A stretch of DNA of 63,692 bases, counting the filler, from Myxococcota bacterium (GTDB taxonomy: Bacteria > Myxococcota_C > UBA6777): assembly GCA_023150835.1 (NCBI GenBank). It is 3 parts of 3 records of this genome, joined end to end, with 100 filler letters (N's around TTAATTAATTAA, not from the genome) between each part and the next. Parts side by side here need not be neighbours in the genome. Positions count along the whole stretch, not along the records: positions 1 to 25,492 come from JAKLKB010000099.1; positions 25,593 to 51,070 come from JAKLKB010000100.1; 1 more part is not named here. The stretch is one strand, 5' to 3'. This document shows, in pieces, positions 1 to 63,692 of the stretch (position 1 is its first letter; each line of letters starts with the position of its first letter). The translations under genes were made by a program, and so were the position numbers. The notes beneath the pieces were generated by a model that was given only the letters and a program-made list of their open reading frames with translations, ran no database searches and was not told the DNA's origin.

Positions 1-150
1 GGTTCGTTTGAAGGCTCGGCGGAAGGTTCGTTTGAAGGCTCGGCGGAAGGTTCGTTTGAAGGCTCGGCGGAAGGTTCGTTTGAAGGCTCGGCGGAAGGTT
101 CGTTTGAAGGCTCGGAGATCGGTTCGTTTGAAGGCTCGGCGGAAGGTTCG
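1..150. repeat. 24-bp in-frame tandem repeat (GGTTCGTTTGAAGGCTCGGCGGAA, about 6 copies) encoding EPSAEPSN on the minus strand
   Basis: Directly visible; one variant unit encodes EPISEPSN. Confidence 0.95.
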
Positions 151-1628
151 GTGGATAGGCAGCCTTTGGGTCCAGCTTGTCCCACGACGCGCACCTCAGC
201 CCATCCCTTGGGCTGGAATTGATCTGGGAAGCTTGGCGTGCCTGTCTTGGCTTTGGTTTGGGCGACGGCAAGGATCTGTACAGACGCAGCGATGGGGATA
301 TCCGCACAAACCTCAACGGATGAAGTCGTGCTGCGAGCCACTTCTTTTCCATCCACAAACAGCGCGATCCACGCGATCCCAAGGCCCGAAGTCTCTGTTG
401 CTTGGGCTTTGATTCGGGTGGACCCAAGGATCGTCGAACCCGTTGTGGCCCCGCTGATCGTTACTTTGGGGCGTTTGGCATACGGGGCCGCCATCGGATC
501 TCCAAGCACCAGATTGCGCCAATACACATAGGGCAGATGGCGGTGATAGGCTTCGGCGAGTGTGCTGCCATCGACATAATCGAGCAACAAAGCGCGATTC
601 GGAAAGCAGTTGTTGAGCGGCTCGTCGGTGGTTCCGTGCGCTCCTGCGGCGCCTTTGGCCACCCAGCGGGCGATCGAGACTTGGCTTTGCCCTGTGGCGC
701 GAAAGTTCGTCGGAACCGCTCCAAAGCTCGTGAGGTTGTCGGTGATCGAACCCGGCAAATAGGTGTTGCCTTCGATGGTGTTTCCGAGACTGGCCGTCCC
801 CACAAAGAAAGCCCCAAGCGACCGACCGATCAGATTGCTGTTGAAGTTTTCGATCACCGTATCGGTCCATCCTCTCGCTTTCATCTGCGTCTCGATCGTC
901 GGAAAGCTACCATCCAACGCACCTCGCGCACTATCCGCTCCTTTCATCAACATAAATTGCCCCTTGGCTGCGCCTTGTGCTTCTGCGTCCAGCGCGCTTG
1001 TGAGCAGCTTTTCGGCATCTGCATACGAACGACCATGCAGCATCGTCACCAACAGCGGCTTCCAATCCACTCCCCCCGAAGTGGCCTGATAACCCGCACG
1101 AAATACGCCTGTACGAAAGGGATTGGTCCAACGCGCCGCCAGACACGCCGCCCCTCCGCTGCATGTGATCTGGCGACCCGGCATCTCTGTGAGCAGGCTT
1201 TTTCCGTTGTAGGTCGACTTCCAAACCCCTACAACTGCCGCCAACGACGCACCTTGGGTTTGGTTGTTGTTGACGATCCCCACCCGCAACGGAACACCAC
1301 GCATCAATACCACCGCTTCGATCCGCGCCAAGGCTCCGCCTTGTTGGAGGCATTGCTCTAGCGGTGTCAAGAGCTTTTGTTGGTACTCTGTTTGGGTGAT
1401 ATCTTCTTGTTGCGGTAGGTCCAAAAGGCAGATCTGGTTGGGTGGGATCGCTCGTTCCTTTGCGTACTTTTGCGCAAGCCCCACGCTGTCTTGATCGTTT
1501 TTGTTCGCAACCACCACCACCGAATCAGGCCCGGGAACGGCCCATGTGATCGCGGCCCACAGCCAGACGATCACACCCGCCATCACACCTCCGATATCTC
1601 GCCTCAAGGGTCCTATCCTTGTCTGCAT
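1..1628 (-). CDS. TIGR03790-family secreted protein, C-terminus runs off the window edge
   Basis: Not in the ORF track because it has no stop in the window. Manual translation from ATG 1628 gives [18 protein letters not shown] (signal-like), [50 protein letters not shown] and [11 protein letters not shown], then an Ig-like stretch and an (EPSAEPSN)n linker. The start could instead be the in-frame ATG at about 1583. Confidence 0.8.
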
Positions 1629-1807
1629 CCTTTGCTGATCTACGGTTTGCGTCTTTCGTCGCAGCTTTTTTGGTTGTGTTGTTTGTGGATCGTGTCTGCT
1701 CATGTTGGCTCTCCTTGCGCGTTTTCTTTCAAAGCCTGCCACAAGGCTTCGAGGAAGAAAAGCTCCATCGCTGCGCACGAATCGAAACACACGGAATGCG
1801 AGGAAGC

Positions 1808-3709
1808 TCAACGACCCAAGGCTTTGCGGCAAGCCGCGATGGTTTGGGGAGAGGGGCTTTTGTACCCGGCGTATTGGGCGATAGGTTGGAGGAGGCGCGG
1901 AAGCTGAGAACGGCAAGATGTCATCTCAGAGATGCGGATCTTGCTGCCGAGAGGCGTAGAAAAGCGCGTGTGAGCGTAGGCGCGGCAGAACACCAGCGCA
2001 TCGCGCTTGCAAGGGGTTTTGCAAACGCGGGCCGCGCTGCGCATCCCGTTGGGGGTGCAAGGGTGAAGACCGTCTGCGTTGGGGCCAAAGTTGTCTGCTG
2101 CAAAGCGGTTAAGACAGCGCAGACAAGCCCCGTTGCTCGGGACGGAGCGTGTCTTGGGGCGGATGAGGGCTTGGGTAGGAGGGCGTGGTTGGGGCGTTGT
2201 GTTTGTGGGGGGGGCATCGTTGTTTTGGGCGGGAGGGACGGGGCGTGGGGTGCCGCTGTTTTGGGCGGATGGATCGGTCTGGATGTTTGTGGTGCGCGGA
2301 TGGGTGGAAGGTACCGAGGGTGTCGTAGTGCGTGGCTCTGTTGGTTGAAGGAGCTTGGGCTGCACCGCAGAGGCCGTTGTTCGCGGGTGGGTGGGAGGCT
2401 CAGTGCGTTGTTCTGGGGGGCGCGGTGTGTTTGGGGGATGGCTTGGCGTCGAAGGCTTGAGAACGGAAGGGCGCGAAGCATCGGGCGTGATGGGAGGGGA
2501 GGGGCGCGAAGGATCGGAGGGGACAGCAGCGCCGCCTGTGCGTTGGGAGGCAAGCTGTTGAGGGAGAGCGGAGGGCGTCGGAGAAGGGCTGCGGAAGGCG
2601 ACGGCGATCAGAACAAGGATGACAAGAAGGCCGCCACCCACAGCAACGAGGTGGTGCTTTTTCCAAGCCGAAGGGCGAAAAGGGCTGTCATGCTCGGACA
2701 TCAGGGTGGGAGAGCGAAACACGGTGTTGTTTTCGGGAGCGATCTCGCCGCTGGGCAACAGCCCTGCAAAGGACGGTGGTGGTTTTTGGATATCGGCGGC
2801 ATCGAGCGAGTAGGTGCTTTGTGCTGCGGGAAGAGCGGATGCTGCGCCCGAGGAGATGGCTTCTTTGAGGGCGGCTTGTAGTTGATCGGCGAAGGCTTTG
2901 CACGACGAATAGCGGGCATCGGGGGATTTTTCGAGCGATTTGAGAACGACCGCACGAAGGGAGGCTGGAACCATCAGGCCGAACGTCTCGAAGGCTGGGG
3001 GCTTTTCGGTAAAGTGAGCCATGATCAGTTGAAGGATATCATCCCCAACAAAGGGGAGACGCCCTGAGATCATCTGATAGAGCGTGATGCCGAGGGCGTA
3101 GATATCCGCCCGATGATCGACGTGTTTGGTGGATTGCGCTTGTTCGGGGGCGATGTAGCTGGGGGTCCCAAGAAGGGAGCCTGTTTTGGTCTGGCTTTCT
3201 TCGGCGGCGAGACTTTTGGCGATGCCAAAGTCCATCACTTTGGGGATCTCTTCGCCGCTCGTTCCATGAAGCAGGATGTTTGAGGGTTTGAGATCGCGGT
3301 GAACGATCTTTTGTTTGTGGGCGTGATCGACCGCGTGCAAGATCGGGATCAACAGCCGTTCGATCTCCGCATAAGGCACAGGCCCCGTATTTTTTTCGAG
3401 GTATTTTTCGAGATCTTGTCCCTCCACCCAATCCATCGCCATCCCCAACCAAGCGCCTTCTTCGATGATCTCGATCACTCGGACGATATGGGGGTGCTGG
3501 AGACGGAATTGGAGGCGTGCTTCTTGTTTGAAGCGTTCGCGCACAGGTTCGCGCTTGGCGAGATCCGGCTTGAGGAACTTGATCGCCACCCACGTATGCA
3601 TCGCATTGTTCCATGCTTTGTACACGACGGCTTGGCCGCCATCCCCCACCAACTGATGCAGCTTGTACTTGCCGATCTCTTTGCCTTCTAACGTCTCAAC
3701 CGATTCCAT
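1808..3709 (-). CDS. Hanks-type Ser/Thr protein kinase with TM helix, Pro/Thr-rich linker and Cys-rich C-terminal domain
   Basis: Kinase motifs [35 protein letters not shown] and DIYALG; hydrophobic [18 protein letters not shown]; 8 Cys in the C-terminal domain. Confidence 0.95.
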
Positions 3710-3757
3710 GCGCTTGTTCCTTGTAGATGTCTTTCGGTGGTTTCGGGGTTGTGGGGA

Positions 3758-5140
3758 TCAGTGATAGATGCCCAAGATCGTGGCGCGGTGTGCAGAGGAT
3801 AAGTCCGAAGGGAAACGACGCCAAGTAGCACTCCCCGAAGAGATCGAACTTTTTTCTTTGAGAAACCTTTCGTGAGATCGCAACGCCGAGTTGACGGAGG
3901 CATTTTTGGGCGGAGTCGTCAGCAAACCCGCGATCAACAAAGCGATCCCCGTCCCCCCCAAGATCGCCCCACCCACCAAAAACACCGGCCCACCCCAACC
4001 ATAGAAGCCCTTGAGACTGCGTTGTCCCATATCGTCGCGTGGTGGCATGATGATCGGGGCAGGAAGGGCGCGCTGCACTTCGCATTGGTATTTCATGTGT
4101 TTTTTGAGGTCTGTGCTTTGGGGTATCGCCTCGCAATTATAATCGAGGTAAGGATTTTTGGCGCTGAGATCATGGACAAAGATCCCGCCCATGATCGCGA
4201 ATCCTGCCCCAAGAGTCACAAGAGAGCCGCCCACGATGAAGAGGATACGGGCGTTGTTGGTGCGATCCAGCAATGCCTTGTGTTCTTTGGCGAAAGTTAG
4301 ATGCGATTCTTTGGCTTTGTTGGCAAAGAACAATTGCTCTTTACGTCGGGTGCTTTTCTGGATGGCGATGCGCTGCCGTTGTTCGCGCAGCGAGGCCAAC
4401 AGACTGCTTTGGTTTTGGTTGCGCTGCTGGAGGGCTTTTTTGTCGTTCCATTGGCTTTGGGCCAGACGCAGCGAAGCGATGTAGAACCAACCTTGGCGGG
4501 TGAACAGATCGATATCTTGTTCGATACGGAGGGAGGCTTGGAGTCGGATCTGCGCTTGGGTTCGATAAGTGAGAGCGATCTTGTTGTAGAGTTGGTTGTA
4601 GCGGCGAAGGGCATCAAGGGCTTTTTGTAGCTTGCCAAGCGACCCTTCAAACTCCGTAATGTATTGATTGATCGCATCGATCGATTCAAAGGATTCTAGA
4701 TCGCGGATCGGCGGGGGATTCGCTTCGATTTGGTAACGCTTGAACTGAAAGCGGTACAGCCAAAATTGGAATTGTTCGCGTTCTCCCTCGCTCAATTTCG
4801 CTTTTTCCGCAAGATAGGTCTTTTCCATCTTCTCAAGCGATTGTACAAACAATTGCATCTTGCCATCCGCGAGCGCTTCTTGTGTTTGTAGGAAGTGCTG
4901 CTGCAACGCGCTCGGAGGATTTGCGTTTGCAGTGAAAGCCATGAAAACAAACAGCCCGCAAACACTCCAACCCAACGTACGCAACATCTGAAACGCATGC
5001 AATATCCGCGATATCCGCAACGTGCGCAACGTCCGCGATACAGAGAACCCGCGATCCAGACGATTTGTTTGAGAAGCCTTGATCGAAGCAAAAAGAATTT
5101 GGGAAGCCTTGATCGAAGCAAAAAGAAATCGATTCCACAT
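3758..5140 (-). CDS. Hypothetical exported/membrane protein (helical coiled-coil body, two C-terminal hydrophobic segments); paralog of 5237-6532
   Basis: ORF 3758..5218; the likely start is ATG 5140 or 4987 (signal-like LFVFMAFTANA). Extensive identity to the adjacent ORF. Confidence 0.8.
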   Translation of the reverse strand: MWNRFLFASIKASQILFASIKASQTNRLDRGFSVSRTLRTLRISRILHAFQMLRTLGWSVCGLFVFMAFTANANPPSALQQHFLQTQEALADGKMQLFVQSLEKMEKTYLAEKAKLSEGEREQFQFWLYRFQFKRYQIEANPPPIRDLESFESIDAINQYITEFEGSLGKLQKALDALRRYNQLYNKIALTYRTQAQIRLQASLRIEQDIDLFTRQGWFYIASLRLAQSQWNDKKALQQRNQNQSSLLASLREQRQRIAIQKSTRRKEQLFFANKAKESHLTFAKEHKALLDRTNNARILFIVGGSLVTLGAGFAIMGGIFVHDLSAKNPYLDYNCEAIPQSTDLKKHMKYQCEVQRALPAPIIMPPRDDMGQRSLKGFYGWGGPVFLVGGAILGGTGIALLIAGLLTTPPKNASVNSALRSHERFLKEKSSISSGSATWRRFPSDLSSAHRATILGIYH

Positions 5141-5236
5141 GATTCGTTGCCTGCTTTGGAGAGGATATCTTTGTTGTGGGTTTCTGTGCGCTTTTTGCGG
5201 GCCGATAGCTTTGAGCAAGACGCCAAGGCCCGAGGG

Positions 5237-6532
5237 TTATCGAAAGACGCCGAGCGAAGTGGCGCGTTGGGGAGAAGGTGCGTGGAGTTGCATCAAAGGC
5301 CAAGCATTTCCCGAAGAGATCGAGCTTTGTTCTTTGAGGAATCTTTCTTGTGAACGCAAGACCGCGTTGATCTGGGCATCTTTGCGAGGGATGATAATCA
5401 ACCCCGCGATCAACAAAGCGATCCCTGTTCCTCCGATCACCGCGCCTGTCGCGATAAACGTCGGCCCACCCCAGCCATAGAAGCCTTTGAGACTGCGCTG
5501 TCCTGCGTCGTCCTGTGGGGGCGAGATGATCGGGTTGGGGAGAGCGCGTTGTACTTCGCATTGAACTTTGAGGTTCTTTTCGGGCTCTGTGCTGTTGGGC
5601 ATCGCCTCGCAATTATACGTCGCGTAAGGGTTTTTGGCCGCGTTGTCATGCACGAAGATCCCGCCTGTTATCGCGATCCCTGCCCCGACTGCCGTCAAGA
5701 TCCCACCCACAATGAACAGAGTGCGGGCGTTGTTGGTGCGATCGATCAACGCTTTTTGTTCGTCGGTAAACAGGAGATGCGCTTCTTTGACTTTGCTGAC
5801 GAGGTTTCTTTGTTCTCTTCGGATGGCGCTTTGTTCGATGGTGACGCGCTGTTGTTGTTCGCGCAAGGTCGAGATCGTGCTGTCTTGGTTTTGGAGACGT
5901 TGTTTGAGGGCTTTTTTGTCGCTCCATTGGCTTTGGGCAAAGCGCAAGAGGGCGACGTAGACTTGTCCTTGGCGGGTTAATAGCTCGATATCGCGCTCGG
6001 TGCTGAGGGAGGCTTGGAGTCGGATCTGCGCTTGGACTCGCTGTGTCAGAGCGATCTTGTTATAGAGTTGGTTGTAGCGACGAAGAGCTTCGAGGGCTTG
6101 TTGTAGCTTGCCAAGCGAGCCTTCAAAGCGTTTGATGTATTGGTTTATGGCTTCGATCGATTCAAAGGATTCGATATTGCGGATCGGTGGGGGATCGGCT
6201 TCCATCTGGTAGCGCTTGAACTGAAAGCGGTACAGCCAAAGCTGGAATTGCTCGCGCTCGCCCTCTTTCAATTTCGATTGGGTCGCAAGATAGGTCTTTT
6301 CCATCTTTTCGAGCGATTGCGCAAACGCCTTCATCTCGCCGATCGCAAGCGCCTCTTGTGTCTGTAAAAAGTGCTGTTGCAGCGTCTTGGGATCTTCTGC
6401 CATCGCTGGGGTTGCCGACAGCATCAAGCACAGCGAAGCCCATCCACAAACGCGCAACAGGCGCGCAAAAGAAACAGATCGGCTTATCCAAAAAAGAATA
6501 AAAGCGAGAGATGGTTGTTTTTTGTGTTGCAT
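5237..6532 (-). CDS. Hypothetical exported/membrane protein; tandem paralog of 3758-5140
   Basis: Signal-like LCLMLSATPAMA; shares LQQHFLQTQEALA, WLYRFQFKRYQ and GQRSLKGFYGWGGP with its neighbour. Confidence 0.85.
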   Translation of the reverse strand: MQHKKQPSLAFILFWISRSVSFARLLRVCGWASLCLMLSATPAMAEDPKTLQQHFLQTQEALAIGEMKAFAQSLEKMEKTYLATQSKLKEGEREQFQLWLYRFQFKRYQMEADPPPIRNIESFESIEAINQYIKRFEGSLGKLQQALEALRRYNQLYNKIALTQRVQAQIRLQASLSTERDIELLTRQGQVYVALLRFAQSQWSDKKALKQRLQNQDSTISTLREQQQRVTIEQSAIRREQRNLVSKVKEAHLLFTDEQKALIDRTNNARTLFIVGGILTAVGAGIAITGGIFVHDNAAKNPYATYNCEAMPNSTEPEKNLKVQCEVQRALPNPIISPPQDDAGQRSLKGFYGWGGPTFIATGAVIGGTGIALLIAGLIIIPRKDAQINAVLRSQERFLKEQSSISSGNAWPLMQLHAPSPQRATSLGVFR

Positions 6533-6837
6533 GATAACCCTGTTTTGATGCGATGGATTCTACAAAAACACTCTTCGCGATGCGCCCACAAAAGCGCAAG
6601 TGGTTGGTGGTTTGAAGGCAGACTACAGCAAACCACGCGCTTTGTCACTTGTTTGGTGAGAGCTGTCGCTTGCTGGCTGGATGGGTGGGGCTTTGCCCCA
6701 TGCCCTACAAGGGACTGATGGATGTTCGGAGCTTGATACACAAGGATATCTCTTGTTGTGGATTGCGGTTTTTTTTTAAGAAGCGTACACCCAAAGAATC
6801 CATCCAACAACGACAAAGCACCATAGATGAGAGAGGC

Positions 6838-8862
6838 ATGGAAATGAGGCAACAAGTCGGAAAATGGAGCATTTTGTTTTTGGGCGTATTGTTTGGTTTT
6901 GTGGTGTCCTGTGGGGGAACGTCGAACTGCATCAACGGCATCCAGACGACGGATTACAACACCAGCGGCTTGCAATGCACCAAGTCTTGTGATTGCAGCA
7001 ACCTCAAATACGAAGGCTACTGCATCAACAGCACATGCGTTTCGACGGTGCGCAGTCCTGCCCAACGCAAGGGCGAGATCCGCTCTTGCAAGCTTTTGCA
7101 AAAAGTCGGTGCTTGTGAATGGGGCCAACAAGAAGCCCAGCCCGAGCCTTTGAAAGAACTGCTTTGGGGAAATTGTCTGCCGCCGACTATTGTCCCTGAA
7201 AACACAGCCGCTTTGTGTTCGGATGGCAAGGACAACGATTGTAACGGCACTGTCGACGATAAAGATCTCGGATGCAAAAGCTTTTGTGTTGAGGGCCGAA
7301 GTGAGCCTTGCTACCGTGGAGAAAAAGCCACTCTTAACCAAGGCAGTTGCCGCGCAGGTTTTCGAACCTGCCAACCGAATGGAGGTTGGGGAACTTGCGA
7401 GGGAGAAGTGGTTCCCAAAGCAGAAGTGTGCAACGCCCAAGATGACGACTGCAATGGGCTAATTGACGATGGTTTGGTGGGTTGTCACACCACGGAAAAA
7501 TGCCTTGAAGGCTCGCAAAAGCCTTGCTACACGGAACCGATGGGTTGCGTCTTGGAAACCCTGGCGGGTGGGGCAAAAGGCTTTCGGTGCGTGGGCGGTT
7601 GTCAGACGGGGACACAGCGTTGTGTGGGCGGATTATGGGGACTTTGCGAAGGAGCGGTCTCTCCAGCCGAAGAGCGTTGCGATGGCATCGACAACAACTG
7701 CGACGGAAAAGTTGATGAGATATGCGCTTGTCAAGCTGGCGAGCAACGCCTTTGTTTCTTGGGGCCACAAAACAAAGAAGTCGGCGTCTGCAAGGCAGGC
7801 ACACAACAATGCAAAGACGGTGTGTGGGGAGCGTGCGACGGGGCCGTCGCTCCAAGTCCTGAAACTTGCGATGGCCAAGACAACGATTGCGATGGCACGA
7901 TTGACGAAAGCTGCGGATGTACGGCGGGAACGTCGCGTGTGTGTTTTCTCGGTCCGCAACAGCGCGCTGTAGGAGAATGCACCGCAGGAAAACAGCATTG
8001 TGTCGCTGAAAAATGGGGTGTTTGTGATGGTGCAGGTAAGCCAAGTATCGAAGTATGCGATGGTTTAGACAATGATTGCGATGGAGTCGTTGATGAAGAC
8101 TGCGGATGCTCCACAGATGCCCAATGCCCGAACGGCATGCTTTGTTTTCGTGGTGTCTGCCAATCCCGTCCATTTGAAGAAACTGTCTCCGAGCCGATGC
8201 TGGAACCGACGCTCGACGCTGGCAACGAGCTGATGCTAGAACCGACGAGCGACGGCAGCAAAGAACCGACTCCTGAGCAAATCCCCGAAATCGCCCAAGA
8301 AGTCGTGCCAGAAACCATTGAAATCGTGAAAGAGATGGCTCCAGAAGCAATTCAAGAAGCGACACCCAGCCCCGGCCCGATGGCTTATGGCGAGAACTGC
8401 GCTCCCTCAAACGCAAACCAGCGTTGCCAAGCGGGTCTTATTTGCTTGACCTTTCCCAACGACACCATCGGCATCTGTTCGCGCCAATGCAACACCTCTT
8501 CTTGCCCCTCTGGTTCCCGCTGCGAAACCATCAACTCCACCACCGGCGACCGCGCTTGCTTTGTCAACTGCACCACAGTAGCTAACTGCCTTGCTGCTCA
8601 GCGTTGTGATTCTCGCATCAACGCTTGTTATCCAGATCCGAATCGGCGAGACTGTCGCCTTTCTGACCCTCTGGGTTCGTGTTCTTCGTATCGGGATTGT
8701 TGTGTTGGCCAGAATTGTTTGCTTGTGGGGGCTGGGCATTTTTGTGGGGCATGCTCAAAAGATTCAGACTGTCCAAAAATCGGGGGATTTGTTCCGACTT
8801 CTTGTTGTTCTCAAACGATCACAGGCCAAACGCAGCGCTTTTGCGCGACAACTTGCCCATGA
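6838..8862 (+). CDS. Cys-rich lipoprotein: shared N-terminal module, MopE-like ExCDGxDNDCDGxxDE repeats, EP-rich linker, Cys-rich C-terminus
   Basis: GAGAGG RBS before ATG 6838; lipobox FVVSC; four ExC(D/N)xxD(N/D)xCxGxxD repeats; N-terminal module shared with the RCC1 lipoproteins. Confidence 0.88.
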   Translation: MEMRQQVGKWSILFLGVLFGFVVSCGGTSNCINGIQTTDYNTSGLQCTKSCDCSNLKYEGYCINSTCVSTVRSPAQRKGEIRSCKLLQKVGACEWGQQEAQPEPLKELLWGNCLPPTIVPENTAALCSDGKDNDCNGTVDDKDLGCKSFCVEGRSEPCYRGEKATLNQGSCRAGFRTCQPNGGWGTCEGEVVPKAEVCNAQDDDCNGLIDDGLVGCHTTEKCLEGSQKPCYTEPMGCVLETLAGGAKGFRCVGGCQTGTQRCVGGLWGLCEGAVSPAEERCDGIDNNCDGKVDEICACQAGEQRLCFLGPQNKEVGVCKAGTQQCKDGVWGACDGAVAPSPETCDGQDNDCDGTIDESCGCTAGTSRVCFLGPQQRAVGECTAGKQHCVAEKWGVCDGAGKPSIEVCDGLDNDCDGVVDEDCGCSTDAQCPNGMLCFRGVCQSRPFEETVSEPMLEPTLDAGNELMLEPTSDGSKEPTPEQIPEIAQEVVPETIEIVKEMAPEAIQEATPSPGPMAYGENCAPSNANQRCQAGLICLTFPNDTIGICSRQCNTSSCPSGSRCETINSTTGDRACFVNCTTVANCLAAQRCDSRINACYPDPNRRDCRLSDPLGSCSSYRDCCVGQNCLLVGAGHFCGACSKDSDCPKIGGFVPTSCCSQTITGQTQRFCATTCP

Positions 8863-8879
8863 AGAGGCCACTCGTTCTT

Positions 8880-8940
8880 GTCCCCTCATCCCCCCGCTTT
8901 TTTCTCCCCGCTGTCGCTGCGGCGAAGGGGGAGAAAAGAA
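8880..8940. repeat. C-rich/G-rich inverted-repeat element (family C) between convergent genes; possible terminator
   Basis: CTTTTTCTCCCC...GGGGGAGAAAAG stem; resembles 26428-26632, 24477-24551 and 63585-63625. Confidence 0.5.
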
Positions 8941-9004
8941 CGGAGAACTGAGGCGAGAGCTGTGTGCGCAAAAAGTGTATCAAACGATCTGAGGCTCTTG
9001 TTGC

Positions 9005-9694
9005 TCAGAAGTCCGAGGTTTTCGTGGTGTTCAGTTGTTCGATGATACAAAGCCATTCGTGGAAGTGTTGGCAACGTTGGCGGAGCTTTGCCAAACCAAT
9101 ACGAGCGACAACCGAGACTCCAGAAGTGGCTTTGTCATACTCAGAGATCTCTTTGATGATGCGCTTGGATGGGGCCGTTTCACGCCCGTCGTTGATTAGT
9201 TCGGGATTTTGATCGCCGATGCTGCGTGCGAGATTTGCGATGGCATCGTCATGTTCGAGATACTCCCAATCCAGATATTCCGGTGCAGCCAAGAGCAGCG
9301 TTTCAAATTCGTGCAGTTGGATGTAAGGCACAAACCGTTGGTCGTTGAGGTCGAGGGCAAAAGCCTCTTCAAGTGTTTTCACACGCAGATAAGGAGGAAA
9401 CATCTTTGTTTCTTGGTATTTGGGAAAATCGTCAGGAAGCGCGTACAGATCGAACATGGTCGTAAATCGGCACTCGTCGGCTTGATCTTCTTTCATCCAC
9501 GCTTCGATATCTTTCTTCGCTTTTTGATAACTGATGAGTCCGCCACGATACGTTTTCGCGGCCCGTTTGTCTTTGCTTGTGAGCACACATCGAGCATCCG
9601 CATACACATCAAAGCCCGCCAGATAGGGAGCAAGCACGATATCAACAAACGCTTTTTCCGTTTGCCCTTCTACTGTAACGTGCAAACGGATCAT
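9005..9694 (-). CDS. DUF4276-like (TOPRIM-fold) protein
   Basis: MIRLHVTVEGQTEKAF, TTMFDLYALP, YIQLHEFETLLL, PELIND..TAPSKRI, C.HF..W; start overlaps the ATPase stop (ATGA). Confidence 0.85.
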   Translation of the reverse strand: MIRLHVTVEGQTEKAFVDIVLAPYLAGFDVYADARCVLTSKDKRAAKTYRGGLISYQKAKKDIEAWMKEDQADECRFTTMFDLYALPDDFPKYQETKMFPPYLRVKTLEEAFALDLNDQRFVPYIQLHEFETLLLAAPEYLDWEYLEHDDAIANLARSIGDQNPELINDGRETAPSKRIIKEISEYDKATSGVSVVARIGLAKLRQRCQHFHEWLCIIEQLNTTKTSDF

Positions 9695-10803
9695 GGCTGT
9701 CCTCCAAGGACATTTTTCTCCCAAAGTTCGGAAAGGCTGTAATGTTGCAGCCATTCGTTCAGTTGGTTTGTGTCGAGCCTGCGAAACGTGCTGGTTCCTG
9801 AATGAGGATCTCGTTCGACGACGACGATGTCTTCCGATGAAAATTCATCGATCAATCGGGGGGATTGGGTGGCCGCGATGATCTGCGTGTGTTGCGATGC
9901 ACGTTTGATCAGACCGGCCAATTCAACGAGCGCTGCGGGATGCAAGCCTAATTCAGGTTCATCCAAGACGATCACTTTTGGGAAAAAGGCGGGTGGTTGT
10001 AGTAAGAGTGTGCTGAGCGCCATAAACCGCAACGAACCGTCCGATAACTGATCGGGTCCAAAGAGGTAATCAGGGCGAGCGCGATCCGTCCAATTCAAAC
10101 GAACGTACCGTTCATTCGTCGTTAGCGTATCCAGAACAAAATCATTGAGTTGGGGCATGATGCGTTGGATGTGGCTGACGATCCTTTTGTAGTATCGGTT
10201 GTAGGTGTCGCTTTCTTTGAGGACTTTTAAAAAAGCAGCCAGATTTCCTGCATCGCTGCGCAAAAAGGAAGCATCATCTACATAACAACGGCTCTTGATA
10301 CGCGCTGTATCCGAAGTATCGTGAAATTGAAACGTTTGAATACTTGCAAAAAAATCACGAAGCGCTTTGTTTTTTGGGTGCGTCTCTTGGCTTAAAGCGG
10401 CTTCTGAACTGCCCTCGCTCAACACCTCGGCTTGGGGGCTGGTGGTGCTAGGTTCAATGCGACGGACTGTTTCGGAACTTACAAACAAGCGCTCCAAGGC
10501 GGCGTAAGACAGACTTACACCGTAGTGGTCGGTGTGGGTTGCCTCTTCTACTGAAACGGAAAACTCCAGAGAGCCCGTCACTTTGGGTCCATAAAAAAGC
10601 AAGGTGTGAGCGCCTTGTTTGGCGGTATGTTGTTGTAAAGCACCGGTAGCAAGGGAAGCAAGAAGCCGAAAAAAAGAGACAATGTTGGTTTTTCCGCAGC
10701 CATTGGCTCCCAGCAAAAGAGTGATCTTGCCAAAAGAGATGTCCTGTCCGTTTTGGTTGTCGATGGATTTGAAACCCTTGAGGTGGATCTCTTTGAGTTG
10801 CAT
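9691..10803 (-). CDS. ABC/AAA_21-type ATPase
   Basis: Walker A GANGCGKTN, signature LSDGSLR, Walker B IVLDEPELGLHP, ATQSP, C-terminal LSELWEKNVLGGQP. Confidence 0.92.
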   Translation of the reverse strand: MQLKEIHLKGFKSIDNQNGQDISFGKITLLLGANGCGKTNIVSFFRLLASLATGALQQHTAKQGAHTLLFYGPKVTGSLEFSVSVEEATHTDHYGVSLSYAALERLFVSSETVRRIEPSTTSPQAEVLSEGSSEAALSQETHPKNKALRDFFASIQTFQFHDTSDTARIKSRCYVDDASFLRSDAGNLAAFLKVLKESDTYNRYYKRIVSHIQRIMPQLNDFVLDTLTTNERYVRLNWTDRARPDYLFGPDQLSDGSLRFMALSTLLLQPPAFFPKVIVLDEPELGLHPAALVELAGLIKRASQHTQIIAATQSPRLIDEFSSEDIVVVERDPHSGTSTFRRLDTNQLNEWLQHYSLSELWEKNVLGGQP

Positions 10804-10965
10804 CGAATGTTTTTCCTTTGCGGCGCGGGTTTGGTGACGTTTTGTGGGGACAACTTGCCTATGAAGAGCATCGTCCATTTTTGCAGACTTGGTGGGACAG
10901 ACAGGGCCCGTTGCATCCGCCACAACGGATGTTGTTTTATTTGGTGATAGGAGCGATTTGTGGCC

Positions 10966-11095
10966 AAAAAAAGCCGTGTTCGCGACACTTCAAGCGACAG
11001 AGTCGTCGGGTTGAAAAACCTGTGATCTCTTCGTCTATACGGGGTCAAGGGAGCCGCGCTAAGGCAGTGGGGCGTGGGGTGAAACCCCCACAAAC
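10966..11095 (+). repeat. About 130-bp structured intergenic repeat (family B), copy 1
   Basis: AAAAAGCCGTGTTCG..CAAGCGAC..TTGAAAAACC..TACGGGGTCAAGGG..GGGGTGAAACCCCC; homologous to the copies at 20995, 24560 and 38392. Confidence 0.8.
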
Positions 11096-11096
11096 A

Positions 11097-11750
11097 TCAT
11101 CCAACTGCGTAAGTCCTAGGGTGATCTAGTTGTGGGTTGTTTTTGCGCCAAAGCACCGAGAGATTGTTGGCGGGCATGGAGACCACGATGGGATCGCAAA
11201 AGCCCGATTGTTGGGCCAATGGAGCGATCTGTTGATCGATGTCGCGCACACCCCACGCAGGATCGCGTTGTTGGAGAGATTGGTCGAAAGCCTCGTTGCT
11301 TGGGGCGGTATGTTCGCCGTGGCGTTTGAATGGGCCGTATAGATACAGCCAACCGTCTGGACACAGGACTTGGGAGGCTCCTTGGAACAAGGCTTCGCAG
11401 GCTGCCCACGGGGCGATGTGGATCATATTGATGCAGACGATCGCATCCAGATCGCGCACAGGCCAAGGGAGCTTGCAAACATCCAACGCAAGGGGAGGAT
11501 GGACATTTGGGAGATCGGCGTCTTGGAGCCATGCTTGGATGCTTGTGCGGGCGGTGGGATCGAGATCGCTGGTTTGCCAGTCGAGATGAGGGAGGTGTGA
11601 GCCAAAGTAGACGGCATGTTCTCCTGTGCCGCTTGCGATCTCCAAGACGCGACGGGTTGTTTGGAAGTAGGTACGCAAGACATCGAGGATGGGAGCGCGA
11701 TTGCGTTGGGTGGCGGGGGCGTGGCGTCGGAGATCTTGGGGCGTGGACAT
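11097..11750 (-). CDS. DUF938 (METTL26-like) SAM-dependent methyltransferase
   Basis: HAPATQRNRAPIL, VLEIASGTGEH, WQTSD, NMIHIAPW, YGPF, SNEAFD.SL, WGVRD, MPANN; AAGGAG RBS. Confidence 0.92.
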   Translation of the reverse strand: MSTPQDLRRHAPATQRNRAPILDVLRTYFQTTRRVLEIASGTGEHAVYFGSHLPHLDWQTSDLDPTARTSIQAWLQDADLPNVHPPLALDVCKLPWPVRDLDAIVCINMIHIAPWAACEALFQGASQVLCPDGWLYLYGPFKRHGEHTAPSNEAFDQSLQQRDPAWGVRDIDQQIAPLAQQSGFCDPIVVSMPANNLSVLWRKNNPQLDHPRTYAVG

Positions 11751-11840
11751 CAAAGCTCCTTGGAATGGGCGTGACAGGTGTTTCACATCGGACTTCTACG
11801 AGATCGCAAGTCAGCCCGAAGTGGAAATGCAACGCCGCAG

Positions 11841-11869
11841 TTGACAGGGCAAAGGGTCGGTGCTACTTT
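11841..11869 (+). promoter_or_regulatory. Putative sigma70 promoter upstream of typA
   Basis: TTGACA-17 bp-TACTTT, with a TG extended -10. Confidence 0.55.
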
Positions 11870-12105
11870 GCCGCCGCCGAAAGGCCAGAAGGCGACCAGA
11901 ACGCGGTCAAGAAGCCGTTTTTCAAAGGTTTTGTGAAGATCATGCGTGTTGAGTGAGGCGTGCTCACCTGTGCAAACGCGCAAACCGTTGGGCTTTTGGA
12001 TGTATGTTGTTGCTTTGCTGTGTGTCAAGAATGTGCCTAGGGTATTTGTTTCAGTGAGCCACGCGATCGACGCGGTGGGCGCTGTGTATTGAGAGAACGA
12101 AGAAA

Positions 12106-13917
12106 ATGGCCAAACGAGAGAATTTACGCAACCTTGCGATCGTCGCACACGTCGACCACGGAAAAACCACGCTTGTGGATGCCTTGTTTCGGCAGGGGGG
12201 GATCTTTCGCGAGAACCAACACGTCGAAGATCGCGTGATGGACTCCAACGATCAAGAACGTGAGCGCGGGATCACCATCCTCGCCAAAGCAACCTCCGTC
12301 CAATTCGGCGATATGCGCTTGCAACTGGTGGATACACCCGGCCACTCGGACTTTGGGGGCGAAGTGGAACGGACCCTTCGGATGGTGGACGGCGTCTTGC
12401 TGCTGGTGGATGCCGCCGAAGGTCCGCTGCCTCAAACTCGCTTTGTCTTGCGCAAAGCCTTTGAACTCAAACTGCCTGCCTTGGTCGCCATCAACAAGAT
12501 CGACCGCGATGATGCACGCCCCAAAGAAGTTCTGAACGAAGTGTACGAGCTTTTCTTGGAACTTGGCTCCGAAGATATCGACTTTCCTGTGGTGTACACC
12601 AACGCTCGCGTTGGTACAGCGACCCGCGATCTGAGCAAGCCCGGCGTGGATCTGCGCCCTCTCGTCGAAGCCATCGCAGAGCGCCTGCCCGCCCCCGAAG
12701 ATCTTTCGCACGAACCCTTTTGTATGCAGGTCAACCAGTTGAGCTATGACCCGTACGTCGGGCGTTTGGTGATCGGTCGCGTGTTGTCGGGTTCGATCCG
12801 CACCAGCGAGATGACCCTCGTCCAAGGCGAAGACACCAAGCCCAAACGCTACCGCGTGACGGGGTTGTTCACCTTCCACGGCATCAAGCGAGTGCCTCTC
12901 GAAGAAGCCCGCAGCGGTGATCTTGTCGCAGTATCAGGTATCGAAGAAGTCAACATCGGCGACACGCTGTGCGATCCGACACATCCTCAAACGCTCGAAG
13001 CGATCCGCGTCGAAGAACCCACCGTGGCGATGACGTTTCAGGTCAACAATGGGCCGCTTGCAGGTCGCAGCGGTGGCGAGTTTGTGACCAGCCGCCAACT
13101 GCGCGAACGGCTGATGCGAGAAGCCTATGCCAACGTCAGCATCCGCGTGGAAGAAGGCGATACACCCGAGCAGTTTCGTGTTCTTGCGCGGGGTGAACTC
13201 CAACTGGCCGTATTGATCGAGAATATGCGCCGCGAGAAGTTCGAGTTTTGCGTGCGCAACCCCCAAGTCGTCGTCCGTCAAGGAGAGGGCGGAAAAGAAG
13301 AACCGATCGAGCGTTTGGTGATCGACGTTCCCACAGAACACCTTGGGGCTGTCACGCAACTGTTGGGAACCCGCAAAGCACAGCTCTCTCAACAAAAACA
13401 AGAAGGTGCGCGTGTTCGGGTCGAATACTTGATCCCCACACGAGGCTTGTTTGGTTTGCGCTCGCAGATGCTCACACAAACGCGGGGAACCGCGATTATG
13501 ACCAGCGTGTTCGAGCGTTGGGCTCCTTGGGCAGGGCCGATCGCACGCCGCTCCAACGGAGCGATGGTCGCCGATCGTTCGGATGAGTCGACAGCGTATG
13601 CGTTGTTTAAGCTGCAACCGCGTGGACAGCTATTTATTCCTCCGGGTGTTCCCATCTACGAAGGGATGATCGTCGGCGAACACAGCCGTCCCAACGACCT
13701 CAACGTCAACGTGGGCCGCGAAAAGAAACTCACGAACATCCGCGCTGCTGGAAAAGACGAAGCCATCATCTTGACGCCGCCGCCTCGGATGTCTCTCGAA
13801 GATTATCTCGAATGGATCCGCGATGATGAGATGGTCGAAGTCACCCCCAAAGAGATCCGCTTGCGCAAGGTGATCCTCGAATCCAATCGTCGGCCTGTGT
13901 TGGCGGAAAGCGCTTAA
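12106..13917 (+). CDS. typA: Translational GTPase TypA/BipA
   Basis: [59 protein letters not shown]. Confidence 0.98.
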
Positions 13918-14175
13918 TCTCGGATCGGGATGGCGCGACGAGCAACATGGGTGTGGCTTGGGGGGGAAGGGACTTGAGGGGGAAAGGCGGGACGTTCGCT
14001 ATTCTTGACGCGCTGGGTGGCTTCTGTTAGAGAAGGGGATGCTTGCAACAGGGGCAATGGTGGCCTGCGAAGAAGAAACCAAAACCGTCGAAAAAAGGTA
14101 CCCCTCTTGTGTGGCATGCGGTGGTTTTTTGGGAGAAAGCACCGAGAAGAAGGCGTCAACAAAAGCGGATGCACT

Positions 14176-14886
14176 GTGCAGATCTTACTCGTTGATCCGG
14201 ATGTTCAGTTCCTTTCGTTGATGAAACTCGTCTTGTCTGGAGAAGGGTACAACATCCACACCTGCTCGACTGGTTCCGAAGCAATGATGAAATCGATGAT
14301 GATCGATTTGGATCTGTTGATCTGCGAGGTGCAGGTGCCGGACTTTCAAGGCGCAGACCTTGTTCGGACGATCAAGGCGCAAAGCCCACATCTTCCGATC
14401 TTTGTGGTCTCTGAATTGGATGCTGGCACTTGGCAGGACGCTTGTTTGTCTGCGGGGGCCGACCAGTTTTTTTCCAAGCCCCCTGATTTGGAACGCATTA
14501 AAGAAGAAGTGATGATGGTGCGGATGGGGCGTGCGGGGCTGGATGTGGTTGTGGTGGACACGGATGTCATCCATCGCAATCGCTTGCGGGTGTCGTTGGT
14601 TGCGCAGGGATGCCAAGTTCGTGCGTGGGACAGCATGGACAACGCAATCGGCGATATCGCTCGCAAACTCCCGACTTTGCTTGTCTTGGATGGTGGCCAA
14701 GAACATTCGATCGAGCTTTTGCGTTGGGCAAAAGCCCGAGGCGTCACGATCTTCGTTTTTTCGGATGAGATGTCGGATGAACTGGAAGATGCGATGATGC
14801 GCGCAGGGGCGGCCTTGATCATGAACAAGCCCGTCGACTGCGATGCGCTGATGATCCAAGCCCGTTTTCTTGCCGCTGGTTTTTGA
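14176..14886 (+). CDS. Tandem receiver-domain protein; first receiver atypical
   Basis: Two REC folds (ILLVD..LLICE..SKP and VVVVD..LLVLD..NKP), no output domain; start GTG 14176 inferred. Confidence 0.85.
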   Translation: MQILLVDPDVQFLSLMKLVLSGEGYNIHTCSTGSEAMMKSMMIDLDLLICEVQVPDFQGADLVRTIKAQSPHLPIFVVSELDAGTWQDACLSAGADQFFSKPPDLERIKEEVMMVRMGRAGLDVVVVDTDVIHRNRLRVSLVAQGCQVRAWDSMDNAIGDIARKLPTLLVLDGGQEHSIELLRWAKARGVTIFVFSDEMSDELEDAMMRAGAALIMNKPVDCDALMIQARFLAAGF

Positions 14887-14892
14887 GCGTGT

Positions 14893-15153
14893 TTAGGAGC
14901 GGTTGCGCGGGGGAAGATGTGGACTGATCAAAGCGACGCCGACGACCATCACCAACAAGCACCAAGGGAGGGCGTCAGGGGGTTGGAGGGCCTCGATGTG
15001 TGCGGCGTGAAAGAGCAGATGAAGACCCATGACCAAGAGAGAGGCAAAGGCCCCAACCAACAGCAGCAACCAACCCACAAGCAAAAGGTTTTCGGCTTGT
15101 AGGAAGGGAGGTTTGGGGGGCGGCTGTGCAGGTTTTTTGGACGAAGGCAGCAT
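14893..15153 (-). CDS. Small two-TM membrane protein
   Basis: AAGGAG RBS before ATG 15153; two hydrophobic segments. Confidence 0.65.
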   Translation of the reverse strand: MLPSSKKPAQPPPKPPFLQAENLLLVGWLLLLVGAFASLLVMGLHLLFHAAHIEALQPPDALPWCLLVMVVGVALISPHLPPRNRS

Positions 15154-15585
15154 CGGAGGCTCCTTGCTCGGTTGCAGGGTCTTTTCTGCGGCACTGCTTT
15201 TTGGAGAGATGCCGTAGGACCTTTCAAGGTAGCGCAGGCAAGATGCAAAGATCAAGGAAAGAGTTTGCGTGTCATCAAGGCAGCGGCTTTTTCCCGATCC
15301 AGCCGTTGTGATCGAGCGCACCGAGTAGGGCTTGGGTGTCGCTTTTGTGGCCGTGTGCGTGATCGGCCTGCCGAGCAAAGAAAATCATCCCCCTCATCGA
15401 ATCCAACAAACACAACGCGAATCCAACAGGGCAGTCGCCTCGTCCTTATGAGACAAACGGCCTTGGTTTTGACCTGTTGGCTGGGGTGTCGAACAAAGAC
15501 CCACTAAAAGAGTAGACAAACGGATCGAGCTTGTGTATCAACGCGAATCGTCGGTTTAAAGAGGGGCCGGTGTCGATCTTTTGGG

Positions 15586-15649
15586 TTGACATCTTGCATC
15601 AGGGCGACTACTGTACGCCACCAAATAGCCTAGTACAAAAGTAGGTTAT
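15586..15649 (+). promoter_or_regulatory. suf promoter with a downstream Rrf2/IscR-like 25-bp palindromic operator
   Basis: TTGACA(15586)-17 bp-TACTGT(15609); imperfect inverted repeat ATAGCCTAGT-ACAAA-AGTAGGTTAT at 15625-15649. Confidence 0.7.
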
Positions 15650-15727
15650 CGAACGAACCGCTGAAGTTGCGGTCGCTGCTCGGTGAGACACTTCGGGATC
15701 GCGTGGTAAACAAGGGAAAGCAAAAAC

Positions 15728-17173
15728 ATGACTTCTTCGACAGAAACCATCCACGAATTAGCAAACCAAAAGTACAAGTACGGGTTTGTGACGGATATCG
15801 AAACTGACAGCGTTCCTGCCGGACTGAGCGAAGATATCATTCGTTTGATCTCCGCCAAAAAACAAGAACCCGAGTGGCTGTTGGAGTGGCGTTTGAAAGC
15901 CTACCGCCACTGGCGAACGATGGCCGAACCACGTTGGCCAAAGGTCGATTATCCAACGATCGACTTTGATCGGATCGTGTATTACTCCGCACCCAAACAA
16001 CGCCCAAAGCTCGATAGTTTGGACGAAGTCGATCCCGAGTTGTTGAAGACGTTTGAAAAGCTCGGTATCCCGCTTGAAGAGCAAAAGCGCCTGACAGGGG
16101 TCGCGGTCGATGTGGTGTTTGACAGCGTGTCGGTGGCGACTTCCTTCAAAGACAAGCTCGGTGAGTTGGGCGTGATCTTCTGTTCGATGTCCGAAGCTGT
16201 GCGCGAACATCCCGATCTTGTGCGCAAGTATCTCGGTACGGTGGTGCCTTACACCGACAATTTTTATGCTGCGCTGAACTCTGCGGTGTTTTCGGATGGC
16301 TCGTTTTGTTATATCCCCAAGGGCGTGCGTTGTCCGATGGAGCTTTCGACTTACTTTCGTATCAATGCCGCAGGGACGGGCCAGTTTGAACGAACTCTGT
16401 TGGTGGCCGAAGACAGCAGCTATGTGAGTTATCTCGAAGGATGTACCGCCCCACAGCGCGACGAAAACCAGCTTCATGCCGCAGTGGTCGAACTGATCGC
16501 GCTCGATAACGCGCAGATCAAATACTCGACCGTCCAAAACTGGTATCCGGGCGACGAACAAGGCAAAGGCGGTATCTACAACTTTGTCACCAAACGCGGT
16601 ATCTGCGCGGGTGTGAATTCCAAGATCTCATGGACACAAGTCGAAACAGGCTCGGCGATCACTTGGAAATATCCAAGCTGTATCCTCAAAGGCGACGGCT
16701 CTGTGGGCGAATTTTACTCCGTGGCTCTCACCAATCATTTTCAACAGGCCGATACTGGCACCAAGATGATCCACCTCGGCAAAAATACCAGCAGCACCAT
16801 CGTCTCCAAAGGTATCTCCGCAGGTAAGGGCCAAAACACGTATCGCGGTCTTGTGCGGATCGCCAAGTCCGCCACCCACGCCCGCAATTATACCCAGTGC
16901 GACTCGATGTTGATTGGTGATCGTTGTGGTGCGCACACCTTCCCGTATATCGAAGTCAATAACAATTCGTCGCAGGTCGAACACGAAGCCACCACCTCCA
17001 AGATCGGCGAAGAGCAGTTGTTTTATTGCCGTCAGCGCGGTCTTTCCGAAGAAGACGCGGTCTCGCTGATCGTCAACGGCTTTTGTAAAGAGGTGTTTCG
17101 CGAGCTTCCGATGGAGTTTGCGGTCGAAGCCCAAAAGCTCTTGGGGATTAGCCTCGAAGGCACCGTAGGTTGA
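15728..17173 (+). CDS. sufB: Fe-S cluster assembly scaffold SufB
   Basis: [70 protein letters not shown]. Confidence 0.98.
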
Positions 17174-17225
17174 GAGCTTGTCGTTGATTTTTCGGACGTG
17201 ATAAAAGACAAAGGAACAAAAGCGT

Positions 17226-17978
17226 ATGTTGAAGGTAAGCAATCTGCAAGCCCGTGTCGACGGCAAGATGATCTTGAATGGCCTTGATCTCGAAGTCAAA
17301 GCGGGCGAAGTCCACGCGATCATGGGCCCCAATGGATCGGGAAAAAGCACCTTTGCCAATGTCTTGGCAGGGCATGAAGCCTTTGAAGTGACGGGCGGAA
17401 CGGTCGAGTTTGAAGGCAAGAATCTCTTGGAGATGGAACCCGAGGAGCGCGCTTGGGCGGGCATCTTCTTGGCGTTTCAATATCCCGTCGAGATCCCGGG
17501 CGTTGGAAACACCTACTTTTTGCGGATGGCGCTGAATGCGATCCGCAAGGCGCGTGGTCAAGAAGAACTCGACTCGGTCGCCTTTATGAAGGTCTTGCGT
17601 GAAAAAGTCAAACTGTTGAAGTTGCGCGATGACTTGTTGAAACGCCCCCTCAATGAAGGCTTTTCAGGCGGCGAAAAGAAGCGCAACGAGATCCTTCAGA
17701 TGGCGTTGTTGGAACCCAAGCTGGCGATCCTCGACGAGACCGATTCGGGCTTGGATATCGACGCTCTCAAGATCGTGGCCGATGGCGTCAATGCCTTGCG
17801 CGATGGTACGCGCAGCGTGATCGTCGTCACGCATTACCAGCGCCTGCTTGATTACATCGTTCCTGATCATACGCACGTCCTCTACAAGGGCAAGATCGTT
17901 AAATCCGGCGGCAAAGAACTTGCGCTCGAACTCGAAGAAAAAGGCTACGGCTGGATCCAAGAAAGCCACGCCGCCTAA
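17226..17978 (+). CDS. sufC: Fe-S assembly ATPase SufC
   Basis: GPNGSGKST, AFQYPVEIPGV, NEGFSGGEKKRNE, LDETDSGLDIDA, THYQRLL. Confidence 0.98.
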   Translation: MLKVSNLQARVDGKMILNGLDLEVKAGEVHAIMGPNGSGKSTFANVLAGHEAFEVTGGTVEFEGKNLLEMEPEERAWAGIFLAFQYPVEIPGVGNTYFLRMALNAIRKARGQEELDSVAFMKVLREKVKLLKLRDDLLKRPLNEGFSGGEKKRNEILQMALLEPKLAILDETDSGLDIDALKIVADGVNALRDGTRSVIVVTHYQRLLDYIVPDHTHVLYKGKIVKSGGKELALELEEKGYGWIQESHAA

Positions 17979-18074
17979 ATCCACATCCCTCCGCGTCAGC
18001 CCGATTCGATGTCAACCTCTTTCGCGTACAGCGTTTTTCGTTTGCGTACCACGCCACCACAAGGACAAAGAGCG

Positions 18075-19616
18075 ATGAGTCACGATCCGATACAACACTA
18101 CCAAGATCTCTGCCAGTCGCGTTCGCAACAAAAGCAACCTGCGTGGTTGCGTGCGATCCGTTTGTCCGCTGCTGCGCGACTTGCGGAGCTTGGCTTTCCA
18201 ACGCGCAAGCATGAAGAATGGAAGTACACGCCTGTACGCCCTCTGACTGCCGTTGCTTTTGCCCAATCGCCGCTGCCTCTTTCGCTTTCTCGTGTTGCCG
18301 CTGAGGATCTGCTGTCTCGCACAACACAAGGCGCTTTGCGGGTGGTGATCGGCGACGGTCAGATCCTCCCCGCTATTTCGTCTCTTGAAGCCCTCCCGGC
18401 GGGCGTCTCGATCCGCAGTCTTCGTGAGATCCTCGATACCGAAAACGAGCCAGACGATCTCTTGCGCCAGCGTTTTGCGCTTGCGCTCGATCGCGTCGGG
18501 GATAACGCCTTTGATGCGCTCAATCTTGCCCTCTTTTCCGATGGTGTGGTGATCGATATCCCCAAAAATACATCGGTCACACAACCGATCGAGATCGTGT
18601 ATGTCGGCTCCTGTTCTTCCACTCCGCAGATCGGCGCGATCCGCAGCTTCGTTTCGCTTGCACGCGGTAGCCAAGCCTCGATCATCGAGCGTTTTGTCGG
18701 CCTCTCCCCTGACGGCGCACACAACCCGCACACGACGGGCAGCGCATCCACCCCACACAACCCCCACACGACGGGCAGCGCATCCACCCCACACAACCCC
18801 CACACGACGGGCAGCGCACCCACCCCACACAACCCCCACACGACGGGCAGCGCACCCACCCCACACAACCCGCACACGACGGGCAGCGCACCTTACTTTA
18901 CAACCGCATCGACGGCCTTTTTCGTTGAAGAAAACGCCGCGCTCGATCATTACAAGATCCAACAAGACGACCCCTCGGCCTTTCACATCGCTTGGACGTG
19001 GCTGCATCAAAAGAGCCATAGCCGCGTAAGCACTTTTGCCGTCTCTTTGGGGGGCAAGATCGCACGCAATGAAACCGAGGCCGCGCTCGACGGCCAAGGC
19101 ATCGAAACCACCCTCAACGGTCTCTATCTGGTCGAAGGCGACCGCTTTGTCGACAACCGCACCTTTTTGGATCACGCCAAGCCCCACTGCCACAGCGTCG
19201 AAGTGTACAAAGGCATCCTCTCTGAACGCGGAAAAGGCACCTTCAACGGCAAGATCTTGGTGCGCCAAGATGCCCAAAAGACCGATGCCAAGCAATCCAA
19301 CCAAGCCTTGCTGTTGTCCGATGATGCCACGATCTACAGCAAGCCGCAGTTGGAGATCTTTGCGGATGATGTGAAGTGTACGCATGGAGCCACGACGGGC
19401 TATCTCGACGAAAAATCGATGTTTTATGCGCGCTCACGCGGCGTTCCCGAAGACGCTGCGCGTGGTCTGTTGACGTATGCCTTTGCAAACGCCTTGATCG
19501 AGGGCGTTCGATTGCCCGCCTTGCAACAAGAACTCAGCGCGTTGTTGGCGCAGCGCTTTCAATTGTCTGCGATGGACGATCTGATGGGCCTGCTCGACGA
19601 GCAGGAGCTTGGCTGA
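18075..19616 (+). CDS. sufD: Fe-S assembly protein SufD with a His-containing repeat insertion
   Basis: [48 protein letters not shown]; start ATG 18075 inferred. Confidence 0.95.
18720..18893 (+). repeat. 36-bp in-frame tandem repeat, about 5 copies (HNPHTTGSA[S/P]TP), inside sufD
   Basis: Directly visible in DNA and protein. Confidence 0.95.
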
Positions 19617-19653
19617 TGTCTGTTTACGCCGTTCATCCGAAGGAGTTTGTGTG

Positions 19654-20928
19654 ATGTCTCTCTACACCGCCCATGTATCGACCGCTCCTTCTTCCCGTAA
19701 TGAGGGCGGATTGGATATCCAACGCATCCGCCAAGACTTCCCCGCTCTCCACCAAAAGGTCAACGGAAAGCCGCTGGTGTACTTGGACAACGGAGCCTCC
19801 GCACAAAAGCCGCAAGCCGTCCTCGATACCTTGGTCCATTTTTACCAACACGACTACGCCAACATCCATCGCGGCGTACACTCGCTGAGTGAGCGGGCTA
19901 CTCGGGCTTATGAGGCCGCACGCGGCGTCGTTCAACGCTTCTTAAACGCCCGCGAAGAGCGCGAGATCATCTTTGTCCGAGGAACCACCGAGGCGATCAA
20001 TCTCGTGGCCGCGACGTATGGCCGCACAAACCTCTCTGCGGGCGATGAGATCGTGATCTCCGCGATGGAACATCACGCCAACATCGTCCCTTGGCAGATG
20101 CTTTGCGAACAACTCGGGGCCAAGCTTCGCGTGATCCCTATGGATGATCGCGGTGTCCTCGATATGCAGGCGTATCAGGATCTACTCAACCACCGCACCA
20201 AGCTCGTTGCCGTCGTCCATCTCTCCAACGCCCTCGGCACACTCAATCCCGTCGAAGAGATCATCACACTTGCCCATCAACACAATATCCCCGTATTACT
20301 CGACGGAGCCCAGTCCGCACCTCACCTCAAAGTCGACGTTCAAGCCCTTGATTGCGACTTCTTCGCCTTTTCGGGCCATAAGCTCTACGGACCCACAGGG
20401 ATCGGTGTCCTCTACGGAAAGGCCGCTCTGCTCGAACAGATGCCTCCCTACCAAGGCGGCGGTGACATGATCGAAGAAGTCACCTTTGAAAAGACCACCT
20501 ATGCCTCCATCCCAAGCCGTTTTGAAGCTGGAACCCCCCACATCGCAGGCGTGATCGGCCTCGCTTCCGCCATCCAATACGTCGAACAGATCGGCCTTCA
20601 GGCGATCCACGCCTACACCCAGACCTTGCTTGATTACGGCACGCAGCGCCTCCAAGAAGTCCCCGGCTTGCGCATCATCGGCACCGCCCCCCACAAAGCC
20701 AGCATCCTCGCCTTTCGCATCCAAGATATCCACCCCCACGACATCGGCACGATCTTGGATCAAGAAGGCGTCGCCATCCGCGCCGGCCACCATTGCGCTC
20801 AGCCCGTCATGCAGCATTATCAACTCCCCGCCACCGCTCGCGCTTCCTTGTCCTTCTACAATACCCGCGAAGAGATCGATATCTTGGTCGCTGCTTTGCA
20901 AAAAACGGTTCGCATCTTTTCTTTGTAG
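19654..20928 (+). CDS. sufS: Cysteine desulfurase SufS
   Basis: [59 protein letters not shown] before ATG 19654. Confidence 0.97.
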
Positions 20929-20994
20929 TGGATTCTTTTCCCTCTCGATCGTTTTGATCGTTGCGGTTGTTTCGGAGTTTTGAGTTTGCTTTCG

Positions 20995-21100
20995 GTTTTG
21001 TGGGGCGCTGCCCCACACCCCGCAAGGGGTCGCAGCCCCCTTGACCCCGTATTGGCGGAGCGAACAGGCGTTTTTCAAACAAACGGTTGCGCCGCTTGGA
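20995..21100 (-). repeat. Family B intergenic repeat, copy 2
   Basis: Reverse complement contains TTGAAAAAC..CGCCAATACGGGGTCAAGGGGGCTGCGACCCCTTGCGGGGTGTGGGGCAGCGCCCCAC. Confidence 0.8.
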
Positions 21101-21213
21101 TGGTTGGTGTAGACGGGGTTGGAAAGTTTCGTGGAAACGAGCAGGTTGTTTGTGATGTCGGTCATCACGGTGTTTTTACAAACTTCGGGAAAACGAACGA
21201 ATTATAGGACTTA

Positions 21214-21323
21214 TACGATATCCGCAAGATGTGTGATCGAAGGATCGTGCGTAGATGCCCTACGGTTGGGCAGCCACAGGGGGCTGCCCAAGAACAGGAC
21301 TGTTGCAACAAATCGTGACGGCA
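21214..21323. repeat. Family A REP/MITE-like element, rearranged copy
   Basis: TACGATATCCG end plus GGGCAGCCACAGGGGGCTGCCC hairpin; about 60 bp nearly identical to the 58402-58463 region. Confidence 0.85.
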
Positions 21324-21397
21324 TTGAAAAGCTGTGTTGATCTTGAGTCATCCGTTGTTTTTGTGGTGCGGATGGTTTGTTCCAAAGGAGCGCATGG

Positions 21398-22093
21398 ATG
21401 GTTGTGGATGCTGCCTCGATCTATCGGCAGATGGTGATCGATCACGGTCGATCTCCCCGTCACTTTGGCCCGTTGGCCTCTTGCTCTTGCCGATCGGCTG
21501 GACACAATCGCGTTTGTGGCGACAAACTCGACGTTTTTTTGCAAGCAGACACCGAACAGATCCAAGCCGCCAGCTTTCAAGGCGCAGGCTGCGCGATCAT
21601 GATGGCCTCCGCCTCCATGATGATGGAACGCCTGCAAGGTTGCTCTCGATCAGATGCCCTCCGTCTGCTTCATTGCTTTTTACAAATGATGTCTCTCCGC
21701 TCTGCCTCCACACCATCGCCAACAGCGGCCACACCGCCAACAGCGGCCACTTCGCCAACAGCGGCCACTTCGCCAACAGCGGCCACTTCGCCAACAGTGG
21801 CCACTTCGCCAACAGCGGCCACTTCGCCAACAGCGGCCACTTCGCCAACAGCGGCCACTTCGCCAACAGCGGCCACTTCGCCAACAGCGGCCACACCGCC
21901 AACAGCGGCCACTTCGCCAACAGCGGTGATCTCGCCGATAGCTTTGTCGGAGGATTGCGCCGATATCCTCGGACCCTTGACTCATTTTGCCGAAGTTCGC
22001 GGGTTTCCGACGCGGATCAAGTGTGCGACCCTTGCTTGGGAAGCCCTTGCTGCGGCTTTGCGACAAGATCCACAGACGGTCTCCACCGAATAG
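21398..22093 (+). CDS. sufU: SufU (NifU-like sulfur transfer protein) with a Thr/Pro repeat insertion
   Basis: IYRQMVIDHGRSPRHFG, NRVCGD, GCAIMMASAS, FPTRIKCATLAW; AAGGAG RBS. Confidence 0.93.
   Translation: MVVDAASIYRQMVIDHGRSPRHFGPLASCSCRSAGHNRVCGDKLDVFLQADTEQIQAASFQGAGCAIMMASASMMMERLQGCSRSDALRLLHCFLQMMSLRSASTPSPTAATPPTAATSPTAATSPTAATSPTVATSPTAATSPTAATSPTAATSPTAATSPTAATPPTAATSPTAVISPIALSEDCADILGPLTHFAEVRGFPTRIKCATLAWEALAAALRQDPQTVSTE
21716..21931 (+). repeat. 18-bp in-frame tandem repeat, 12 copies (SPTAAT), inside sufU
   Basis: TCGCCAACAGCGGCCACT units directly visible. Confidence 0.95.
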
Positions 22094-22154
22094 CACCCCG
22101 TCTGTCTCAAACCTTTGCTTTTCATCCGTAGCACCTGCGCGAAGGAGTGCTTTG

Positions 22155-23300
22155 ATGCGTACCCCCGTACCCCCCAATCCTCATACACACAGTCACGACC
22201 ATGCCCACGAATGCGGCCATGATCATCATCACCACGAACATCACCACGAACATTACCACGAGCACGGCGAGGGTCACACGCATCCTCCCGAGCATCATAA
22301 CGAGCATAACACAGGTCATAACGAGCATAACACAGGTCATAACGAGCATAGCACAGGTCATAACGAGCATAGCACAGGTCATAACGAGCATAGGACAGGT
22401 CATAACGAGTATAGGACAGGTCATAACGAGTATAGGACAGGTCATAACGAGTATAGGACAGGTCATAACGAGTATAGCACAGGTCATAACGAGTATAGGA
22501 CAGGTCATAACGAGCATAGCACAGGTCATAACGAGTATAGGACAGGTCATAACGAGCATAGGACAGGTCATAACGAGCATAGCACAGGTCATAACGAGTA
22601 TAGTGCAGGTCATACGCACCATCACGAACACCACCACCCGCATGATGAGGGCCACGAACACCACCACGGGCATCACCACGAACACGGCCCTGACTGCCAT
22701 CACCACCACGAAGACGTCTATGATCCCGAAACAGGCGAGGTATTGGGGGGGTATCTTGACGACGAAGATCTTTCGGAGATGGATGGCTGCGAAACATCCG
22801 ATGCAGTCGAGACTTCTGGAGCGCATGACGCAACAACGTGTCACTTCTCTTCGCAGACAGGAGCGCGAGGCGGCGAGACTTCTTTGCAGGCAGAAGCGCG
22901 AGGCAGCGAGACCGATCCGCAGACAGCGCCCCCACGCACCGAAGGCGATGGGGATTCTTCTTCTTTGAGCGAAGACGAGAAAAGCGAGTTGGCTCTGGAT
23001 GATCTTCAAGAGCGTGTGATCGAATCTTTGCGTCGAGTCTATGATCCCGAAGTACCCGTCAATATCTATGACTTGGGCCTGATCTACAAACTTGAGATGG
23101 ATACGATGGGCCGTGTGGAAGTTCAGATGACGCTCACCACGCCCAATTGCCCTGTGGCCGAGTCGATGCCCGAACAAGTCCAAGCCGCGATCCTTGCGGT
23201 GGAAGGTGTCGAAACGGTACACGTCGATCTGGTGTGGGAGCCGCCTTGGTCGCCCGACATGATGGAAGAAGATATCCGCCTTGCGATGGGCTTTTTCTGA
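22155..23300 (+). CDS. sufT: SufT/DUF59 (MIP18-like) Fe-S assembly protein with a long His-rich N-terminal extension
   Basis: C-terminal VYDPEVPVNIYDLGLIY, MTLTTPNCPVA, LVWEPPWSPDMM; AAGGAG RBS before ATG 22155. Confidence 0.9.
   Translation: MRTPVPPNPHTHSHDHAHECGHDHHHHEHHHEHYHEHGEGHTHPPEHHNEHNTGHNEHNTGHNEHSTGHNEHSTGHNEHRTGHNEYRTGHNEYRTGHNEYRTGHNEYSTGHNEYRTGHNEHSTGHNEYRTGHNEHRTGHNEHSTGHNEYSAGHTHHHEHHHPHDEGHEHHHGHHHEHGPDCHHHHEDVYDPETGEVLGGYLDDEDLSEMDGCETSDAVETSGAHDATTCHFSSQTGARGGETSLQAEARGSETDPQTAPPRTEGDGDSSSLSEDEKSELALDDLQERVIESLRRVYDPEVPVNIYDLGLIYKLEMDTMGRVEVQMTLTTPNCPVAESMPEQVQAAILAVEGVETVHVDLVWEPPWSPDMMEEDIRLAMGFF
22296..22610 (+). repeat. 21-bp in-frame tandem repeat, 15 copies (HNE[H/Y][N/S/R]TG), inside sufT
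   Basis: CATAACGAG(C/T)ATA(A/G)(C/G)ACAGGT units directly visible. Confidence 0.97.
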
Positions 23301-23320
23301 TCGTTGGAGTGCGGTACTCA

Positions 23321-23428
23321 GACGATATCCGAGTGATGTACACAAAGGCGTCGTAGACGCCCGATTCTTGGGCAGCCACAGGGGGCTGCCCCTACCTCTT
23401 TACGATAACGCAACGGGCGGATGTCGTA
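23321..23428. repeat. Family A REP/MITE-like element
   Basis: ACGATATCCG ... GGGCAGCCACAGGGGGCTGCCCCTAC ... CGGATGTCGTA. Confidence 0.85.
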
Positions 23429-23449
23429 TCGTTTGATTGGAGTGGCGGG

Positions 23450-24469
23450 GTGTGTATGTGGGAAGTTGTCGAAGAACGACGCACGCAGATGATGCGAGTG
23501 CTTTCCGAGGGGGCAGATAGCGCCGAACAATGGGCTGAGATCGAACAAGCAGCCTCACGCCTTCAATCGGGGGGATTGGTGGCTTTTCCGACCGAAACGG
23601 TTTATGGGCTGGGTGCTTGTGCATGGAACGCAGAGGCGATCCGCCAAGTCTTCGTCTGCAAGGGACGCCCCGCAGACAATCCGTTGATCGTGCATCTTTC
23701 GCATCCCTCGGAGATATCTTTGTTTGCTGCGGAGATCCCTGCCTCGGCGGTGCGCCTGATCGATGCGTTTTGGCCGGGACCCTTGACGCTGATCTTGCCC
23801 AAAAAGCCCGAAGTCTTGGATATCTTGACTGGGGGATTGGATAGCGTGGCCTTGCGGATGCCTGCTCACCCTGTCGCGCTCGCGTTGATCGAAGCCGCAG
23901 GGCCTTTGGTGGCCCCAAGCGCCAACCGTTCGGGCCGTCCAAGCCCGACCCATCCTGCCCATGTTCGCCACGATCTCGGCCCTGAAGTGATGGTGATCGG
24001 CCATACGCCTTGCGCTTATGGACTCGAATCCACCGTCCTTGATCTCACCGCCACCCCCGCGATCTTGTGCCGTCCCGGGCATCTCGGGGCGCAACAGTTG
24101 TCCGCTGTTTTGGGCGAGCCTGTCGTCTCGATGACCAGCACTCTCGACGGTCACGCCCCCCGTAGTCCGGGCATGAAGTACACGCATTATAGCCCGAGCG
24201 CCGAAGTCCGTTGGGCGGATGCCTCGGTCCAGCCGCCCTCTCGAACGCTCTGGCTGGTTCACTCTTCTGTGCCGACGGCTGTGTCCGAAGATATCGCGGT
24301 CGTCGATTATGCGGGTGAATTTGCGCGGATGGCGCGTGAACTCTATGACCGCTTTCGCCAAGCCGACCTCGAAGGCCGACCTGCCGTCTGGATCGAGCCT
24401 CTCCCTCTTCCTCCCCACGATGGCGTCATCGCCGCTCTATTTAACCGCATCACAAAAGCCATCGGCTGA
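23450..24469 (+). CDS. sua5: L-threonylcarbamoyladenylate synthase Sua5/TsaC
   Basis: VAFPTETVYGLG, KGRPADNPLIVH, FWPGPLT, APSANRSG, GLESTVLD, SPGMKYTHYSP; exact start uncertain (possibly ATG about 23490). Confidence 0.95.
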   Translation: MCMWEVVEERRTQMMRVLSEGADSAEQWAEIEQAASRLQSGGLVAFPTETVYGLGACAWNAEAIRQVFVCKGRPADNPLIVHLSHPSEISLFAAEIPASAVRLIDAFWPGPLTLILPKKPEVLDILTGGLDSVALRMPAHPVALALIEAAGPLVAPSANRSGRPSPTHPAHVRHDLGPEVMVIGHTPCAYGLESTVLDLTATPAILCRPGHLGAQQLSAVLGEPVVSMTSTLDGHAPRSPGMKYTHYSPSAEVRWADASVQPPSRTLWLVHSSVPTAVSEDIAVVDYAGEFARMARELYDRFRQADLEGRPAVWIEPLPLPPHDGVIAALFNRITKAIG

Positions 24470-24476
24470 GCGTGTG

Positions 24477-24670
24477 ACCCTCACCCTCACCCCCCCACCT
24501 CCCTGCTGTCGCAGAGGCGTGGGGGGGGCCGCGCAGCGACGAGGTGAGGGGTACGCAAAATGTACCCCCGCAAGGAGCGAAGCCCCTTGACCCCGTACAG
24601 GCGAAGCGATCATTGTTTCCCGCACAGACAACTGTGTCGCTCGCAATGGCTGCGAACACGGGGGGTTTGT
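24477..24670. repeat. Family C hairpin (24477-24551) fused to family B copy 3 (24560-24670, minus strand)
   Basis: CCCTCACC..GGTGAGGGG; reverse complement contains CCCCCGTGTTCG..GAGCGAC..TACGGGGTCAAGGGG. Confidence 0.7.
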
Positions 24671-24708
24671 GACGGGTCCATTTTCGCCAGAGCGGAGGTT
24701 TGAGGTCG

Positions 24709-25326
24709 ATGCAAAAAGAACATTGGGAAAAAGTCTACACATCGAAAGCGGCGCATGAGGTCTCGTGGTTTCAGGAGCGAGCGGAGTTATCGTTGCGTCT
24801 GATTCAGGAGGCGGGGATCGCAAAAGAGGCATCGTTGATCGATGTGGGAGGGGGAGCCTCGACGTTGGTCGATGATCTGTTGGCGTTGGGGTACGAAGAC
24901 CTGACGGTGTTGGATCTGTCGGGTGCGGCGTTGGAGACGGCGAAGGCGCGGTTGGGAGCACAAGCAGCGCGTGTCCATTGGCAGGTGGCGGATATCCGAA
25001 CGGCGGTGTTTGCGAAGCATCGCTTTGATGTCTGGCATGATCGTGCGGTGTTTCACTTTTTGACTGAAGAGGCAGACAAACAGAAGTATGTCGAGCAGGT
25101 CTTGCATTCGGTGAAGCCGGGTGGATGGGTGATGGTGGCGACCTTTGCCGAAGACGGCCCGACGCGGTGCAGCGGTCTTCCTGTTGCGCGCTACAGTCCC
25201 GACGAGCTGCACGGCGTTTTCGGCGAACCGTTCTCGTTGATCCAGCACGTCCGTGAGTCGCATTATACGCCCGCAGGCAGCGAGCAAAAGTTCGTGTATT
25301 GCTTTTGTCGCAAAGAGGCTTTTTGA
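24709..25326 (+). CDS. Class I SAM-dependent methyltransferase
   Basis: HWEKVY, IDVGGGAS, LDLS, WHDRAVFHFL, TFAEDGPTRCSGL. Confidence 0.93.
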   Translation: MQKEHWEKVYTSKAAHEVSWFQERAELSLRLIQEAGIAKEASLIDVGGGASTLVDDLLALGYEDLTVLDLSGAALETAKARLGAQAARVHWQVADIRTAVFAKHRFDVWHDRAVFHFLTEEADKQKYVEQVLHSVKPGGWVMVATFAEDGPTRCSGLPVARYSPDELHGVFGEPFSLIQHVRESHYTPAGSEQKFVYCFCRKEAF

Positions 25327-25337
25327 GGGGGGGGTGA

Positions 25338-25492
25338 TACGATATCCGAGTTAGAGGGTGTTTGCGAAACTCGCTACATGACAGTTGAAGAAAACAACGA
25401 AAACTCGAGGGGTTCATTCAAAACAGATAGCGATGAAGAGGTCAGCGACGCAACAGAGCGAGGGCAGGCACGGGGGCCTGCCCCTACCTCTT
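25338..25492. repeat. Family A REP element at contig end
   Basis: TACGATATCCG start and GGGCAGGCACGGGGGCCTGCCCCTAC; 25413-25487 nearly identical to 39961-40035. Confidence 0.85.
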
Positions 25493-25592
25493 NNNNNNNN
25501 NNNNNNNNNNNNNNNNNNNNNNNNNNNNNNNNNNNNTTAATTAATTAANNNNNNNNNNNNNNNNNNNNNNNNNNNNNNNNNNNNNNNNNNNN
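25493..25592. other. Artificial contig spacer (N44-TTAATTAATTAA-N44)
   Basis: Six-frame-stop linker flanked by N runs; identical to 51071-51170. Confidence 0.97.
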
Positions 25593-25804
25593 GCAGACGT
25601 GCGCTCCGAAGAGAGACACACCCCCGACACACAGTAGCCCTCGTACTTGAGGTTGCTGCAATCGCAAGAGGCCGCACATTTGAGGCCGCTGGTGTTGTAG
25701 TCCGCGATCTGGATGCCGTATTTGCACTCGCCACCGCCCCCGCAAGAAACCACGCTCACCACAACACACCACCCCACTACGATCCATCCAAGCCAACGCA
25801 TCAT
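25593..25804 (-). CDS. 5' part of a fifth shared-module lipoprotein, cut by the contig end
   Basis: MMRWLGWIVVGWCVVVSVVSCGGGGECKYGIQIADYNTSGLKCAASCDCSNLKYEGYC. Confidence 0.85.
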
Positions 25805-26173
25805 AGACGAACGACTCCCTGCCTCAAACACTCCAGTTCCTCTTCGTTCCAACCAAAGCATCCTTTTCTCTCCTTTGAGCTACGGGACGTTCAAACAAAC
25901 GACTCTATCGCTTGACATGCCGCGAGTACAGGTTTTTTTTGGCACAAGCAACACCTGTTGTAATTTGGTTGCAAATACAGCGGGGCAGAAAAAACAGCGT
26001 CGCTCCTGTACCGAAAAAAATTATGCTCCATCAGCGGATAAGGATAAAGACAGGGACGTCGAACAGTTCCCACATCGCACCTTGAGAAAAGATGTTCCTG
26101 AAAACTAGAGAGAGCCACAAGAGGACTTGTGGCCTCGGAAGCTTCGTTGAGCAACAACAGAAAGGACTGGACG

Positions 26174-26238
26174 GTCAACGACCCACCCCTAAAGGGGCGG
26201 GCTTGTGAAAGCAAGTCCGGTTGACCAGACGACAACAG
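26174..26238 (+). mobile_element. Internally deleted IS200/IS605 (IscB/HEARO omega-RNA-like) mini element
   Basis: GTCAAC-GACCCACCCCTAAAGGGGCGGGCTTG-TGAAAG-CAAGTCC-GGTTGACCAGAC resembles the HEARO 5' end. It is absent from the paralogous site at 38706/38707 and is followed by ATGA. Confidence 0.75.
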
Positions 26239-26355
26239 ATGAGAAAAACATGGATGGCGTTTTTGCTGGGCTGCGGGATTTGTCTGCTGCTTCCCTCGGC
26301 AGCAAATGCGGGCTATTGCCCTGCCGATTGCGAAAGCTCTGTCCGCGCCAACTGA
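26239..26355 (+). pseudogene. Truncated paralog of the 38709-39476 secreted Cys-rich protein
   Basis: MRKTWMAFLLGCGICLLLPSAANAGYCPADCESSVRAN* versus MRKTGMAFLLGCGICLLLSSTANAAYCPADCENW; homology stops after CPADCE, and the RBS is displaced by the insertion. Confidence 0.8.
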
Positions 26356-26427
26356 AGCGAAACAGGTGGATCGGAATGCGAAAACAGGCTACAGCACAAA
26401 GCACTCTGCGCCTTGGTGGCTTCGTTG

Positions 26428-26632
26428 ACCTCACCCCTGCCCCTTCGGGGCATCCCCTCTCCACGCTTGCACTCACTACGTTCGTAGCGTAGAGAGGGGA
26501 AAAGGCCAAGGCCGATGGGTCGGGGGTTTTGGCTTTTTACAGAGAGCTACGCTCTTGCAGAAAGCTTCGATTTTCTCCCCCCTCGCCTCCGCAGCGTAGC
26601 AAGCGGGGAGAGGGGGCAGGGGGTGAGGGGTA
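26428..26632. repeat. Family C about 200-bp element with long terminal inverted repeats
   Basis: CCTCACCCCTGCCCC..CCCCTCTCC ... GGAGAGGGGGCAGGGGGTGAGG, with internal hairpins. Confidence 0.75.
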
Positions 26633-26744
26633 AGAAGAACCCGAATCCTCTGCCTATCTCGCGTTTTGTACCCCTGTAAGCCCCCCGTAAAAGCAGGAGA
26701 GAGGCTTTCCAAAAACAAAAAACAGGCGGGTAAAGCCCGATGCG

Positions 26745-29700
26745 TCAAGGAAAGCGTACAGGTGTGGTAGGTGCCGTTCGATCAAGCGAATCGCCTGCCC
26801 CAAGCTGGCCTTCGTGGTTCCTGCCCCAGCACTTGACGGTGTGGTCATCGAGGATAGCGCAGGTGTGACTTTCTCCCAAGGAGACGGCTTTTACGGTACG
26901 CCCCGCGCCAAAAGCAACGGGAAGTGTGGGTGGGACGGTTCGTGACATCGTATCACCCAACCCAAGCTGGCCGTAGTAATTGAGTCCCCAGCACTTGAGA
27001 GAGCCGTTATCAAGGAGCGCGCAGGAGCGATTAGTTGCGACGAAAACGGCTGTTGCGGTGCGCCCCGCCCCGAGATCGACGGGGGTTGCGGGAGGGGCTA
27101 TCCGTTGCGTGGTGTCACCGTAGCCGAGTTCACCGTAGGTATTGTTGCCCCAACATTTGACTGTGCCGTTGTCGAGAAGCACACAAGTATGGCTGTATTC
27201 CAAGGCAAGGGCTTTTGCGGTACGTCCCGCCCCCAAATCGAGGGGGGTTATGGGTGGAGCGCGTCGCATTGTGGTGTCACCGTAGCCGAGTTCACCAAAG
27301 GTATTGCTGCCCCAACATTTAACCGAAGCATCGTCAAGGATCGCGCAGGAATGGGATTTTCCTAACACCAAGGTTTTTGCGGTGCGCCCGCTGCCCAGAT
27401 CGACGGTGATTGTAGGCGGAGCGGTTCGGTTCACGACATCGTTGTAGCCGAGTTGACCGTAAGTGTTGCGGCCCCAACACTTGATCGAATCATTGTCAAG
27501 GATCGCACAAGCATGCGTTCCTCCCAAAGCAAGAGCTTTTGCGGTGCGACCCGTCCCGAGTTCGATGGGGTTGGCGGGAGGAGCGTTTCGATCGATGGTG
27601 TCGCTGTAGCCGAGTTGACCCACGTTATTGCGGCCCCAACACTTGAGGGTGTCGTTGTCGAGGATCGCGCAGGTGTAATAGTCGCCGACATCAAGGGCTT
27701 TTGCGGTGCGGCCTACGCCGATATCCACGACACCTGTAGGTGGGGAGGGTCGAGATACGGTATCACCGTAGCCAAGTTGACCGTACACATTCTGGCCCCA
27801 ACATCGGACTTGGCCGTTTTGGAGAGAGCAGTTGTGATACGCTCCAGACTTCAAAGCCATAAGGGGAGACGTGCAACGGAACAAACCGCATATCTGGCCG
27901 CTTGCGCAGGCGATGTTGCATCCGCCACAATGCGCGGCGGAAAAAGTATCCACACAAGTTCCGCTGCACGTGGTTTGACCGAGCGCAATCGATTCGCTTG
28001 TCACTTTACTGCGCATGGCAAAATCGCCGTAGCCGAGCTTTCCTTTGGTGTTGTCGCCAAAACAAACAGTGCGTTGGTTGTCCAAGACAGCGCAGGTGTG
28101 GGTCATGCCAACAGAAAGAGTCTTGGCGGTGCGAGCCAGACCGAAGTCCAAAGGGGCGGAGGGAGGGGCGGGTAGGTCTTTGTCTTGGCCGCTCTCGCCA
28201 TTTCCAAGTTGCCCTGCATCGTTTGCGCCCCAACAGCGGGCGGTTCCATCGTCAAGCAAAGCGCATCGATGCGAGCCAAGGCCCGAGAACAAGGCGTGGG
28301 CGGTACGACCCGCTCCAAAAGCCACAAGCTCGGCAGGGGGTTTGTTTCGGTCGGTGGTGTCGCCGTAGCCAAGCTGTCCTCGGCTGTTGTCGCCCCAACA
28401 CTTGACGGAACGATCATCCAAAAAGACGCAAACATCGGCACGACCGACGCTAAGGGATTTGACGCTGCGGCCTGCACCGACGTCGACGGGTTGAAGGTGG
28501 GGAGCGCTTCGAGGCACCTGATCGCCGAGACCGAGTTGGCCTTTGTCGTTTTTTCCCCAGCATTTGACGGTGTCGTTGTCGAGCAAGGCGCAAGTAAAAG
28601 CATCTCCCGCCCCCACCGCTTTGACACTGCGCCCGATCCCCACATCCACCGCCTTGGCATCGGGCGAAAGGCGCGAAGCCGAGTCCCCGTACCCAAGCTG
28701 GCCGTGCGCATTGGCTCCCCAACAGCGGAGGCTTGCATCATTCAACACAGCACAGGTGTGGGTCACTCCCGTCGCCGCCCCAACCACCAAACGCCCCACT
28801 CCCAAGTCCACCCCCCAAAAGATCGGCTTTTCGATATCGGTCAGGTTGCCATACCCCAACTGCCCGTAAGAATTCTTGCCCCAACAAGAAAGCCCTTGAT
28901 CAAAGGCCAACACACAGGTATGCGACTCTCCAAGCCAGATCTGCTTGGCTCGCTTTTCTGCACCCTGACCGATCACAAGTGTTTCGCTTGGAGGCAGAGC
29001 ATACAAAGCTTTATCTGCGTAGCCCAAAGGAGCGCTGTCACCATCCCCCCAACATTTGAGTTGACCACAAGCCGTAATCGCGCAAGTGTGCGAAACGCCC
29101 GCGACGACCGATAACAGCGAAGTACACCCCCCCGACACACAGATCTCGCCGACAGCACACGCCTTGCCGCACCCGCCACAATGGGCGGCGGAAGACAGCG
29201 TATCGACACAGCTTCCGTCGCAACGGGGATGCGTGGGTTTGCAATCGCACTTGCCCGAAGAGCATTGCTCGCTGAATGGAGCGCAAGGTCGGTTGCATCC
29301 ACCGCAATGCTTGGGGTCCGCAGCAACATCCACGCAGACACCTCCGCAGATCCCCGAAGCATCGCGGCATTTGCACTCGCCTCCCTCGCAACGCTCGTAA
29401 GGTGGGCAGGTTTTGCCGCATCTACCGCAATGTTTGTCGTCCGTCAAAAGATCCACGCAATCGTTGCCACAAACAGCGTAGCCTTGTTTGCAAGCACACT
29501 GCCCTCCCGAGCATTGCTTGCGCTCACCACAAGGATTCGCACATCTTCCGCAATGTAGGTTGTTGGTGGCGGTATCCACACAAACGCTGTTGCACTCGAT
29601 CTGCCCGTCGCTGCAACGACATTGACCGCCTCGACACAAGTTGCCTCCGCTGCAAGCCACATCACAGCGACCACAATGTTTGGGATTTGTTTGGGCGTCG

Positions 29701-30461
29701 ACACATTGACGGCCACAGCGTAGCTGCGCCGAAGGGCATACGATCTCCTTGCAGCTTGCGGCCTCACAGCGCCACCCATCGACGCAATCCTCATCTTTCA
29801 AGCATCCGCATTCTTCGTCGGTTTGGCCGTTGCAGTTGTTGTCTAAGCCATCGCAGAGTTCTTTTTGAGGCAGGATCTCGCCCGTACAGGCCCCCCATGT
29901 CGAATCCGCCCCACAGCTTCGGCTTCCTGCGCGGCAGATGCCGATGCCCAAGGTATGGAGCGTTCCCGTGTAGCAATTTTGGGTACGTCCCGCGACACAA
30001 AAAGGCGCACAGTCGGGATCTTCGAGATCGGTGCGACCATCACAATCGTTGTCTTGGCTGTCTGTGCAGGCTGTTGCAGTATTTTCGGGGGTGGGCGTGG
30101 GAGGGATGCAATCGCCCCAAACAAGCTCGGTCAAAGGCTCGGGTTGGGCTTCTTGTTGACCCCATTCACAAGCAGCGACTTTTTGCAACAGTTTGCATTG
30201 TTGGATCTCGCCCTTGCGTTGGGCTGCACGGCGTTGGGTCGAGACGCACGTCCCCGATACGCAGTAGCCCTCATACTTGAGGTTGCTGCAATCACAAGGC
30301 TTTTTACATTGGAGACCGCTGGTGTTGTAGTCGGCGATCTGGATACCGTTTTTGCACTCACCGCCGCCTCCGCAAGAAGCCATGCCCACCACAAAACACA
30401 AGGCCAACAAGCTTCCTCCCAACCAGCGCACCGCAAACAGCTTGACTCTCAACCAACGCAT
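26745..30461 (-). CDS. Lipoprotein: shared N-module, Cys-rich CVDxxxDxxHCGxC repeats, two RCC1-repeat blocks (paralog 1)
   Basis: Lipobox GMASC; many HTCA..CWGxNxxGQLG repeats; start ATG 30461 inferred because the longer ORF crosses a repeat element. Confidence 0.93.
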   Translation of the reverse strand: MRWLRVKLFAVRWLGGSLLALCFVVGMASCGGGGECKNGIQIADYNTSGLQCKKPCDCSNLKYEGYCVSGTCVSTQRRAAQRKGEIQQCKLLQKVAACEWGQQEAQPEPLTELVWGDCIPPTPTPENTATACTDSQDNDCDGRTDLEDPDCAPFCVAGRTQNCYTGTLHTLGIGICRAGSRSCGADSTWGACTGEILPQKELCDGLDNNCNGQTDEECGCLKDEDCVDGWRCEAASCKEIVCPSAQLRCGRQCVDAQTNPKHCGRCDVACSGGNLCRGGQCRCSDGQIECNSVCVDTATNNLHCGRCANPCGERKQCSGGQCACKQGYAVCGNDCVDLLTDDKHCGRCGKTCPPYERCEGGECKCRDASGICGGVCVDVAADPKHCGGCNRPCAPFSEQCSSGKCDCKPTHPRCDGSCVDTLSSAAHCGGCGKACAVGEICVSGGCTSLLSVVAGVSHTCAITACGQLKCWGDGDSAPLGYADKALYALPPSETLVIGQGAEKRAKQIWLGESHTCVLAFDQGLSCWGKNSYGQLGYGNLTDIEKPIFWGVDLGVGRLVVGAATGVTHTCAVLNDASLRCWGANAHGQLGYGDSASRLSPDAKAVDVGIGRSVKAVGAGDAFTCALLDNDTVKCWGKNDKGQLGLGDQVPRSAPHLQPVDVGAGRSVKSLSVGRADVCVFLDDRSVKCWGDNSRGQLGYGDTTDRNKPPAELVAFGAGRTAHALFSGLGSHRCALLDDGTARCWGANDAGQLGNGESGQDKDLPAPPSAPLDFGLARTAKTLSVGMTHTCAVLDNQRTVCFGDNTKGKLGYGDFAMRSKVTSESIALGQTTCSGTCVDTFSAAHCGGCNIACASGQICGLFRCTSPLMALKSGAYHNCSLQNGQVRCWGQNVYGQLGYGDTVSRPSPPTGVVDIGVGRTAKALDVGDYYTCAILDNDTLKCWGRNNVGQLGYSDTIDRNAPPANPIELGTGRTAKALALGGTHACAILDNDSIKCWGRNTYGQLGYNDVVNRTAPPTITVDLGSGRTAKTLVLGKSHSCAILDDASVKCWGSNTFGELGYGDTTMRRAPPITPLDLGAGRTAKALALEYSHTCVLLDNGTVKCWGNNTYGELGYGDTTQRIAPPATPVDLGAGRTATAVFVATNRSCALLDNGSLKCWGLNYYGQLGLGDTMSRTVPPTLPVAFGAGRTVKAVSLGESHTCAILDDHTVKCWGRNHEGQLGAGDSLDRTAPTTPVRFP

Positions 30462-30484
30462 ACTTTGGCTCCTTTTCGGGATAA

Positions 30485-30605
30485 TACGATATCCGAGAGC
30501 ATTGTACACGAAGGGCGGGCGCGATCTGCTATAGACGCCCTGTTCTTGGGCAGCCACGGGGGGCTGCCCCTACATCTTCCGCGTACACAATGGGCGGATT
30601 TCGAA
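30485..30605. repeat. Family A REP/MITE-like element
   Basis: TACGATATCCG ... GGGCAGCCACGGGGGGCTGCCCCTAC ... CGGATTTCGAA. Confidence 0.85.
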
Positions 30606-30632
30606 TAAATCGCGCAAGCAAAACAAACAAGA

Positions 30633-33600
30633 TCAAGGAAAAGGCAACGGATCGAAGTCGGGCGCGCTGCGGTAGATCGTGTCGCCATAACCGAGCTGTC
30701 CGTGAGGGTTGACTCCCCAACATTTGAGGGAATGGTTGTCGAGGATCACACAAGCGTAAGATTTCCCGACGTCAAGGGCTTTTGCGGTGCGACCCGCACC
30801 AAGATCAACAGGGTTGGCGGGGGGAGCGGTTCGGTTGATGATATCGCCGTAGCCGAGCTCTCCATTCGCGTTGGCTCCCCAGCATTTGACGGTATCGTTA
30901 CGGAGGATCGCGCAAGCGAAGTGCTTGCCCACGGCAAGCGTTTTCGCCGTCTGCCCCCCGCCGAGATTGATCGGGTTGATGGAGGGAGAGGTCCGGTTTG
31001 TGGTGTCGCCGTAGCCGAGTTGGCCCGAAGTGTTGCTCCCCCAACATTTGACGGTATCGTTGTCGAGGATCGCACAAGAGGATGTATCCCAGAAAGCAAG
31101 GGCCTTTGCGGTGCGACCCGTCCCGAGATCCACAGGATTGGCGGGGGGAAAGGTTCGGATTGTGGTGTCGCCGTAGCCGAGTTGGCCCGAAGTGTTGCTC
31201 CCCCAACATTTGAGGGTGTCGTTGTCAAGGATCGCGCAAGTGTAGTTTTGCCCCAAAGCAAGGGCTTTGGCGGTACGGCCCACGCCCAGATCGACGGGGG
31301 TTGGGGGGGGGGAGTTTCGCTGGATGGTATCGCCGTAGCCAAGCTGTCCGAAGAGATTCCATCCCCAACACTTGAGAGTATCGTTGTCGAGGATCGCGCA
31401 GGAGTGAGAGGCTCCCAAGGCAAGGGCTTTTGCGGTGCGCCCAGCGCCGAGATCGACGGGGGTCGAGGGGGGAGATTTTCGCGAAATGGCGTCAGCCAAG
31501 CCAAGCTGCCCGTCAGAGTTGCCCCCCCAACATTTGAGCGTATCGTTGTCGAGGATCGCGCAGGAGTGAGAGGCTCCCAAGGCAAGGGCTTTCGCGGTGC
31601 GGCCCGCGCCAAGATCTACAAAGGCGGTCGGCGGGGCCGTTCGGCTTGTGATGTCGCCGTAGCCAAGCACACCGTCACCGTTCCACCCCCAACACCGAAG
31701 TTGGCCGCTTTGTAAAGAACAAGAGTGTTCGTTCCCCAAAGCGACTGCCGTCACTCCAAGAACACAACGCCCGACGTTGCACATCTGGTTGGCTGCACAA
31801 GCAGCGCTACACCCGCCACAATGATCGGGCGAAGCCAAGATATCAACACAAGCGCCGCCACAGATCGCCTGCCCCAAAGCGATCGGATCGCTGGGTTTGA
31901 TGCGCGAGTTCGTGTCGCCATATCCGAGCTTTCCACCCCCACCATCCCCCCAACAGACGGTGCGTTGGTTGTCCAAGACAGCGCAAGTGTGGTTCATACC
32001 GACAGAAAGAGCTTTTGCGGTGCGACCCATACCGAAGTCCAAAGCAACGGAAGGAGGGGCGGACTGGTCTTTGCCTTGGCCGCTTTCACCGTTGCCAAGC
32101 TGCCCTGTATCATTTGCCCCCCAACAGCGGGCAGTTCCATCATCAAGCAAAGCACAGCGGTGTGAGCCAAAGCCCGAGAACAAGGAATGGACGGTGCGGC
32201 CTGCTCCAAAAGTCACAAGCCCAGCAGGGGGCTTGTTTCGATCGGTGGTATCGCCGTAGCCAAGCTGTCCTCGGCGGTTGTCACCCCAGCACTTGACGGA
32301 GCGATCATCCAACAAGACGCAGACATCGGCACGACCGACGCTAAGGGATTTGGCGCTGCGCCCTACACCGACGTCGACGGGTTGAAGGTTGGGAGCGTTT
32401 CGAGAGACCTGATCGCCAAGACCGAGTTGGCCTTTGTCGTTGTTTCCCCAGCATTTGACGGTGTCGTTATCAAGCAAGGCACAAGTGAAAGCATCTCCCG
32501 CACCCACAGATTTGACACTGCGCCCGATCCCCACATCCACCGCCTTGGTATCCGGCGAAAGTCGCGAAATTGCATCGCCATAGCCAAGCTGGCCTTTGTC
32601 GTTTCCGCCCCAGCAACGCAGGCTTGCGTCATCCAAGATCGCGCAAGTGTGGTTGACACCAACGACCACTTGAGTTGCATAACGACCCACCCCCATCCCC
32701 ACACCCGACAGGCTCGGAGCCGCAAGAGCGATCGTGTTTCCGTATCCTAACTGCCCGACTTGGTTTTCTCCCCAGCAATGCACACGAGAATCCACCAACG
32801 CACAGGAATGTTTTTCCCCAAGCACCACTTGTCGGACGAGTTCCACACCAGATGCGCCAAAAACGAGCGACCGCCCGCTTGGAGAAAAGCGGATCCGACC
32901 ATCCCCATAACCAAGCGCAACACGATTTCCATACCCCCAACATTTGAGTCGCCCGCAAACCGTGACAGCACATGTATGGGAAACACCCGCAACGATCGAC
33001 AACAGCGGATTGCAAACGCCCGCTTTGCAAGCTTCGCCCACAGCACAAGCCTTGCCACATCCGCCACAATGGGCCGTAGAAGACTGCGTATCGACACAGC
33101 TTCCGTCGCAGCGGGGATGCGTGGACTTGCAATCGCACTTGCCCGAAGAGCATTGCTCGCTGAACGGAGCGCAAGGTCGGTTGCATCCGCCACAATGCTT
33201 GGGGTCCGCAGCGATATCCACGCAGACGCCCTCGCAGATCCCCGAAGCATCGCGACATTTGCACACGCCTCCCTCGCAACGCTCGTAATGTGGGCAAGCT
33301 TTGCCGCAGGTTCCGCAATGTTTGTCGTCCGTCAAAAGATCCACGCAATCGTTGCCGCAAACGGAGTCGCCTTGTTTGCACAAGCATTGCCCTCCCGAAC
33401 ATTGCTTGCGCTCACCACAAGGATTCGTGCATTTTCCGCAGTGCAGGTTGTTGGTGGCGGTATCCACACAAGCGCTGTCGCACTCGCTCTGCCCATCGCT
33501 GCAACGGCATTGACCACCTCGACACAAGTTCCCTCCGCTACAAGCCACACCACAGCGACCGCAATGTTTGGGATCGGTTTGCGGATCGACGCATTGACGA

Positions 33601-34325
33601 CCACAGCGCAGTTGTGCCGAAGGGCATACGATCTCCTTACAGCTTGCGCCGGCCTCACAGCGCCAACCCTCGACGCAATCCTCGTCTTTCGAGCATCCGC
33701 ATCCTTCGTCCGTTTGGCCGTTGCAGTTGTTGTCCAAACCGTCGCAAAGCTCTTTTTGAGGCAGGATCTCGCCCGTACAGGGTCCCCACATCGAATCAGC
33801 CCCACAGCTTCGACTCCCTGCGCGACATACGCCGATGCCCGACGTGCTGGGCGTTCCTGTGTAGCAATCTTCGGAGCGCCCAGCGGAACAGAAGGGCGCA
33901 CAGTCGGGATCTTCGAGGTCGGTGCGACCATCACAATCGTTGTCTTGGCTGTCTGTACAGGCTTTTACCGTATTTTCGGGAGTGGGCGTGGGAGGGATGC
34001 AATCGCCCCAAACAAGCTCGGTCAGAGGCTCGGGTTGGGCTTCTTGTTGACCCCATTCGCAAGCGCCGACTTTTTGCAACAGTTTGCATCGTCGGATCTC
34101 GCCCTTGCGTTGGGCAGGAAGGCGTTGGGTCGAGACGCACGTCCCCGACACGCAGTAGCCCTCATACTTGAGGTTGCTGCAATCACAAGGCTTTTTACAT
34201 TGGAGACCGCTGGTGTTGTAATCGGCAAGCTGGATGCCGTTTTTGCACTCGCCTCCGCCTCCACAAGAAGCCATGCCCACCACAAAACACAAGGCCAACA
34301 AGCCCCCTCCCAACCAACGCATCAT
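30633..34325 (-). CDS. RCC1-repeat Cys-rich lipoprotein (paralog 2)
   Basis: Same architecture; MMRWLGGGLLALCFVVGMASC. Confidence 0.93.
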   Translation of the reverse strand: MMRWLGGGLLALCFVVGMASCGGGGECKNGIQLADYNTSGLQCKKPCDCSNLKYEGYCVSGTCVSTQRLPAQRKGEIRRCKLLQKVGACEWGQQEAQPEPLTELVWGDCIPPTPTPENTVKACTDSQDNDCDGRTDLEDPDCAPFCSAGRSEDCYTGTPSTSGIGVCRAGSRSCGADSMWGPCTGEILPQKELCDGLDNNCNGQTDEGCGCSKDEDCVEGWRCEAGASCKEIVCPSAQLRCGRQCVDPQTDPKHCGRCGVACSGGNLCRGGQCRCSDGQSECDSACVDTATNNLHCGKCTNPCGERKQCSGGQCLCKQGDSVCGNDCVDLLTDDKHCGTCGKACPHYERCEGGVCKCRDASGICEGVCVDIAADPKHCGGCNRPCAPFSEQCSSGKCDCKSTHPRCDGSCVDTQSSTAHCGGCGKACAVGEACKAGVCNPLLSIVAGVSHTCAVTVCGRLKCWGYGNRVALGYGDGRIRFSPSGRSLVFGASGVELVRQVVLGEKHSCALVDSRVHCWGENQVGQLGYGNTIALAAPSLSGVGMGVGRYATQVVVGVNHTCAILDDASLRCWGGNDKGQLGYGDAISRLSPDTKAVDVGIGRSVKSVGAGDAFTCALLDNDTVKCWGNNDKGQLGLGDQVSRNAPNLQPVDVGVGRSAKSLSVGRADVCVLLDDRSVKCWGDNRRGQLGYGDTTDRNKPPAGLVTFGAGRTVHSLFSGFGSHRCALLDDGTARCWGANDTGQLGNGESGQGKDQSAPPSVALDFGMGRTAKALSVGMNHTCAVLDNQRTVCWGDGGGGKLGYGDTNSRIKPSDPIALGQAICGGACVDILASPDHCGGCSAACAANQMCNVGRCVLGVTAVALGNEHSCSLQSGQLRCWGWNGDGVLGYGDITSRTAPPTAFVDLGAGRTAKALALGASHSCAILDNDTLKCWGGNSDGQLGLADAISRKSPPSTPVDLGAGRTAKALALGASHSCAILDNDTLKCWGWNLFGQLGYGDTIQRNSPPPTPVDLGVGRTAKALALGQNYTCAILDNDTLKCWGSNTSGQLGYGDTTIRTFPPANPVDLGTGRTAKALAFWDTSSCAILDNDTVKCWGSNTSGQLGYGDTTNRTSPSINPINLGGGQTAKTLAVGKHFACAILRNDTVKCWGANANGELGYGDIINRTAPPANPVDLGAGRTAKALDVGKSYACVILDNHSLKCWGVNPHGQLGYGDTIYRSAPDFDPLPFP

Positions 34326-34457
34326 GCGCGATTCGACAACGAGAACACGGGTTTTTTTTGTCAACGGCGTCACTCCTAATGATGCTTTGGATGGCTCTCT
34401 CAAGGAAAGCGCACAAGACGGTGCTTTGGAGGTCTCTCTCTGCGTTGGAGGACTCTC

Positions 34458-37400
34458 TCAAGGAAAGCGCACAGGATGGTGTTCGGGAGCAGATCGCGGC
34501 AGGACATCGCCCATCCCAAGCTGCCCCTCGGCATTGCGGCCCCAACAGCGCATCGAATGATCTTGCAAGATCACGCAAGCATGGTGGCTTCCAAGCGAGA
34601 GGCGTTCAGGCCGAACACCGACCCCCAAGTCGATCGAGGTCGCAGGGGGTGCGTTGCGGGTGGTCAAGTCGCCATAGCCAAGTTGTCCGTAAGCGTTGTT
34701 GCCCCAACACTTGAGAGCGTCGTTATCGAGAATCGCGCAACCGAAGCTGTGTCCCACCGCAAGGGCTTTTGCGGTGCGCCCGACACCGAGATCAACGGGG
34801 GTTGATGGGGGAGCGTTTCGGCTCGTGGTGTCGCCGTAGCCGAGCTGGCCTTCTATATTTGCTCCCCAACACTTGACGGTGTCGTTGTCGAGGAGCGCAC
34901 AAGTGTATTCGCTGCCCAAAGCAAGGGCTTTTGCAGTGCGACCTGCCCCGAGATCGACGGCAGTCGTAGGCGGAGAGGTTCGTTGGGTCGTATCGCCGTA
35001 GCCGAGTTGGCCAACAGCGTTGCGGCCCCAACATTTGACGGAGGAATCGTCAAGGATCGCACAAGAGTGTGAACCTCCCAAGGCAAGGGCTTTGGCGGTA
35101 CGGCCCACGCCAAGATCGACGGTGGTTGGGGGGGGAGAAGTTCGAGTTGTGGTGTCGCCATAGCCAAGCTGCCCAAAAGTGTTCCATCCCCAGCACTTGA
35201 GCGTGTCGTTGTCGAGGAGCGCGCAGGTGTGGGAGGCTCCCAAGGCAAGGGCTTTTACAGTACGCCCGACACCGAGATCGACGGGGGTTGAGGGGGGAGT
35301 GTTTCGGTTTGTGGTGTCAGCCAAACCAAGCTGCCCGTAAGAGTTGCCCCCCCAACATTTGAGCGTGTCGTTGTCGAGGAGCGCGCAGGTGTGGGAGGCT
35401 CCCAAGGCAAGGGCTTTTGCGGTGCGGCCCGCGCCCAGATCGATGGGCGTGGTGGCAGCAAAAAAGCGCGAAGTGTGATCGCCATAACCGAGTTGACCGA
35501 CGTTGTTGTATCCCCAACACTTGATCTGCCCTGCTTGAAGAGAACAGGTATGACCCGCTCCAGAGGCGAAAGCGTCCATTTGAGGGATGCAGCGGCTGCC
35601 GTTGCAGCCTTGGTTTGCGGCACAAACGACGTTGCATCCGCCACAATGCGCGATAGAAAAAGTGTCCACACAAGCTCCGCCGCAGACTGTTTGGCCCAGC
35701 ACGATCGACTCCTCCGTCACTTTGTTGCGCGGGATCTCATCACCATATCCGAGCTTTCCACCGCGCCCATCCCCCCAACAAACGGTGCGTTGGTTGTCCA
35801 AGACAGCGCAAGTGTGGTTCATGCCGACAGAAAGAGTCTTTGCGGTGCGACCCATACCGAAGTCCAAAGCAGCGGAAGCAGGGGCGAGTTGGTCTTTGTC
35901 TTGGCCGCTCTCGCCGTTTCCAAGCTGCCCTGTATCGTTTGCGCCCCAACAGCGGGTAGTTCCATCGTCAAGCAAAGCGCAGCGGTGCGAGCCAAGGCCC
36001 GAAAACAAGAAGTGGGCAGTACGACCCGCCCCAAAAGCTACAAGCTCGGCAGGAGGCTTGTTTCGGTCGGTGGTGTCGCCGTAGCCAAGCTGTCCTCGGC
36101 TGTTGTCGCCCCAACACTTGACGGAACGATCGTCCAACAAGACGCAGACATCGGCGCGACCGACGCTGAGGGACTTGACGCTGCGTCCTGCACCGACATC
36201 AAGAGGCCGAAGTTCTGGCGCGTTTCGAGGCATCTGATCACCGAGACCTAGCTGGCCCTTGTCGTTGTTTCCCCAGCATTTGACGGTGTCGTTGTCGAGC
36301 AAGACACAAGTGAAAGCGTCTCCCACCCCCACAGATTTGACACCGAGTCCGATCCCCATATCGATGGCGATCTTTGGGGGCGCGAAGCGCCAAGTCGCAT
36401 CGCCGTACCCGAGCTGGCCGTTGTCATTGGCCCCCCAACAACGGAGGCTTGCGTCATCCAACACCGCGCAAGTATGTTTGGAACCGACAGCCACTTGGAC
36501 AGCGAAACGACTGGCTCCAAAGTCCACCGCGATCCCGCTCGCGGCGAGAAGCGGTTTGACATCCCCATAACCCAATTGCCCGTCGTGGTTGGCCCCCCAA
36601 CAGTACAAACGCCTGTCCACCAACAAAGCACAAGCATGCGTTCGACCGATCGCGATCTGTCGAACTTGTCGTTGTTTGCCTTGGCCGATGGCGCTCACCT
36701 CCATCAAAGCAAAACGGCGGATGCCTTGCTCTCCGTAACCAAGCGAGCTTTCAGAACCATCCCCCCAACATTTCAGCCGCCCACAGGCCGTGATCGCGCA
36801 AGTGGACGAAACACCCGCAACAACCGACACCAGCGAAGCGCAAACGCCCTCTTCGCAAGCCTCGCCAACAACACACGCCTTGCCGCACCCACCACAATGA
36901 TCAACAGACGATCTTGTGTCCGTACATTTTCCATCACAACGGAGATGGGCGGGCTTGCAATCGCACTTGCCCGAAGAACATCGCTCGCTGAACAGATCAC
37001 AAGTCTTATTGCATCCGCCACAATGCTTGGGATCCGCAGCGATATCCACACAAACGCCCTCGCAGCTCCCCGAAGCATCGCGGCATTTGCACACGCCCCC
37101 TTCGCAACGCTCGTAATGTGGGCAAGCTTTGCCGCAGGTTCCGCAATGTTTGTCGTCCGTCAAAAGCTCCACACAATCGTTGCCACAAACAGCATAGCCT
37201 TGTTTACAAGCACATTGATATCCCGAGCATTGCTTGCGCTCACCACAAGGATTCGTGCATCTTCCGCAGTGTAGGTTGTTGGTGGCGGTATCCACACAAA
37301 CGCTGTTGCACTCGATCTGCCCATCGCTGCAACGGCATTGACCACCTCGGCACAGGTTCCCTCCGCTACAAGCCACACCACAGCGACCGCAATGTTTGGG

Positions 37401-38207
37401 ATCGGTTTGCGGATCGACGCATTGACGGCCACAGCGTAGCTGCGCCGAAGGGCATACGATCTCCTTGCAGCTTGCGGCCTCACAGCGCCACCCATCGACG
37501 CAATCCTCATCTTTCAAGCATCCGCATTCTTCGTCGGTTTGGCCGTTGCAGTTGTTGTCCAAACCATCGCAGAGCTCTTTTTGAGGCAAGATCTCACCTG
37601 TACAGGCCCCCCATGTCGAATCTGCCCCACAGTTTCGGCTGCCTGCGCGGCACACGCCGACGCCCAAGGTATCGAGCGTCCCCGTGTAGCAGGTTTGATT
37701 CAGTCCCGCGACACAAAAAGGCGCACAGTCGGGATCTTCGAGATCGGTGCGGCCATCGCAATCGTTGTCTTGGCTGTCTGTGCAGGCTGTTGCAGTATTT
37801 TCGGGAGTGGGCGTGGGAGGAATGCAATCGCCCCAAACCAGTTCGGTCAGAGGCTCGGGTTGGGCTTCTTGTTGACCCCATTCGCAAGCGCCGACTTTTT
37901 GCAACAACTTGCAACGTTGGATATCGCCCTTGCGCCGGGCTAGAACACGAGGGTTGGAGACGCACGTCCCCAACACACAGTAGCCCTCGAACTTGAGGTT
38001 GCTGCAATCACAACCAACTGTGCATTTGAGTCCGCTGGTATTGTAGTCGACGAGTTGGATGCCGTTTTTGCACTCGCCACCGCCCCCACAAGAAGCCGTG
38101 CCCACCGCAAAACACACAGCCAACAAGCTCCCCCCCAACCAGCGCATTGTAGACAACAAAGCCGCGACGGCGCCCACCCAACCCACGTTCCATTCCAGCC
38201 AGCGCAT
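34458..38207 (-). CDS. RCC1-repeat Cys-rich lipoprotein (paralog 3)
   Basis: Same architecture; lipobox GTASC; start ATG 38207 or 38147. Confidence 0.93.
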   Translation of the reverse strand: MRWLEWNVGWVGAVAALLSTMRWLGGSLLAVCFAVGTASCGGGGECKNGIQLVDYNTSGLKCTVGCDCSNLKFEGYCVLGTCVSNPRVLARRKGDIQRCKLLQKVGACEWGQQEAQPEPLTELVWGDCIPPTPTPENTATACTDSQDNDCDGRTDLEDPDCAPFCVAGLNQTCYTGTLDTLGVGVCRAGSRNCGADSTWGACTGEILPQKELCDGLDNNCNGQTDEECGCLKDEDCVDGWRCEAASCKEIVCPSAQLRCGRQCVDPQTDPKHCGRCGVACSGGNLCRGGQCRCSDGQIECNSVCVDTATNNLHCGRCTNPCGERKQCSGYQCACKQGYAVCGNDCVELLTDDKHCGTCGKACPHYERCEGGVCKCRDASGSCEGVCVDIAADPKHCGGCNKTCDLFSERCSSGKCDCKPAHLRCDGKCTDTRSSVDHCGGCGKACVVGEACEEGVCASLVSVVAGVSSTCAITACGRLKCWGDGSESSLGYGEQGIRRFALMEVSAIGQGKQRQVRQIAIGRTHACALLVDRRLYCWGANHDGQLGYGDVKPLLAASGIAVDFGASRFAVQVAVGSKHTCAVLDDASLRCWGANDNGQLGYGDATWRFAPPKIAIDMGIGLGVKSVGVGDAFTCVLLDNDTVKCWGNNDKGQLGLGDQMPRNAPELRPLDVGAGRSVKSLSVGRADVCVLLDDRSVKCWGDNSRGQLGYGDTTDRNKPPAELVAFGAGRTAHFLFSGLGSHRCALLDDGTTRCWGANDTGQLGNGESGQDKDQLAPASAALDFGMGRTAKTLSVGMNHTCAVLDNQRTVCWGDGRGGKLGYGDEIPRNKVTEESIVLGQTVCGGACVDTFSIAHCGGCNVVCAANQGCNGSRCIPQMDAFASGAGHTCSLQAGQIKCWGYNNVGQLGYGDHTSRFFAATTPIDLGAGRTAKALALGASHTCALLDNDTLKCWGGNSYGQLGLADTTNRNTPPSTPVDLGVGRTVKALALGASHTCALLDNDTLKCWGWNTFGQLGYGDTTTRTSPPPTTVDLGVGRTAKALALGGSHSCAILDDSSVKCWGRNAVGQLGYGDTTQRTSPPTTAVDLGAGRTAKALALGSEYTCALLDNDTVKCWGANIEGQLGYGDTTSRNAPPSTPVDLGVGRTAKALAVGHSFGCAILDNDALKCWGNNAYGQLGYGDLTTRNAPPATSIDLGVGVRPERLSLGSHHACVILQDHSMRCWGRNAEGQLGMGDVLPRSAPEHHPVRFP

Positions 38208-38391
38208 CCTTTTCGCTCCTTTGTGCCACAGCCTATCCGAAGGCCCGCTTCGATGAAAATGACCGAAGGCCCGCTTTTTTGCTTGCCCTAACTCAGGATT
38301 TCGTATCGCCTTAAAGATCTGTTGTATCATTCGAGGCAAAAACCTTCAAACCCTTTTTTCGATAGGATTTGGCGCAGTTGGGATCGTTTCG

Positions 38392-38527
38392 GTGTGGTGG
38401 GGCTTTGCCCCACGCCCCACAAGGGAGCACTGCTCCCTTGACCCCGTATTGGCGAAGTGAACGCAGGTTTTTCAAAACAACAACGCTGTCGCTTGGGCTG
38501 GCACGAACACGGGGTTTTTTTGTCAAC
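38392..38527 (-). repeat. Family B intergenic repeat, copy 4 (most complete)
   Basis: Reverse complement GTTGAC-A-run-CCCCGTGTTCG..CAAGCGAC..TTGAAAAACC..CGCCAATACGGGGTCAAGGG..GGGGCAAAGCCCCAC. Confidence 0.8.
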
Positions 38528-38708
38528 TGCGTAAGCTCTATGCAAGCAAAAAATGAGGGGGCAACCAGAGAATAAAAAAAAGAAAGGGGCGTCAAACAGT
38601 TCCCACACCGCGCCGAGAGAGAAGATGTTCCCGAACACCCGAGAGCGCCACAACCCCCTTTGTGGCCTCAGCAACTTCGTTGAGAAACAACGGAAAGGAC
38701 TGGACGAG

Positions 38709-39476
38709 ATGAGGAAAACAGGAATGGCGTTTCTGCTGGGCTGCGGGATTTGTCTGCTGCTGTCGTCGACAGCGAATGCAGCCTACTGCCCTGCCGATTG
38801 CGAAAACTGGTTTGATGGCTGCAACGATTGTGTCTGCCGAAACGGCCAAACAGCGGGATGCACACGGCGTTTTTGCCGCACCAAAAGCCAACCCTATTGC
38901 AAAAAGAAGCGCTGCCCAAGTTGCGCCACCCTGCGCTGCGCCAGCGGATACCGTTGCACCAACCAGTTCAACGGCTGTGGCCAATGCGTCGCCCTTCCCC
39001 CCACTCCCCGCCCCAACACCTCTTGCGCCGCCCCCTACTACTTCGCCACCGAACGCGATTGTCGCGCAAGCGGCCACGCAAAATGCTTCCCCAGCATCAA
39101 CCGCAAAGGCTGCTTTGCCCCTGTCTACTCGGCAAGTTTCAGCGCTGCTTCGTCCTCAGGCGTCAGCTTGCGCGTCGCCCCGGGCGCTTCCCGCATCAAG
39201 ATCGCCGACGCTCGCGGGCGAATATGCCTCGCGGGGAGCCTCGTTTGCGGAGATGTGTCTGGTGTTAACCAAAAAGAATGCGACGACATCTCCGAAGAGT
39301 GCATTTGTCCGAGACGCTGCTCGGGGAAAAATTTTGGAGCGTTGGTAGACAATCGGTGCAACGCTGTGCGCGCAGGCGCACTTCTTCCCGTCAGCGGCTC
39401 GATCTCGATCCACTTTGTCCAAGACTGTAAAATCAACAACAACCGAGGCGAATTCACTGTGTTGTATCACAACTGA
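38709..39476 (+). CDS. Secreted Cys-rich protein with a pacifastin-like CxxWFDGCNxCxC..CTxxxC module
   Basis: GAAAGGA RBS; signal peptide ending ANA; more than 20 Cys. Confidence 0.8.
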   Translation: MRKTGMAFLLGCGICLLLSSTANAAYCPADCENWFDGCNDCVCRNGQTAGCTRRFCRTKSQPYCKKKRCPSCATLRCASGYRCTNQFNGCGQCVALPPTPRPNTSCAAPYYFATERDCRASGHAKCFPSINRKGCFAPVYSASFSAASSSGVSLRVAPGASRIKIADARGRICLAGSLVCGDVSGVNQKECDDISEECICPRRCSGKNFGALVDNRCNAVRAGALLPVSGSISIHFVQDCKINNNRGEFTVLYHN

Positions 39477-39508
39477 TCCGTTCCAGAGAAACACAGGGGG
39501 GTTGAAGT

Positions 39509-39760
39509 GTGGCGGTGTGCGTCGCCATCGGCCAAGCCGCCGATATGATGCAAGATCTCAAGACGGGCTTTATGTTGGGTGCCCGACCGATTCGCCAGCA
39601 GTACGCGCAACTTTGCTTGACATGGCTTGGATCGCTATTGGCGGTGGGAGCGCTCTATCTGTTGTGGCGCAACAGCCCGAATGGAGCGAATGGTTTTGGC
39701 CCGGGAACCGATCTGCCCGCCCCCCAAGCAAGCGTATTGATGGGCATTCTCCCGTCCACC
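39509..39760 (+). pseudogene. Internal fragment of an OPT/YSL-family oligopeptide transporter
   Basis: AADMMQDLKTGFMLGARPIRQQYAQL and LPAPQA are OPT-family motifs; only about 80 codons of a normally much larger protein. Confidence 0.7.
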
Positions 39761-39884
39761 AAGCCAAAGTCCAGTCCATCGGAGGCGAACACGCCAAACA
39801 GATCGCCACGCAGATCGCCAAAGACTTTCTCTTGCACGCAGGAGCCGTCGATCCACAAACATATTAGTTGGATCAAGTGGCACA

Positions 39885-40110
39885 CCTGCCTGCCCCTACG
39901 AAACACCGTGTGATTTCCAACACGTAGGGGCAACCATGTGTGGTTGCCCTGTTGTTGGGGTTCGTTCAAAACAGATGGCGATGAAGAGGTCACCGACGCA
40001 ACAGAGCGAGGGCAGGCACGGGGGCCTGCCCCTACGAAACACCGTGTGATTTCCAACACGTAGGGGCAACCCCCATACGCGCCTTGTTAAGGCGGAAATA
40101 TCGGATAATC
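39885..40110. repeat. Cluster of GTAG-type REP hairpins (REPIN-like)
   Basis: About 46-bp direct repeat CCTGCCCCTACGAAACACCGTGTGATTTCCAACACGTAGGGGCAACC at about 39888 and 40025, with REPs in inverted pairs. Confidence 0.85.
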
Positions 40111-40521
40111 GAGGATGATCGATCTTTCTTTTGTCGCCCTCCTCATTCCCCTCGGCCAACGGGGGGAAGTTGGAGCAGGCAAAGACGTTCTCTTGTGCAA
40201 ACAGCGTGCAGCATGGAAAACCAAAACCTCGCTGCCTCCGACTTTCTCTCCCTCCCCTGTTCACGGTCTTTGGCAGGGGTGGGGGCCAACCATAGCTTAA
40301 CCTAACGCCTTATGGGGCAAAGCCCCACAAACACAAGAGACAGGGGGCCTGAGATGGAAACCCAGAAACACCAGAAGAGAGTGCAAAGCTCTTGACACAA
40401 CGCAGGAATTGGCGTTGTGGTAAAGCGAGCAAGCAGGCCAAACAACGGGGGCTACCGCACCGCAGCACACGTTGTTTGGACACCCCATCGGCAGGCTTTT
40501 TTGGACGTATTGAGGTTTGAC

Positions 40522-43500
40522 ATGCAACGGTACCCCACACCGCCAACGCCCCCTTTGCGCGCTTTTTTGATAGGCATCGGTTTGTGTTTTTTGATCGGAT
40601 TTTTTGCGTTCGGCTTATCCGCGTGTGCCGATCCCAACGCTCCCAAGACATGCAGCGACAACGCCGAGTGCAGCGGCGAGCGCCGCTATTGCGTGGGGGG
40701 GGTGTGCCGCTTTTGTATCCAAGACCAAGATTGTGGGCAAGGCAAACGCTGCCAATCCAACGTCTGTATCGAAGCAACGACCGAGGCGGCAGGCGAATCC
40801 GCCCAAGAAGACGCAAGCGCCGAGGCTGATCCCACTGATTCTTCGGCAGAACAGACCCGCCCCGAAGAAGAAGCCGCCAACACCGAAGACAGCGGCCCGA
40901 CAGAAAGCATCGCCGAACAACCACCCTCCGACGAACCCAAAGGCCCCTCTTGCAAACCCGATCCAGATGATCTCACGGCTTGTTGCGCGCCCACACAAAG
41001 CAAGCTGTTGTGGCAGCCTCATCTGCTTTTTGGCGCACGCAATCCCCAAGTGCGCCTCGCCGTCCACCCCGCAGGAACCCATCTTGTGACGGTCGCAGAT
41101 GACGAACCCACGCTGCGGATCTGGCGCACCAACAACGGTGTCTTGGACAACGTGATCAACAACTTGAATGCCAGCCCGGGTTCGTGGTACGTCGCTTATG
41201 CGCCTGACGGAAAGACCCTTGCGACGGCGGATCGCGACTACAACGTCCGTCTGTTTGATACCACGACAGGCGCGCTCAAACACACCCTCACAGGCCACAC
41301 CAGTTTTGTGTACGGCGTGGCCTTTTCTCCCAATGGAAAGCTCCTTGCTTCCGCAGGTTCGTTTGATCGAACGATACGCATCTGGGATCTCGCCACCAAC
41401 AAACAACTCTTGAGCCTCGCTCATGCCAGTACAACCCGCGTGGTGCGCTTTTCTCCCGATAGCACGATGCTTGCGGCAGCGTCGGATGATCGGTTGATCA
41501 AGCTGTGGAATGTCGCGGACGGCAAACTGATCCGCGATATCACAGGACACACCAGCACGATCTGGGGCATTGACTTTTCTCCTGACGGAAAGCTCCTTGC
41601 ATCGGGTTCTTCGGATCTATCCGCACGCCTCTGGAACGTTGCTGACGGCAAGCTATCCAAAACGCTGACGGACTCGACGGGCCCCGTCTACGATCTCGCC
41701 TTCTCGAAAGACGGCAAGATGCTTGCGGTCTCTGGCGGAAGTCAGCGCGTGGTGCATCTTTACGACACCGCAACGTGGGCACGCACCAAGCAATTCACAG
41801 GATACGCTTCGGGCAACATCTTTTCGTTGGGCTTTTCGCCGAATGGAACGGCCCTTTACACCAGCGCAGACGATCGCACGATGCGTCATTACACCGTCGC
41901 CGACGCGATGACTTCTCGCGTGATCTACACCAACTCGGAGCGCCACGTTGAAGTCGCCACCAGTCCCAAAGGAAAGTGGATGGCCGCAGCCAGCGTCGTG
42001 CGCCAAGAAGTGCGGCTGTGGCAAGTCGGCCAGTACGATCAGCGCAAGTCCCTGAACGAACACCCTGCGGGCGTCGCAGCGTTGGCCTTTTCCCCCGATG
42101 AGGCGCTACTCGCAACAGGTGGAGAAGACGGCGCGATCCGCTTGTTTGGCACAGCCGACGGCAAAAAAACCCGAGAACTCGTCGGCCACAAGCTCCCCAC
42201 GCGTGCGATTGCTTTTTCACCAGACGGAAAAGCCCTTGTATCGGCATCTTGGGATCGAGATGTCCGCCTTTGGAATGTTGCGGACGGCAAGCTGATCCGC
42301 AACATCAGCGGTCAGCACCCTGCCGTGATCTCGGCAGTGAAGTTTTCACCTGACGGAAAGCTCCTTGCAACGGCCTGTGCCGATCACAATGTTCGCCTGT
42401 TCAATGCAGTAGATGGAACTCTTTTGCAAACGCTCACAGGCCACACACGTTGGGTGTTCGACCTCGCGTTTTCGCCCGACGGAACGCAGATGGCGTCGGT
42501 CTCCGAAGACGTCAGCATCCGCTTGTGGAAGATCCCAAGCGGCGAGTCGGCGCAAACATGGACGGGTCGGCATCTGAGCGTGATCCGCCGCGTGGATTTT
42601 TCCCCTGATGGGCAGCTACTGGTCACCAGCTCTTACGATCAATATGTCAAGCTGTTGCGCGCCAGCGATGGTGAGATCTTGCAGATGTATCGGGGTTTTA
42701 ATGGCTTCGTAAGCAGCGCGCACTTTAGTCCTGACGGACGCCGTATCGTGACGGGCGCTTGGGATGAAACCATCCGCATCTGGCAAGTTGAAACCAAAGG
42801 CCGCCTCTCTCGCACCCTTGATGGCCAGACCCAGATCGTCAGCCAAGTCATCCTCCATCCTCTCGGTCACACCGCCGTATCCACCACCGAAGTGGGTTTC
42901 GCTCTGATCTGGGATACCGCCACATGGCAAGTCCGCCACAAACTCGAAGGGCATGAAGGCGGTGTTTTTTCTTTGGCCTACTCTCCCGACGGAAAGACCC
43001 TTGCGACGGGCGACAACAAAGGCAATGTCTTTCTGTGGGATGCCGCCACAGCCAAAAAACAAAAAGAACTGAAAGGCCACACCAGCCGCGTCGCAGCCCT
43101 CGCCTTCTCACTCGATGGAAAGACCCTTGCATCGGGATCATGGGACACACATATCCGCCTCTGGTCGGTGACTGATGGCAAAGAAAAAAGCGTCGTGCGC
43201 GGACACGAAGGCTATGTGCTTTCGTTGGCGTTTGCGCCCAACGGAACGCACCTTGTATCGGGTTCTTATGACCGCTCGATCCGTGTGTGGGATCTCAACG
43301 ACAACAACAAAGAGATCCAAAAGCTGATCTCTCAAGGCGGTGGCATCACACAGATCGGCTTTTCCCCCAATGGGGCCTATCTTGCAAGCGCCGCCTACGA
43401 CTCCACAGTACGGATCTGGAATGGGGCCAATTACGCAGGTATCCGTACGCTTACAGGCCATGTACGCGCAGTCGCCAGTCTCGCTTTTTCTCCCGACAGC

Positions 43501-44589
43501 GAGATCCTCTACTCCGGAGCTTGGGACAAAACGATCCGCGCTTGGCGTGCCGCCGATGGACACCTCTTGCAAAACTTTGAAGGGCACACCCAAGGCGTCA
43601 TCAGCCTTGCGATCGCCCCTGACCACGCATGGATGCTCTCGGCAGGCGAAGACGCCAAGATCCATGTCTGGCAAGTCGGCCAAGATAGACTTATGGAAAC
43701 CCTTTATACCAGCCCGTTCGGAGTGCTCGGTCTTTCGGTGAGCCCCGATGATGCGTGGGTTGCAACAGGTGGCTATGATCGTGTACTCAAACTCTGGAAC
43801 AGCCAAACCACCGCAGCATACCGAACGTACAGCAGCCATGCTGCCGAGCTTTTGGATGTCACCGTGACAAGCGACGCGGCAACCGTCGCCTCAGGCTCCG
43901 AAGACAAGCGCGTGCGCTTGTGGAGGCGTTCCGACGGATCGCTGTTGCGACAGATCGGAACAGAACACGACGGCGGCGTCACCAGCGTGCGCTTTACCAA
44001 AGATGACAAGACCCTGCTGACCGCCTCACGCGACGGCAAGTTGCGCTTGTGGAACGTCGCCGATGGCAAGCTCACCAAGACCCTCGAAGGCCACACCGAC
44101 GAAGTCTTGCGTGCGATCTTTTCTCCAGATGATAGCCTGATCGCCTCTTCCGACCGCAAGGGCGAGATCTATGTCTGGAAAGTCGCCGATGGAAGCGTTG
44201 CTTACAAGATCACCGCCCACACCAAAGCTACACGCGATCTGACTTTTTCACGCGATGGCAACTTCCTCTTCTCGATCTCAGACGATCAAACGCTGCGGAT
44301 GTGGTGGGTGACTGACGGAAGGCCGCTGCTTACACGCAACCTATCGATCATACCAAACCGCCTGTGCATGGGCCCCAAAGATGCGTGGCTGGCTCTTTCC
44401 AACCAACAAGACGGCGTCGTCCAGTTGTGGAATCCTGAGACCATGCAGATCATCACGCGGCTCTCCACACAATCGCTTGCGCTGACGTCCCTTGCTTGTG
44501 GAAACAAGGCAACTATGCTGTTTGCAGCGAACCACAACGGCCTTGCTTTTGGCTGGACTTGCCCGATCCAAGCCCCGCCCAAGCCCTAA
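40522..44589 (+). CDS. Giant WD40-repeat lipoprotein (Cys-rich N-terminus, acidic linker, more than 20 WD40 repeats)
   Basis: Lipobox GLSAC; repeated GH...FSPDG..LASGS.D..IRLW; GAGG RBS before ATG 40522. Confidence 0.93.
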   Translation: MQRYPTPPTPPLRAFLIGIGLCFLIGFFAFGLSACADPNAPKTCSDNAECSGERRYCVGGVCRFCIQDQDCGQGKRCQSNVCIEATTEAAGESAQEDASAEADPTDSSAEQTRPEEEAANTEDSGPTESIAEQPPSDEPKGPSCKPDPDDLTACCAPTQSKLLWQPHLLFGARNPQVRLAVHPAGTHLVTVADDEPTLRIWRTNNGVLDNVINNLNASPGSWYVAYAPDGKTLATADRDYNVRLFDTTTGALKHTLTGHTSFVYGVAFSPNGKLLASAGSFDRTIRIWDLATNKQLLSLAHASTTRVVRFSPDSTMLAAASDDRLIKLWNVADGKLIRDITGHTSTIWGIDFSPDGKLLASGSSDLSARLWNVADGKLSKTLTDSTGPVYDLAFSKDGKMLAVSGGSQRVVHLYDTATWARTKQFTGYASGNIFSLGFSPNGTALYTSADDRTMRHYTVADAMTSRVIYTNSERHVEVATSPKGKWMAAASVVRQEVRLWQVGQYDQRKSLNEHPAGVAALAFSPDEALLATGGEDGAIRLFGTADGKKTRELVGHKLPTRAIAFSPDGKALVSASWDRDVRLWNVADGKLIRNISGQHPAVISAVKFSPDGKLLATACADHNVRLFNAVDGTLLQTLTGHTRWVFDLAFSPDGTQMASVSEDVSIRLWKIPSGESAQTWTGRHLSVIRRVDFSPDGQLLVTSSYDQYVKLLRASDGEILQMYRGFNGFVSSAHFSPDGRRIVTGAWDETIRIWQVETKGRLSRTLDGQTQIVSQVILHPLGHTAVSTTEVGFALIWDTATWQVRHKLEGHEGGVFSLAYSPDGKTLATGDNKGNVFLWDAATAKKQKELKGHTSRVAALAFSLDGKTLASGSWDTHIRLWSVTDGKEKSVVRGHEGYVLSLAFAPNGTHLVSGSYDRSIRVWDLNDNNKEIQKLISQGGGITQIGFSPNGAYLASAAYDSTVRIWNGANYAGIRTLTGHVRAVASLAFSPDSEILYSGAWDKTIRAWRAADGHLLQNFEGHTQGVISLAIAPDHAWMLSAGEDAKIHVWQVGQDRLMETLYTSPFGVLGLSVSPDDAWVATGGYDRVLKLWNSQTTAAYRTYSSHAAELLDVTVTSDAATVASGSEDKRVRLWRRSDGSLLRQIGTEHDGGVTSVRFTKDDKTLLTASRDGKLRLWNVADGKLTKTLEGHTDEVLRAIFSPDDSLIASSDRKGEIYVWKVADGSVAYKITAHTKATRDLTFSRDGNFLFSISDDQTLRMWWVTDGRPLLTRNLSIIPNRLCMGPKDAWLALSNQQDGVVQLWNPETMQIITRLSTQSLALTSLACGNKATMLFAANHNGLAFGWTCPIQAPPKP

Positions 44590-44653
44590 TCTCTAAGCTT
44601 TCCCCCCACACCGCACACTCCCCCAAAGCTCACCCGCGCCAAGGAGTCCGATT

Positions 44654-46969
44654 ATGCGCACGAAGATCCTACTTCTCGCCTTTGCTCTGTTGCTCGGTTT
44701 GTTCACGTTGTTTCAACAGCTCGCTGCTTCACGAGATCAAGCGCCTTCCGTCTTGGCTGCGCTTGATACTGCACCGCTCCCCTCCACCGCGCAGTGGTCC
44801 ATCGGACCTTTTCGCATCCAATGGCTCGCACCTTCCCCACAAGAAGCGCAGCTTTTGATTCGCCATCACGATGTACCCCATCTCTTGTGGTCGAGCGCCC
44901 CCGGGAAAAGCTTTCTTGCCGCAGGCATCGGAAAAGAACAAGTCCACGAAAGTCGTGGATCGTTCTTGATCCAAGACCAATTGTTGCTGCGCTGTGAACA
45001 ACAAAGCATCACCGCCTTTCATGCCACCCCCCACAGCCTCACTTTGTACGGACGACTGACCTGTCCAAAGGCTCCACACGGCCCGACCCACGCCCCTTAT
45101 CAGATGCGCTTCCAAACCCAAGGCACGCAACGCCTGACTTTTTCTTATACCGTCCAAGATCCCCGATTTAACCGCGCCTTTCTGCTGTATCAATCCTCCG
45201 CAGAGGAACGCTTCTTTGGTTTTGGCGAACAGTTCACCCACGTTGAGATGAAAGGTCGAAAGCTGCCGATCTTTGTGATGGAACAAGGCATCGGACGAGG
45301 CGTACAGCCGCTGAGCACAGCCGCCAATCTTCTCGCAGGGAAGGGCGTTTCTGGCGACTGGCACACTTCGTACGCAGGTGTCCCGCATTACGTCACTTCC
45401 AAGATGCGCTCGCTCTACCTCCTCAACAACGAATACAGCACCTTTGATATGCGACCCGAAGAACACGTCGAGATCAGCTTGTTTTCTCGCCAGATCGAAG
45501 GCGCGCTGCTCGCAGGTCACGATCCGCTTGAGTTGATCGGCTTGTACACCGAATACGCCGGGCGGATGCGCCCTCTGCCCGAATGGATCCATCAAGGCGC
45601 GATCATCGGGATGCAAGGCGGCACACAAGCCGTCCGAAAAACCCTCGAAGACCTCAAACGACACAACACCCCCGTCTCGGCCTTTTGGCTGCAAGACTGG
45701 GTCGGTCAACGCAAGACCAGTTTTGGCAAGCAGCTTTGGTGGAACTGGGAACTGGATCGCGACCGTTATCCGCAATGGGAAGCGCTTGTCGCCGAACTCA
45801 AGCAATACGGCGCACGCGTGATGACCTACATCAATCCTTTTCTCGTCGATATGCGCCACAGCGATATCGCCAAAAACAACAAACGCTTTCAACGCAATCT
45901 CTTCAAAGAAGCCGAAGCAGCGGGCTACTTGATCCGCGATCATCACAACAAGCCTTACCTGATCCCCAACACCAGCTTTTCTGCGGGCCTCGTCGATCTG
46001 AGCCACCCCAAAGCCCGAAGCTGGATCAAAGAAGTGATCAAAACCCAGATGCTCCGCATCGGTTCCTCGGGCTGGATGGCGGACTTTGGCGAAGCCCTCC
46101 CCTACGATGCCCGACTCTACACCCAAGAAACCCCCAGCACCTACCACAACCGCTATCCCGAAGAATGGGCGCAAGTCAATCGCGAAGCCATCCAAGAAGC
46201 CGGTCGCAGCGACGACATCGTCTTCTTTACCCGCGCAGGCTACACCCGCAGTCCCCGCTTTTCGACGCTGTTTTGGCTCGGCGATCAACTCGTCACGTGG
46301 GATATCCAAGACGGTCTCAAAACCGCGATCAGCGGCCTATTGTCGGGCGGATTTTCGGGCTACAGCCTCAACCACAGCGATATCGGCGGATACACCACCA
46401 TCACCAACCCCATCCGAAACTACCACCGCTCCAAAGAATTGATGTTGCGTTGGATCGAACTCAACGCCTTTACCGCGATCTTCCGCACACACGAAGGCAA
46501 TCAGCCCGAGAAAAATCACCAGTTCAACAGCGATCCTGAAACGCTTCGACACTTTAGCCGTTTCGCCAAGATCTACAAAGCGTGGAACTTTTATCGGAGT
46601 CTGCTTGTGATGGAAGCCTCCACTCGCGGCTGGCCGATCGTCCGCCATCTCTTCTTGCATTATCCGCACGATCCCAATACACAACGCCTCGAATTCCTCC
46701 AATTCCTGATCGGCTCCGAGATCTTGGTGGCCCCTGTCAGCGACCCCGGAGTCCAAACCAAAGACGTGTATCTTCCGCAAGGTCAATGGGTTCACTTGTG
46801 GACAGGCCGCATCTACGGGCATCCCCACCAAGGCCGCTGGCTACGCATCCACGCTCCGCTCGGCTCTCCCCCCGTCTTCTACAAACGCGGCAGCAGCATC
46901 GGCGAACGCTTCTACCGACTCTTGCTCGAACAAGGTCTCCTCGAATCCACCCACCACGCGAAGCCTTGA
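44654..46969 (+). CDS. GH31 alpha-glycosidase, YihQ/sulfoquinovosidase-like subfamily, N-terminally anchored or secreted
   Basis: GFGEQF, WLQDW..TSFGKQLWWNW, nucleophile WMADFGE, acid/base WLGDQ, HSDIGGY, RTHEGN; AAGGAG RBS. Confidence 0.93.
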   Translation: MRTKILLLAFALLLGLFTLFQQLAASRDQAPSVLAALDTAPLPSTAQWSIGPFRIQWLAPSPQEAQLLIRHHDVPHLLWSSAPGKSFLAAGIGKEQVHESRGSFLIQDQLLLRCEQQSITAFHATPHSLTLYGRLTCPKAPHGPTHAPYQMRFQTQGTQRLTFSYTVQDPRFNRAFLLYQSSAEERFFGFGEQFTHVEMKGRKLPIFVMEQGIGRGVQPLSTAANLLAGKGVSGDWHTSYAGVPHYVTSKMRSLYLLNNEYSTFDMRPEEHVEISLFSRQIEGALLAGHDPLELIGLYTEYAGRMRPLPEWIHQGAIIGMQGGTQAVRKTLEDLKRHNTPVSAFWLQDWVGQRKTSFGKQLWWNWELDRDRYPQWEALVAELKQYGARVMTYINPFLVDMRHSDIAKNNKRFQRNLFKEAEAAGYLIRDHHNKPYLIPNTSFSAGLVDLSHPKARSWIKEVIKTQMLRIGSSGWMADFGEALPYDARLYTQETPSTYHNRYPEEWAQVNREAIQEAGRSDDIVFFTRAGYTRSPRFSTLFWLGDQLVTWDIQDGLKTAISGLLSGGFSGYSLNHSDIGGYTTITNPIRNYHRSKELMLRWIELNAFTAIFRTHEGNQPEKNHQFNSDPETLRHFSRFAKIYKAWNFYRSLLVMEASTRGWPIVRHLFLHYPHDPNTQRLEFLQFLIGSEILVAPVSDPGVQTKDVYLPQGQWVHLWTGRIYGHPHQGRWLRIHAPLGSPPVFYKRGSSIGERFYRLLLEQGLLESTHHAKP

Positions 46970-47032
46970 CACGCCACAAACGACAAGTTATCTGTAGAAA
47001 GGATATAAAAAAGGTATATAAAAGGAAATAAA

Positions 47033-47311
47033 ATGTATGCGTGGGATGAACAAAAGCGTCGAACCGTGCGAGCGAAAAGGGCAATTGATTTAGCGTGGAT
47101 TCGCGAAGTTTGCGAGCATCCATACGTGGAAGATCAAAAAAGTGACGACCCCGAACAATTTCGCATCGTCGGAAAGTACCAAGACCAACACATCACGTTT
47201 ATCGTCGAATATTCGGAAGACGAACTTGGCGAACTGATCTGGGTGGTCACGGCTTGGCACTCAACCGCCTCGGAGAAAAAGTGTTATGAAGACGAGATCG
47301 AGAGAGCATAA
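47033..47311 (+). CDS. brnT: BrnT-like toxin
   Basis: N-terminal xWDxxK and C-terminal IWVVTAW..TxxEKxxY pattern; overlaps an antitoxin-like gene. Confidence 0.7.
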   Translation: MYAWDEQKRRTVRAKRAIDLAWIREVCEHPYVEDQKSDDPEQFRIVGKYQDQHITFIVEYSEDELGELIWVVTAWHSTASEKKCYEDEIERA

Positions 47312-47561
47312 AAAAGCGCAAGACGAAGCATTGGAAGCGCTCGCCGAAAAAGCAGAACTCGGTGAAGACGTCAATTCGGAATTCACAGGAAAACGCGTCG
47401 CCAAACAACGCATCAACGTAGACTTTCCCTACGAGATGCTTTTGGAGATCGACGCAGAGTGTCGGAGACTTGGTGTGACCCGACAAGGGTGGATTAAAAT
47501 GGTTTGCGACGACCGCCTGCGCGAAAGTGCCATTGGATGGGCGAAAAGAAAAGCTGTCTAA
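47286..47561 (+). CDS. CopG/RHH-type (BrnA-like) antitoxin
   Basis: QRINVDFP..ML.EID.E..RLGVTRQ.WIK ribbon-helix-helix pattern; 26-bp overlap with the toxin gene. Confidence 0.8.
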   Translation: MKTRSREHKKAQDEALEALAEKAELGEDVNSEFTGKRVAKQRINVDFPYEMLLEIDAECRRLGVTRQGWIKMVCDDRLRESAIGWAKRKAV

Positions 47562-47574
47562 GAGTATTCGCGAG

Positions 47575-49260
47575 TTAACCACGCGCAGCGTACCAAAAGA
47601 TCGCAGGAAGTTTTTGAAAGCTCGGCTCGAACTCAAACGCAGCGATGCGTTCGCCGACCTTGTGGGCGAGGCGATGGGTCACAAACCACGGGGGTTTCGG
47701 GAAGACTGTAAAGGCACCACGGATCACGCTTTTTTGAGGCTTCTCGAACATCAGGATATTGTGAACCACACCGATACCGCTTTGGATATCCTCGTAGGTA
47801 TGGCCGGGATACGCGCCCCACGTGGTGTTTCCAAGACCATAACTCAAAGCAGGCCAGTGATTGATCCCGATGCTGCCGTAGCGTAGGGCGGCGATGGCGT
47901 CCTCAAACGCTTTCGTACCGATCTGGCGCTCGGTGCGTGGATGGATCAACACACAAGCATTCAAGGTTCCGTGCAAGGTCTCATTGGCCCATGCGACGGC
48001 CTTTTGCAAAAAGTCGGTGGCGTTGGCGGCAGGTAAAGGAACTTCACCCGTCACAGAGCAAAAAGATTCTTCGCGAAAACGCAAGTTGCTTTTGTCTTTC
48101 CAATCCAATTGGGGCAACAGCGTGAAGGGAACGGTTTCTGCGTTGAGAGGGCCAAAGGCTTCGATCTGTTCGACGCCTTTGGTGAATTGTTTGTAGCGAT
48201 CTTGTGCGCCCGGATAATAGGCTTTCCGAGAGGGAAGATCACGCAAGACACCGCGCAGCTTGTTGAGGAACGCTTCGCGTTGATCCCACGCTGCATGCGT
48301 GATCAACACCTTGGCGGCGTTGCAATTGAAGCCCGAGTTTTGTGTCATCTGTGTAGCGACGTTTTCTGCATGGAATTGGAGTTCCGCATCGCTCCACACA
48401 CCCGGGACAACGATCACGGGGCTGACGTTTCCAAGCTCGCTGGTGATGGTCTTGTCGAGCAGGCGCTCGCCTTTGCGCTTGCGCTGTGCGCCCTCTTCGC
48501 CCGAACCAAAGACGATCATGTCGTGGGTCTTGTCGCTGCCTGTGATATGGATCTCCGCAACCACCTCGTGTTTGCACAGATACGCCCCCACATCGCCCCC
48601 ACCGTACATAAAACGCAAGAAGCCTTCTTTTACCAACGGTGCAAAGGCTCTCTCCAAGCTCGGTCCAAGGTAATCGTTGACGGGATTGAACTTGAGTGCG
48701 CAGACCTTGCCTTCCACAAACATCTTGTAGACAGCGTCCAAAGGCGCGATGCTTGCGACGTTTCCAGCCCCCAAGATCAAAGCCACTTCGCCCTTGGGTT
48801 CGCGTTCTTTGTAAAACGTCGCCATCCCCTGCACCAGCGTATCCTTGGTGACTTCGGGCTGCATCCAGATCTCTGCCGAAAATCCGTTGTACATGATCTT
48901 GTCGAACACCGTTTCGGGGAAAACCTGCACAACCACTTGCCCGTCTGGGCGCGTCCGAACCTTCGATGTATCGAGATAAGGCCGCCCCGCATCCGCCACT
49001 TGCTCCAACGAACGCTGCAACAAACGCAAGTTGCGCATAATGATCACAGGCCCACCCATCCACTCATCCGCGCTTTGCGGTGAATCCTTCGGCAGTCCCT
49101 TCGCGATCAACGCTCGCTCCACTTGCTCGTGCATCACGCCCGCAAAGCCCTTTCGCACTTCTTCAAGCAGCTTGATCTTTTCGCGCACAGGCAGCCGCGC
49201 CCAACGTGTCTTGTTTTCATCCAGAACTTTTAGATCATGATCCAAGCGTTTTGTATCCAT
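47575..49260 (-). CDS. Aldehyde dehydrogenase family protein
   Basis: LILGAGN, HITGS, catalytic SELGNVSP and FNCNAAK, EESF, YGSIGIN. Confidence 0.92.
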   Translation of the reverse strand: MDTKRLDHDLKVLDENKTRWARLPVREKIKLLEEVRKGFAGVMHEQVERALIAKGLPKDSPQSADEWMGGPVIIMRNLRLLQRSLEQVADAGRPYLDTSKVRTRPDGQVVVQVFPETVFDKIMYNGFSAEIWMQPEVTKDTLVQGMATFYKEREPKGEVALILGAGNVASIAPLDAVYKMFVEGKVCALKFNPVNDYLGPSLERAFAPLVKEGFLRFMYGGGDVGAYLCKHEVVAEIHITGSDKTHDMIVFGSGEEGAQRKRKGERLLDKTITSELGNVSPVIVVPGVWSDAELQFHAENVATQMTQNSGFNCNAAKVLITHAAWDQREAFLNKLRGVLRDLPSRKAYYPGAQDRYKQFTKGVEQIEAFGPLNAETVPFTLLPQLDWKDKSNLRFREESFCSVTGEVPLPAANATDFLQKAVAWANETLHGTLNACVLIHPRTERQIGTKAFEDAIAALRYGSIGINHWPALSYGLGNTTWGAYPGHTYEDIQSGIGVVHNILMFEKPQKSVIRGAFTVFPKPPWFVTHRLAHKVGERIAAFEFEPSFQKLPAIFWYAARG

Positions 49261-49612
49261 CTTTTCGTCTCCCTACACAGCCCGCGCCAACAACACGACG
49301 CCTCGCCGTACCAACAAAATGAACGCACTTTCAGCGCAGGAGCTATACCACGCCCCTCGACCCCAAGCAAGACGCTTTGGCTCACCTCACCCCACAGCCA
49401 CGACTGTCACACAAAATCCATCCCCAACGCGCAACCTTTTTCGATCTCTTGTCATCTCATAGCCCGAACACAGACCGCAGGAGCTTTCCTCGCTGCTGTC
49501 GAGCCTTTCCTTGACGAACCAAAGATCGTCGTTAACCTTCGATCGCTTTCGTCACCCCATCGCGTCCGCTGTGATCGCAGCGACGCCCACGAACACAAGC
49601 AAGGAGCCTCTC

Positions 49613-50137
49613 ATGCTACAAGTCGGAAAACCCGCCCCTCACTTCAAAGGTCAAGCCCTCGTCGGACGCGAATTCAAAGATATCAACCTCGATGCCCTCA
49701 AAGGAAAATGGGTGGTCTTGTTCTTCTATCCGATGGACTTCACCTTCGTTTGCCCGACCGAACTGGTCGCCTTTAACAACGCCGTCGCAGACTTCGAAGA
49801 TCGCAATGCCCTCGTGATCTCCGCCTCCACCGACACCGTCTTTAGCCACCTTGGCTGGGTCAAAGCAGATGAACGCCTCGCCAGCCTCAAATACCCCATC
49901 CTTGGCGATGTCACCAAAAAGATCTCCCAAGATTACGGTGTCCTGACCGATGAAGGCATCGCCTTGCGCGGTACCTTTATTATCGACAACGCTGGAATCC
50001 TCCGCTGGGCCGCTCAATACGACCTCAATGTCGGTCGCAATATCGAAGAAACACTCCGCGTCCTTGACGCCCTTCAAACCGACGAACTCTGCCCTTGCAA
50101 CTGGGAAAAAGGCCAAGACACGATCAAAGCAGGCTGA
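49613..50137 (+). CDS. ahpC: 2-Cys peroxiredoxin AhpC
   Basis: FFYPMDFTFVCPTE, LRGTFIID, VGRN, DELCPCNW; AAGGAG RBS. Confidence 0.96.
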   Translation: MLQVGKPAPHFKGQALVGREFKDINLDALKGKWVVLFFYPMDFTFVCPTELVAFNNAVADFEDRNALVISASTDTVFSHLGWVKADERLASLKYPILGDVTKKISQDYGVLTDEGIALRGTFIIDNAGILRWAAQYDLNVGRNIEETLRVLDALQTDELCPCNWEKGQDTIKAG

Positions 50138-50201
50138 CACGCTGTCCATCCCATCCTGTACGGGCGAAGACCCTTGCATCCGAAATGGAAAGGAGACGTG
50201 T

Positions 50202-50822
50202 ATGTCTGTACTCCCTCCGACCTCATCTGCCGAAGCATCCGAGCGCGCCAACAAAGCCATCGAACGCTTTCAAGAAAAAATGGGTAGCCCTGCTCCCGCA
50301 TTTTTGCACGCGATGCTTGGCTCTGAGTCGATGATCCACGACACCTTTATGAACCTTGACACCCTTCTCAACAAAGGAAAGCTCGCCAACGATGCCAAGG
50401 CTCTTATGGGCTTTGCGGCAGCAACCACCGCTCGCAACCAAGACGTCGCACGCTGGTTTGCCGAGATGTCCCGAAAACACGGTCGAAGCGATGCCGATCT
50501 TCACGAAGTCCTCGCCGTGGTCGCCACCTGCACATCGTACAATCAACTCTATAAGTTCCGTTATTTGTCCCAAGATCCGACCTTTGCGCAGATGCGACCC
50601 GGACTTCGCGCCACCCCCTTCGTCAACTCCACCCTCAGCAAGGATATCGTCGAACTCCTTTGTGTCGGCGTCTCCACGATCAACGGATGTCAAAGCTGCG
50701 TGTCAGGACACGTCCAAGCCGCCCTTCAAGCCGGCCTGACGCACGAGATGATCGAAGATGCTGTACGCATCACCGCCGCCACCGCTGGTATCTGCGCTTG
50801 GAGCGCAAACACCCTCGGCTAA
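50202..50822 (+). CDS. ahpD: AhpD-like alkylhydroperoxidase (CMD fold)
   Basis: ELLCVGVSTINGCQSCVSGH (CxxC-H); directly follows ahpC; AAGGAG RBS. Confidence 0.88.
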   Translation: MSVLPPTSSAEASERANKAIERFQEKMGSPAPAFLHAMLGSESMIHDTFMNLDTLLNKGKLANDAKALMGFAAATTARNQDVARWFAEMSRKHGRSDADLHEVLAVVATCTSYNQLYKFRYLSQDPTFAQMRPGLRATPFVNSTLSKDIVELLCVGVSTINGCQSCVSGHVQAALQAGLTHEMIEDAVRITAATAGICAWSANTLG

Positions 50823-51055
50823 TACGCTATCCGAGCGATGCGTACACAAAGAAAAGTACGTATACGCCCTGTAATCGGGCAGCCCCCTGTTGCACTTGGA
50901 CCAACTCATGCCATTCGTTTGCGATCATCATTCCTACAATATCCGTCAAAAGCGTATCCAAAAGTGTCGATGCGATTTGTTGTAAACGCCCTGTGATTGG
51001 GCAGCCACACCTGTCTGCCCCTACTTTTTCACGTACTTCACGGACGGAACTCGTA
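50823..51055. repeat. Family A element (composite) near contig end
   Basis: TACGCTATCCG start, two ACGCCCTGT..GGGCAGCC arms, CTGCCCCTAC, CGGAACTCGTA end. Confidence 0.75.
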
Positions 51056-51070
51056 GAAACTGTTTGCTTT

Positions 51071-51170
51071 NNNNNNNNNNNNNNNNNNNNNNNNNNNNNN
51101 NNNNNNNNNNNNNNTTAATTAATTAANNNNNNNNNNNNNNNNNNNNNNNNNNNNNNNNNNNNNNNNNNNN
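51071..51170. other. Artificial contig spacer (N44-TTAATTAATTAA-N44)
   Basis: Identical to 25493-25592. Confidence 0.97.
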
Positions 51171-51325
51171 AGCAGTCCTGTTCTTGGGCAGCCACAGGGG
51201 GCTGCCCCTACAGATAATGCGACCGAAGCGTCGGCACGATTTGCTGTAGCAGTCCTGTTCTTGGGCAGCCACAGGGGGCTGCCCCTACAGATGCCGATCA
51301 CGCCACGAACGGATTTTTTGTGAGG
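51171..51325. repeat. Two tandem family A REP hairpins at contig start
   Basis: AGCAGTCCTGTTCTTGGGCAGCCACAGGGGGCTGCCCCTACAGAT at 51171 and 51248. Confidence 0.88.
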
Positions 51326-51383
51326 TATCCATCCTCAACGGATCGCTCTTATCGCTCTGGTGAACAACACAAAAGGAATCGCC

Positions 51384-52040
51384 ATGCCACATCCACACTG
51401 TTCTGTCGCCCGATTCATCGGCATCCTTGGCGCTTTGAGCGTTGGCTTTGCCTTGGGTTGCCAAGCCCCCACAACCCACCCCATCCCGCCCTCGCGCCCT
51501 GCCACCGCCAAGCCCGCTGCATCGACCACACAGTCCGCTGCATCGACCACACAGTCCGCTGCATCGACCACACAGCCCGCTGCATCGACCACACAGCCCG
51601 CTGCATCGACCACACAGCCCGCTGCATCGACCACACAGTCCGCTGCATCGACCACACAGCCCGCTGCATCGACCACACAGCCCGCTGCATCGAAGCAAGC
51701 GCAGGTCGACGTCCCGATGCCTTCACCGGCCCCTGAGCGGCCTGCAAAATCGCCGAAACAACGATGCCAGCAAGTCGTGCAAAAATACACGCGGTGTATG
51801 CAAGCGGCTTATCAGCTTGCGCTTTCTCAGCAAAGCCGCCTCCCTCCGAACGAAGCCGCACGCAGCAAACCTCTGCTCGCTCAGCTTCGCGTCGCCTTAC
51901 ACGATCCAAAACGTGAAGCGCGCTTGCTCAGCGTGTGTTTTCGTACCCCCCCCAACGCAAAATGGTTGCGTTGCATCCTGCAATCCCCCTGCGATCAACT
52001 CAATCGCTGCCGAAAAACGCACATCCCCCAAAACTATTGA
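51384..52040 (+). CDS. Lipoprotein with a Ser/Thr-rich repeat stalk and small Cys-containing helical domain
   Basis: AAGGA RBS; lipobox ALGC; six Cys in the C-terminal domain. Confidence 0.8.
   Translation: MPHPHCSVARFIGILGALSVGFALGCQAPTTHPIPPSRPATAKPAASTTQSAASTTQSAASTTQPAASTTQPAASTTQPAASTTQSAASTTQPAASTTQPAASKQAQVDVPMPSPAPERPAKSPKQRCQQVVQKYTRCMQAAYQLALSQQSRLPPNEAARSKPLLAQLRVALHDPKREARLLSVCFRTPPNAKWLRCILQSPCDQLNRCRKTHIPQNY
51513..51692 (+). repeat. 21-bp in-frame tandem repeat, about 8.5 copies ([P/S]AASTTQ)
   Basis: Directly visible. Confidence 0.95.
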
Positions 52041-52082
52041 TCGAAGCGGACCCCACAAGCCAATCCTGCGAGCGTCAGGCGA

Positions 52083-52739
52083 CTATTCGAGTTCGACACG
52101 CATAAGCTGTTGCCCGACAAAGAACGAGTCGCCGTGTTTAAGGCGATAGGGGGAATTGAGACGATAATAGGTGCCGTTTTTGCTGCCGACGTCTTGGAGA
52201 AAATAGCGGGTGCCTTCTTTGTAGACACGAGCGTGGCGTCCTGAGATGTGGCGATCAAAAGGGAAGGAGAGGTCGCATTGCTCGCGTCCAAGCGAAACGC
52301 TTGGGTTGGTGGCGTGAAAGATCGAGCCTTGACGCTGGCCTCGAAAGAAATGGGTCAGGCGAAACTGGATCGCTTCGCTTGGTGCGCAGCCGTAAAACTG
52401 TGTGCCGTCTTTCATTGCGTCGGGGGGTAAGGTGAGCGCGTCGTATTCTGTGCGTTGATCGAAGCGCATCAATTGCTCGCCTGAGAGAAAGTAGTCCCCA
52501 TCACGAAGTTCTACAGGTTCCACAAGGCGCAGAAATACCCCGTTGGTGCTGCCTTCATCGCGAAGGTGCAGATGCCCCCCGTCGTAGTAAAGATTCGCAT
52601 GTTTTGGGGAAAGATAACGATCATCAGGAAACACGATGGTCCCGTACATCCGACCGATCAGGTGCTCTTGGGCATGAAGCTGATAAGATACCCAGTCAAA
52701 GCCTTCGCCTTTGATCAAGATAAGCCGCGCTTTCCGCAT
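52083..52739 (-). CDS. Tandem FHA-domain protein
   Basis: Two FHA signatures: IGR..LSPKHA..DEGSTNG and LGR..ISGRHA..DVGSKNG. Confidence 0.92.
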   Translation of the reverse strand: MRKARLILIKGEGFDWVSYQLHAQEHLIGRMYGTIVFPDDRYLSPKHANLYYDGGHLHLRDEGSTNGVFLRLVEPVELRDGDYFLSGEQLMRFDQRTEYDALTLPPDAMKDGTQFYGCAPSEAIQFRLTHFFRGQRQGSIFHATNPSVSLGREQCDLSFPFDRHISGRHARVYKEGTRYFLQDVGSKNGTYYRLNSPYRLKHGDSFFVGQQLMRVELE

Positions 52740-53248
52740 GAATTTTCCTTTTTATCCAATGTTCGCGCAGGACCTGTCCGAACGTTGAACGCTGCCAAGA
52801 GACGCCGATCAAGTCCGAAAGGTCGAGCTTCATGTCTCTATGAAGGGCTGCACAAGCGACTGCACCCCATCGGCGCTCCAGAGGAGGCGGGCTTTTTGGG
52901 GAGACAGCACACAACACGCACGACCAAAAAAGAACCGTTGCTTGGTATACACGATCTGCCCTCGACCGCGCAAGCAACAACAACCTTTCTACGTCGTCTC
53001 GCACTCTGCCTTTCTGCTCGGGTTCGAAGATTCTCGCCCACCGGAAGAGGGTGGATTCGATCAAGCCGTTGTCGGCTTTTTGTTGCCGAGACGAGGGGCA
53101 TCCTTTGGTTTGACAGGGTTGATCTTTGGTGCTACTATCCGCGCCTTGTTAGGCGGCATTCTCAAAACAAGAACAAAGCCCCAAACCGTTCGATCCATAA
53201 CGAAGGTCCATAACCCTCCGCCCGCTGCACACGATGGGGAATTCTGAT

Positions 53249-54712
53249 ATGAGTGGTTACTCTCTGCGTTTTATCTCAGGAAAATACCAAGGCAACGAAT
53301 ACCCTCTCAAAAAAGGCGAAGAGGTGGTGATCGGGCGCGGTACGGATATCGCGATCACGCTCGTCGAAGATATGATCTCGCGGCGTCATGCGCGTATCGT
53401 GGTGGAGGACGACTACATCATCCTCGAAGATCTCGGCTCCACCAACGGCAGCTTTGTCAACGGAGAGCGCGTACGCAAAGTCCGCATCAAAGAAGGCGAC
53501 CGCATCTTGCTTGGAACCTCGATCATCAAGCTGGTTTCGGCAGAAGGCGATAACTTCCCAGACACCCCAAGCTCCGCAAGCCAAGCAGGACTCCCCGCTG
53601 CCAAGGCCCCCGGTCTTCCTGCCCCCGGTCTTCCTGCCCCCGGTCTTCCTGCCCCCGGTCTTCCTGCCCCCGGTCTTCCCTCTCGCGCAGCCCCGCCTCC
53701 ATTGTCGATCGGCGGAGGGCAAACCCGAGGCCCCGCAAGTGCCGCAACAATGGCGGCTCCAGCCTTCAACGCAGGCGGGCCAAGCGCCTCCACCATGGCG
53801 GCTCCAGCCTTCAATTTGGGCGGACCCAACGCTGCTCCCCCCGCAGGATTTGGCGGTCCCAAACCCACGCTCGCAGCACGGGCCTTTGGTTCGCCTTCTT
53901 CCGATGCGATGGCAGCCCCTCCAGCCGGAACCTCCGCAGGTCTCAACGCGCTCAGCCCTGCAGTAGCACGTCAACCCCTCGGAGTTCCGAGCGCACCGCC
54001 TTCGCTGTCCTTTGATGCCCCTTCTGCTTCGTTTGGCGCACCCAAACCCGCCTTCACGCCCCCCGCCAAACCTGCGGCTCCCCCCGCGATCGGCTCTCCA
54101 GCCGCAGCCCCCGCTCCTGCATTTTTGACCGAAATAGCGGGGTTTCCGCCACTCCCCCCACCAACAGGTCCCGCGATTATGGAAGGCGATCTGCGCGAGA
54201 TGTCGATGGCGGATCTGTTTGATATCTTTGTCAACAGCCGACGCAACGGCGTGTTGTTGGTACGTGGCGATCTTCATGGAAACCTTCATTTTCGCGATGG
54301 CCGCATCGTCTTTGCTGCGCTATCGAGTCCTGTTGCTGTTCCCCCTCAAAAAGCCGCACTGCGCATCGTCGGCTGGAGCCAAGGAACTTACGCTCTCCAT
54401 CCCCCCGACGATCAATCGATCACCGAATGGATCAACGAAGATCCCCTCGAACTTCTCCAACGCGCCAAACGCCAACAAGACGAACTCAAACGCTACAAAG
54501 CCGATCTTCCCCCCAACTTCAAGCGCGTGCGCGTACACCTCCCACTCAAAGCCTATCTTCGGGACTTGCGCCCCGAACAACTCGATACCTTCCAACTCGT
54601 CCTTAGCTACGGCAACACAGAAGCTATAGTGCTCGCTTCCGAACACAGCGAACCCGAAACATACCAACACCTCGTCCACCTGTTCCGCCAACAATACATT
54701 CAAGCCGCCTAA
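53249..54712 (+). CDS. FHA domain + Pro/Ala linker + DUF4388-like domain protein
   Basis: IGR..ISRRHA..DLGSTNGSFVN; C-terminal MEGDL.EMS.ADL..RRNGVL..G.L.FRDGRI. Confidence 0.9.
   Translation: MSGYSLRFISGKYQGNEYPLKKGEEVVIGRGTDIAITLVEDMISRRHARIVVEDDYIILEDLGSTNGSFVNGERVRKVRIKEGDRILLGTSIIKLVSAEGDNFPDTPSSASQAGLPAAKAPGLPAPGLPAPGLPAPGLPAPGLPSRAAPPPLSIGGGQTRGPASAATMAAPAFNAGGPSASTMAAPAFNLGGPNAAPPAGFGGPKPTLAARAFGSPSSDAMAAPPAGTSAGLNALSPAVARQPLGVPSAPPSLSFDAPSASFGAPKPAFTPPAKPAAPPAIGSPAAAPAPAFLTEIAGFPPLPPPTGPAIMEGDLREMSMADLFDIFVNSRRNGVLLVRGDLHGNLHFRDGRIVFAALSSPVAVPPQKAALRIVGWSQGTYALHPPDDQSITEWINEDPLELLQRAKRQQDELKRYKADLPPNFKRVRVHLPLKAYLRDLRPEQLDTFQLVLSYGNTEAIVLASEHSEPETYQHLVHLFRQQYIQAA
53606..53680 (+). 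repeat. 15-bp in-frame tandem repeat, 5 copies (APGLP)
   Basis: Directly visible. Confidence 0.95.
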
Positions 54713-54797
54713 GCCACGCAACCATTCCCCCAACCCCAAGCACCCCCCAGCACTTCAGGTAGCCTGAACACACGCTTCATCGATCGGAGGGAGCACC

Positions 54798-55046
54798 TTG
54801 ATCCGCTTCCATTGGAACCTCACGCTGCTGCAATTCGCTTCTCCCAAATTGGCCGAAGAGATCGACGCACAATGCCCCATCGTACCGCTCTCTCAGCGCA
54901 CTTTCCACCCCACAAGCCATCTGATCGATGATCAACACGCAGAATCTTTGGCACAAACCCTTGTCGAACGAGGCTACAGCCCACGCGTGGAAAGCGCCTC
55001 GCCTTCGGCTTCCACCCCCCGCACCTCCCTCAAACCCCAAACCTAA
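54798..55046 (+). CDS. Small hypothetical protein
   Basis: Strong GGAGG RBS before TTG; stop lies 10 bp before the next ATG; LxxxGYxP motif. Confidence 0.55.
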   Translation: MIRFHWNLTLLQFASPKLAEEIDAQCPIVPLSQRTFHPTSHLIDDQHAESLAQTLVERGYSPRVESASPSASTPRTSLKPQT

Positions 55047-55056
55047 CCGAGACCCG

Positions 55057-57102
55057 ATGCTCACCCCTTCTCCCTTACAGATCGACCTGCTGCGCTGGCT
55101 TCACCTGATCCGACAACGCCACCCCAAACTCCTCAAAAGCGGATTCCCCGGGCGGCGCGACTTTGCCCCGCTACAAAAACTTCTCTATTCCTCCCAACAC
55201 ATCGAAGAAGCACGCCTACTCGACGACCACCCTTACTTGCTCTTTCTTTACGAGATCGCTTACCAACTCGATCTCTTCCAAGAGATCGACGGCCACCTCT
55301 ACGTCCACCCCACCCACGCCCACACCTTCTTTTCAAGCCCCCTTGAAGCCCAACAAGAACACATCCTCCAAGCCTACCTCCGCCTTGTTCTCTGGAACGA
55401 GATGCGCTTTGTGGAGACCGTCACCGTCCAACGCGATGACGCAGCCCCCCACCCCTTCCCCGCACAAGTCCAGATCCAAGCCCGCCGCCTCTTGCTTGAA
55501 AAACTGCTTGGATGGCTCGAATTCCCTCTCCAACTCCACGATATCTTCCAACTTGTACGCGAAGAAGAACCCGATCTGCTCCAACTCTCCGCCCGTTTTG
55601 CCTCACAGCCCTACGCCTCCCTTTGGATCGCCGAACCTCCAAACAAACAACGCCCCGCACTCCACCCCCGCGATTGGACCTCCATCGAAGGGGCTTTTGT
55701 TCAACAGGTGCTTTCCGCCCTTGGATGGCTCGGTTTGCTCAAGCCTCGCCGCTTTGAACACGAGCCTTTCCGACGGCAAGGTCTCTCTTCTTCTTCGCCC
55801 TCTTCTTCCACCCTTTCCTCTTCCTCAACGCTGCCCTCTATCAACACAACTCCCGAACAGTCCGCACACTCCGCACACTCCGCACACATCGCACACTCCG
55901 CACACTCCGCACACTCCGCACACATCGCACACTCCGCACACTCCGTACACTCCGCACACTCCGCAAACATCGCACACTCCGCAAACATCGCACACTCCGC
56001 AAACATCGCACACTCCGCACAGTCCGCACAGTCCGCACACTCGGATGTTTCTTTTCATACGCCGACGTTGCTTGTGCAGCCCAATCTCGATATCATCGTG
56101 TTTCCTTCGCCGTCTGCGACAAGGGTACTCTACCAACTCGAACACTTTTGCCAGCCAACAGGAGGCGAACAAGTCCTGCAATACCGCCTCGAAAAAAAAA
56201 CCTTCTTCCAAGCGTTGCGCAACGGGTATCCGTACAGCCAGATCCTCCGCCTACTGGAAGAAGAAAGCCGTATCCCGCTCCACTCGACCTTACGCCAACA
56301 GCTCGATAGCTGGTATCAACAAAGCAGCCAGATCGTGATCTCCCGCCAAGGCGTTGTGATCGAAACATCCGATGCTGACGAGATGAACGCGCTTATTGAG
56401 GAATTCTCCGAGATCCCGCACTACATCCTTGACCCCCGCCATCTCTTTGTTCCCGCCCACGCCCTGCCGCTGCTCAAGCAACTCGGTGCCTACCACCAAG
56501 CCCAACACCTCCACTACGATCAGCCGCCCGTCCGCTCGCTGCACATCGACAAAGAACTCCATATCCGACTCGATCCCCAACAAGCCGACCTGTTCGCCGA
56601 AACCTTCCTCAAAAAATACGCGACGCCACTCCTCGAACAACGGAAAGATCAGCTATTTCACATCACCCAAGACTCGCTCTTACAAGCCCAACAGCAAGGC
56701 TTTTCAACCCAAGATCTCCTGCGCTTCCTCGAACAACGCGCACAGATATTCCCTTCCACCGCACGCCTCCGACTCGAAGCCCTCACCCAACAGATCGGCC
56801 CCGTCTACGCCGGCCAAGTCCCCGTCTTGTTCGCCCAAGACGAACGCACGATGGATCGGCTTCTTTACGAAGGCGGACTCGGCGCTTATGCCCTACGCAT
56901 CGGGCCTCAAGCGGCCCTGCTCGACCCAAGCCACCAAGACAAGATCAACCAGATCCTTGACAACCTCGGGATCACCTTCGCTCCGCAAGTCCCCACCGCT
57001 TGGCCCCCACGCTTGTCTTCGCTCCTTCTCCCCGCCCAAACCACCCCAACCACCGCCGCCACAAAGCCCCCTCCCAAACCAAAGCAACCGCGAACACCGT
57101 GA
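55057..57102 (+). CDS. XPB/Ssl2 helicase-associated (Helicase_C_3-like) domain protein without helicase motifs
   Basis: LLVQPNLDII..LEHF..YRLEKKTFFQALRNG..LL...SRIPL...LDSW, plus a second similar unit (FHITQDSLLQAQQQG). Confidence 0.8.
   Translation: MLTPSPLQIDLLRWLHLIRQRHPKLLKSGFPGRRDFAPLQKLLYSSQHIEEARLLDDHPYLLFLYEIAYQLDLFQEIDGHLYVHPTHAHTFFSSPLEAQQEHILQAYLRLVLWNEMRFVETVTVQRDDAAPHPFPAQVQIQARRLLLEKLLGWLEFPLQLHDIFQLVREEEPDLLQLSARFASQPYASLWIAEPPNKQRPALHPRDWTSIEGAFVQQVLSALGWLGLLKPRRFEHEPFRRQGLSSSSPSSSTLSSSSTLPSINTTPEQSAHSAHSAHIAHSAHSAHSAHIAHSAHSVHSAHSANIAHSANIAHSANIAHSAQSAQSAHSDVSFHTPTLLVQPNLDIIVFPSPSATRVLYQLEHFCQPTGGEQVLQYRLEKKTFFQALRNGYPYSQILRLLEEESRIPLHSTLRQQLDSWYQQSSQIVISRQGVVIETSDADEMNALIEEFSEIPHYILDPRHLFVPAHALPLLKQLGAYHQAQHLHYDQPPVRSLHIDKELHIRLDPQQADLFAETFLKKYATPLLEQRKDQLFHITQDSLLQAQQQGFSTQDLLRFLEQRAQIFPSTARLRLEALTQQIGPVYAGQVPVLFAQDERTMDRLLYEGGLGAYALRIGPQAALLDPSHQDKINQILDNLGITFAPQVPTAWPPRLSSLLLPAQTTPTTAATKPPPKPKQPRTP
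55861..56040 (+). repeat. 9-bp in-frame tandem repeat, 20 copies ([S/I]A[H/N/Q])
   Basis: TCCGCACAC units directly visible. Confidence 0.95.
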
Positions 57103-57143
57103 TTCTGTCTTGTTAACGAAGAAATCGACGAAAGAGGTTTTTG

Positions 57144-57758
57144 ATGAAATTATTCGGATTAACGGGCGGGATCGCCAGCGGGAAATCAACTGTAGCGCGG
57201 ATATTGCGAGAACATGGAGTGTGGGTGCTTGATTCGGATGCTGTGGCACGAGAGGCCGTTGTACCTCAAAGCGAAGGACTCAAGGCGATCTGCGAGGCTT
57301 TTGGTGAGGGGTTTCTTCTTTCAGACGGTACGCTCGATCGCAAAAAGCTCGGAGAGCTGATCTTTCGCGATCCACAAGCCCGCCAAACCCTCAACGCGAT
57401 CCTTCACCCCAAGATCGCTCAGATCTCCGCTCGGCATATCCAAGCCTACGCCGAAACAGGCGCTTGTTGCGCAGTCTACGAAGTTCCGTTGCTGTTTGAA
57501 AACCAGATGCAGCACGCCTTTCACGCCACCCTCCTTGTTGCAGTCCCCGAAGATATCCAACGACAACGCCTCTGCCAACGAGAAGCTCTCTCACCAGAAG
57601 CCGCACAAGCCCGCCTTGATGCGCAGATGCCGCTCTCTCAAAAACGCGCCCTCGCCGATTATGTGATCGAAAACGATCAAACGCTTGAATCCCTGCGACA
57701 ACAAACCCTCGCCTTGTGGAAGACCCTTTGCCCTGAAGATCCCCACCAAACGACTTGA
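57144..57758 (+). CDS. coaE: Dephospho-CoA kinase
   Basis: GLTGGIASGKSTV, LDRKKLG, ILHP, VPLLFE, AQMP..K...ADYVIEN. Confidence 0.97.
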   Translation: MKLFGLTGGIASGKSTVARILREHGVWVLDSDAVAREAVVPQSEGLKAICEAFGEGFLLSDGTLDRKKLGELIFRDPQARQTLNAILHPKIAQISARHIQAYAETGACCAVYEVPLLFENQMQHAFHATLLVAVPEDIQRQRLCQREALSPEAAQARLDAQMPLSQKRALADYVIENDQTLESLRQQTLALWKTLCPEDPHQTT

Positions 57759-57997
57759 TCACATCTGCGCGATCGGATCGTTCACCCCCCTTGACAAAAT
57801 TCATCTCTCTATATCTTCCTGATTTATCAAGTTATTTTTCAAATGTAAAAATTCTTGATTGACGTTCCTTGCTTGTCTTGCCTAATCTTGCATCTTGCGC
57901 TGTAAGACGAGGCTTCCCCATCCTCTCTCCACGCAACCAACGCAAACCACGCTCCCATGCCATCTCTCTCTACAAACCAAGCCGCTAGGATATCGGG

Positions 57998-58393
57998 ATG
58001 CCCAAGGATCAACGCATCGAGCCTCTCGCCACGATATCAGCCGATGCTGTCCGTTGGATGATCCGCGAACAGCCGACACATCGTGCCTCGTGCCGCCATG
58101 CGCCCCGACCTTGTCCCCATCTGCTCTGCCGCTTTCATACTTACTTCCAATCCGCTCCCACACAAGCCTCGGCCTCCACACAAACACCGGCCTCCGCCCC
58201 GCTCACAAACACCCTTGCTCTCGCCCAAAACAACAACGAATGTTGGGAAGCACCTTCTTGTCGCCTCGACGCACTCGAACAAGAAGCCCAACAAAAAGGC
58301 CAACCCATTGAACCCGATCATCCCGTCGACATCCACCCACACCTCACCGAAGCCGCCCTCCAGATCCTCGCTGCCCCCACCCAAGACAACTAA
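57998..58393 (+). CDS. Small Cys/His (putative Zn-binding) protein
   Basis: PTHRASCRHAPRPCPHLLCRFH...SCRLD motif; AGGA RBS. Confidence 0.65.
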   Translation: MPKDQRIEPLATISADAVRWMIREQPTHRASCRHAPRPCPHLLCRFHTYFQSAPTQASASTQTPASAPLTNTLALAQNNNECWEAPSCRLDALEQEAQQKGQPIEPDHPVDIHPHLTEAALQILAAPTQDN

Positions 58394-58505
58394 TACGAGA
58401 GCCGCAAGATGTGTGATCGAAGGATCGTGCGTAGATGCCCTACGGTTGGGCAGCCACAGGGGGCAGCCCCTACGTTTTACGATCACACAATGGGCGGATA
58501 TCGTA
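58394..58505. repeat. Family A REP/MITE-like element, both ends present
   Basis: TACGAGAGCCG ... GGGCAGCCACAGGGGGCAGCCCCTAC ... CGGATATCGTA. Confidence 0.85.
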
Positions 58506-58530
58506 TAACCCCTCCAACCGAGAGAAGCGA

Positions 58531-59217
58531 TCACAACACTCCCCCCAGTGCATCACACAGCATCACCGTCGCCTCCGAAGCATCAGCCCACTTCAACATC
58601 GAGTCGGCCATCTCTTCGGCATATCCGCGCAACTCATCATCCGAGCAAACTTCGATGCTGCTGTAGAGGCAAGCCAAAAGGCGTGTATCTTCGGGGACCA
58701 ACTTTGCAAACATCGAATCTTTGACGGGATTGGCGATGGGGCGAGCCTGTTCGCCTTGGCCTTGGCACAGGCATAACAAGCCCGAAACATCGAGACTTTG
58801 GCCCGAAGCGTTAAAGATGTAGGTTTCACCTTCGCGCCCCCAACGCAGCGACATACGATCACCGACCCGATCCAAGGCGATCATCGATATCGGAAGACCC
58901 GATTCGAGCGAGTGCAGGTTGTTGATATCTACAGCATTGAGGATCATCGGAAAGCCCGTCTGTTGGACGGTTCGCAACAAATACTCTTGGGCAGGTTTGC
59001 TGCGGCCAGCGGGTTTGAACCCACCTTGACGAAGAAGATCGCGGATGGCGTTGCGGCGCTCCTCGCCCCCCGGGAGTCCATCCGTCAGCACTTTTTTCGC
59101 AGCGATCTCACAGCGAGCACGCAATCCATCGGAGGCTTCGGCCAAACGCACACCTCGGGCCTCCACCCACGCCGTCCGTAATCCTTGGATCTTGTCTTCC
59201 ACAGGTATCCGCAACAC
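58531..59217 (-). CDS. Stand-alone B3/4 (PheRS-beta editing-like) domain protein
   Basis: RDLLRQGGFKPAGRSKPAQEYL, NAVDINNLHSLESGLPIS; start GTG 59217 or ATG 59265. Confidence 0.88.
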   Translation of the reverse strand: MLRIPVEDKIQGLRTAWVEARGVRLAEASDGLRARCEIAAKKVLTDGLPGGEERRNAIRDLLRQGGFKPAGRSKPAQEYLLRTVQQTGFPMILNAVDINNLHSLESGLPISMIALDRVGDRMSLRWGREGETYIFNASGQSLDVSGLLCLCQGQGEQARPIANPVKDSMFAKLVPEDTRLLACLYSSIEVCSDDELRGYAEEMADSMLKWADASEATVMLCDALGGVL

Positions 59218-59350
59218 TTCTTGTCCCTTTCTTCTTCGCGAGAGCGCCCGATGGCGCTTGGGCATCTTGACAACCTCGACGACCTTATCCACACCTGTCC
59301 CAAGGTCAAGCCTGCGCAACCCTGCGCCCCACAGACGGAGAGGATGGATC

Positions 59351-61759
59351 GTGCATACCCTCACGGAATTCTCCTTGGCGACACTTTTGCGCCAACGCAT
59401 TTTTTGGATCATCACCGCTCTACTCACCCTGATCTCGGTGATCTTGGCTGCTCTACCTTTGACAGGGGTTCTGGGCCTCGAATACAGCTTGTTCTTCGGT
59501 GCGCCCGCCACGCTCTTGTGCGGCCATCTCGCGTTGCGTAGCGTCTGGCTGCGAAGTCAAGTCCCCACGCTTTCCCCCGAACTATGGGGGACAACGCTGC
59601 GGATCATCGCCGCCGCCTACCTTGCGCTCTCCCCTGCTTTGTCGCTGATCTGCGCCAACGCCCTGCGCGTCCAAAACTGCAACTGGTCCGAAGGTTTCGC
59701 TTATTTTGGTCTCTTGCCCGCTGTCGGTGTGCTTTGGGGGGCGGTGTTTGGGATGGCTTGTGCGTTGATCCCACGCAAACGCCTTGCCGTCACGGCGTTG
59801 TATGGGCTGCCGCTGTTGAGTGTGTTGTGGGTGCTTTGGGGGGCCTTTGCCCATCCACCGATCTTTGCTTACAACCTCTTTTTCGGCTTTTACCCGGGAT
59901 CGTTGTATGACGAGCTACGCACCATCACATCCACGTTGGTAATTTATCGGATGTGGACGCTTGGGTGTGCGGTCGCATTGCTCGGAGGGATCGCTCTTTT
60001 GGCGGGTCGAAGCGGATTGGTCGGAAAGAGCCACTATGCTTGGCGCGAGGCGGCGTGGTCGCCCTCTCCAGAGGCTCTGGATGGAAGACTCCGTCACACC
60101 GGCCTCGTCGAGACCACCCTCAGCGCGACACTTTGGACCCTCGTTGCCACTTGCGCCGTTGTCTTGGGCTTTTTCAAACGAACGGATCTCGGTTTTGTCC
60201 ACACCAACGCCTCGATCCAACGGGCGCTTGGGGGGCGATGGGAAACCCCGCACTTTGTTCTGTATTACGATATCGAACGCACACAACCTCGACAGATCGA
60301 GCGACTTGCGCGTGATCACGAGTTCCGCTACCACCAACTTGTCCGCTACTTCGGCCACAAACCCCAACAAAAGATCGAATCGTATCTCTTTGTGAGCGCG
60401 GCCCAAAAGAACCAATACATGGGCGCAGAACGCACCATGATCGCCCGACCTTGGGCCTATCAGATGTATCTACACGGCATGGGCTTTCCTCACCCCGTCC
60501 TCAAGCACGAACTCGCTCACGTCTTTTCAGCCGCCTTTGGGCATGGGCCTTTTCGGATCGCTGCACAGCATGGGATCCTCCCTCTCAACGCCTTGATCGA
60601 AGGGGTCGCCGTCGCCGCAGACTGGGAGCGCGATGACTTAACCCCCCATCAATGGTGCAAGGCGATGCTTGAAAAAGGCTGGAAGATCGATCCCGCCAAG
60701 ATCCTCGGCCCTGCGGGCTTCTTTCAACAATCCTCCGCTCTGGCTTACCGTGTCGCAGGCTCTTTTAGCCGCTATCTGATCGATCGATACGGCATGGAGC
60801 GCTACAAACTCGCCTACGGAAAAGCCGATTTCGCCCGCGTTTACCAACGATCCCTCGAACAACTGGCCCAAGAATGGCGCAGCTTCCTCAAAAACCAAGT
60901 CCAGCTTTCCACCGCTGATCGCCATGATGCACACTACGCCTTCCGCAACTTCCGCTCCATCTTCAAGCGCACCTGCCCTCACGAGATCGCCGCCCTACGC
61001 AGCCACATCGCCTCCGCCTCGCAAACACGGCGCTATCGCACCGCCCTCGCCCTCCAACAACGCCTTTGCTCCATCGACAACCACCCTTACAACCAGCTCT
61101 CCACCGCCGACCTGCTGCTCGCCGCCAAACAATACACCCAAGCCGCCGAACTCCTCGAAGCGATGCGCCGCCAATTCCCCCCCAAAGAATACCCCGTCTT
61201 CCACAGCCGTATCCTTCAACGACTCGCACAGATCCGCTTCCGACAAAACCACACGCAACAAGCCGCCGACCTCCTCCAAGCCATCCCCCTCGAAACCCTC
61301 CCTTTCCACTACCAACGCGAGATCGCCCTCCGCCGCCGCGCCTTCCGATATCCCGATATCACACGCATCATCTTCGATTATCTCGACCAAGACCACAAGA
61401 TCGCCCCTCTGCTCGCCCTCCAACGCGCCGCCCTCCAATCCCCCCAACATCCCGACCTCCACTACCTCCTCGGGCGGAGACTCTATTTTGACCGACAATA
61501 CACTCTCTCCGAATCCATCCTACAAAAAGCCGTCTATCCCCCCCAACTCTCCGCACTCTCCGTCGAGATCCTCCGAATGACCGCAACATCCGCCTTTTTG
61601 CGTGGCGATTATGCCACCGCCGAACTACGCTTCACTCAACTCGCACAACTCAAGATCTCCATGCCTTCGGGCCTTCGTGCCTCTGCCATTGATTGGGCCG
61701 AACGCGCCCGCTGGGAAGCCCAGATCTACCGCAACCCTCCCACACCCAACAACCCATAA
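59351..61759 (+). CDS. Multi-TM membrane protein with a Zn-metallopeptidase (HExxH) domain and TPR-like tail
   Basis: About 7 hydrophobic segments, ETPHFVLYY, VLKHELAHV..LIEGVAV, helical repeat C-terminus; GGAGAGG RBS before GTG 59351. Confidence 0.85.
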   Translation: MHTLTEFSLATLLRQRIFWIITALLTLISVILAALPLTGVLGLEYSLFFGAPATLLCGHLALRSVWLRSQVPTLSPELWGTTLRIIAAAYLALSPALSLICANALRVQNCNWSEGFAYFGLLPAVGVLWGAVFGMACALIPRKRLAVTALYGLPLLSVLWVLWGAFAHPPIFAYNLFFGFYPGSLYDELRTITSTLVIYRMWTLGCAVALLGGIALLAGRSGLVGKSHYAWREAAWSPSPEALDGRLRHTGLVETTLSATLWTLVATCAVVLGFFKRTDLGFVHTNASIQRALGGRWETPHFVLYYDIERTQPRQIERLARDHEFRYHQLVRYFGHKPQQKIESYLFVSAAQKNQYMGAERTMIARPWAYQMYLHGMGFPHPVLKHELAHVFSAAFGHGPFRIAAQHGILPLNALIEGVAVAADWERDDLTPHQWCKAMLEKGWKIDPAKILGPAGFFQQSSALAYRVAGSFSRYLIDRYGMERYKLAYGKADFARVYQRSLEQLAQEWRSFLKNQVQLSTADRHDAHYAFRNFRSIFKRTCPHEIAALRSHIASASQTRRYRTALALQQRLCSIDNHPYNQLSTADLLLAAKQYTQAAELLEAMRRQFPPKEYPVFHSRILQRLAQIRFRQNHTQQAADLLQAIPLETLPFHYQREIALRRRAFRYPDITRIIFDYLDQDHKIAPLLALQRAALQSPQHPDLHYLLGRRLYFDRQYTLSESILQKAVYPPQLSALSVEILRMTATSAFLRGDYATAELRFTQLAQLKISMPSGLRASAIDWAERARWEAQIYRNPPTPNNP

Positions 61760-62017
61760 GACAAGATCGCGATGCCTTGTGACGAAAGCTCTCCATTTGC
61801 GGCTTGCCATTCCATCCAGACCACGCTACAACTGCACTCCTTTACTTCGTCGCACGCAACAAGGATCGAACGATGGGTCTGCACGCGTCCCAGAGAAGAA
61901 CAACACCCACACACCACCCACGCCCTTGGCCTCCACCCAAAACCACCTTGCCTTCACCGCCAAGGCGCTCCATACTCCCCCCGTTCTCCGCCTTTTCGGC
62001 CCGCTAAGGAAATACCG

Positions 62018-63472
62018 ATGACCCACGCACTCCGTCTGCCCGAAGATATCTGGAATCTCCTCCTCCAAGACCCCAATCACACGCTGGCTTGGGTTCAAGG
62101 ACACTACCGCGTCGAAGTCCGACTCATCCCTTCTCTCGAAAGCGCCGAACACGACCTCTCCCCCGAACCCGCTCCCGCCCCCAAGGCTTTATACACACCC
62201 CAAACCACCTCCCCACACGCACCGCTGCGCATCGGAGGTGAGACGCCACGCACTTCGCCCGATGCACCGCCCACACGCATACGCAACACACTCGCCACCA
62301 ACTACGAACTCGCCTCCGTTCAACGAAACCTCGGCACCGTCAATATCGACCTGCTCCTTGATATCTCTTCCGATGATCTCGAAGCCGCTCGACAAGCCCC
62401 ACCCTCCGAACAACCCACCAAACTCCCCGCACCACCGACCTCTCACGAACCGATCTTCTCCGTCCCTTCCAACAACCTCCAGCCCGCCACCGTCCCGATC
62501 CCCCCCAGCGGCTCCAACCAAAGCCTCCCCGTCATTCAGGGCCTTGCTGTCGAAGTCCCCGAAGAGTCTCCTTCGATGGAATTCGAACTCACCCCCGTCG
62601 ATGTGGTCGTCGAACAAGAGCCACGCCTCTCCTTGACCCAAAAACAAGCCCCCAAACCCGCTCGCATCGCCCAGCCCTTCCGCCTTCTTCGCTCCGCTGA
62701 TACCCCGATCGTTCTCAAGATGCTTGCAGGCCGCCTCAGCATCCCCCTCGAACAATCGATATCTCTTCTCTACCAATGGAAACAAGAACAACATCTGCTT
62801 CAACGCGCACAAAACGCACACATCACTCATCTGCTCTCTGTCCTCCTACCCATGAGCGAATCCGCTTACGAAGCTCCTACCCGCTACATCATCGGCATCC
62901 GACGCGATCAACGCTTCTGCCTCTGGCGCAATAGCCCCCTCGGCGACTTCCGCTTTGAAGCCATCCCCAGCGACGGCGGAAACTTCCAAGTCGCCCTCTA
63001 CCAAGGCGAAGCCCTGCTCACCGAAGACGAATTCACTCAACTCTTCACCAAAAGCGACCGCGAACTCGGACCCAAACAAGCCCAACAAAAAGCCCAACAC
63101 CTCTTCCAACAAGTCCAAGGACAGCGCGCCATGACCCAAGGCTCTGTCGCCCAAATGATGCACGTCAAAGCACAAGAAGAATTCGCCGCCCCACAACAAA
63201 ACACCCTCCCCGTCACCCAAGAACTCCTCAACCGACTCGATCACCACCGACTCCGCGAAGAACCCCAGATCTGGGATACCACCCTTCAGCCCGGTGTCGC
63301 CGTCCTCACCCAACACGCCGCCGCCCTCTACCAACACGGAACCGCCCAAATCACGGGCGTCCTCATCTGCATCATCGACCGCAAACAATATATGCTCTTC
63401 GATCAACACACCCGACGCTACGTCACCCTCCTCCCCAACGGCACACAACAACTCTTCCTTCGACGCCGCTAA
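62018..63472 (+). CDS. Hypothetical protein
   Basis: AAGGA RBS before ATG 62018; codon bias like its neighbours; no recognised motif. Confidence 0.75.
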   Translation: MTHALRLPEDIWNLLLQDPNHTLAWVQGHYRVEVRLIPSLESAEHDLSPEPAPAPKALYTPQTTSPHAPLRIGGETPRTSPDAPPTRIRNTLATNYELASVQRNLGTVNIDLLLDISSDDLEAARQAPPSEQPTKLPAPPTSHEPIFSVPSNNLQPATVPIPPSGSNQSLPVIQGLAVEVPEESPSMEFELTPVDVVVEQEPRLSLTQKQAPKPARIAQPFRLLRSADTPIVLKMLAGRLSIPLEQSISLLYQWKQEQHLLQRAQNAHITHLLSVLLPMSESAYEAPTRYIIGIRRDQRFCLWRNSPLGDFRFEAIPSDGGNFQVALYQGEALLTEDEFTQLFTKSDRELGPKQAQQKAQHLFQQVQGQRAMTQGSVAQMMHVKAQEEFAAPQQNTLPVTQELLNRLDHHRLREEPQIWDTTLQPGVAVLTQHAAALYQHGTAQITGVLICIIDRKQYMLFDQHTRRYVTLLPNGTQQLFLRRR

Positions 63473-63534
63473 TCCTCCCCCTAGCCGATCCGTAGGCTGC
63501 TTTGGGTTTTTGCTTCGATCAGAGCGAACAGCTC

Positions 63535-63660
63535 CATAGGTTTTGTGGGGTTCCACCCCATACGCGCCTTGTGAAGCGGAGGAAAGCCCCCCACCCCGCC
63601 CTCCCCCGTGAACAGGGGAGGGAGCGAAAGTCGGAAGCCTCGGGGATTTTGTTTTTTCAT
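63535..63660. repeat. Intergenic hairpins (family B tail and family C-like)
   Basis: GTGGGGTTCCACCCCAT; CTCCCCCGTGAACAGGGGAG; a similar segment lies at about 40245-40330. Confidence 0.55.
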
Positions 63661-63692
63661 GACGCACGCTGTATGCACGAAATGCAGACGCT

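Follow-up and report, generated by a model that had tools for sequence, protein, structure and literature searches.

Lipoprotein genes in the analysed window (the whole stretch of 63,692 nucleotides) share a Cys-rich N-terminal module, behind which the cargo domains differ between genes in the window and, more widely, across a family of 129 cluster representatives. The best explanation, which taken as a whole we hold with about even confidence, is that the module represents a previously undescribed, disulfide-rich domain of ~95 residues, predicted to be autonomous and two-lobed, that would form a cargo-independent membrane base, and that the family grew through duplication in tandem and recurrent exchange of cargo within a small, uncultured, Myxococcota-like phylum. 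The domain, its position, its distribution and the diversity of its cargo are observed; judging from position and conservation, a cargo-independent base next to the membrane would most likely be its role.

Module genes in the window

Translation and alignment agree with the initial annotation, which had described five lipoprotein starts with the same Cys-rich module, four of them in complete genes and one in a fragment. In all five copies a hydrophobic leader and a lipobox Cys are followed by CGG..C.NGIQ..DYNTSGL.C...CDCSNLK(Y/F)EGYC, and in the four complete genes the sequence continues as RKG(E/D)I..CKLLQKV(G/A)ACEWGQQEAQPEPL.EL.WG.C.PP. The fragment, which had been called partial, does contain the module start; its incompleteness is due to the contig end, and the stretch present is free of stop codons and frameshifts. 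The features of the window discussed here are as follows.

1808-3709, minus strand: receptor-type Ser/Thr kinase, Pfam kinase domain at residues 15-274
3758-5218, minus strand: second F3 paralogue
5237-6532, minus strand: conserved neighbour F3; leader, long helical region and two hydrophobic segments in the translation, without Pfam family
6838-6909, plus strand: signal peptide and lipobox of gene 6838-8862, ending ..FVVS before the Cys, whose codon starts at 6910 (translation, alignment)
6910-7197, plus strand: N-terminal Cys-rich module of gene 6838-8862, 96 aa; row 1 in alignments A2 and A3 and the input for structure prediction
7198-8862, plus strand: cargo of gene 6838 (translation, Pfam)
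7285-8094, plus strand: MopE-type Cys repeat units in the cargo of gene 6838, followed by a Glu/Pro-rich linker
8410-8859, plus strand: Cys-rich C-terminal domain of gene 6838, without Pfam family
25493-25592, no strand: assembly joint between contigs 1 and 2, consisting of an N run, TTAATTAATTAA and an N run (sequence inspection); the window's own proteins are recorded on contigs of 25492 and 25478 nucleotides
25595-25804, minus strand: 5' part of the fifth module gene, with leader and first ~50 module residues, ending at the contig end; P0023 in the profile search
26745-30461, minus strand: RCC1 lipoprotein paralogue 1 with the module at 30084-30374, followed by a single MopE unit, Stig1 repeats and a pair of RCC1 propellers
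30633-34325, minus strand: RCC1 lipoprotein paralogue 2, module at 33975-34265
34458-38207, minus strand: RCC1 lipoprotein paralogue 3, module at 37800-38090
51071-51170: second assembly joint (sequence inspection)

The aligned N-termini are 54-60% identical to that of gene 6838, with 31 columns invariant over the five copies, and the module alone (~96 residues) is 72-79% identical. The similarity reached E values of 1e-38 to 1e-58 in a search against 5.8 billion clusters, far above chance level. Between gene 6838 and the RCC1 genes, the alignment extends ~100 residues beyond the module, through the first MopE unit. The cargo had also been described correctly: according to translation and Pfam matches, gene 6838 has MopE motifs (PF11617) and then a linker rich in Glu and Pro before its Cys-rich C-terminus, and each of the three other genes combines a single MopE unit with Stig1-type Cys repeats and a pair of RCC1 propellers. 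Identity among these three tandem paralogues is 72-98% up to alignment column 480; it is 39-62% over the 120 columns that follow, where the first propeller begins, and 50-83% in the second propeller. The true start of paralogue 3 may be the second Met, ~20 codons downstream. Three contigs are concatenated in the window, separated by N runs with the TTAATTAATTAA linker, and gene 6838 and the RCC1 array thus lie on different contigs and need not be neighbours. Copy number for the source organism was taken from the window together with near-identical NCBI proteins on longer contigs.

Fold, lobes and cysteines

An AlphaFold model based on 61 sequences (pLDDT 87.3, pTM 0.73) has two lobes and two beta hairpins; a model from a 9-row alignment (pLDDT 45.7) was set aside. 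Lobe 1 covers approximately residues 7-50, its signature reading C[DE]CNNQ.YEG.C across the wide family and CDCSNLKYEGYC in the window, and lobe 2 approximately residues 51-96, ending in WG[DN]C. Columns C7, C23, C27, C29, G36, C38, C43 and R48 are invariant and N31 is nearly so. Profile-profile comparison of the module with the Cys repeat that precedes MopE motifs gave an hhalign probability of 94.4% (E 8.8e-8), matching module columns 53-91 to repeat columns 4-42 of alignment A4, which was built here. Lobe 2 is, as judged by this profile match, the first copy of the generic Cys repeat in diverged form and so not new in kind, whereas lobe 1 has no counterpart in the Cys repeats, is unique to this family and is the best conserved part of the module.

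Among 163 unique modules, Cys51 and Cys76 are both present in 142 and both absent in 19, including the window's clade; a single one of the two occurs in 2. An extra Cys91 is found in 58 of the 59 modules that do not continue into a MopE motif, where it closes the domain, and 91 of the 104 modules without Cys91 lead straight into a MopE motif. About a third of the modules are self-contained and followed by a linker instead of a stalk. A Cys51-Cys76 pair is predicted for the wide family, as is a bridge from one module Cys to the initial Cys of the MopE motif or, in modules lacking such a motif, to Cys91.

Searches for a described relative were negative. Neither Pfam nor NCBIfam covers the module, the matches of the window proteins (PF11617, NF041328) all lying behind it; when 61 module segments were scanned alone, no family matched more than 4 members, with best E values of 0.0042 (Pfam) and 0.058 (NCBIfam). 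The PDB sequence search returned one chance match (E 2.5) and none with the wider profile, neither Foldseek against the PDB nor VIA-align against 48,161 chains rose above noise, and the ESM Atlas contained no usable match to the module. Literature searches returned no description of it. In these sources the module therefore belongs to no characterised family, as had been surmised.

Family, position and lipoprotein character

The global distribution was assessed by searching 1.84 billion proteins with the module profile. This search matched 129 cluster representatives, nearly all with the module directly behind the leader: in 125 the best match begins no later than about residue 120, and 4 carry 2-3 internal copies each, so that the N-terminal place is not strict. 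Leader and lipobox calls were made by script and pattern; on this basis a hydrophobic leader ending in Cys is present in 112 of 129 representatives (relaxed hydropathy test), 92 of 129 having the strict lipobox pattern. The 17 representatives that fail the relaxed test comprise the 4 with internal copies, 8 in which a leader Cys can be recognised by eye and 5 that are truncated or leaderless. By leader and lipobox, the module proteins are thus predicted bacterial lipoproteins, i.e. substrates of signal peptidase II. Counted from the leader Cys, the C.C motif follows after a gap of 25-27 residues in 66 of the 112 leader-positive representatives; for 24 more the script gave 20, where it apparently took the second Cys.

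The residue at +2 is S, G or T in 74 of the 112, K in 4 and D in 2. In M. xanthus, Lys at +2 is given as the mark of inner-membrane lipoproteins in the available text of PMC3222651. By the +2 rule of other bacteria, a rule from another phylum, most members would leave the inner membrane.

The module occurs in all five genomes of one small phylum (7, 4, 4, 5 and 44 matches), the 44 copies residing in a single 10.8-Mb genome, and tandem arrays of module genes are common in the genomes of the phylum and in the fetched loci. A narrow scan of genome contigs with two peptide patterns found only the closest species and one 18-residue match in an Acidobacteriota MAG; the latter was disregarded, and the two patterns are too narrow to show absence elsewhere. 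The initial annotation spoke of a predatory lineage, for which there is no basis here, the organism being an uncultured MAG.

Cargo diversity

The cargo of 120 scanned representatives consists of NHL (24), WD40 (13), FGE-sulfatase (7), SBBP only (6), LamG (2), RCC1 (1), Stig1 only (1), MopE only (27) or low-complexity sequence only (1), and 38 have no match. No toxin family is among the Pfam matches listed for these 120. Cargo class changes 21 times on the module tree, compared with a mean of 24.0 in 300 shuffles, an almost random spread that may partly reflect weak resolution, since the tree is built from 89 columns; a control trait from outside the tree columns needed 17 changes where shuffling gave 33.3, and 0 of 300 shuffles reached so low a number. 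An exchange can also be seen at an orthologous locus of a related MAG, where 73% identity over residues 1-361 is followed by RCC1 cargo replacing the Cys-rich C-terminus. The proposal of a constant N-terminal piece with swappable C-terminal domains is thus borne out by the family of 129 representatives: it contains at least six cargo classes, spread almost at random on the module tree, and extends well beyond recent duplicates. The same cargo types and Cys-rich stalks are also found in lipoproteins that lack the module (P0166, P0167; families F2 and F5), and the module is therefore dispensable for making such proteins. A teneurin-like identity was considered for the NHL-cargo proteins and rejected: the available text of 10.1101/2025.11.11.687626 gives an FN-plug and a YD shell as required, and these family names are absent among the Pfam matches listed for the representatives.

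Neighbouring genes

In the translation of 1808-3709, the kinase domain is followed by a hydrophobic segment, then a linker rich in Pro and, at the C-terminus, a Cys-rich domain of ~110 aa. The F3 gene at 5237-6532 is divergent to gene 6838. Besides the window, three of the five genomes have a cassette of a receptor Ser/Thr kinase with conserved Cys-rich ectodomain, F3 and at least one module gene, rearranged in order and orientation. No genome showed more than one kinase-F3 cassette, most module genes having no adjacent kinase; in 51 fetched loci, 10 Ser/Thr kinases (10 loci) and 6 histidine kinases (5 loci) lie within three genes of a module gene. The proteins of 3758 and 5237 are conserved neighbours of one module locus only, and across the window and the 51 loci there is neither a neighbour gene common to the whole family nor a transporter or barrel gene recurring beside module genes. 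Slam (PF04575) matched in none of the five genomes, a search to which 14 control genomes were equally silent. Co-folding of the module with the kinase ectodomain gave a score of 0.00, which, obtained without controls, speaks neither for nor against binding.

Comparison with known systems

The closest parallel in organisation are the SitA toxins of Myxococcus, described in the available text of PMC8546572 as lipoproteins with a conserved N-terminal escort domain and exchanged modular C-terminal domains. In both cases a conserved N-terminal domain defines the family and several paralogues occur per genome in Myxococcota. However, as far as that description goes, the SitA escort domain has ~375 aa and follows a disordered stretch, whereas the module is disulfide-rich, has ~95 aa and begins 5-6 residues past the Cys; SitA cargo consists of polymorphic nucleases accompanied by immunity genes, that of the module of propellers, FGE-sulfatase and LamG. 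Membership in the escort-domain family was rejected on these differences in length, start and cargo, a separation made by description, not by sequence.

MopE (PF11617) and the MXAN_6577-like Cys-rich family (NF041328) are directly relevant, as the regions immediately behind the module belong to both and lobe 2 shares homology with the repeat preceding the MopE motif, in the hairpin part of that repeat; yet both models leave the module uncovered, and the repeats are multiple whereas the module is present as a single N-terminal unit. Knottin or toxin-like peptides (8f2f, 8sem, 5fzv) superpose weakly on lobe 1, and the hairpins of fibronectin type I modules (1qgb, 3ejh, 2cg6) weakly on lobe 2, in both cases within noise.

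Among lipoprotein sorting signals, that of Bacteroidota export is a short peptide, and Slam-dependent Neisseria lipoproteins have C-terminal barrel domains. The +2/+7 rules of M. xanthus ascribe sorting to residues near the mature N-terminus (PMC3222651, available text). The point of likeness is that where a lipoprotein ends up depends on information in or close to its mature N-terminus; those signals, however, are short motifs or, for Slam, C-terminal barrels, whereas the module is predicted to be a folded N-terminal domain.

Possible role of the module

The module would constitute the mature N-terminus of the lipoproteins, starting 5-6 residues past the lipidated Cys, and would lead into the variable cargo domain through a stalk that is rigid and Cys-rich or through a flexible linker. 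Its job may be independent of the cargo: it would act as a rigid base against the membrane that holds and orients the stalk, possibly also as a common docking surface, and the distal propeller or enzyme domain would do the specific binding. In the absence of a family-wide neighbour gene, a docking partner is without support.

It is also conceivable, at a clearly lower probability, that the module has no function of its own and is the first diverged stalk unit plus an N-terminal cap, both derived from one ancestral lipoprotein. Conservation would then come from an intolerant disulfide framework and cargo diversity from ordinary C-terminal shuffling in a fast-duplicating family. The homology of lobe 2 to the generic repeat, the module-less lipoproteins with the same stalk and cargo, the common tandem arrays and the family's restriction to a narrow lineage (129 of 1.84 billion representatives; a single species genome with the two peptide patterns) would all fit. 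Lobe 1, however, is absent from the repeats and yet best conserved, it is hard to see without selection how 125 of 129 representatives keep the module at the N-terminus when all that follows is exchanged, and the self-contained third of modules leads into a linker, not a stalk. The cargo-independent membrane base stays our preferred reading.

The export, docking or surface-display role put forward in the initial annotation would be a candidate one, neither a universal neighbouring gene nor a partner having been found. In its strongest form, which we consider improbable, the module would be a sorting or export handle by which a dedicated, putative machine moves the repertoire to the cell surface. 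The constant place at the mature N-terminus, where sorting information resides elsewhere (PMC3222651, available text), the up to 44 paralogues in one genome, the binding-type cargo domains and the +2 residues, mostly neither Lys nor Asp, point in this direction, but no transporter or barrel gene recurs in the window and the 51 loci, the sorting signals named above are short peptides or C-terminal domains rather than folded 95-residue domains, and with at least five disulfides, presumably formed on folding in the periplasm, the module would have to cross the outer membrane already folded. Equally improbable is the related idea of a lineage-specific display system, in which a putative envelope component would recognise the folded module and place or dock up to 44 lipoproteins per genome; their heads would be different propellers, lectin-like or enzyme domains, and the kinase-F3 cassette might be one possible read-out. 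That the module proteins are envelope sensors signalling to membrane kinases, in the way of NlpE with CpxA or RcsF with IgaA, the module contacting the kinase ectodomain, appears very unlikely: the kinase-F3-module cassette has been retained in three of the five genomes as well as in the window, and further loci have Ser/Thr or histidine kinases within three genes, but no genome showed more than one cassette, most module genes have no kinase alongside, the kinases near module genes may match the genome background, kinase counts being high in Myxococcota, and the cassette may be mere synteny of related genomes.

Implications

A constant N-terminal piece with exchangeable heads is already known from the myxobacterial SitA toxins; the module is unrelated to these in length and shape, and the domains it carries are of the binding rather than the toxic type. 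Its family, annotated as 'hypothetical' in all sources examined, accounts for a noticeable part of the envelope proteome in a phylum about which little is known, and the module profile (alignment A3) would allow annotators to name these proteins. Should the module be a structural cap only, it would still offer a clean natural case of repeated domain exchange on a fixed anchor. If it directs localisation or docking, it would represent a new principle of lipoprotein sorting as well as a compact surface-display tag, and if the display system is real, lipoproteins would be sorted or arrayed by a folded domain instead of a short peptide signal.

The N-terminal module and its genes

Translation and N-terminal alignment confirm that four long ORFs and a short one share the same start, as the initial annotation had proposed. 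The relevant features are:

6838-8862 (+), gene 6838
25595-25804 (-), partial copy
26745-30461 (-), RCC1 gene
30633-34325 (-), RCC1 gene
34458-38207 (-), RCC1 gene
25493-25592, joint of contigs 1 and 2, N runs around a TTAATTAATTAA linker
51071-51170, joint of contigs 2 and 3, N runs around a TTAATTAATTAA linker

Each of the five translations starts with a hydrophobic leader that leads to a lipobox-position Cys; CGG..C.NGIQ..DYNTSGL.C...CDCSNLK(Y/F)EGYC follows in every aligned copy, and after it, in the four complete genes, RKG(E/D)I..CKLLQKV(G/A)ACEWGQQEAQPEPL.EL.WG.C.PP. Over the module proper (96–97 residues), gene 6838 shares 72–79% identity with the three RCC1 genes. It had been delimited as a unit of about 100 residues; the module is indeed shared, but in the alignment gene 6838 and the RCC1 genes remain similar beyond it, through the first MopE unit. 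All Pfam and NCBIfam matches in the four complete genes are C-terminal to the module: MopE motifs (PF11617) in all four, and Stig1/MXAN_6577-like Cys repeats with RCC1 propellers in the three large ones. Gene 6838 ends instead in a Glu/Pro-rich linker and a Cys-rich domain without any family. The window joins three contigs (1-25492, 25593-51070 and 51171-63692), so adjacency across the joints is meaningless; given the N-run joints with their linker, gene 6838 and the RCC1 array come from separate contigs. A contig edge ends the partial copy, which is free of stops and frameshifts in the stretch present.

Several other loci were observed in the window. Just downstream of gene 6838, a DUF4276 protein and an AAA_21 ATPase (9005-10923, -) match the PADLOC candidate defence system HEC-01 (HEC-01B, E 4e-75; HEC-01A, E 1e-121). 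An ordinary SUF iron-sulfur assembly cluster (15728-23300, +; SufB, SufC, SufD, a SufS-type aminotransferase and a FeS_assembly_P protein), with BipA and Sua5 close by, gives contig 1 a housekeeping context. A 1390-aa protein (40417-44589, +) downstream of the RCC1 array consists almost entirely of WD40 repeats (20 stretches matched to the WD40 model); the window-wide module motif scan found no module in it.

Family extent and novelty

A word-indexed search with the module as sole query reached only 11 proteins, three of them the window's own, and already included FGE-sulfatase as a new cargo (P0016, P0017). A profile search of the kind suggested in the initial annotation, run with a nine-module profile against 1.84 billion cluster representatives, returned 129 proteins at E ≤ 0.001 (21 at E ≤ 1e-10, seven at E ≤ 1e-30). 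The segments printed share a wider signature, C-x5-C ... [DN]P[ND]G..C...C[DE]CNNQ.YEG.C..G.C.S..R..C...G....C........C..G.Q.CQP..L....WGDC. In 125 of the 129 representatives the best module match begins within the first ~120 residues. The four exceptions (P0024, P0065, P0074 and P0077) use the domain differently, as a repeat: each has two or three internal copies, which stand in tandem in the C-terminal half of a protein that matches no Pfam family. A Cys-terminated leader precedes the module in 112/129 by a relaxed script test and in 92/129 by a strict lipobox pattern; the 17 failing the relaxed test comprise the four internal-copy proteins, eight with a leader visible by eye and five truncated or leaderless. 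Among the 20 of 129 looked up, source names were 'hypothetical protein' and, in one case, 'WD40 repeat protein'; the MAGs of origin carry the labels Myxococcales, Deltaproteobacteria or Myxococcota bacterium.

A peptide-pattern genome scan got no further than a single species, hitting four loci in a Myxococcota MAG; a 61-row profile gave seven matches in that genome. All five available genomes of its phylum have the module, often in tandem (7, 4, 4, 5 and 44 matches); the 44 matches, in the 10.8-Mb genome G005, represent a large lineage-specific expansion.

When 61 module segments were scanned singly, no Pfam or NCBIfam family matched more than four members (best E 0.0042 and 0.058, respectively). 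A PDB sequence-profile search gave no match, an ESM Atlas search no usable match, and a full-text literature search found nothing on the module, which we therefore treat as undescribed. Thus, the initial view of the module as an unrecognised family held against Pfam, NCBIfam, PDB profiles and ESM Atlas; as judged by these resources, it is a new, uncatalogued lipoprotein domain family. However, when 34 generic Cys repeat units of these proteins were aligned, module columns 53–91 matched columns 4–42 of that alignment (profile-profile probability 94.4%, E 8.8e-8). Lobe 2 (residues ~51–96) is therefore the first stalk repeat in diverged form, and what is truly new is lobe 1 (~7–50). Modular lipoproteins with a family-defining N-terminal domain are a known theme, the closest case being the SitA escort domains (PMC8546572).

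Cysteine pattern

Of 163 unique modules, 142 have both Cys51 and Cys76, 19 have neither and two have just one of them; the window's clade, among the 19, carries Ala in place of each. This paired behaviour argues for a disulfide between them whose two Cys were lost together. That leaves an odd number of invariant Cys, one of which seems to pair with a partner outside the module. Modules without Cys91 lead directly into a MopE motif in 91 of 104 cases, whereas 58 of the 59 with the extra Cys91 (WGDC.C) lack a directly following one, the printed examples continuing into low-complexity, linker-like sequence. Modules are thus finished in two ways, stalk-fused or self-closed on a tether. The Cys distribution supports a real, closed domain.

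Cargo exchange

The cargo scan covered 120 representatives (63 at E ≤ 1e-5 and 57 at E ≤ 1e-8).

Cargo classes, representatives out of 120
NHL propellers: 24
WD40: 13
FGE-sulfatase: 7
SBBP repeats only: 6
Laminin_G_3: 2
RCC1: 1
Stig1 only: 1
MopE motifs only: 27
Low complexity only: 1
No family: 38

Of the remaining nine representatives, four are short; precomputed domains of the other five give RCC1 (P0010), FGE-sulfatase (P0016, P0017), PF11617 only (P0014) and none (P0008).

A maximum-likelihood tree (IQ-TREE quick) was built from 103 near-full-length modules and 89 columns. Whether a MopE motif follows is a trait external to these columns; it requires 17 changes versus a shuffle mean of 33.3 (0/300 as low), and thus the tree carries real signal. 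By contrast, cargo class requires 21 changes over 49 labelled tips versus 24.0 shuffled (11/300 as low), and NHL versus WD40 seven versus 7.9, values close to shuffled that indicate many exchanges of cargo relative to the module, read on a short alignment and with close paralogues collapsed in the 50%-identity library. Gene 6838 and its orthologue in a related MAG, which has the same upstream gene, are a direct case: the two are 73% identical over residues 1–361, beyond which the orthologue has Stig1 repeats and RCC1 blades where gene 6838 has its EP linker and Cys-rich terminus. The module-free lipoproteins P0166, P0167 and P0168 in turn contain halves of this Cys-rich terminus. Within the tandem array, identity is 72–98% across leader, module and stalk (alignment columns 1–480), 39–62% over the next 120 (start of the first propeller) and 50–83% in the second propeller; the divergence is located in the heads. 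The initial interpretation is thus borne out in part: its constant module with exchangeable cargo has strong support, and its export, docking or display role is a candidate one.

Genomic neighbourhood

Crude ORF calls were clustered across 51 loci around module genes in the five genomes. No gene family adjoins most of their 64 module ORFs. A cassette of a kinase, F3 and one to three module genes is conserved in the window and in the genomes G001, G002 and G004, although its genes vary in order and orientation:

1808-6532 (-), kinase and F3 genes of the cassette in the window
3758-5218 (-), F3 protein
5237-6532 (-), F3 protein

The two F3 proteins, which the initial annotation had proposed to co-fold with the module, belong to this cassette locus and not to the whole module family. 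The kinase is a receptor-type Ser/Thr kinase whose kinase domain is assigned by Pfam. Its translation continues with a hydrophobic segment and a Pro-rich linker, and then a conserved Cys-rich ectodomain of ~110 aa without a Pfam match. F3, present in one or two copies of 400–486 aa, matches no Pfam family; its translation reads as a leader and a long helical stretch plus two hydrophobic segments, and it looks like a helical two-segment membrane protein. Kinase ectodomain and F3 may be undescribed families in their own right.

Possible role of the module

That the module is a real domain we regard as very probable. It is closed and conserved and starts 5–6 residues past the Cys of the predicted lipid anchor; whatever lies behind it can be exchanged, and one small lineage shows a strong expansion of the family. 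Since the module is kept in place while the cargo changes, its role would be independent of the cargo. Most simply, the module would be a rigid base resting against the membrane and bearing the stalk or tether that projects the specific head, and this base might also serve as a common contact surface; for this reading as a whole we see about an even chance.

A cap with no function of its own, retained by ancestry and disulfide constraints, we consider rather unlikely. Coupling of the module proteins to the kinase as a sensor has the recurrent cassette on its side and the many module genes with no adjacent kinase against it, and is very improbable. The module as a true sorting or export handle fits its place behind the lipid anchor and appears distinctly unlikely. 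The +2 residue is S, G or T in 74/112, K in four and D in two, which, provided that the M. xanthus or E. coli rules can be extrapolated (PMC3222651), would argue against inner-membrane retention. If the module does direct localisation, the family would be of higher interest.

Follow-up and report, generated by a model that had tools for sequence, protein, structure and literature searches.

The window analysed here (the whole stretch of 63,692 nucleotides, filler included, from a Myxococcota bacterium, assembly GCA_023150835.1) contains two copies of a module formed by a leader and the first ~33 codons of a gene, and in one of them a short insert stands between the Shine-Dalgarno-like motif and the start codon. 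This arrangement raises the question of what the insert is and how it came to lie at the very start of a reading frame. The insert (26174..26238, + strand) is a 65-bp stub composed of the first 65 nt, on the omega-RNA or right-end side, of an ISC-type IscB transposon. We consider it quite likely that it is a dead, one-ended relic of such an IscB/omega-RNA element (IS200/IS605 superfamily), which would have inserted here and subsequently lost its nt 66-~1546.

The duplicated module occupies 26045..26338 (+) and is common to 38580-38808, as seen by alignment. The likeness first noted between 26085-26338 and 38618-38808 is real and spans about 26045 to 26338. A MAFFT alignment of 26040-26400 with 38575-38900 showed a 63-column gap at 26174-26236, placed between ...GGACTGGACG and AGATGAG. 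The start codon behind the stub (26239-26241) opens a 38-aa ORF (26239..26355, +), a truncated paralog of gene B with a signal-peptide-like start followed by 14 residues, whose homology to gene B stops at about 26338 and which has no Pfam family. Gene B itself (38709-39476, +) encodes a 255-aa Cys-rich protein of secreted type with a sub-threshold match to Pacifastin_I (23.2 bits, cut-off 27.9). The paralogous site without the insert (38618..38808, +) reads GGACG-AG-ATGAGG, GGACG ending at 38706 and ATGA beginning at 38709. Because of the two extra bases before ATGA, it is a related site and not the exact empty site that the original prediction had placed in the same window. The prediction had also matched the would-be guide of the insert to this paralog. 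The 14 bases beside the stub are indeed identical in gene B, where the AG stands between them and ATGA, but this identity is only a consequence of the paralogy, and the stub is unable to form an omega-RNA.

Both leaders contain a hairpin (26110-26135 and 38645-38670) in which the stem GCCACAA...TTGTGGC is kept and the loop is wholly different; this Cys-rich secreted-protein family may have in it a structured element of its 5'-UTR. The 38-aa ORF has two Cys in its last 14 residues, is unchanged in the empty allele described below and is found on RNA-library contigs; instead of being a pseudogene, it might encode a genuine small secreted peptide. The intergenic segment downstream of it (26363-26700) is built of repeats also present on numerous contigs of the related Myxococcota MAG G001, and in sludge DNA runs its depth is 5-10 times that of the flanks. 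Three tandem paralogous genes (26745-38339, - strand; 1,256-1,293 aa) are each endowed with RCC1-like beta-propeller repeats, Stig1-like Cys-rich modules and a MopE-type metal-binding motif, and further on a gene at 40417-44589 (+) encodes a 1,390-aa WD40 protein.

The exact borders of the insert were provided by sludge contigs that lack these bases. In the RNA libraries of one study (X15 and X16), a 309-nt contig each fits 26109-26172 and 26238-26458 and joins 26172 to 26238, skipping 65 nt of the type GT..AG and leaving the empty form GGACG|ATGAG. Of the two sizes originally considered for the insert, 65 bp including the terminal AG is the one shown by this empty form, and the alternative of 63 bp is discarded; the absence of a target duplication that had been noted is likewise borne out by the comparison of the filled and empty forms. 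Since X15 and X16 come from one study, they count as one observation. Two DNA contigs from two other studies (X5, 25773-26425; X6, 25773-26446) contain the insert and show no difference from the window. The only sightings of the empty form are the RNA-library contigs of that one study, and the DNA runs X5 and X6 show the filled form alone. The joined contig carries a base change at 26359 and begins with 24 nt that deviate from the window, which points to another strain or copy and argues against RNA processing. The X15 and X16 contigs cover 26109 onwards and none of 25700-26108, a distribution that, in contigs of one study, does not reveal transcript ends or levels. The locus is polymorphic among sludge populations, filled in some and empty in others, the empty form being taken from RNA-library contigs. 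Contigs of the full-length type were present in the same sludge runs; they have the stub's first 66-67 nt in common and loose ends behind 26239, and the one from X15 shows 0 differences from the window over 26173-26239.

Folding of the insert reproduced the structure proposed for it, a GUCAAC/GUUGAC stem around two hairpins, with a minimum free energy of -26 kcal/mol (z = -3.6, with 1 of 200 shuffles as good). The closing stem (GTCAAC 26174-26179, GTTGAC 26220-26225) delimits a HEARO 5' domain at 26174..26225 (+), defined by this MFE fold and by the cmscan alignment to model positions 1-56. The insert motif has a single occurrence in the window, against a chance expectation of 0.00-0.01. When compared with the Rfam HEARO model (RF02033, 211 positions, gathering score 83 bits), 26174-26251 gave a partial match of 36.5 bits (E 7.2e-6) that covers positions 1-56 and the last 14 and skips 143 positions. 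The stub therefore falls below the score of a full HEARO RNA (36.5 vs 83 bits), about 155 of the 211 scaffold positions being missing from it, and the scan of the whole window at gathering thresholds returned 0 Rfam matches. The 5' domain itself, with its GUCAAC...GUUGACCA stem enclosing two hairpins, is present, and the assignment to the IscB/HEARO family made in the original prediction is upheld by this partial match together with the identity to full-length elements given below.

Hairpin 1 (26182..26201, +) is formed by a C-rich arm, a TAAA loop and a G-rich arm. It is probably the hairpin of the right end to which the Y1 transposase (TnpA) binds, judging by eye from its resemblance to the 3' sub-terminal hairpin of the complete element, which consists of a C-run, a CTAAAG loop and a G-run. 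Of the two termini, the stub retains the 5' GT terminus with its hairpin and has neither the 3' terminus nor the hairpin belonging to it, and the terminal AG is internal sequence of the parent element. The 5' flank (26155..26173, +), as read from the sequence, would correspond to the guide of a complete omega-RNA if the scheme of Meers et al. applies here. It includes a Shine-Dalgarno-like GAAAGGA (26160-26166), which is set 65 nt apart from the ATG through the stub.

The parent of the stub could be recognized in other assemblies. The stub is identical in 64 of 65 positions to nt 1-65 of a complete copy of 1,546 nt on a metagenome contig (L118), with 97.1% identity over 69 nt. Five complete copies (1,547-1,549 nt) were found in a second related genome, G002, together with one copy that has a 471-nt internal deletion and keeps both ends (L074). 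The element is organized as an omega-RNA of about 285 nt, the iscB ORF (RRXRR at 205 bits, plus HNH) and a 3' end of about 28 nt with a hairpin. In G001, a fairly close relative (87% identical to the window across the neighbouring RCC1 gene), a pattern scan with one genome per species located the stub-type 5' domain on 11 contigs, for the most part at their ends, where a repeat is expected to lie. All 10 of the G001 copies that extend at least 77 nt run on into a complete omega-RNA, with scores of up to 94.9 bits on HEARO (cut-off 83). The parent element is multi-copy in this MAG. The orthologous locus was not found in G001, where synteny stops at the neighbouring RCC1 gene. No iscB is present in the window (best tblastn E 0.62), nor is any other piece of the element. 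A second metagenome scan gave 28 loci, namely 16 family-A copies, 10 other HEARO types and 2 short remnants (L116, L099), neither of which is directly followed by ATGA; 15 of the family-A copies pass nt 66 as the full-length form and the remaining one (L106) is cut off at nt 31. No Y1 transposase gene with matching ends was found: PF01797 has 0 matches in G001, 3 in G002 and 4 in G005, and the DNA around the Y1 genes of G002 and G005 shows no similarity to the element ends.

Within the family the loop of hairpin 2 varies and its stem is kept (GTGAAAG vs GTTTCGG; L017, L019, L020, L023 and L102-L104 vs L001 and others), and the two hairpin-2 sub-lineages, with changes at 26207-26209, coexist in one MAG and in sludge runs. 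A 42-nt degenerate pattern of the 5' domain also heads IscB elements in an Asgard archaeon MAG (L005) and in a Thiopseudomonas MAG (L011), and these archaeal and gammaproteobacterial matches indicate that this omega-RNA end is conserved across domains.

The ATGA behind the stub (26239..26242, +) is the target of the transposon, presumably its TAM, and at the same time the start codon. This is seen in the empty form and in the relatives of the stub, whose 3' ends abut ATGA in 21 of 21 cases (16 matches in G001 and the 5 complete G002 copies). The ATGA junction proposed originally is thus confirmed, by the inspection of 3' flanks that had been suggested for this purpose, and it agrees with PMC4810608 and Meers et al. 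Insertion at N|ATGA with 5'-GT and CG-3' termini is described for one group of ISC transposons (PMC4810608), and the stub is located in the same way, directly 5' of ATGA and without target duplication. The TAM of IscB has been given as TTCAT 5' of the left end, i.e. ATGAA in the iscB sense, and the omega-RNA as bounded by the right end of the transposon (bioRxiv 10.1101/2023.03.14.532601), while sub-terminal hairpins at both ends form the ISC/IS605 architecture (PMC4810608). Among the 21 ends, the ATG behind the element opens an ORF of at least 85 aa in 19 and of 6-7 aa in the other 2, and GGAG/GAGG-type motifs are common a few bases upstream in the 5' flanks of full-length copies. As a rule, the family is placed between a ribosome-binding site and a start codon. 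In every complete copy (L075-L079 in G002, L039-L054 in G001) the iscB stop lies only about 27 nt before the host ATG. Translation of the host gene may be coupled to that of iscB, and such coupling would account for the tolerance of insertions at start codons. Weinberg et al., in their 2009 description of HEARO, are said to have noted ATGA/GTGA junctions; a literature search linking HEARO with ATGA returned no relevant paper.

The idea that the insert inactivates genes at their start finds no support here, as 19 of the 21 related ends precede long open ORFs and the 38-aa fragment is already present in both the filled and the empty alleles of this locus. Its description as an internally deleted, non-autonomous derivative could not be maintained either. 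The whole element beyond nt 65 is missing, and with it the left-end hairpin, which a mobile derivative of the PATE type requires. The 65-bp unit was not encountered a second time in the window, nor among the BLAST matches of five related genomes (of 41), which were full-length or of 78, 36-39 and about 46 nt, nor in a metagenome scan for forms of 51-81 nt with ATGA at their end (0 in a collection that does not include the window's locus).

Shortened copies of other kinds accompany the family. A 78-nt 5' stub in G001 (L029/L085) directly abuts an ATGA with which a reading frame of 152 aa or more begins. Further 5' remnants measure about 36-39 nt (L080), about 46 nt (L081) and about 32 nt (L116). 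Stubs of the 3' end of about 70-125 nt (L046, L047, L053) each end at ATGA plus an ORF, and internal deletions with both ends kept are represented by C14 in G001 and by L074. A direction bias among the stubs was considered and ruled out, since 3' stubs (L046, L047, L053) exist alongside 5' stubs. With relics of both ends and of many lengths, the simplest reading is the ordinary decay of a multi-copy transposon. An ~800-nt derivative in G001 (L021/L045, G001:C14:6390-7189) has a HEARO RNA, stands before an ATGA start codon and encodes a 164-aa fused iscB remnant in which the N-terminal PLMP part is joined to a C-terminal part.

From these data a sequence of events can be proposed for the window's locus. 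A full-length element of ~1.55 kb, mobilized by a Y1 (TnpA) transposase acting in trans, would have inserted at GGACG|ATGAG without target duplication, between the ribosome-binding site and the ATG of the small truncated gene. The segment from nt 66 to ~1546, and with it iscB, the left-end hairpin and the greater part of the omega-RNA scaffold, would then have been lost in one event whose right border is the element/ATGA boundary. No full-length copy was seen at the stub's own site. With 0-1 differences from active-looking copies and a polymorphic locus, the event is recent. The stub can no longer guide IscB and, with the second hairpin missing, should not transpose. As to the cause of the loss, we tentatively favour an aberrant strand transfer by the transposase, in which a true left-end cut was combined with an internal site, over a random deletion, because a right border exact to the base is unlikely for a random event. 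Selection hardly explains this precision, given that the fragment of 38 aa is found in both alleles. Microhomology-mediated deletion was considered and is unsupported, the junction sharing only 1 base. In the parent, the sequence after the internal breakpoint is AGGA(A), one mismatch from ATGA(A), a near-match whose chance probability we put at roughly 5-20%. A pseudo-TAM at the breakpoint was rejected, as it would rest on one case, which is not significant, and the 78-nt and 36-nt stubs show no similar motif.

It is conceivable, though we hold it to be doubtful, that right-end stubs abutting ATGA exactly (the 65-bp and 78-nt forms) are a specific by-product of the IscB/TnpA life cycle and not of random decay. 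They might arise by a half excision, in which TnpA would cut the left end correctly and transfer the strand to an internal site, or by an aborted IscB-triggered copy repair. If this were true, they would constitute a class of footprints between ribosome-binding sites and start codons that could alter translation initiation.

The two exact borders and the canonical ATGA target would also be expected if the 65-bp unit were a miniature mobile element (PATE/MITE-like), excised at a TAM-like internal site and pasted at N|ATGA. The AGGAA that follows the stub's sequence in the parent could be read as such a site, and PATEs of IscB elements that carry no gene have been described (Meers et al.). However, the stub has just one of the two sub-terminal hairpins and is a single copy in the window, and the unit is missing both from the BLAST matches inspected in 5 of the 41 related genomes and from the metagenome scan for forms of 51-81 nt mentioned above, so that this origin is unlikely. 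The empty form, for its part, could reflect a processed transcript from which the 65 nt were removed at the RNA level, as an intron would be. The joined form does appear only in RNA-library contigs, X5 and X6 being filled, but the change at 26359 and the unfitting 24-nt end of the joined contig indicate another strain or copy, and a 65-nt HEARO 5' domain is not known to self-splice, which also counts against this explanation; we regard it as highly improbable.

Retention for a function, either as a 5'-UTR element altering translation or as a decoy or short guide for an IscB made elsewhere, would fit the stable fold (z = -3.6), the 65-nt separation of the Shine-Dalgarno-like motif from the ATG and the coverage of the locus by RNA-library contigs, a coverage that is no proof of transcription. 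Against it, the locus is polymorphic and not conserved, the ORF behind the stub is a 38-aa fragment without a family, about three quarters of the HEARO scaffold (the 155 positions given above) are absent, and the many lengths of relics from both ends in the relative are those expected of decay, all of which makes such a role very unlikely. Finally, a Rfam score under the gathering score might suggest a chance hairpin or a REP-type repeat unrelated to IscB. This reading is refuted with near certainty by the near-identity of the stub (64/65) to the beginning of genuine IscB elements and by its exact, family-type borders. The reading retained is a one-ended relic of an ISC-type transposon.

The stub thus offers a base-precise example of IscB transposon decay at a site that is polymorphic in natural sludge populations, in a Myxococcota lineage with a multi-copy ISC family lodged at start codons. 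Knowledge of OMEGA systems is unchanged by it, as the target, the architecture and the existence of gene-less derivatives were already published. Some wider interest lies in one-ended stubs with exact borders as a possible record of a side reaction, unrecognised so far, either of the transposase or of repair triggered by the nuclease.

Among known systems, the N|ATGA ISC transposons (ISC1-1_MA, ISC2-1_MS; Kapitonov, Makarova and Koonin 2016, PMC4810608) are close to the parent family. Both have a 5'-GT(CA) terminus, ...CG-3' in most copies of the parent family, sub-terminal hairpins and a single iscB, and both insert directly upstream of ATGA with no target duplication. The parent family comes from uncultured Myxococcota of activated sludge, hosts that do not figure in the excerpted text of PMC4810608. 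In contrast to these transposons, the window retains the first 65 nt only, the 3' terminus, iscB and the second hairpin being gone, and the stub consequently lacks the combination of 5'-GT and CG-3' ends with a hairpin at both that characterizes an ISC terminus pair. ISGst5 of Geobacillus stearothermophilus (Meers et al.) is comparable in that its omega-RNA begins at the right end and has its guide supplied by the flank, in its TAM (TTCAT, ATGAA in the iscB sense) and in the existence of gene-less derivatives, a comparison that on our side is drawn at the level of sequence. The PATEs described by Meers et al. keep both ends, whereas the stub has the right-end side alone and does not belong with them. 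The stub matches HEARO RF02033 over the first ~56 model positions, consensus stem and both hairpins included, and differs from it by the 143 model positions that are absent and by a score below the gathering threshold, which its full-length relatives pass. The stub also resembles the one-ended remnants of insertion sequences ('solo' ends), being a terminal fragment, polymorphic and without coding capacity. Unlike in the usual remnants of this kind, however, the border of its deletion coincides to the base with the boundary between transposon and target, which hints at a transposase-linked origin.
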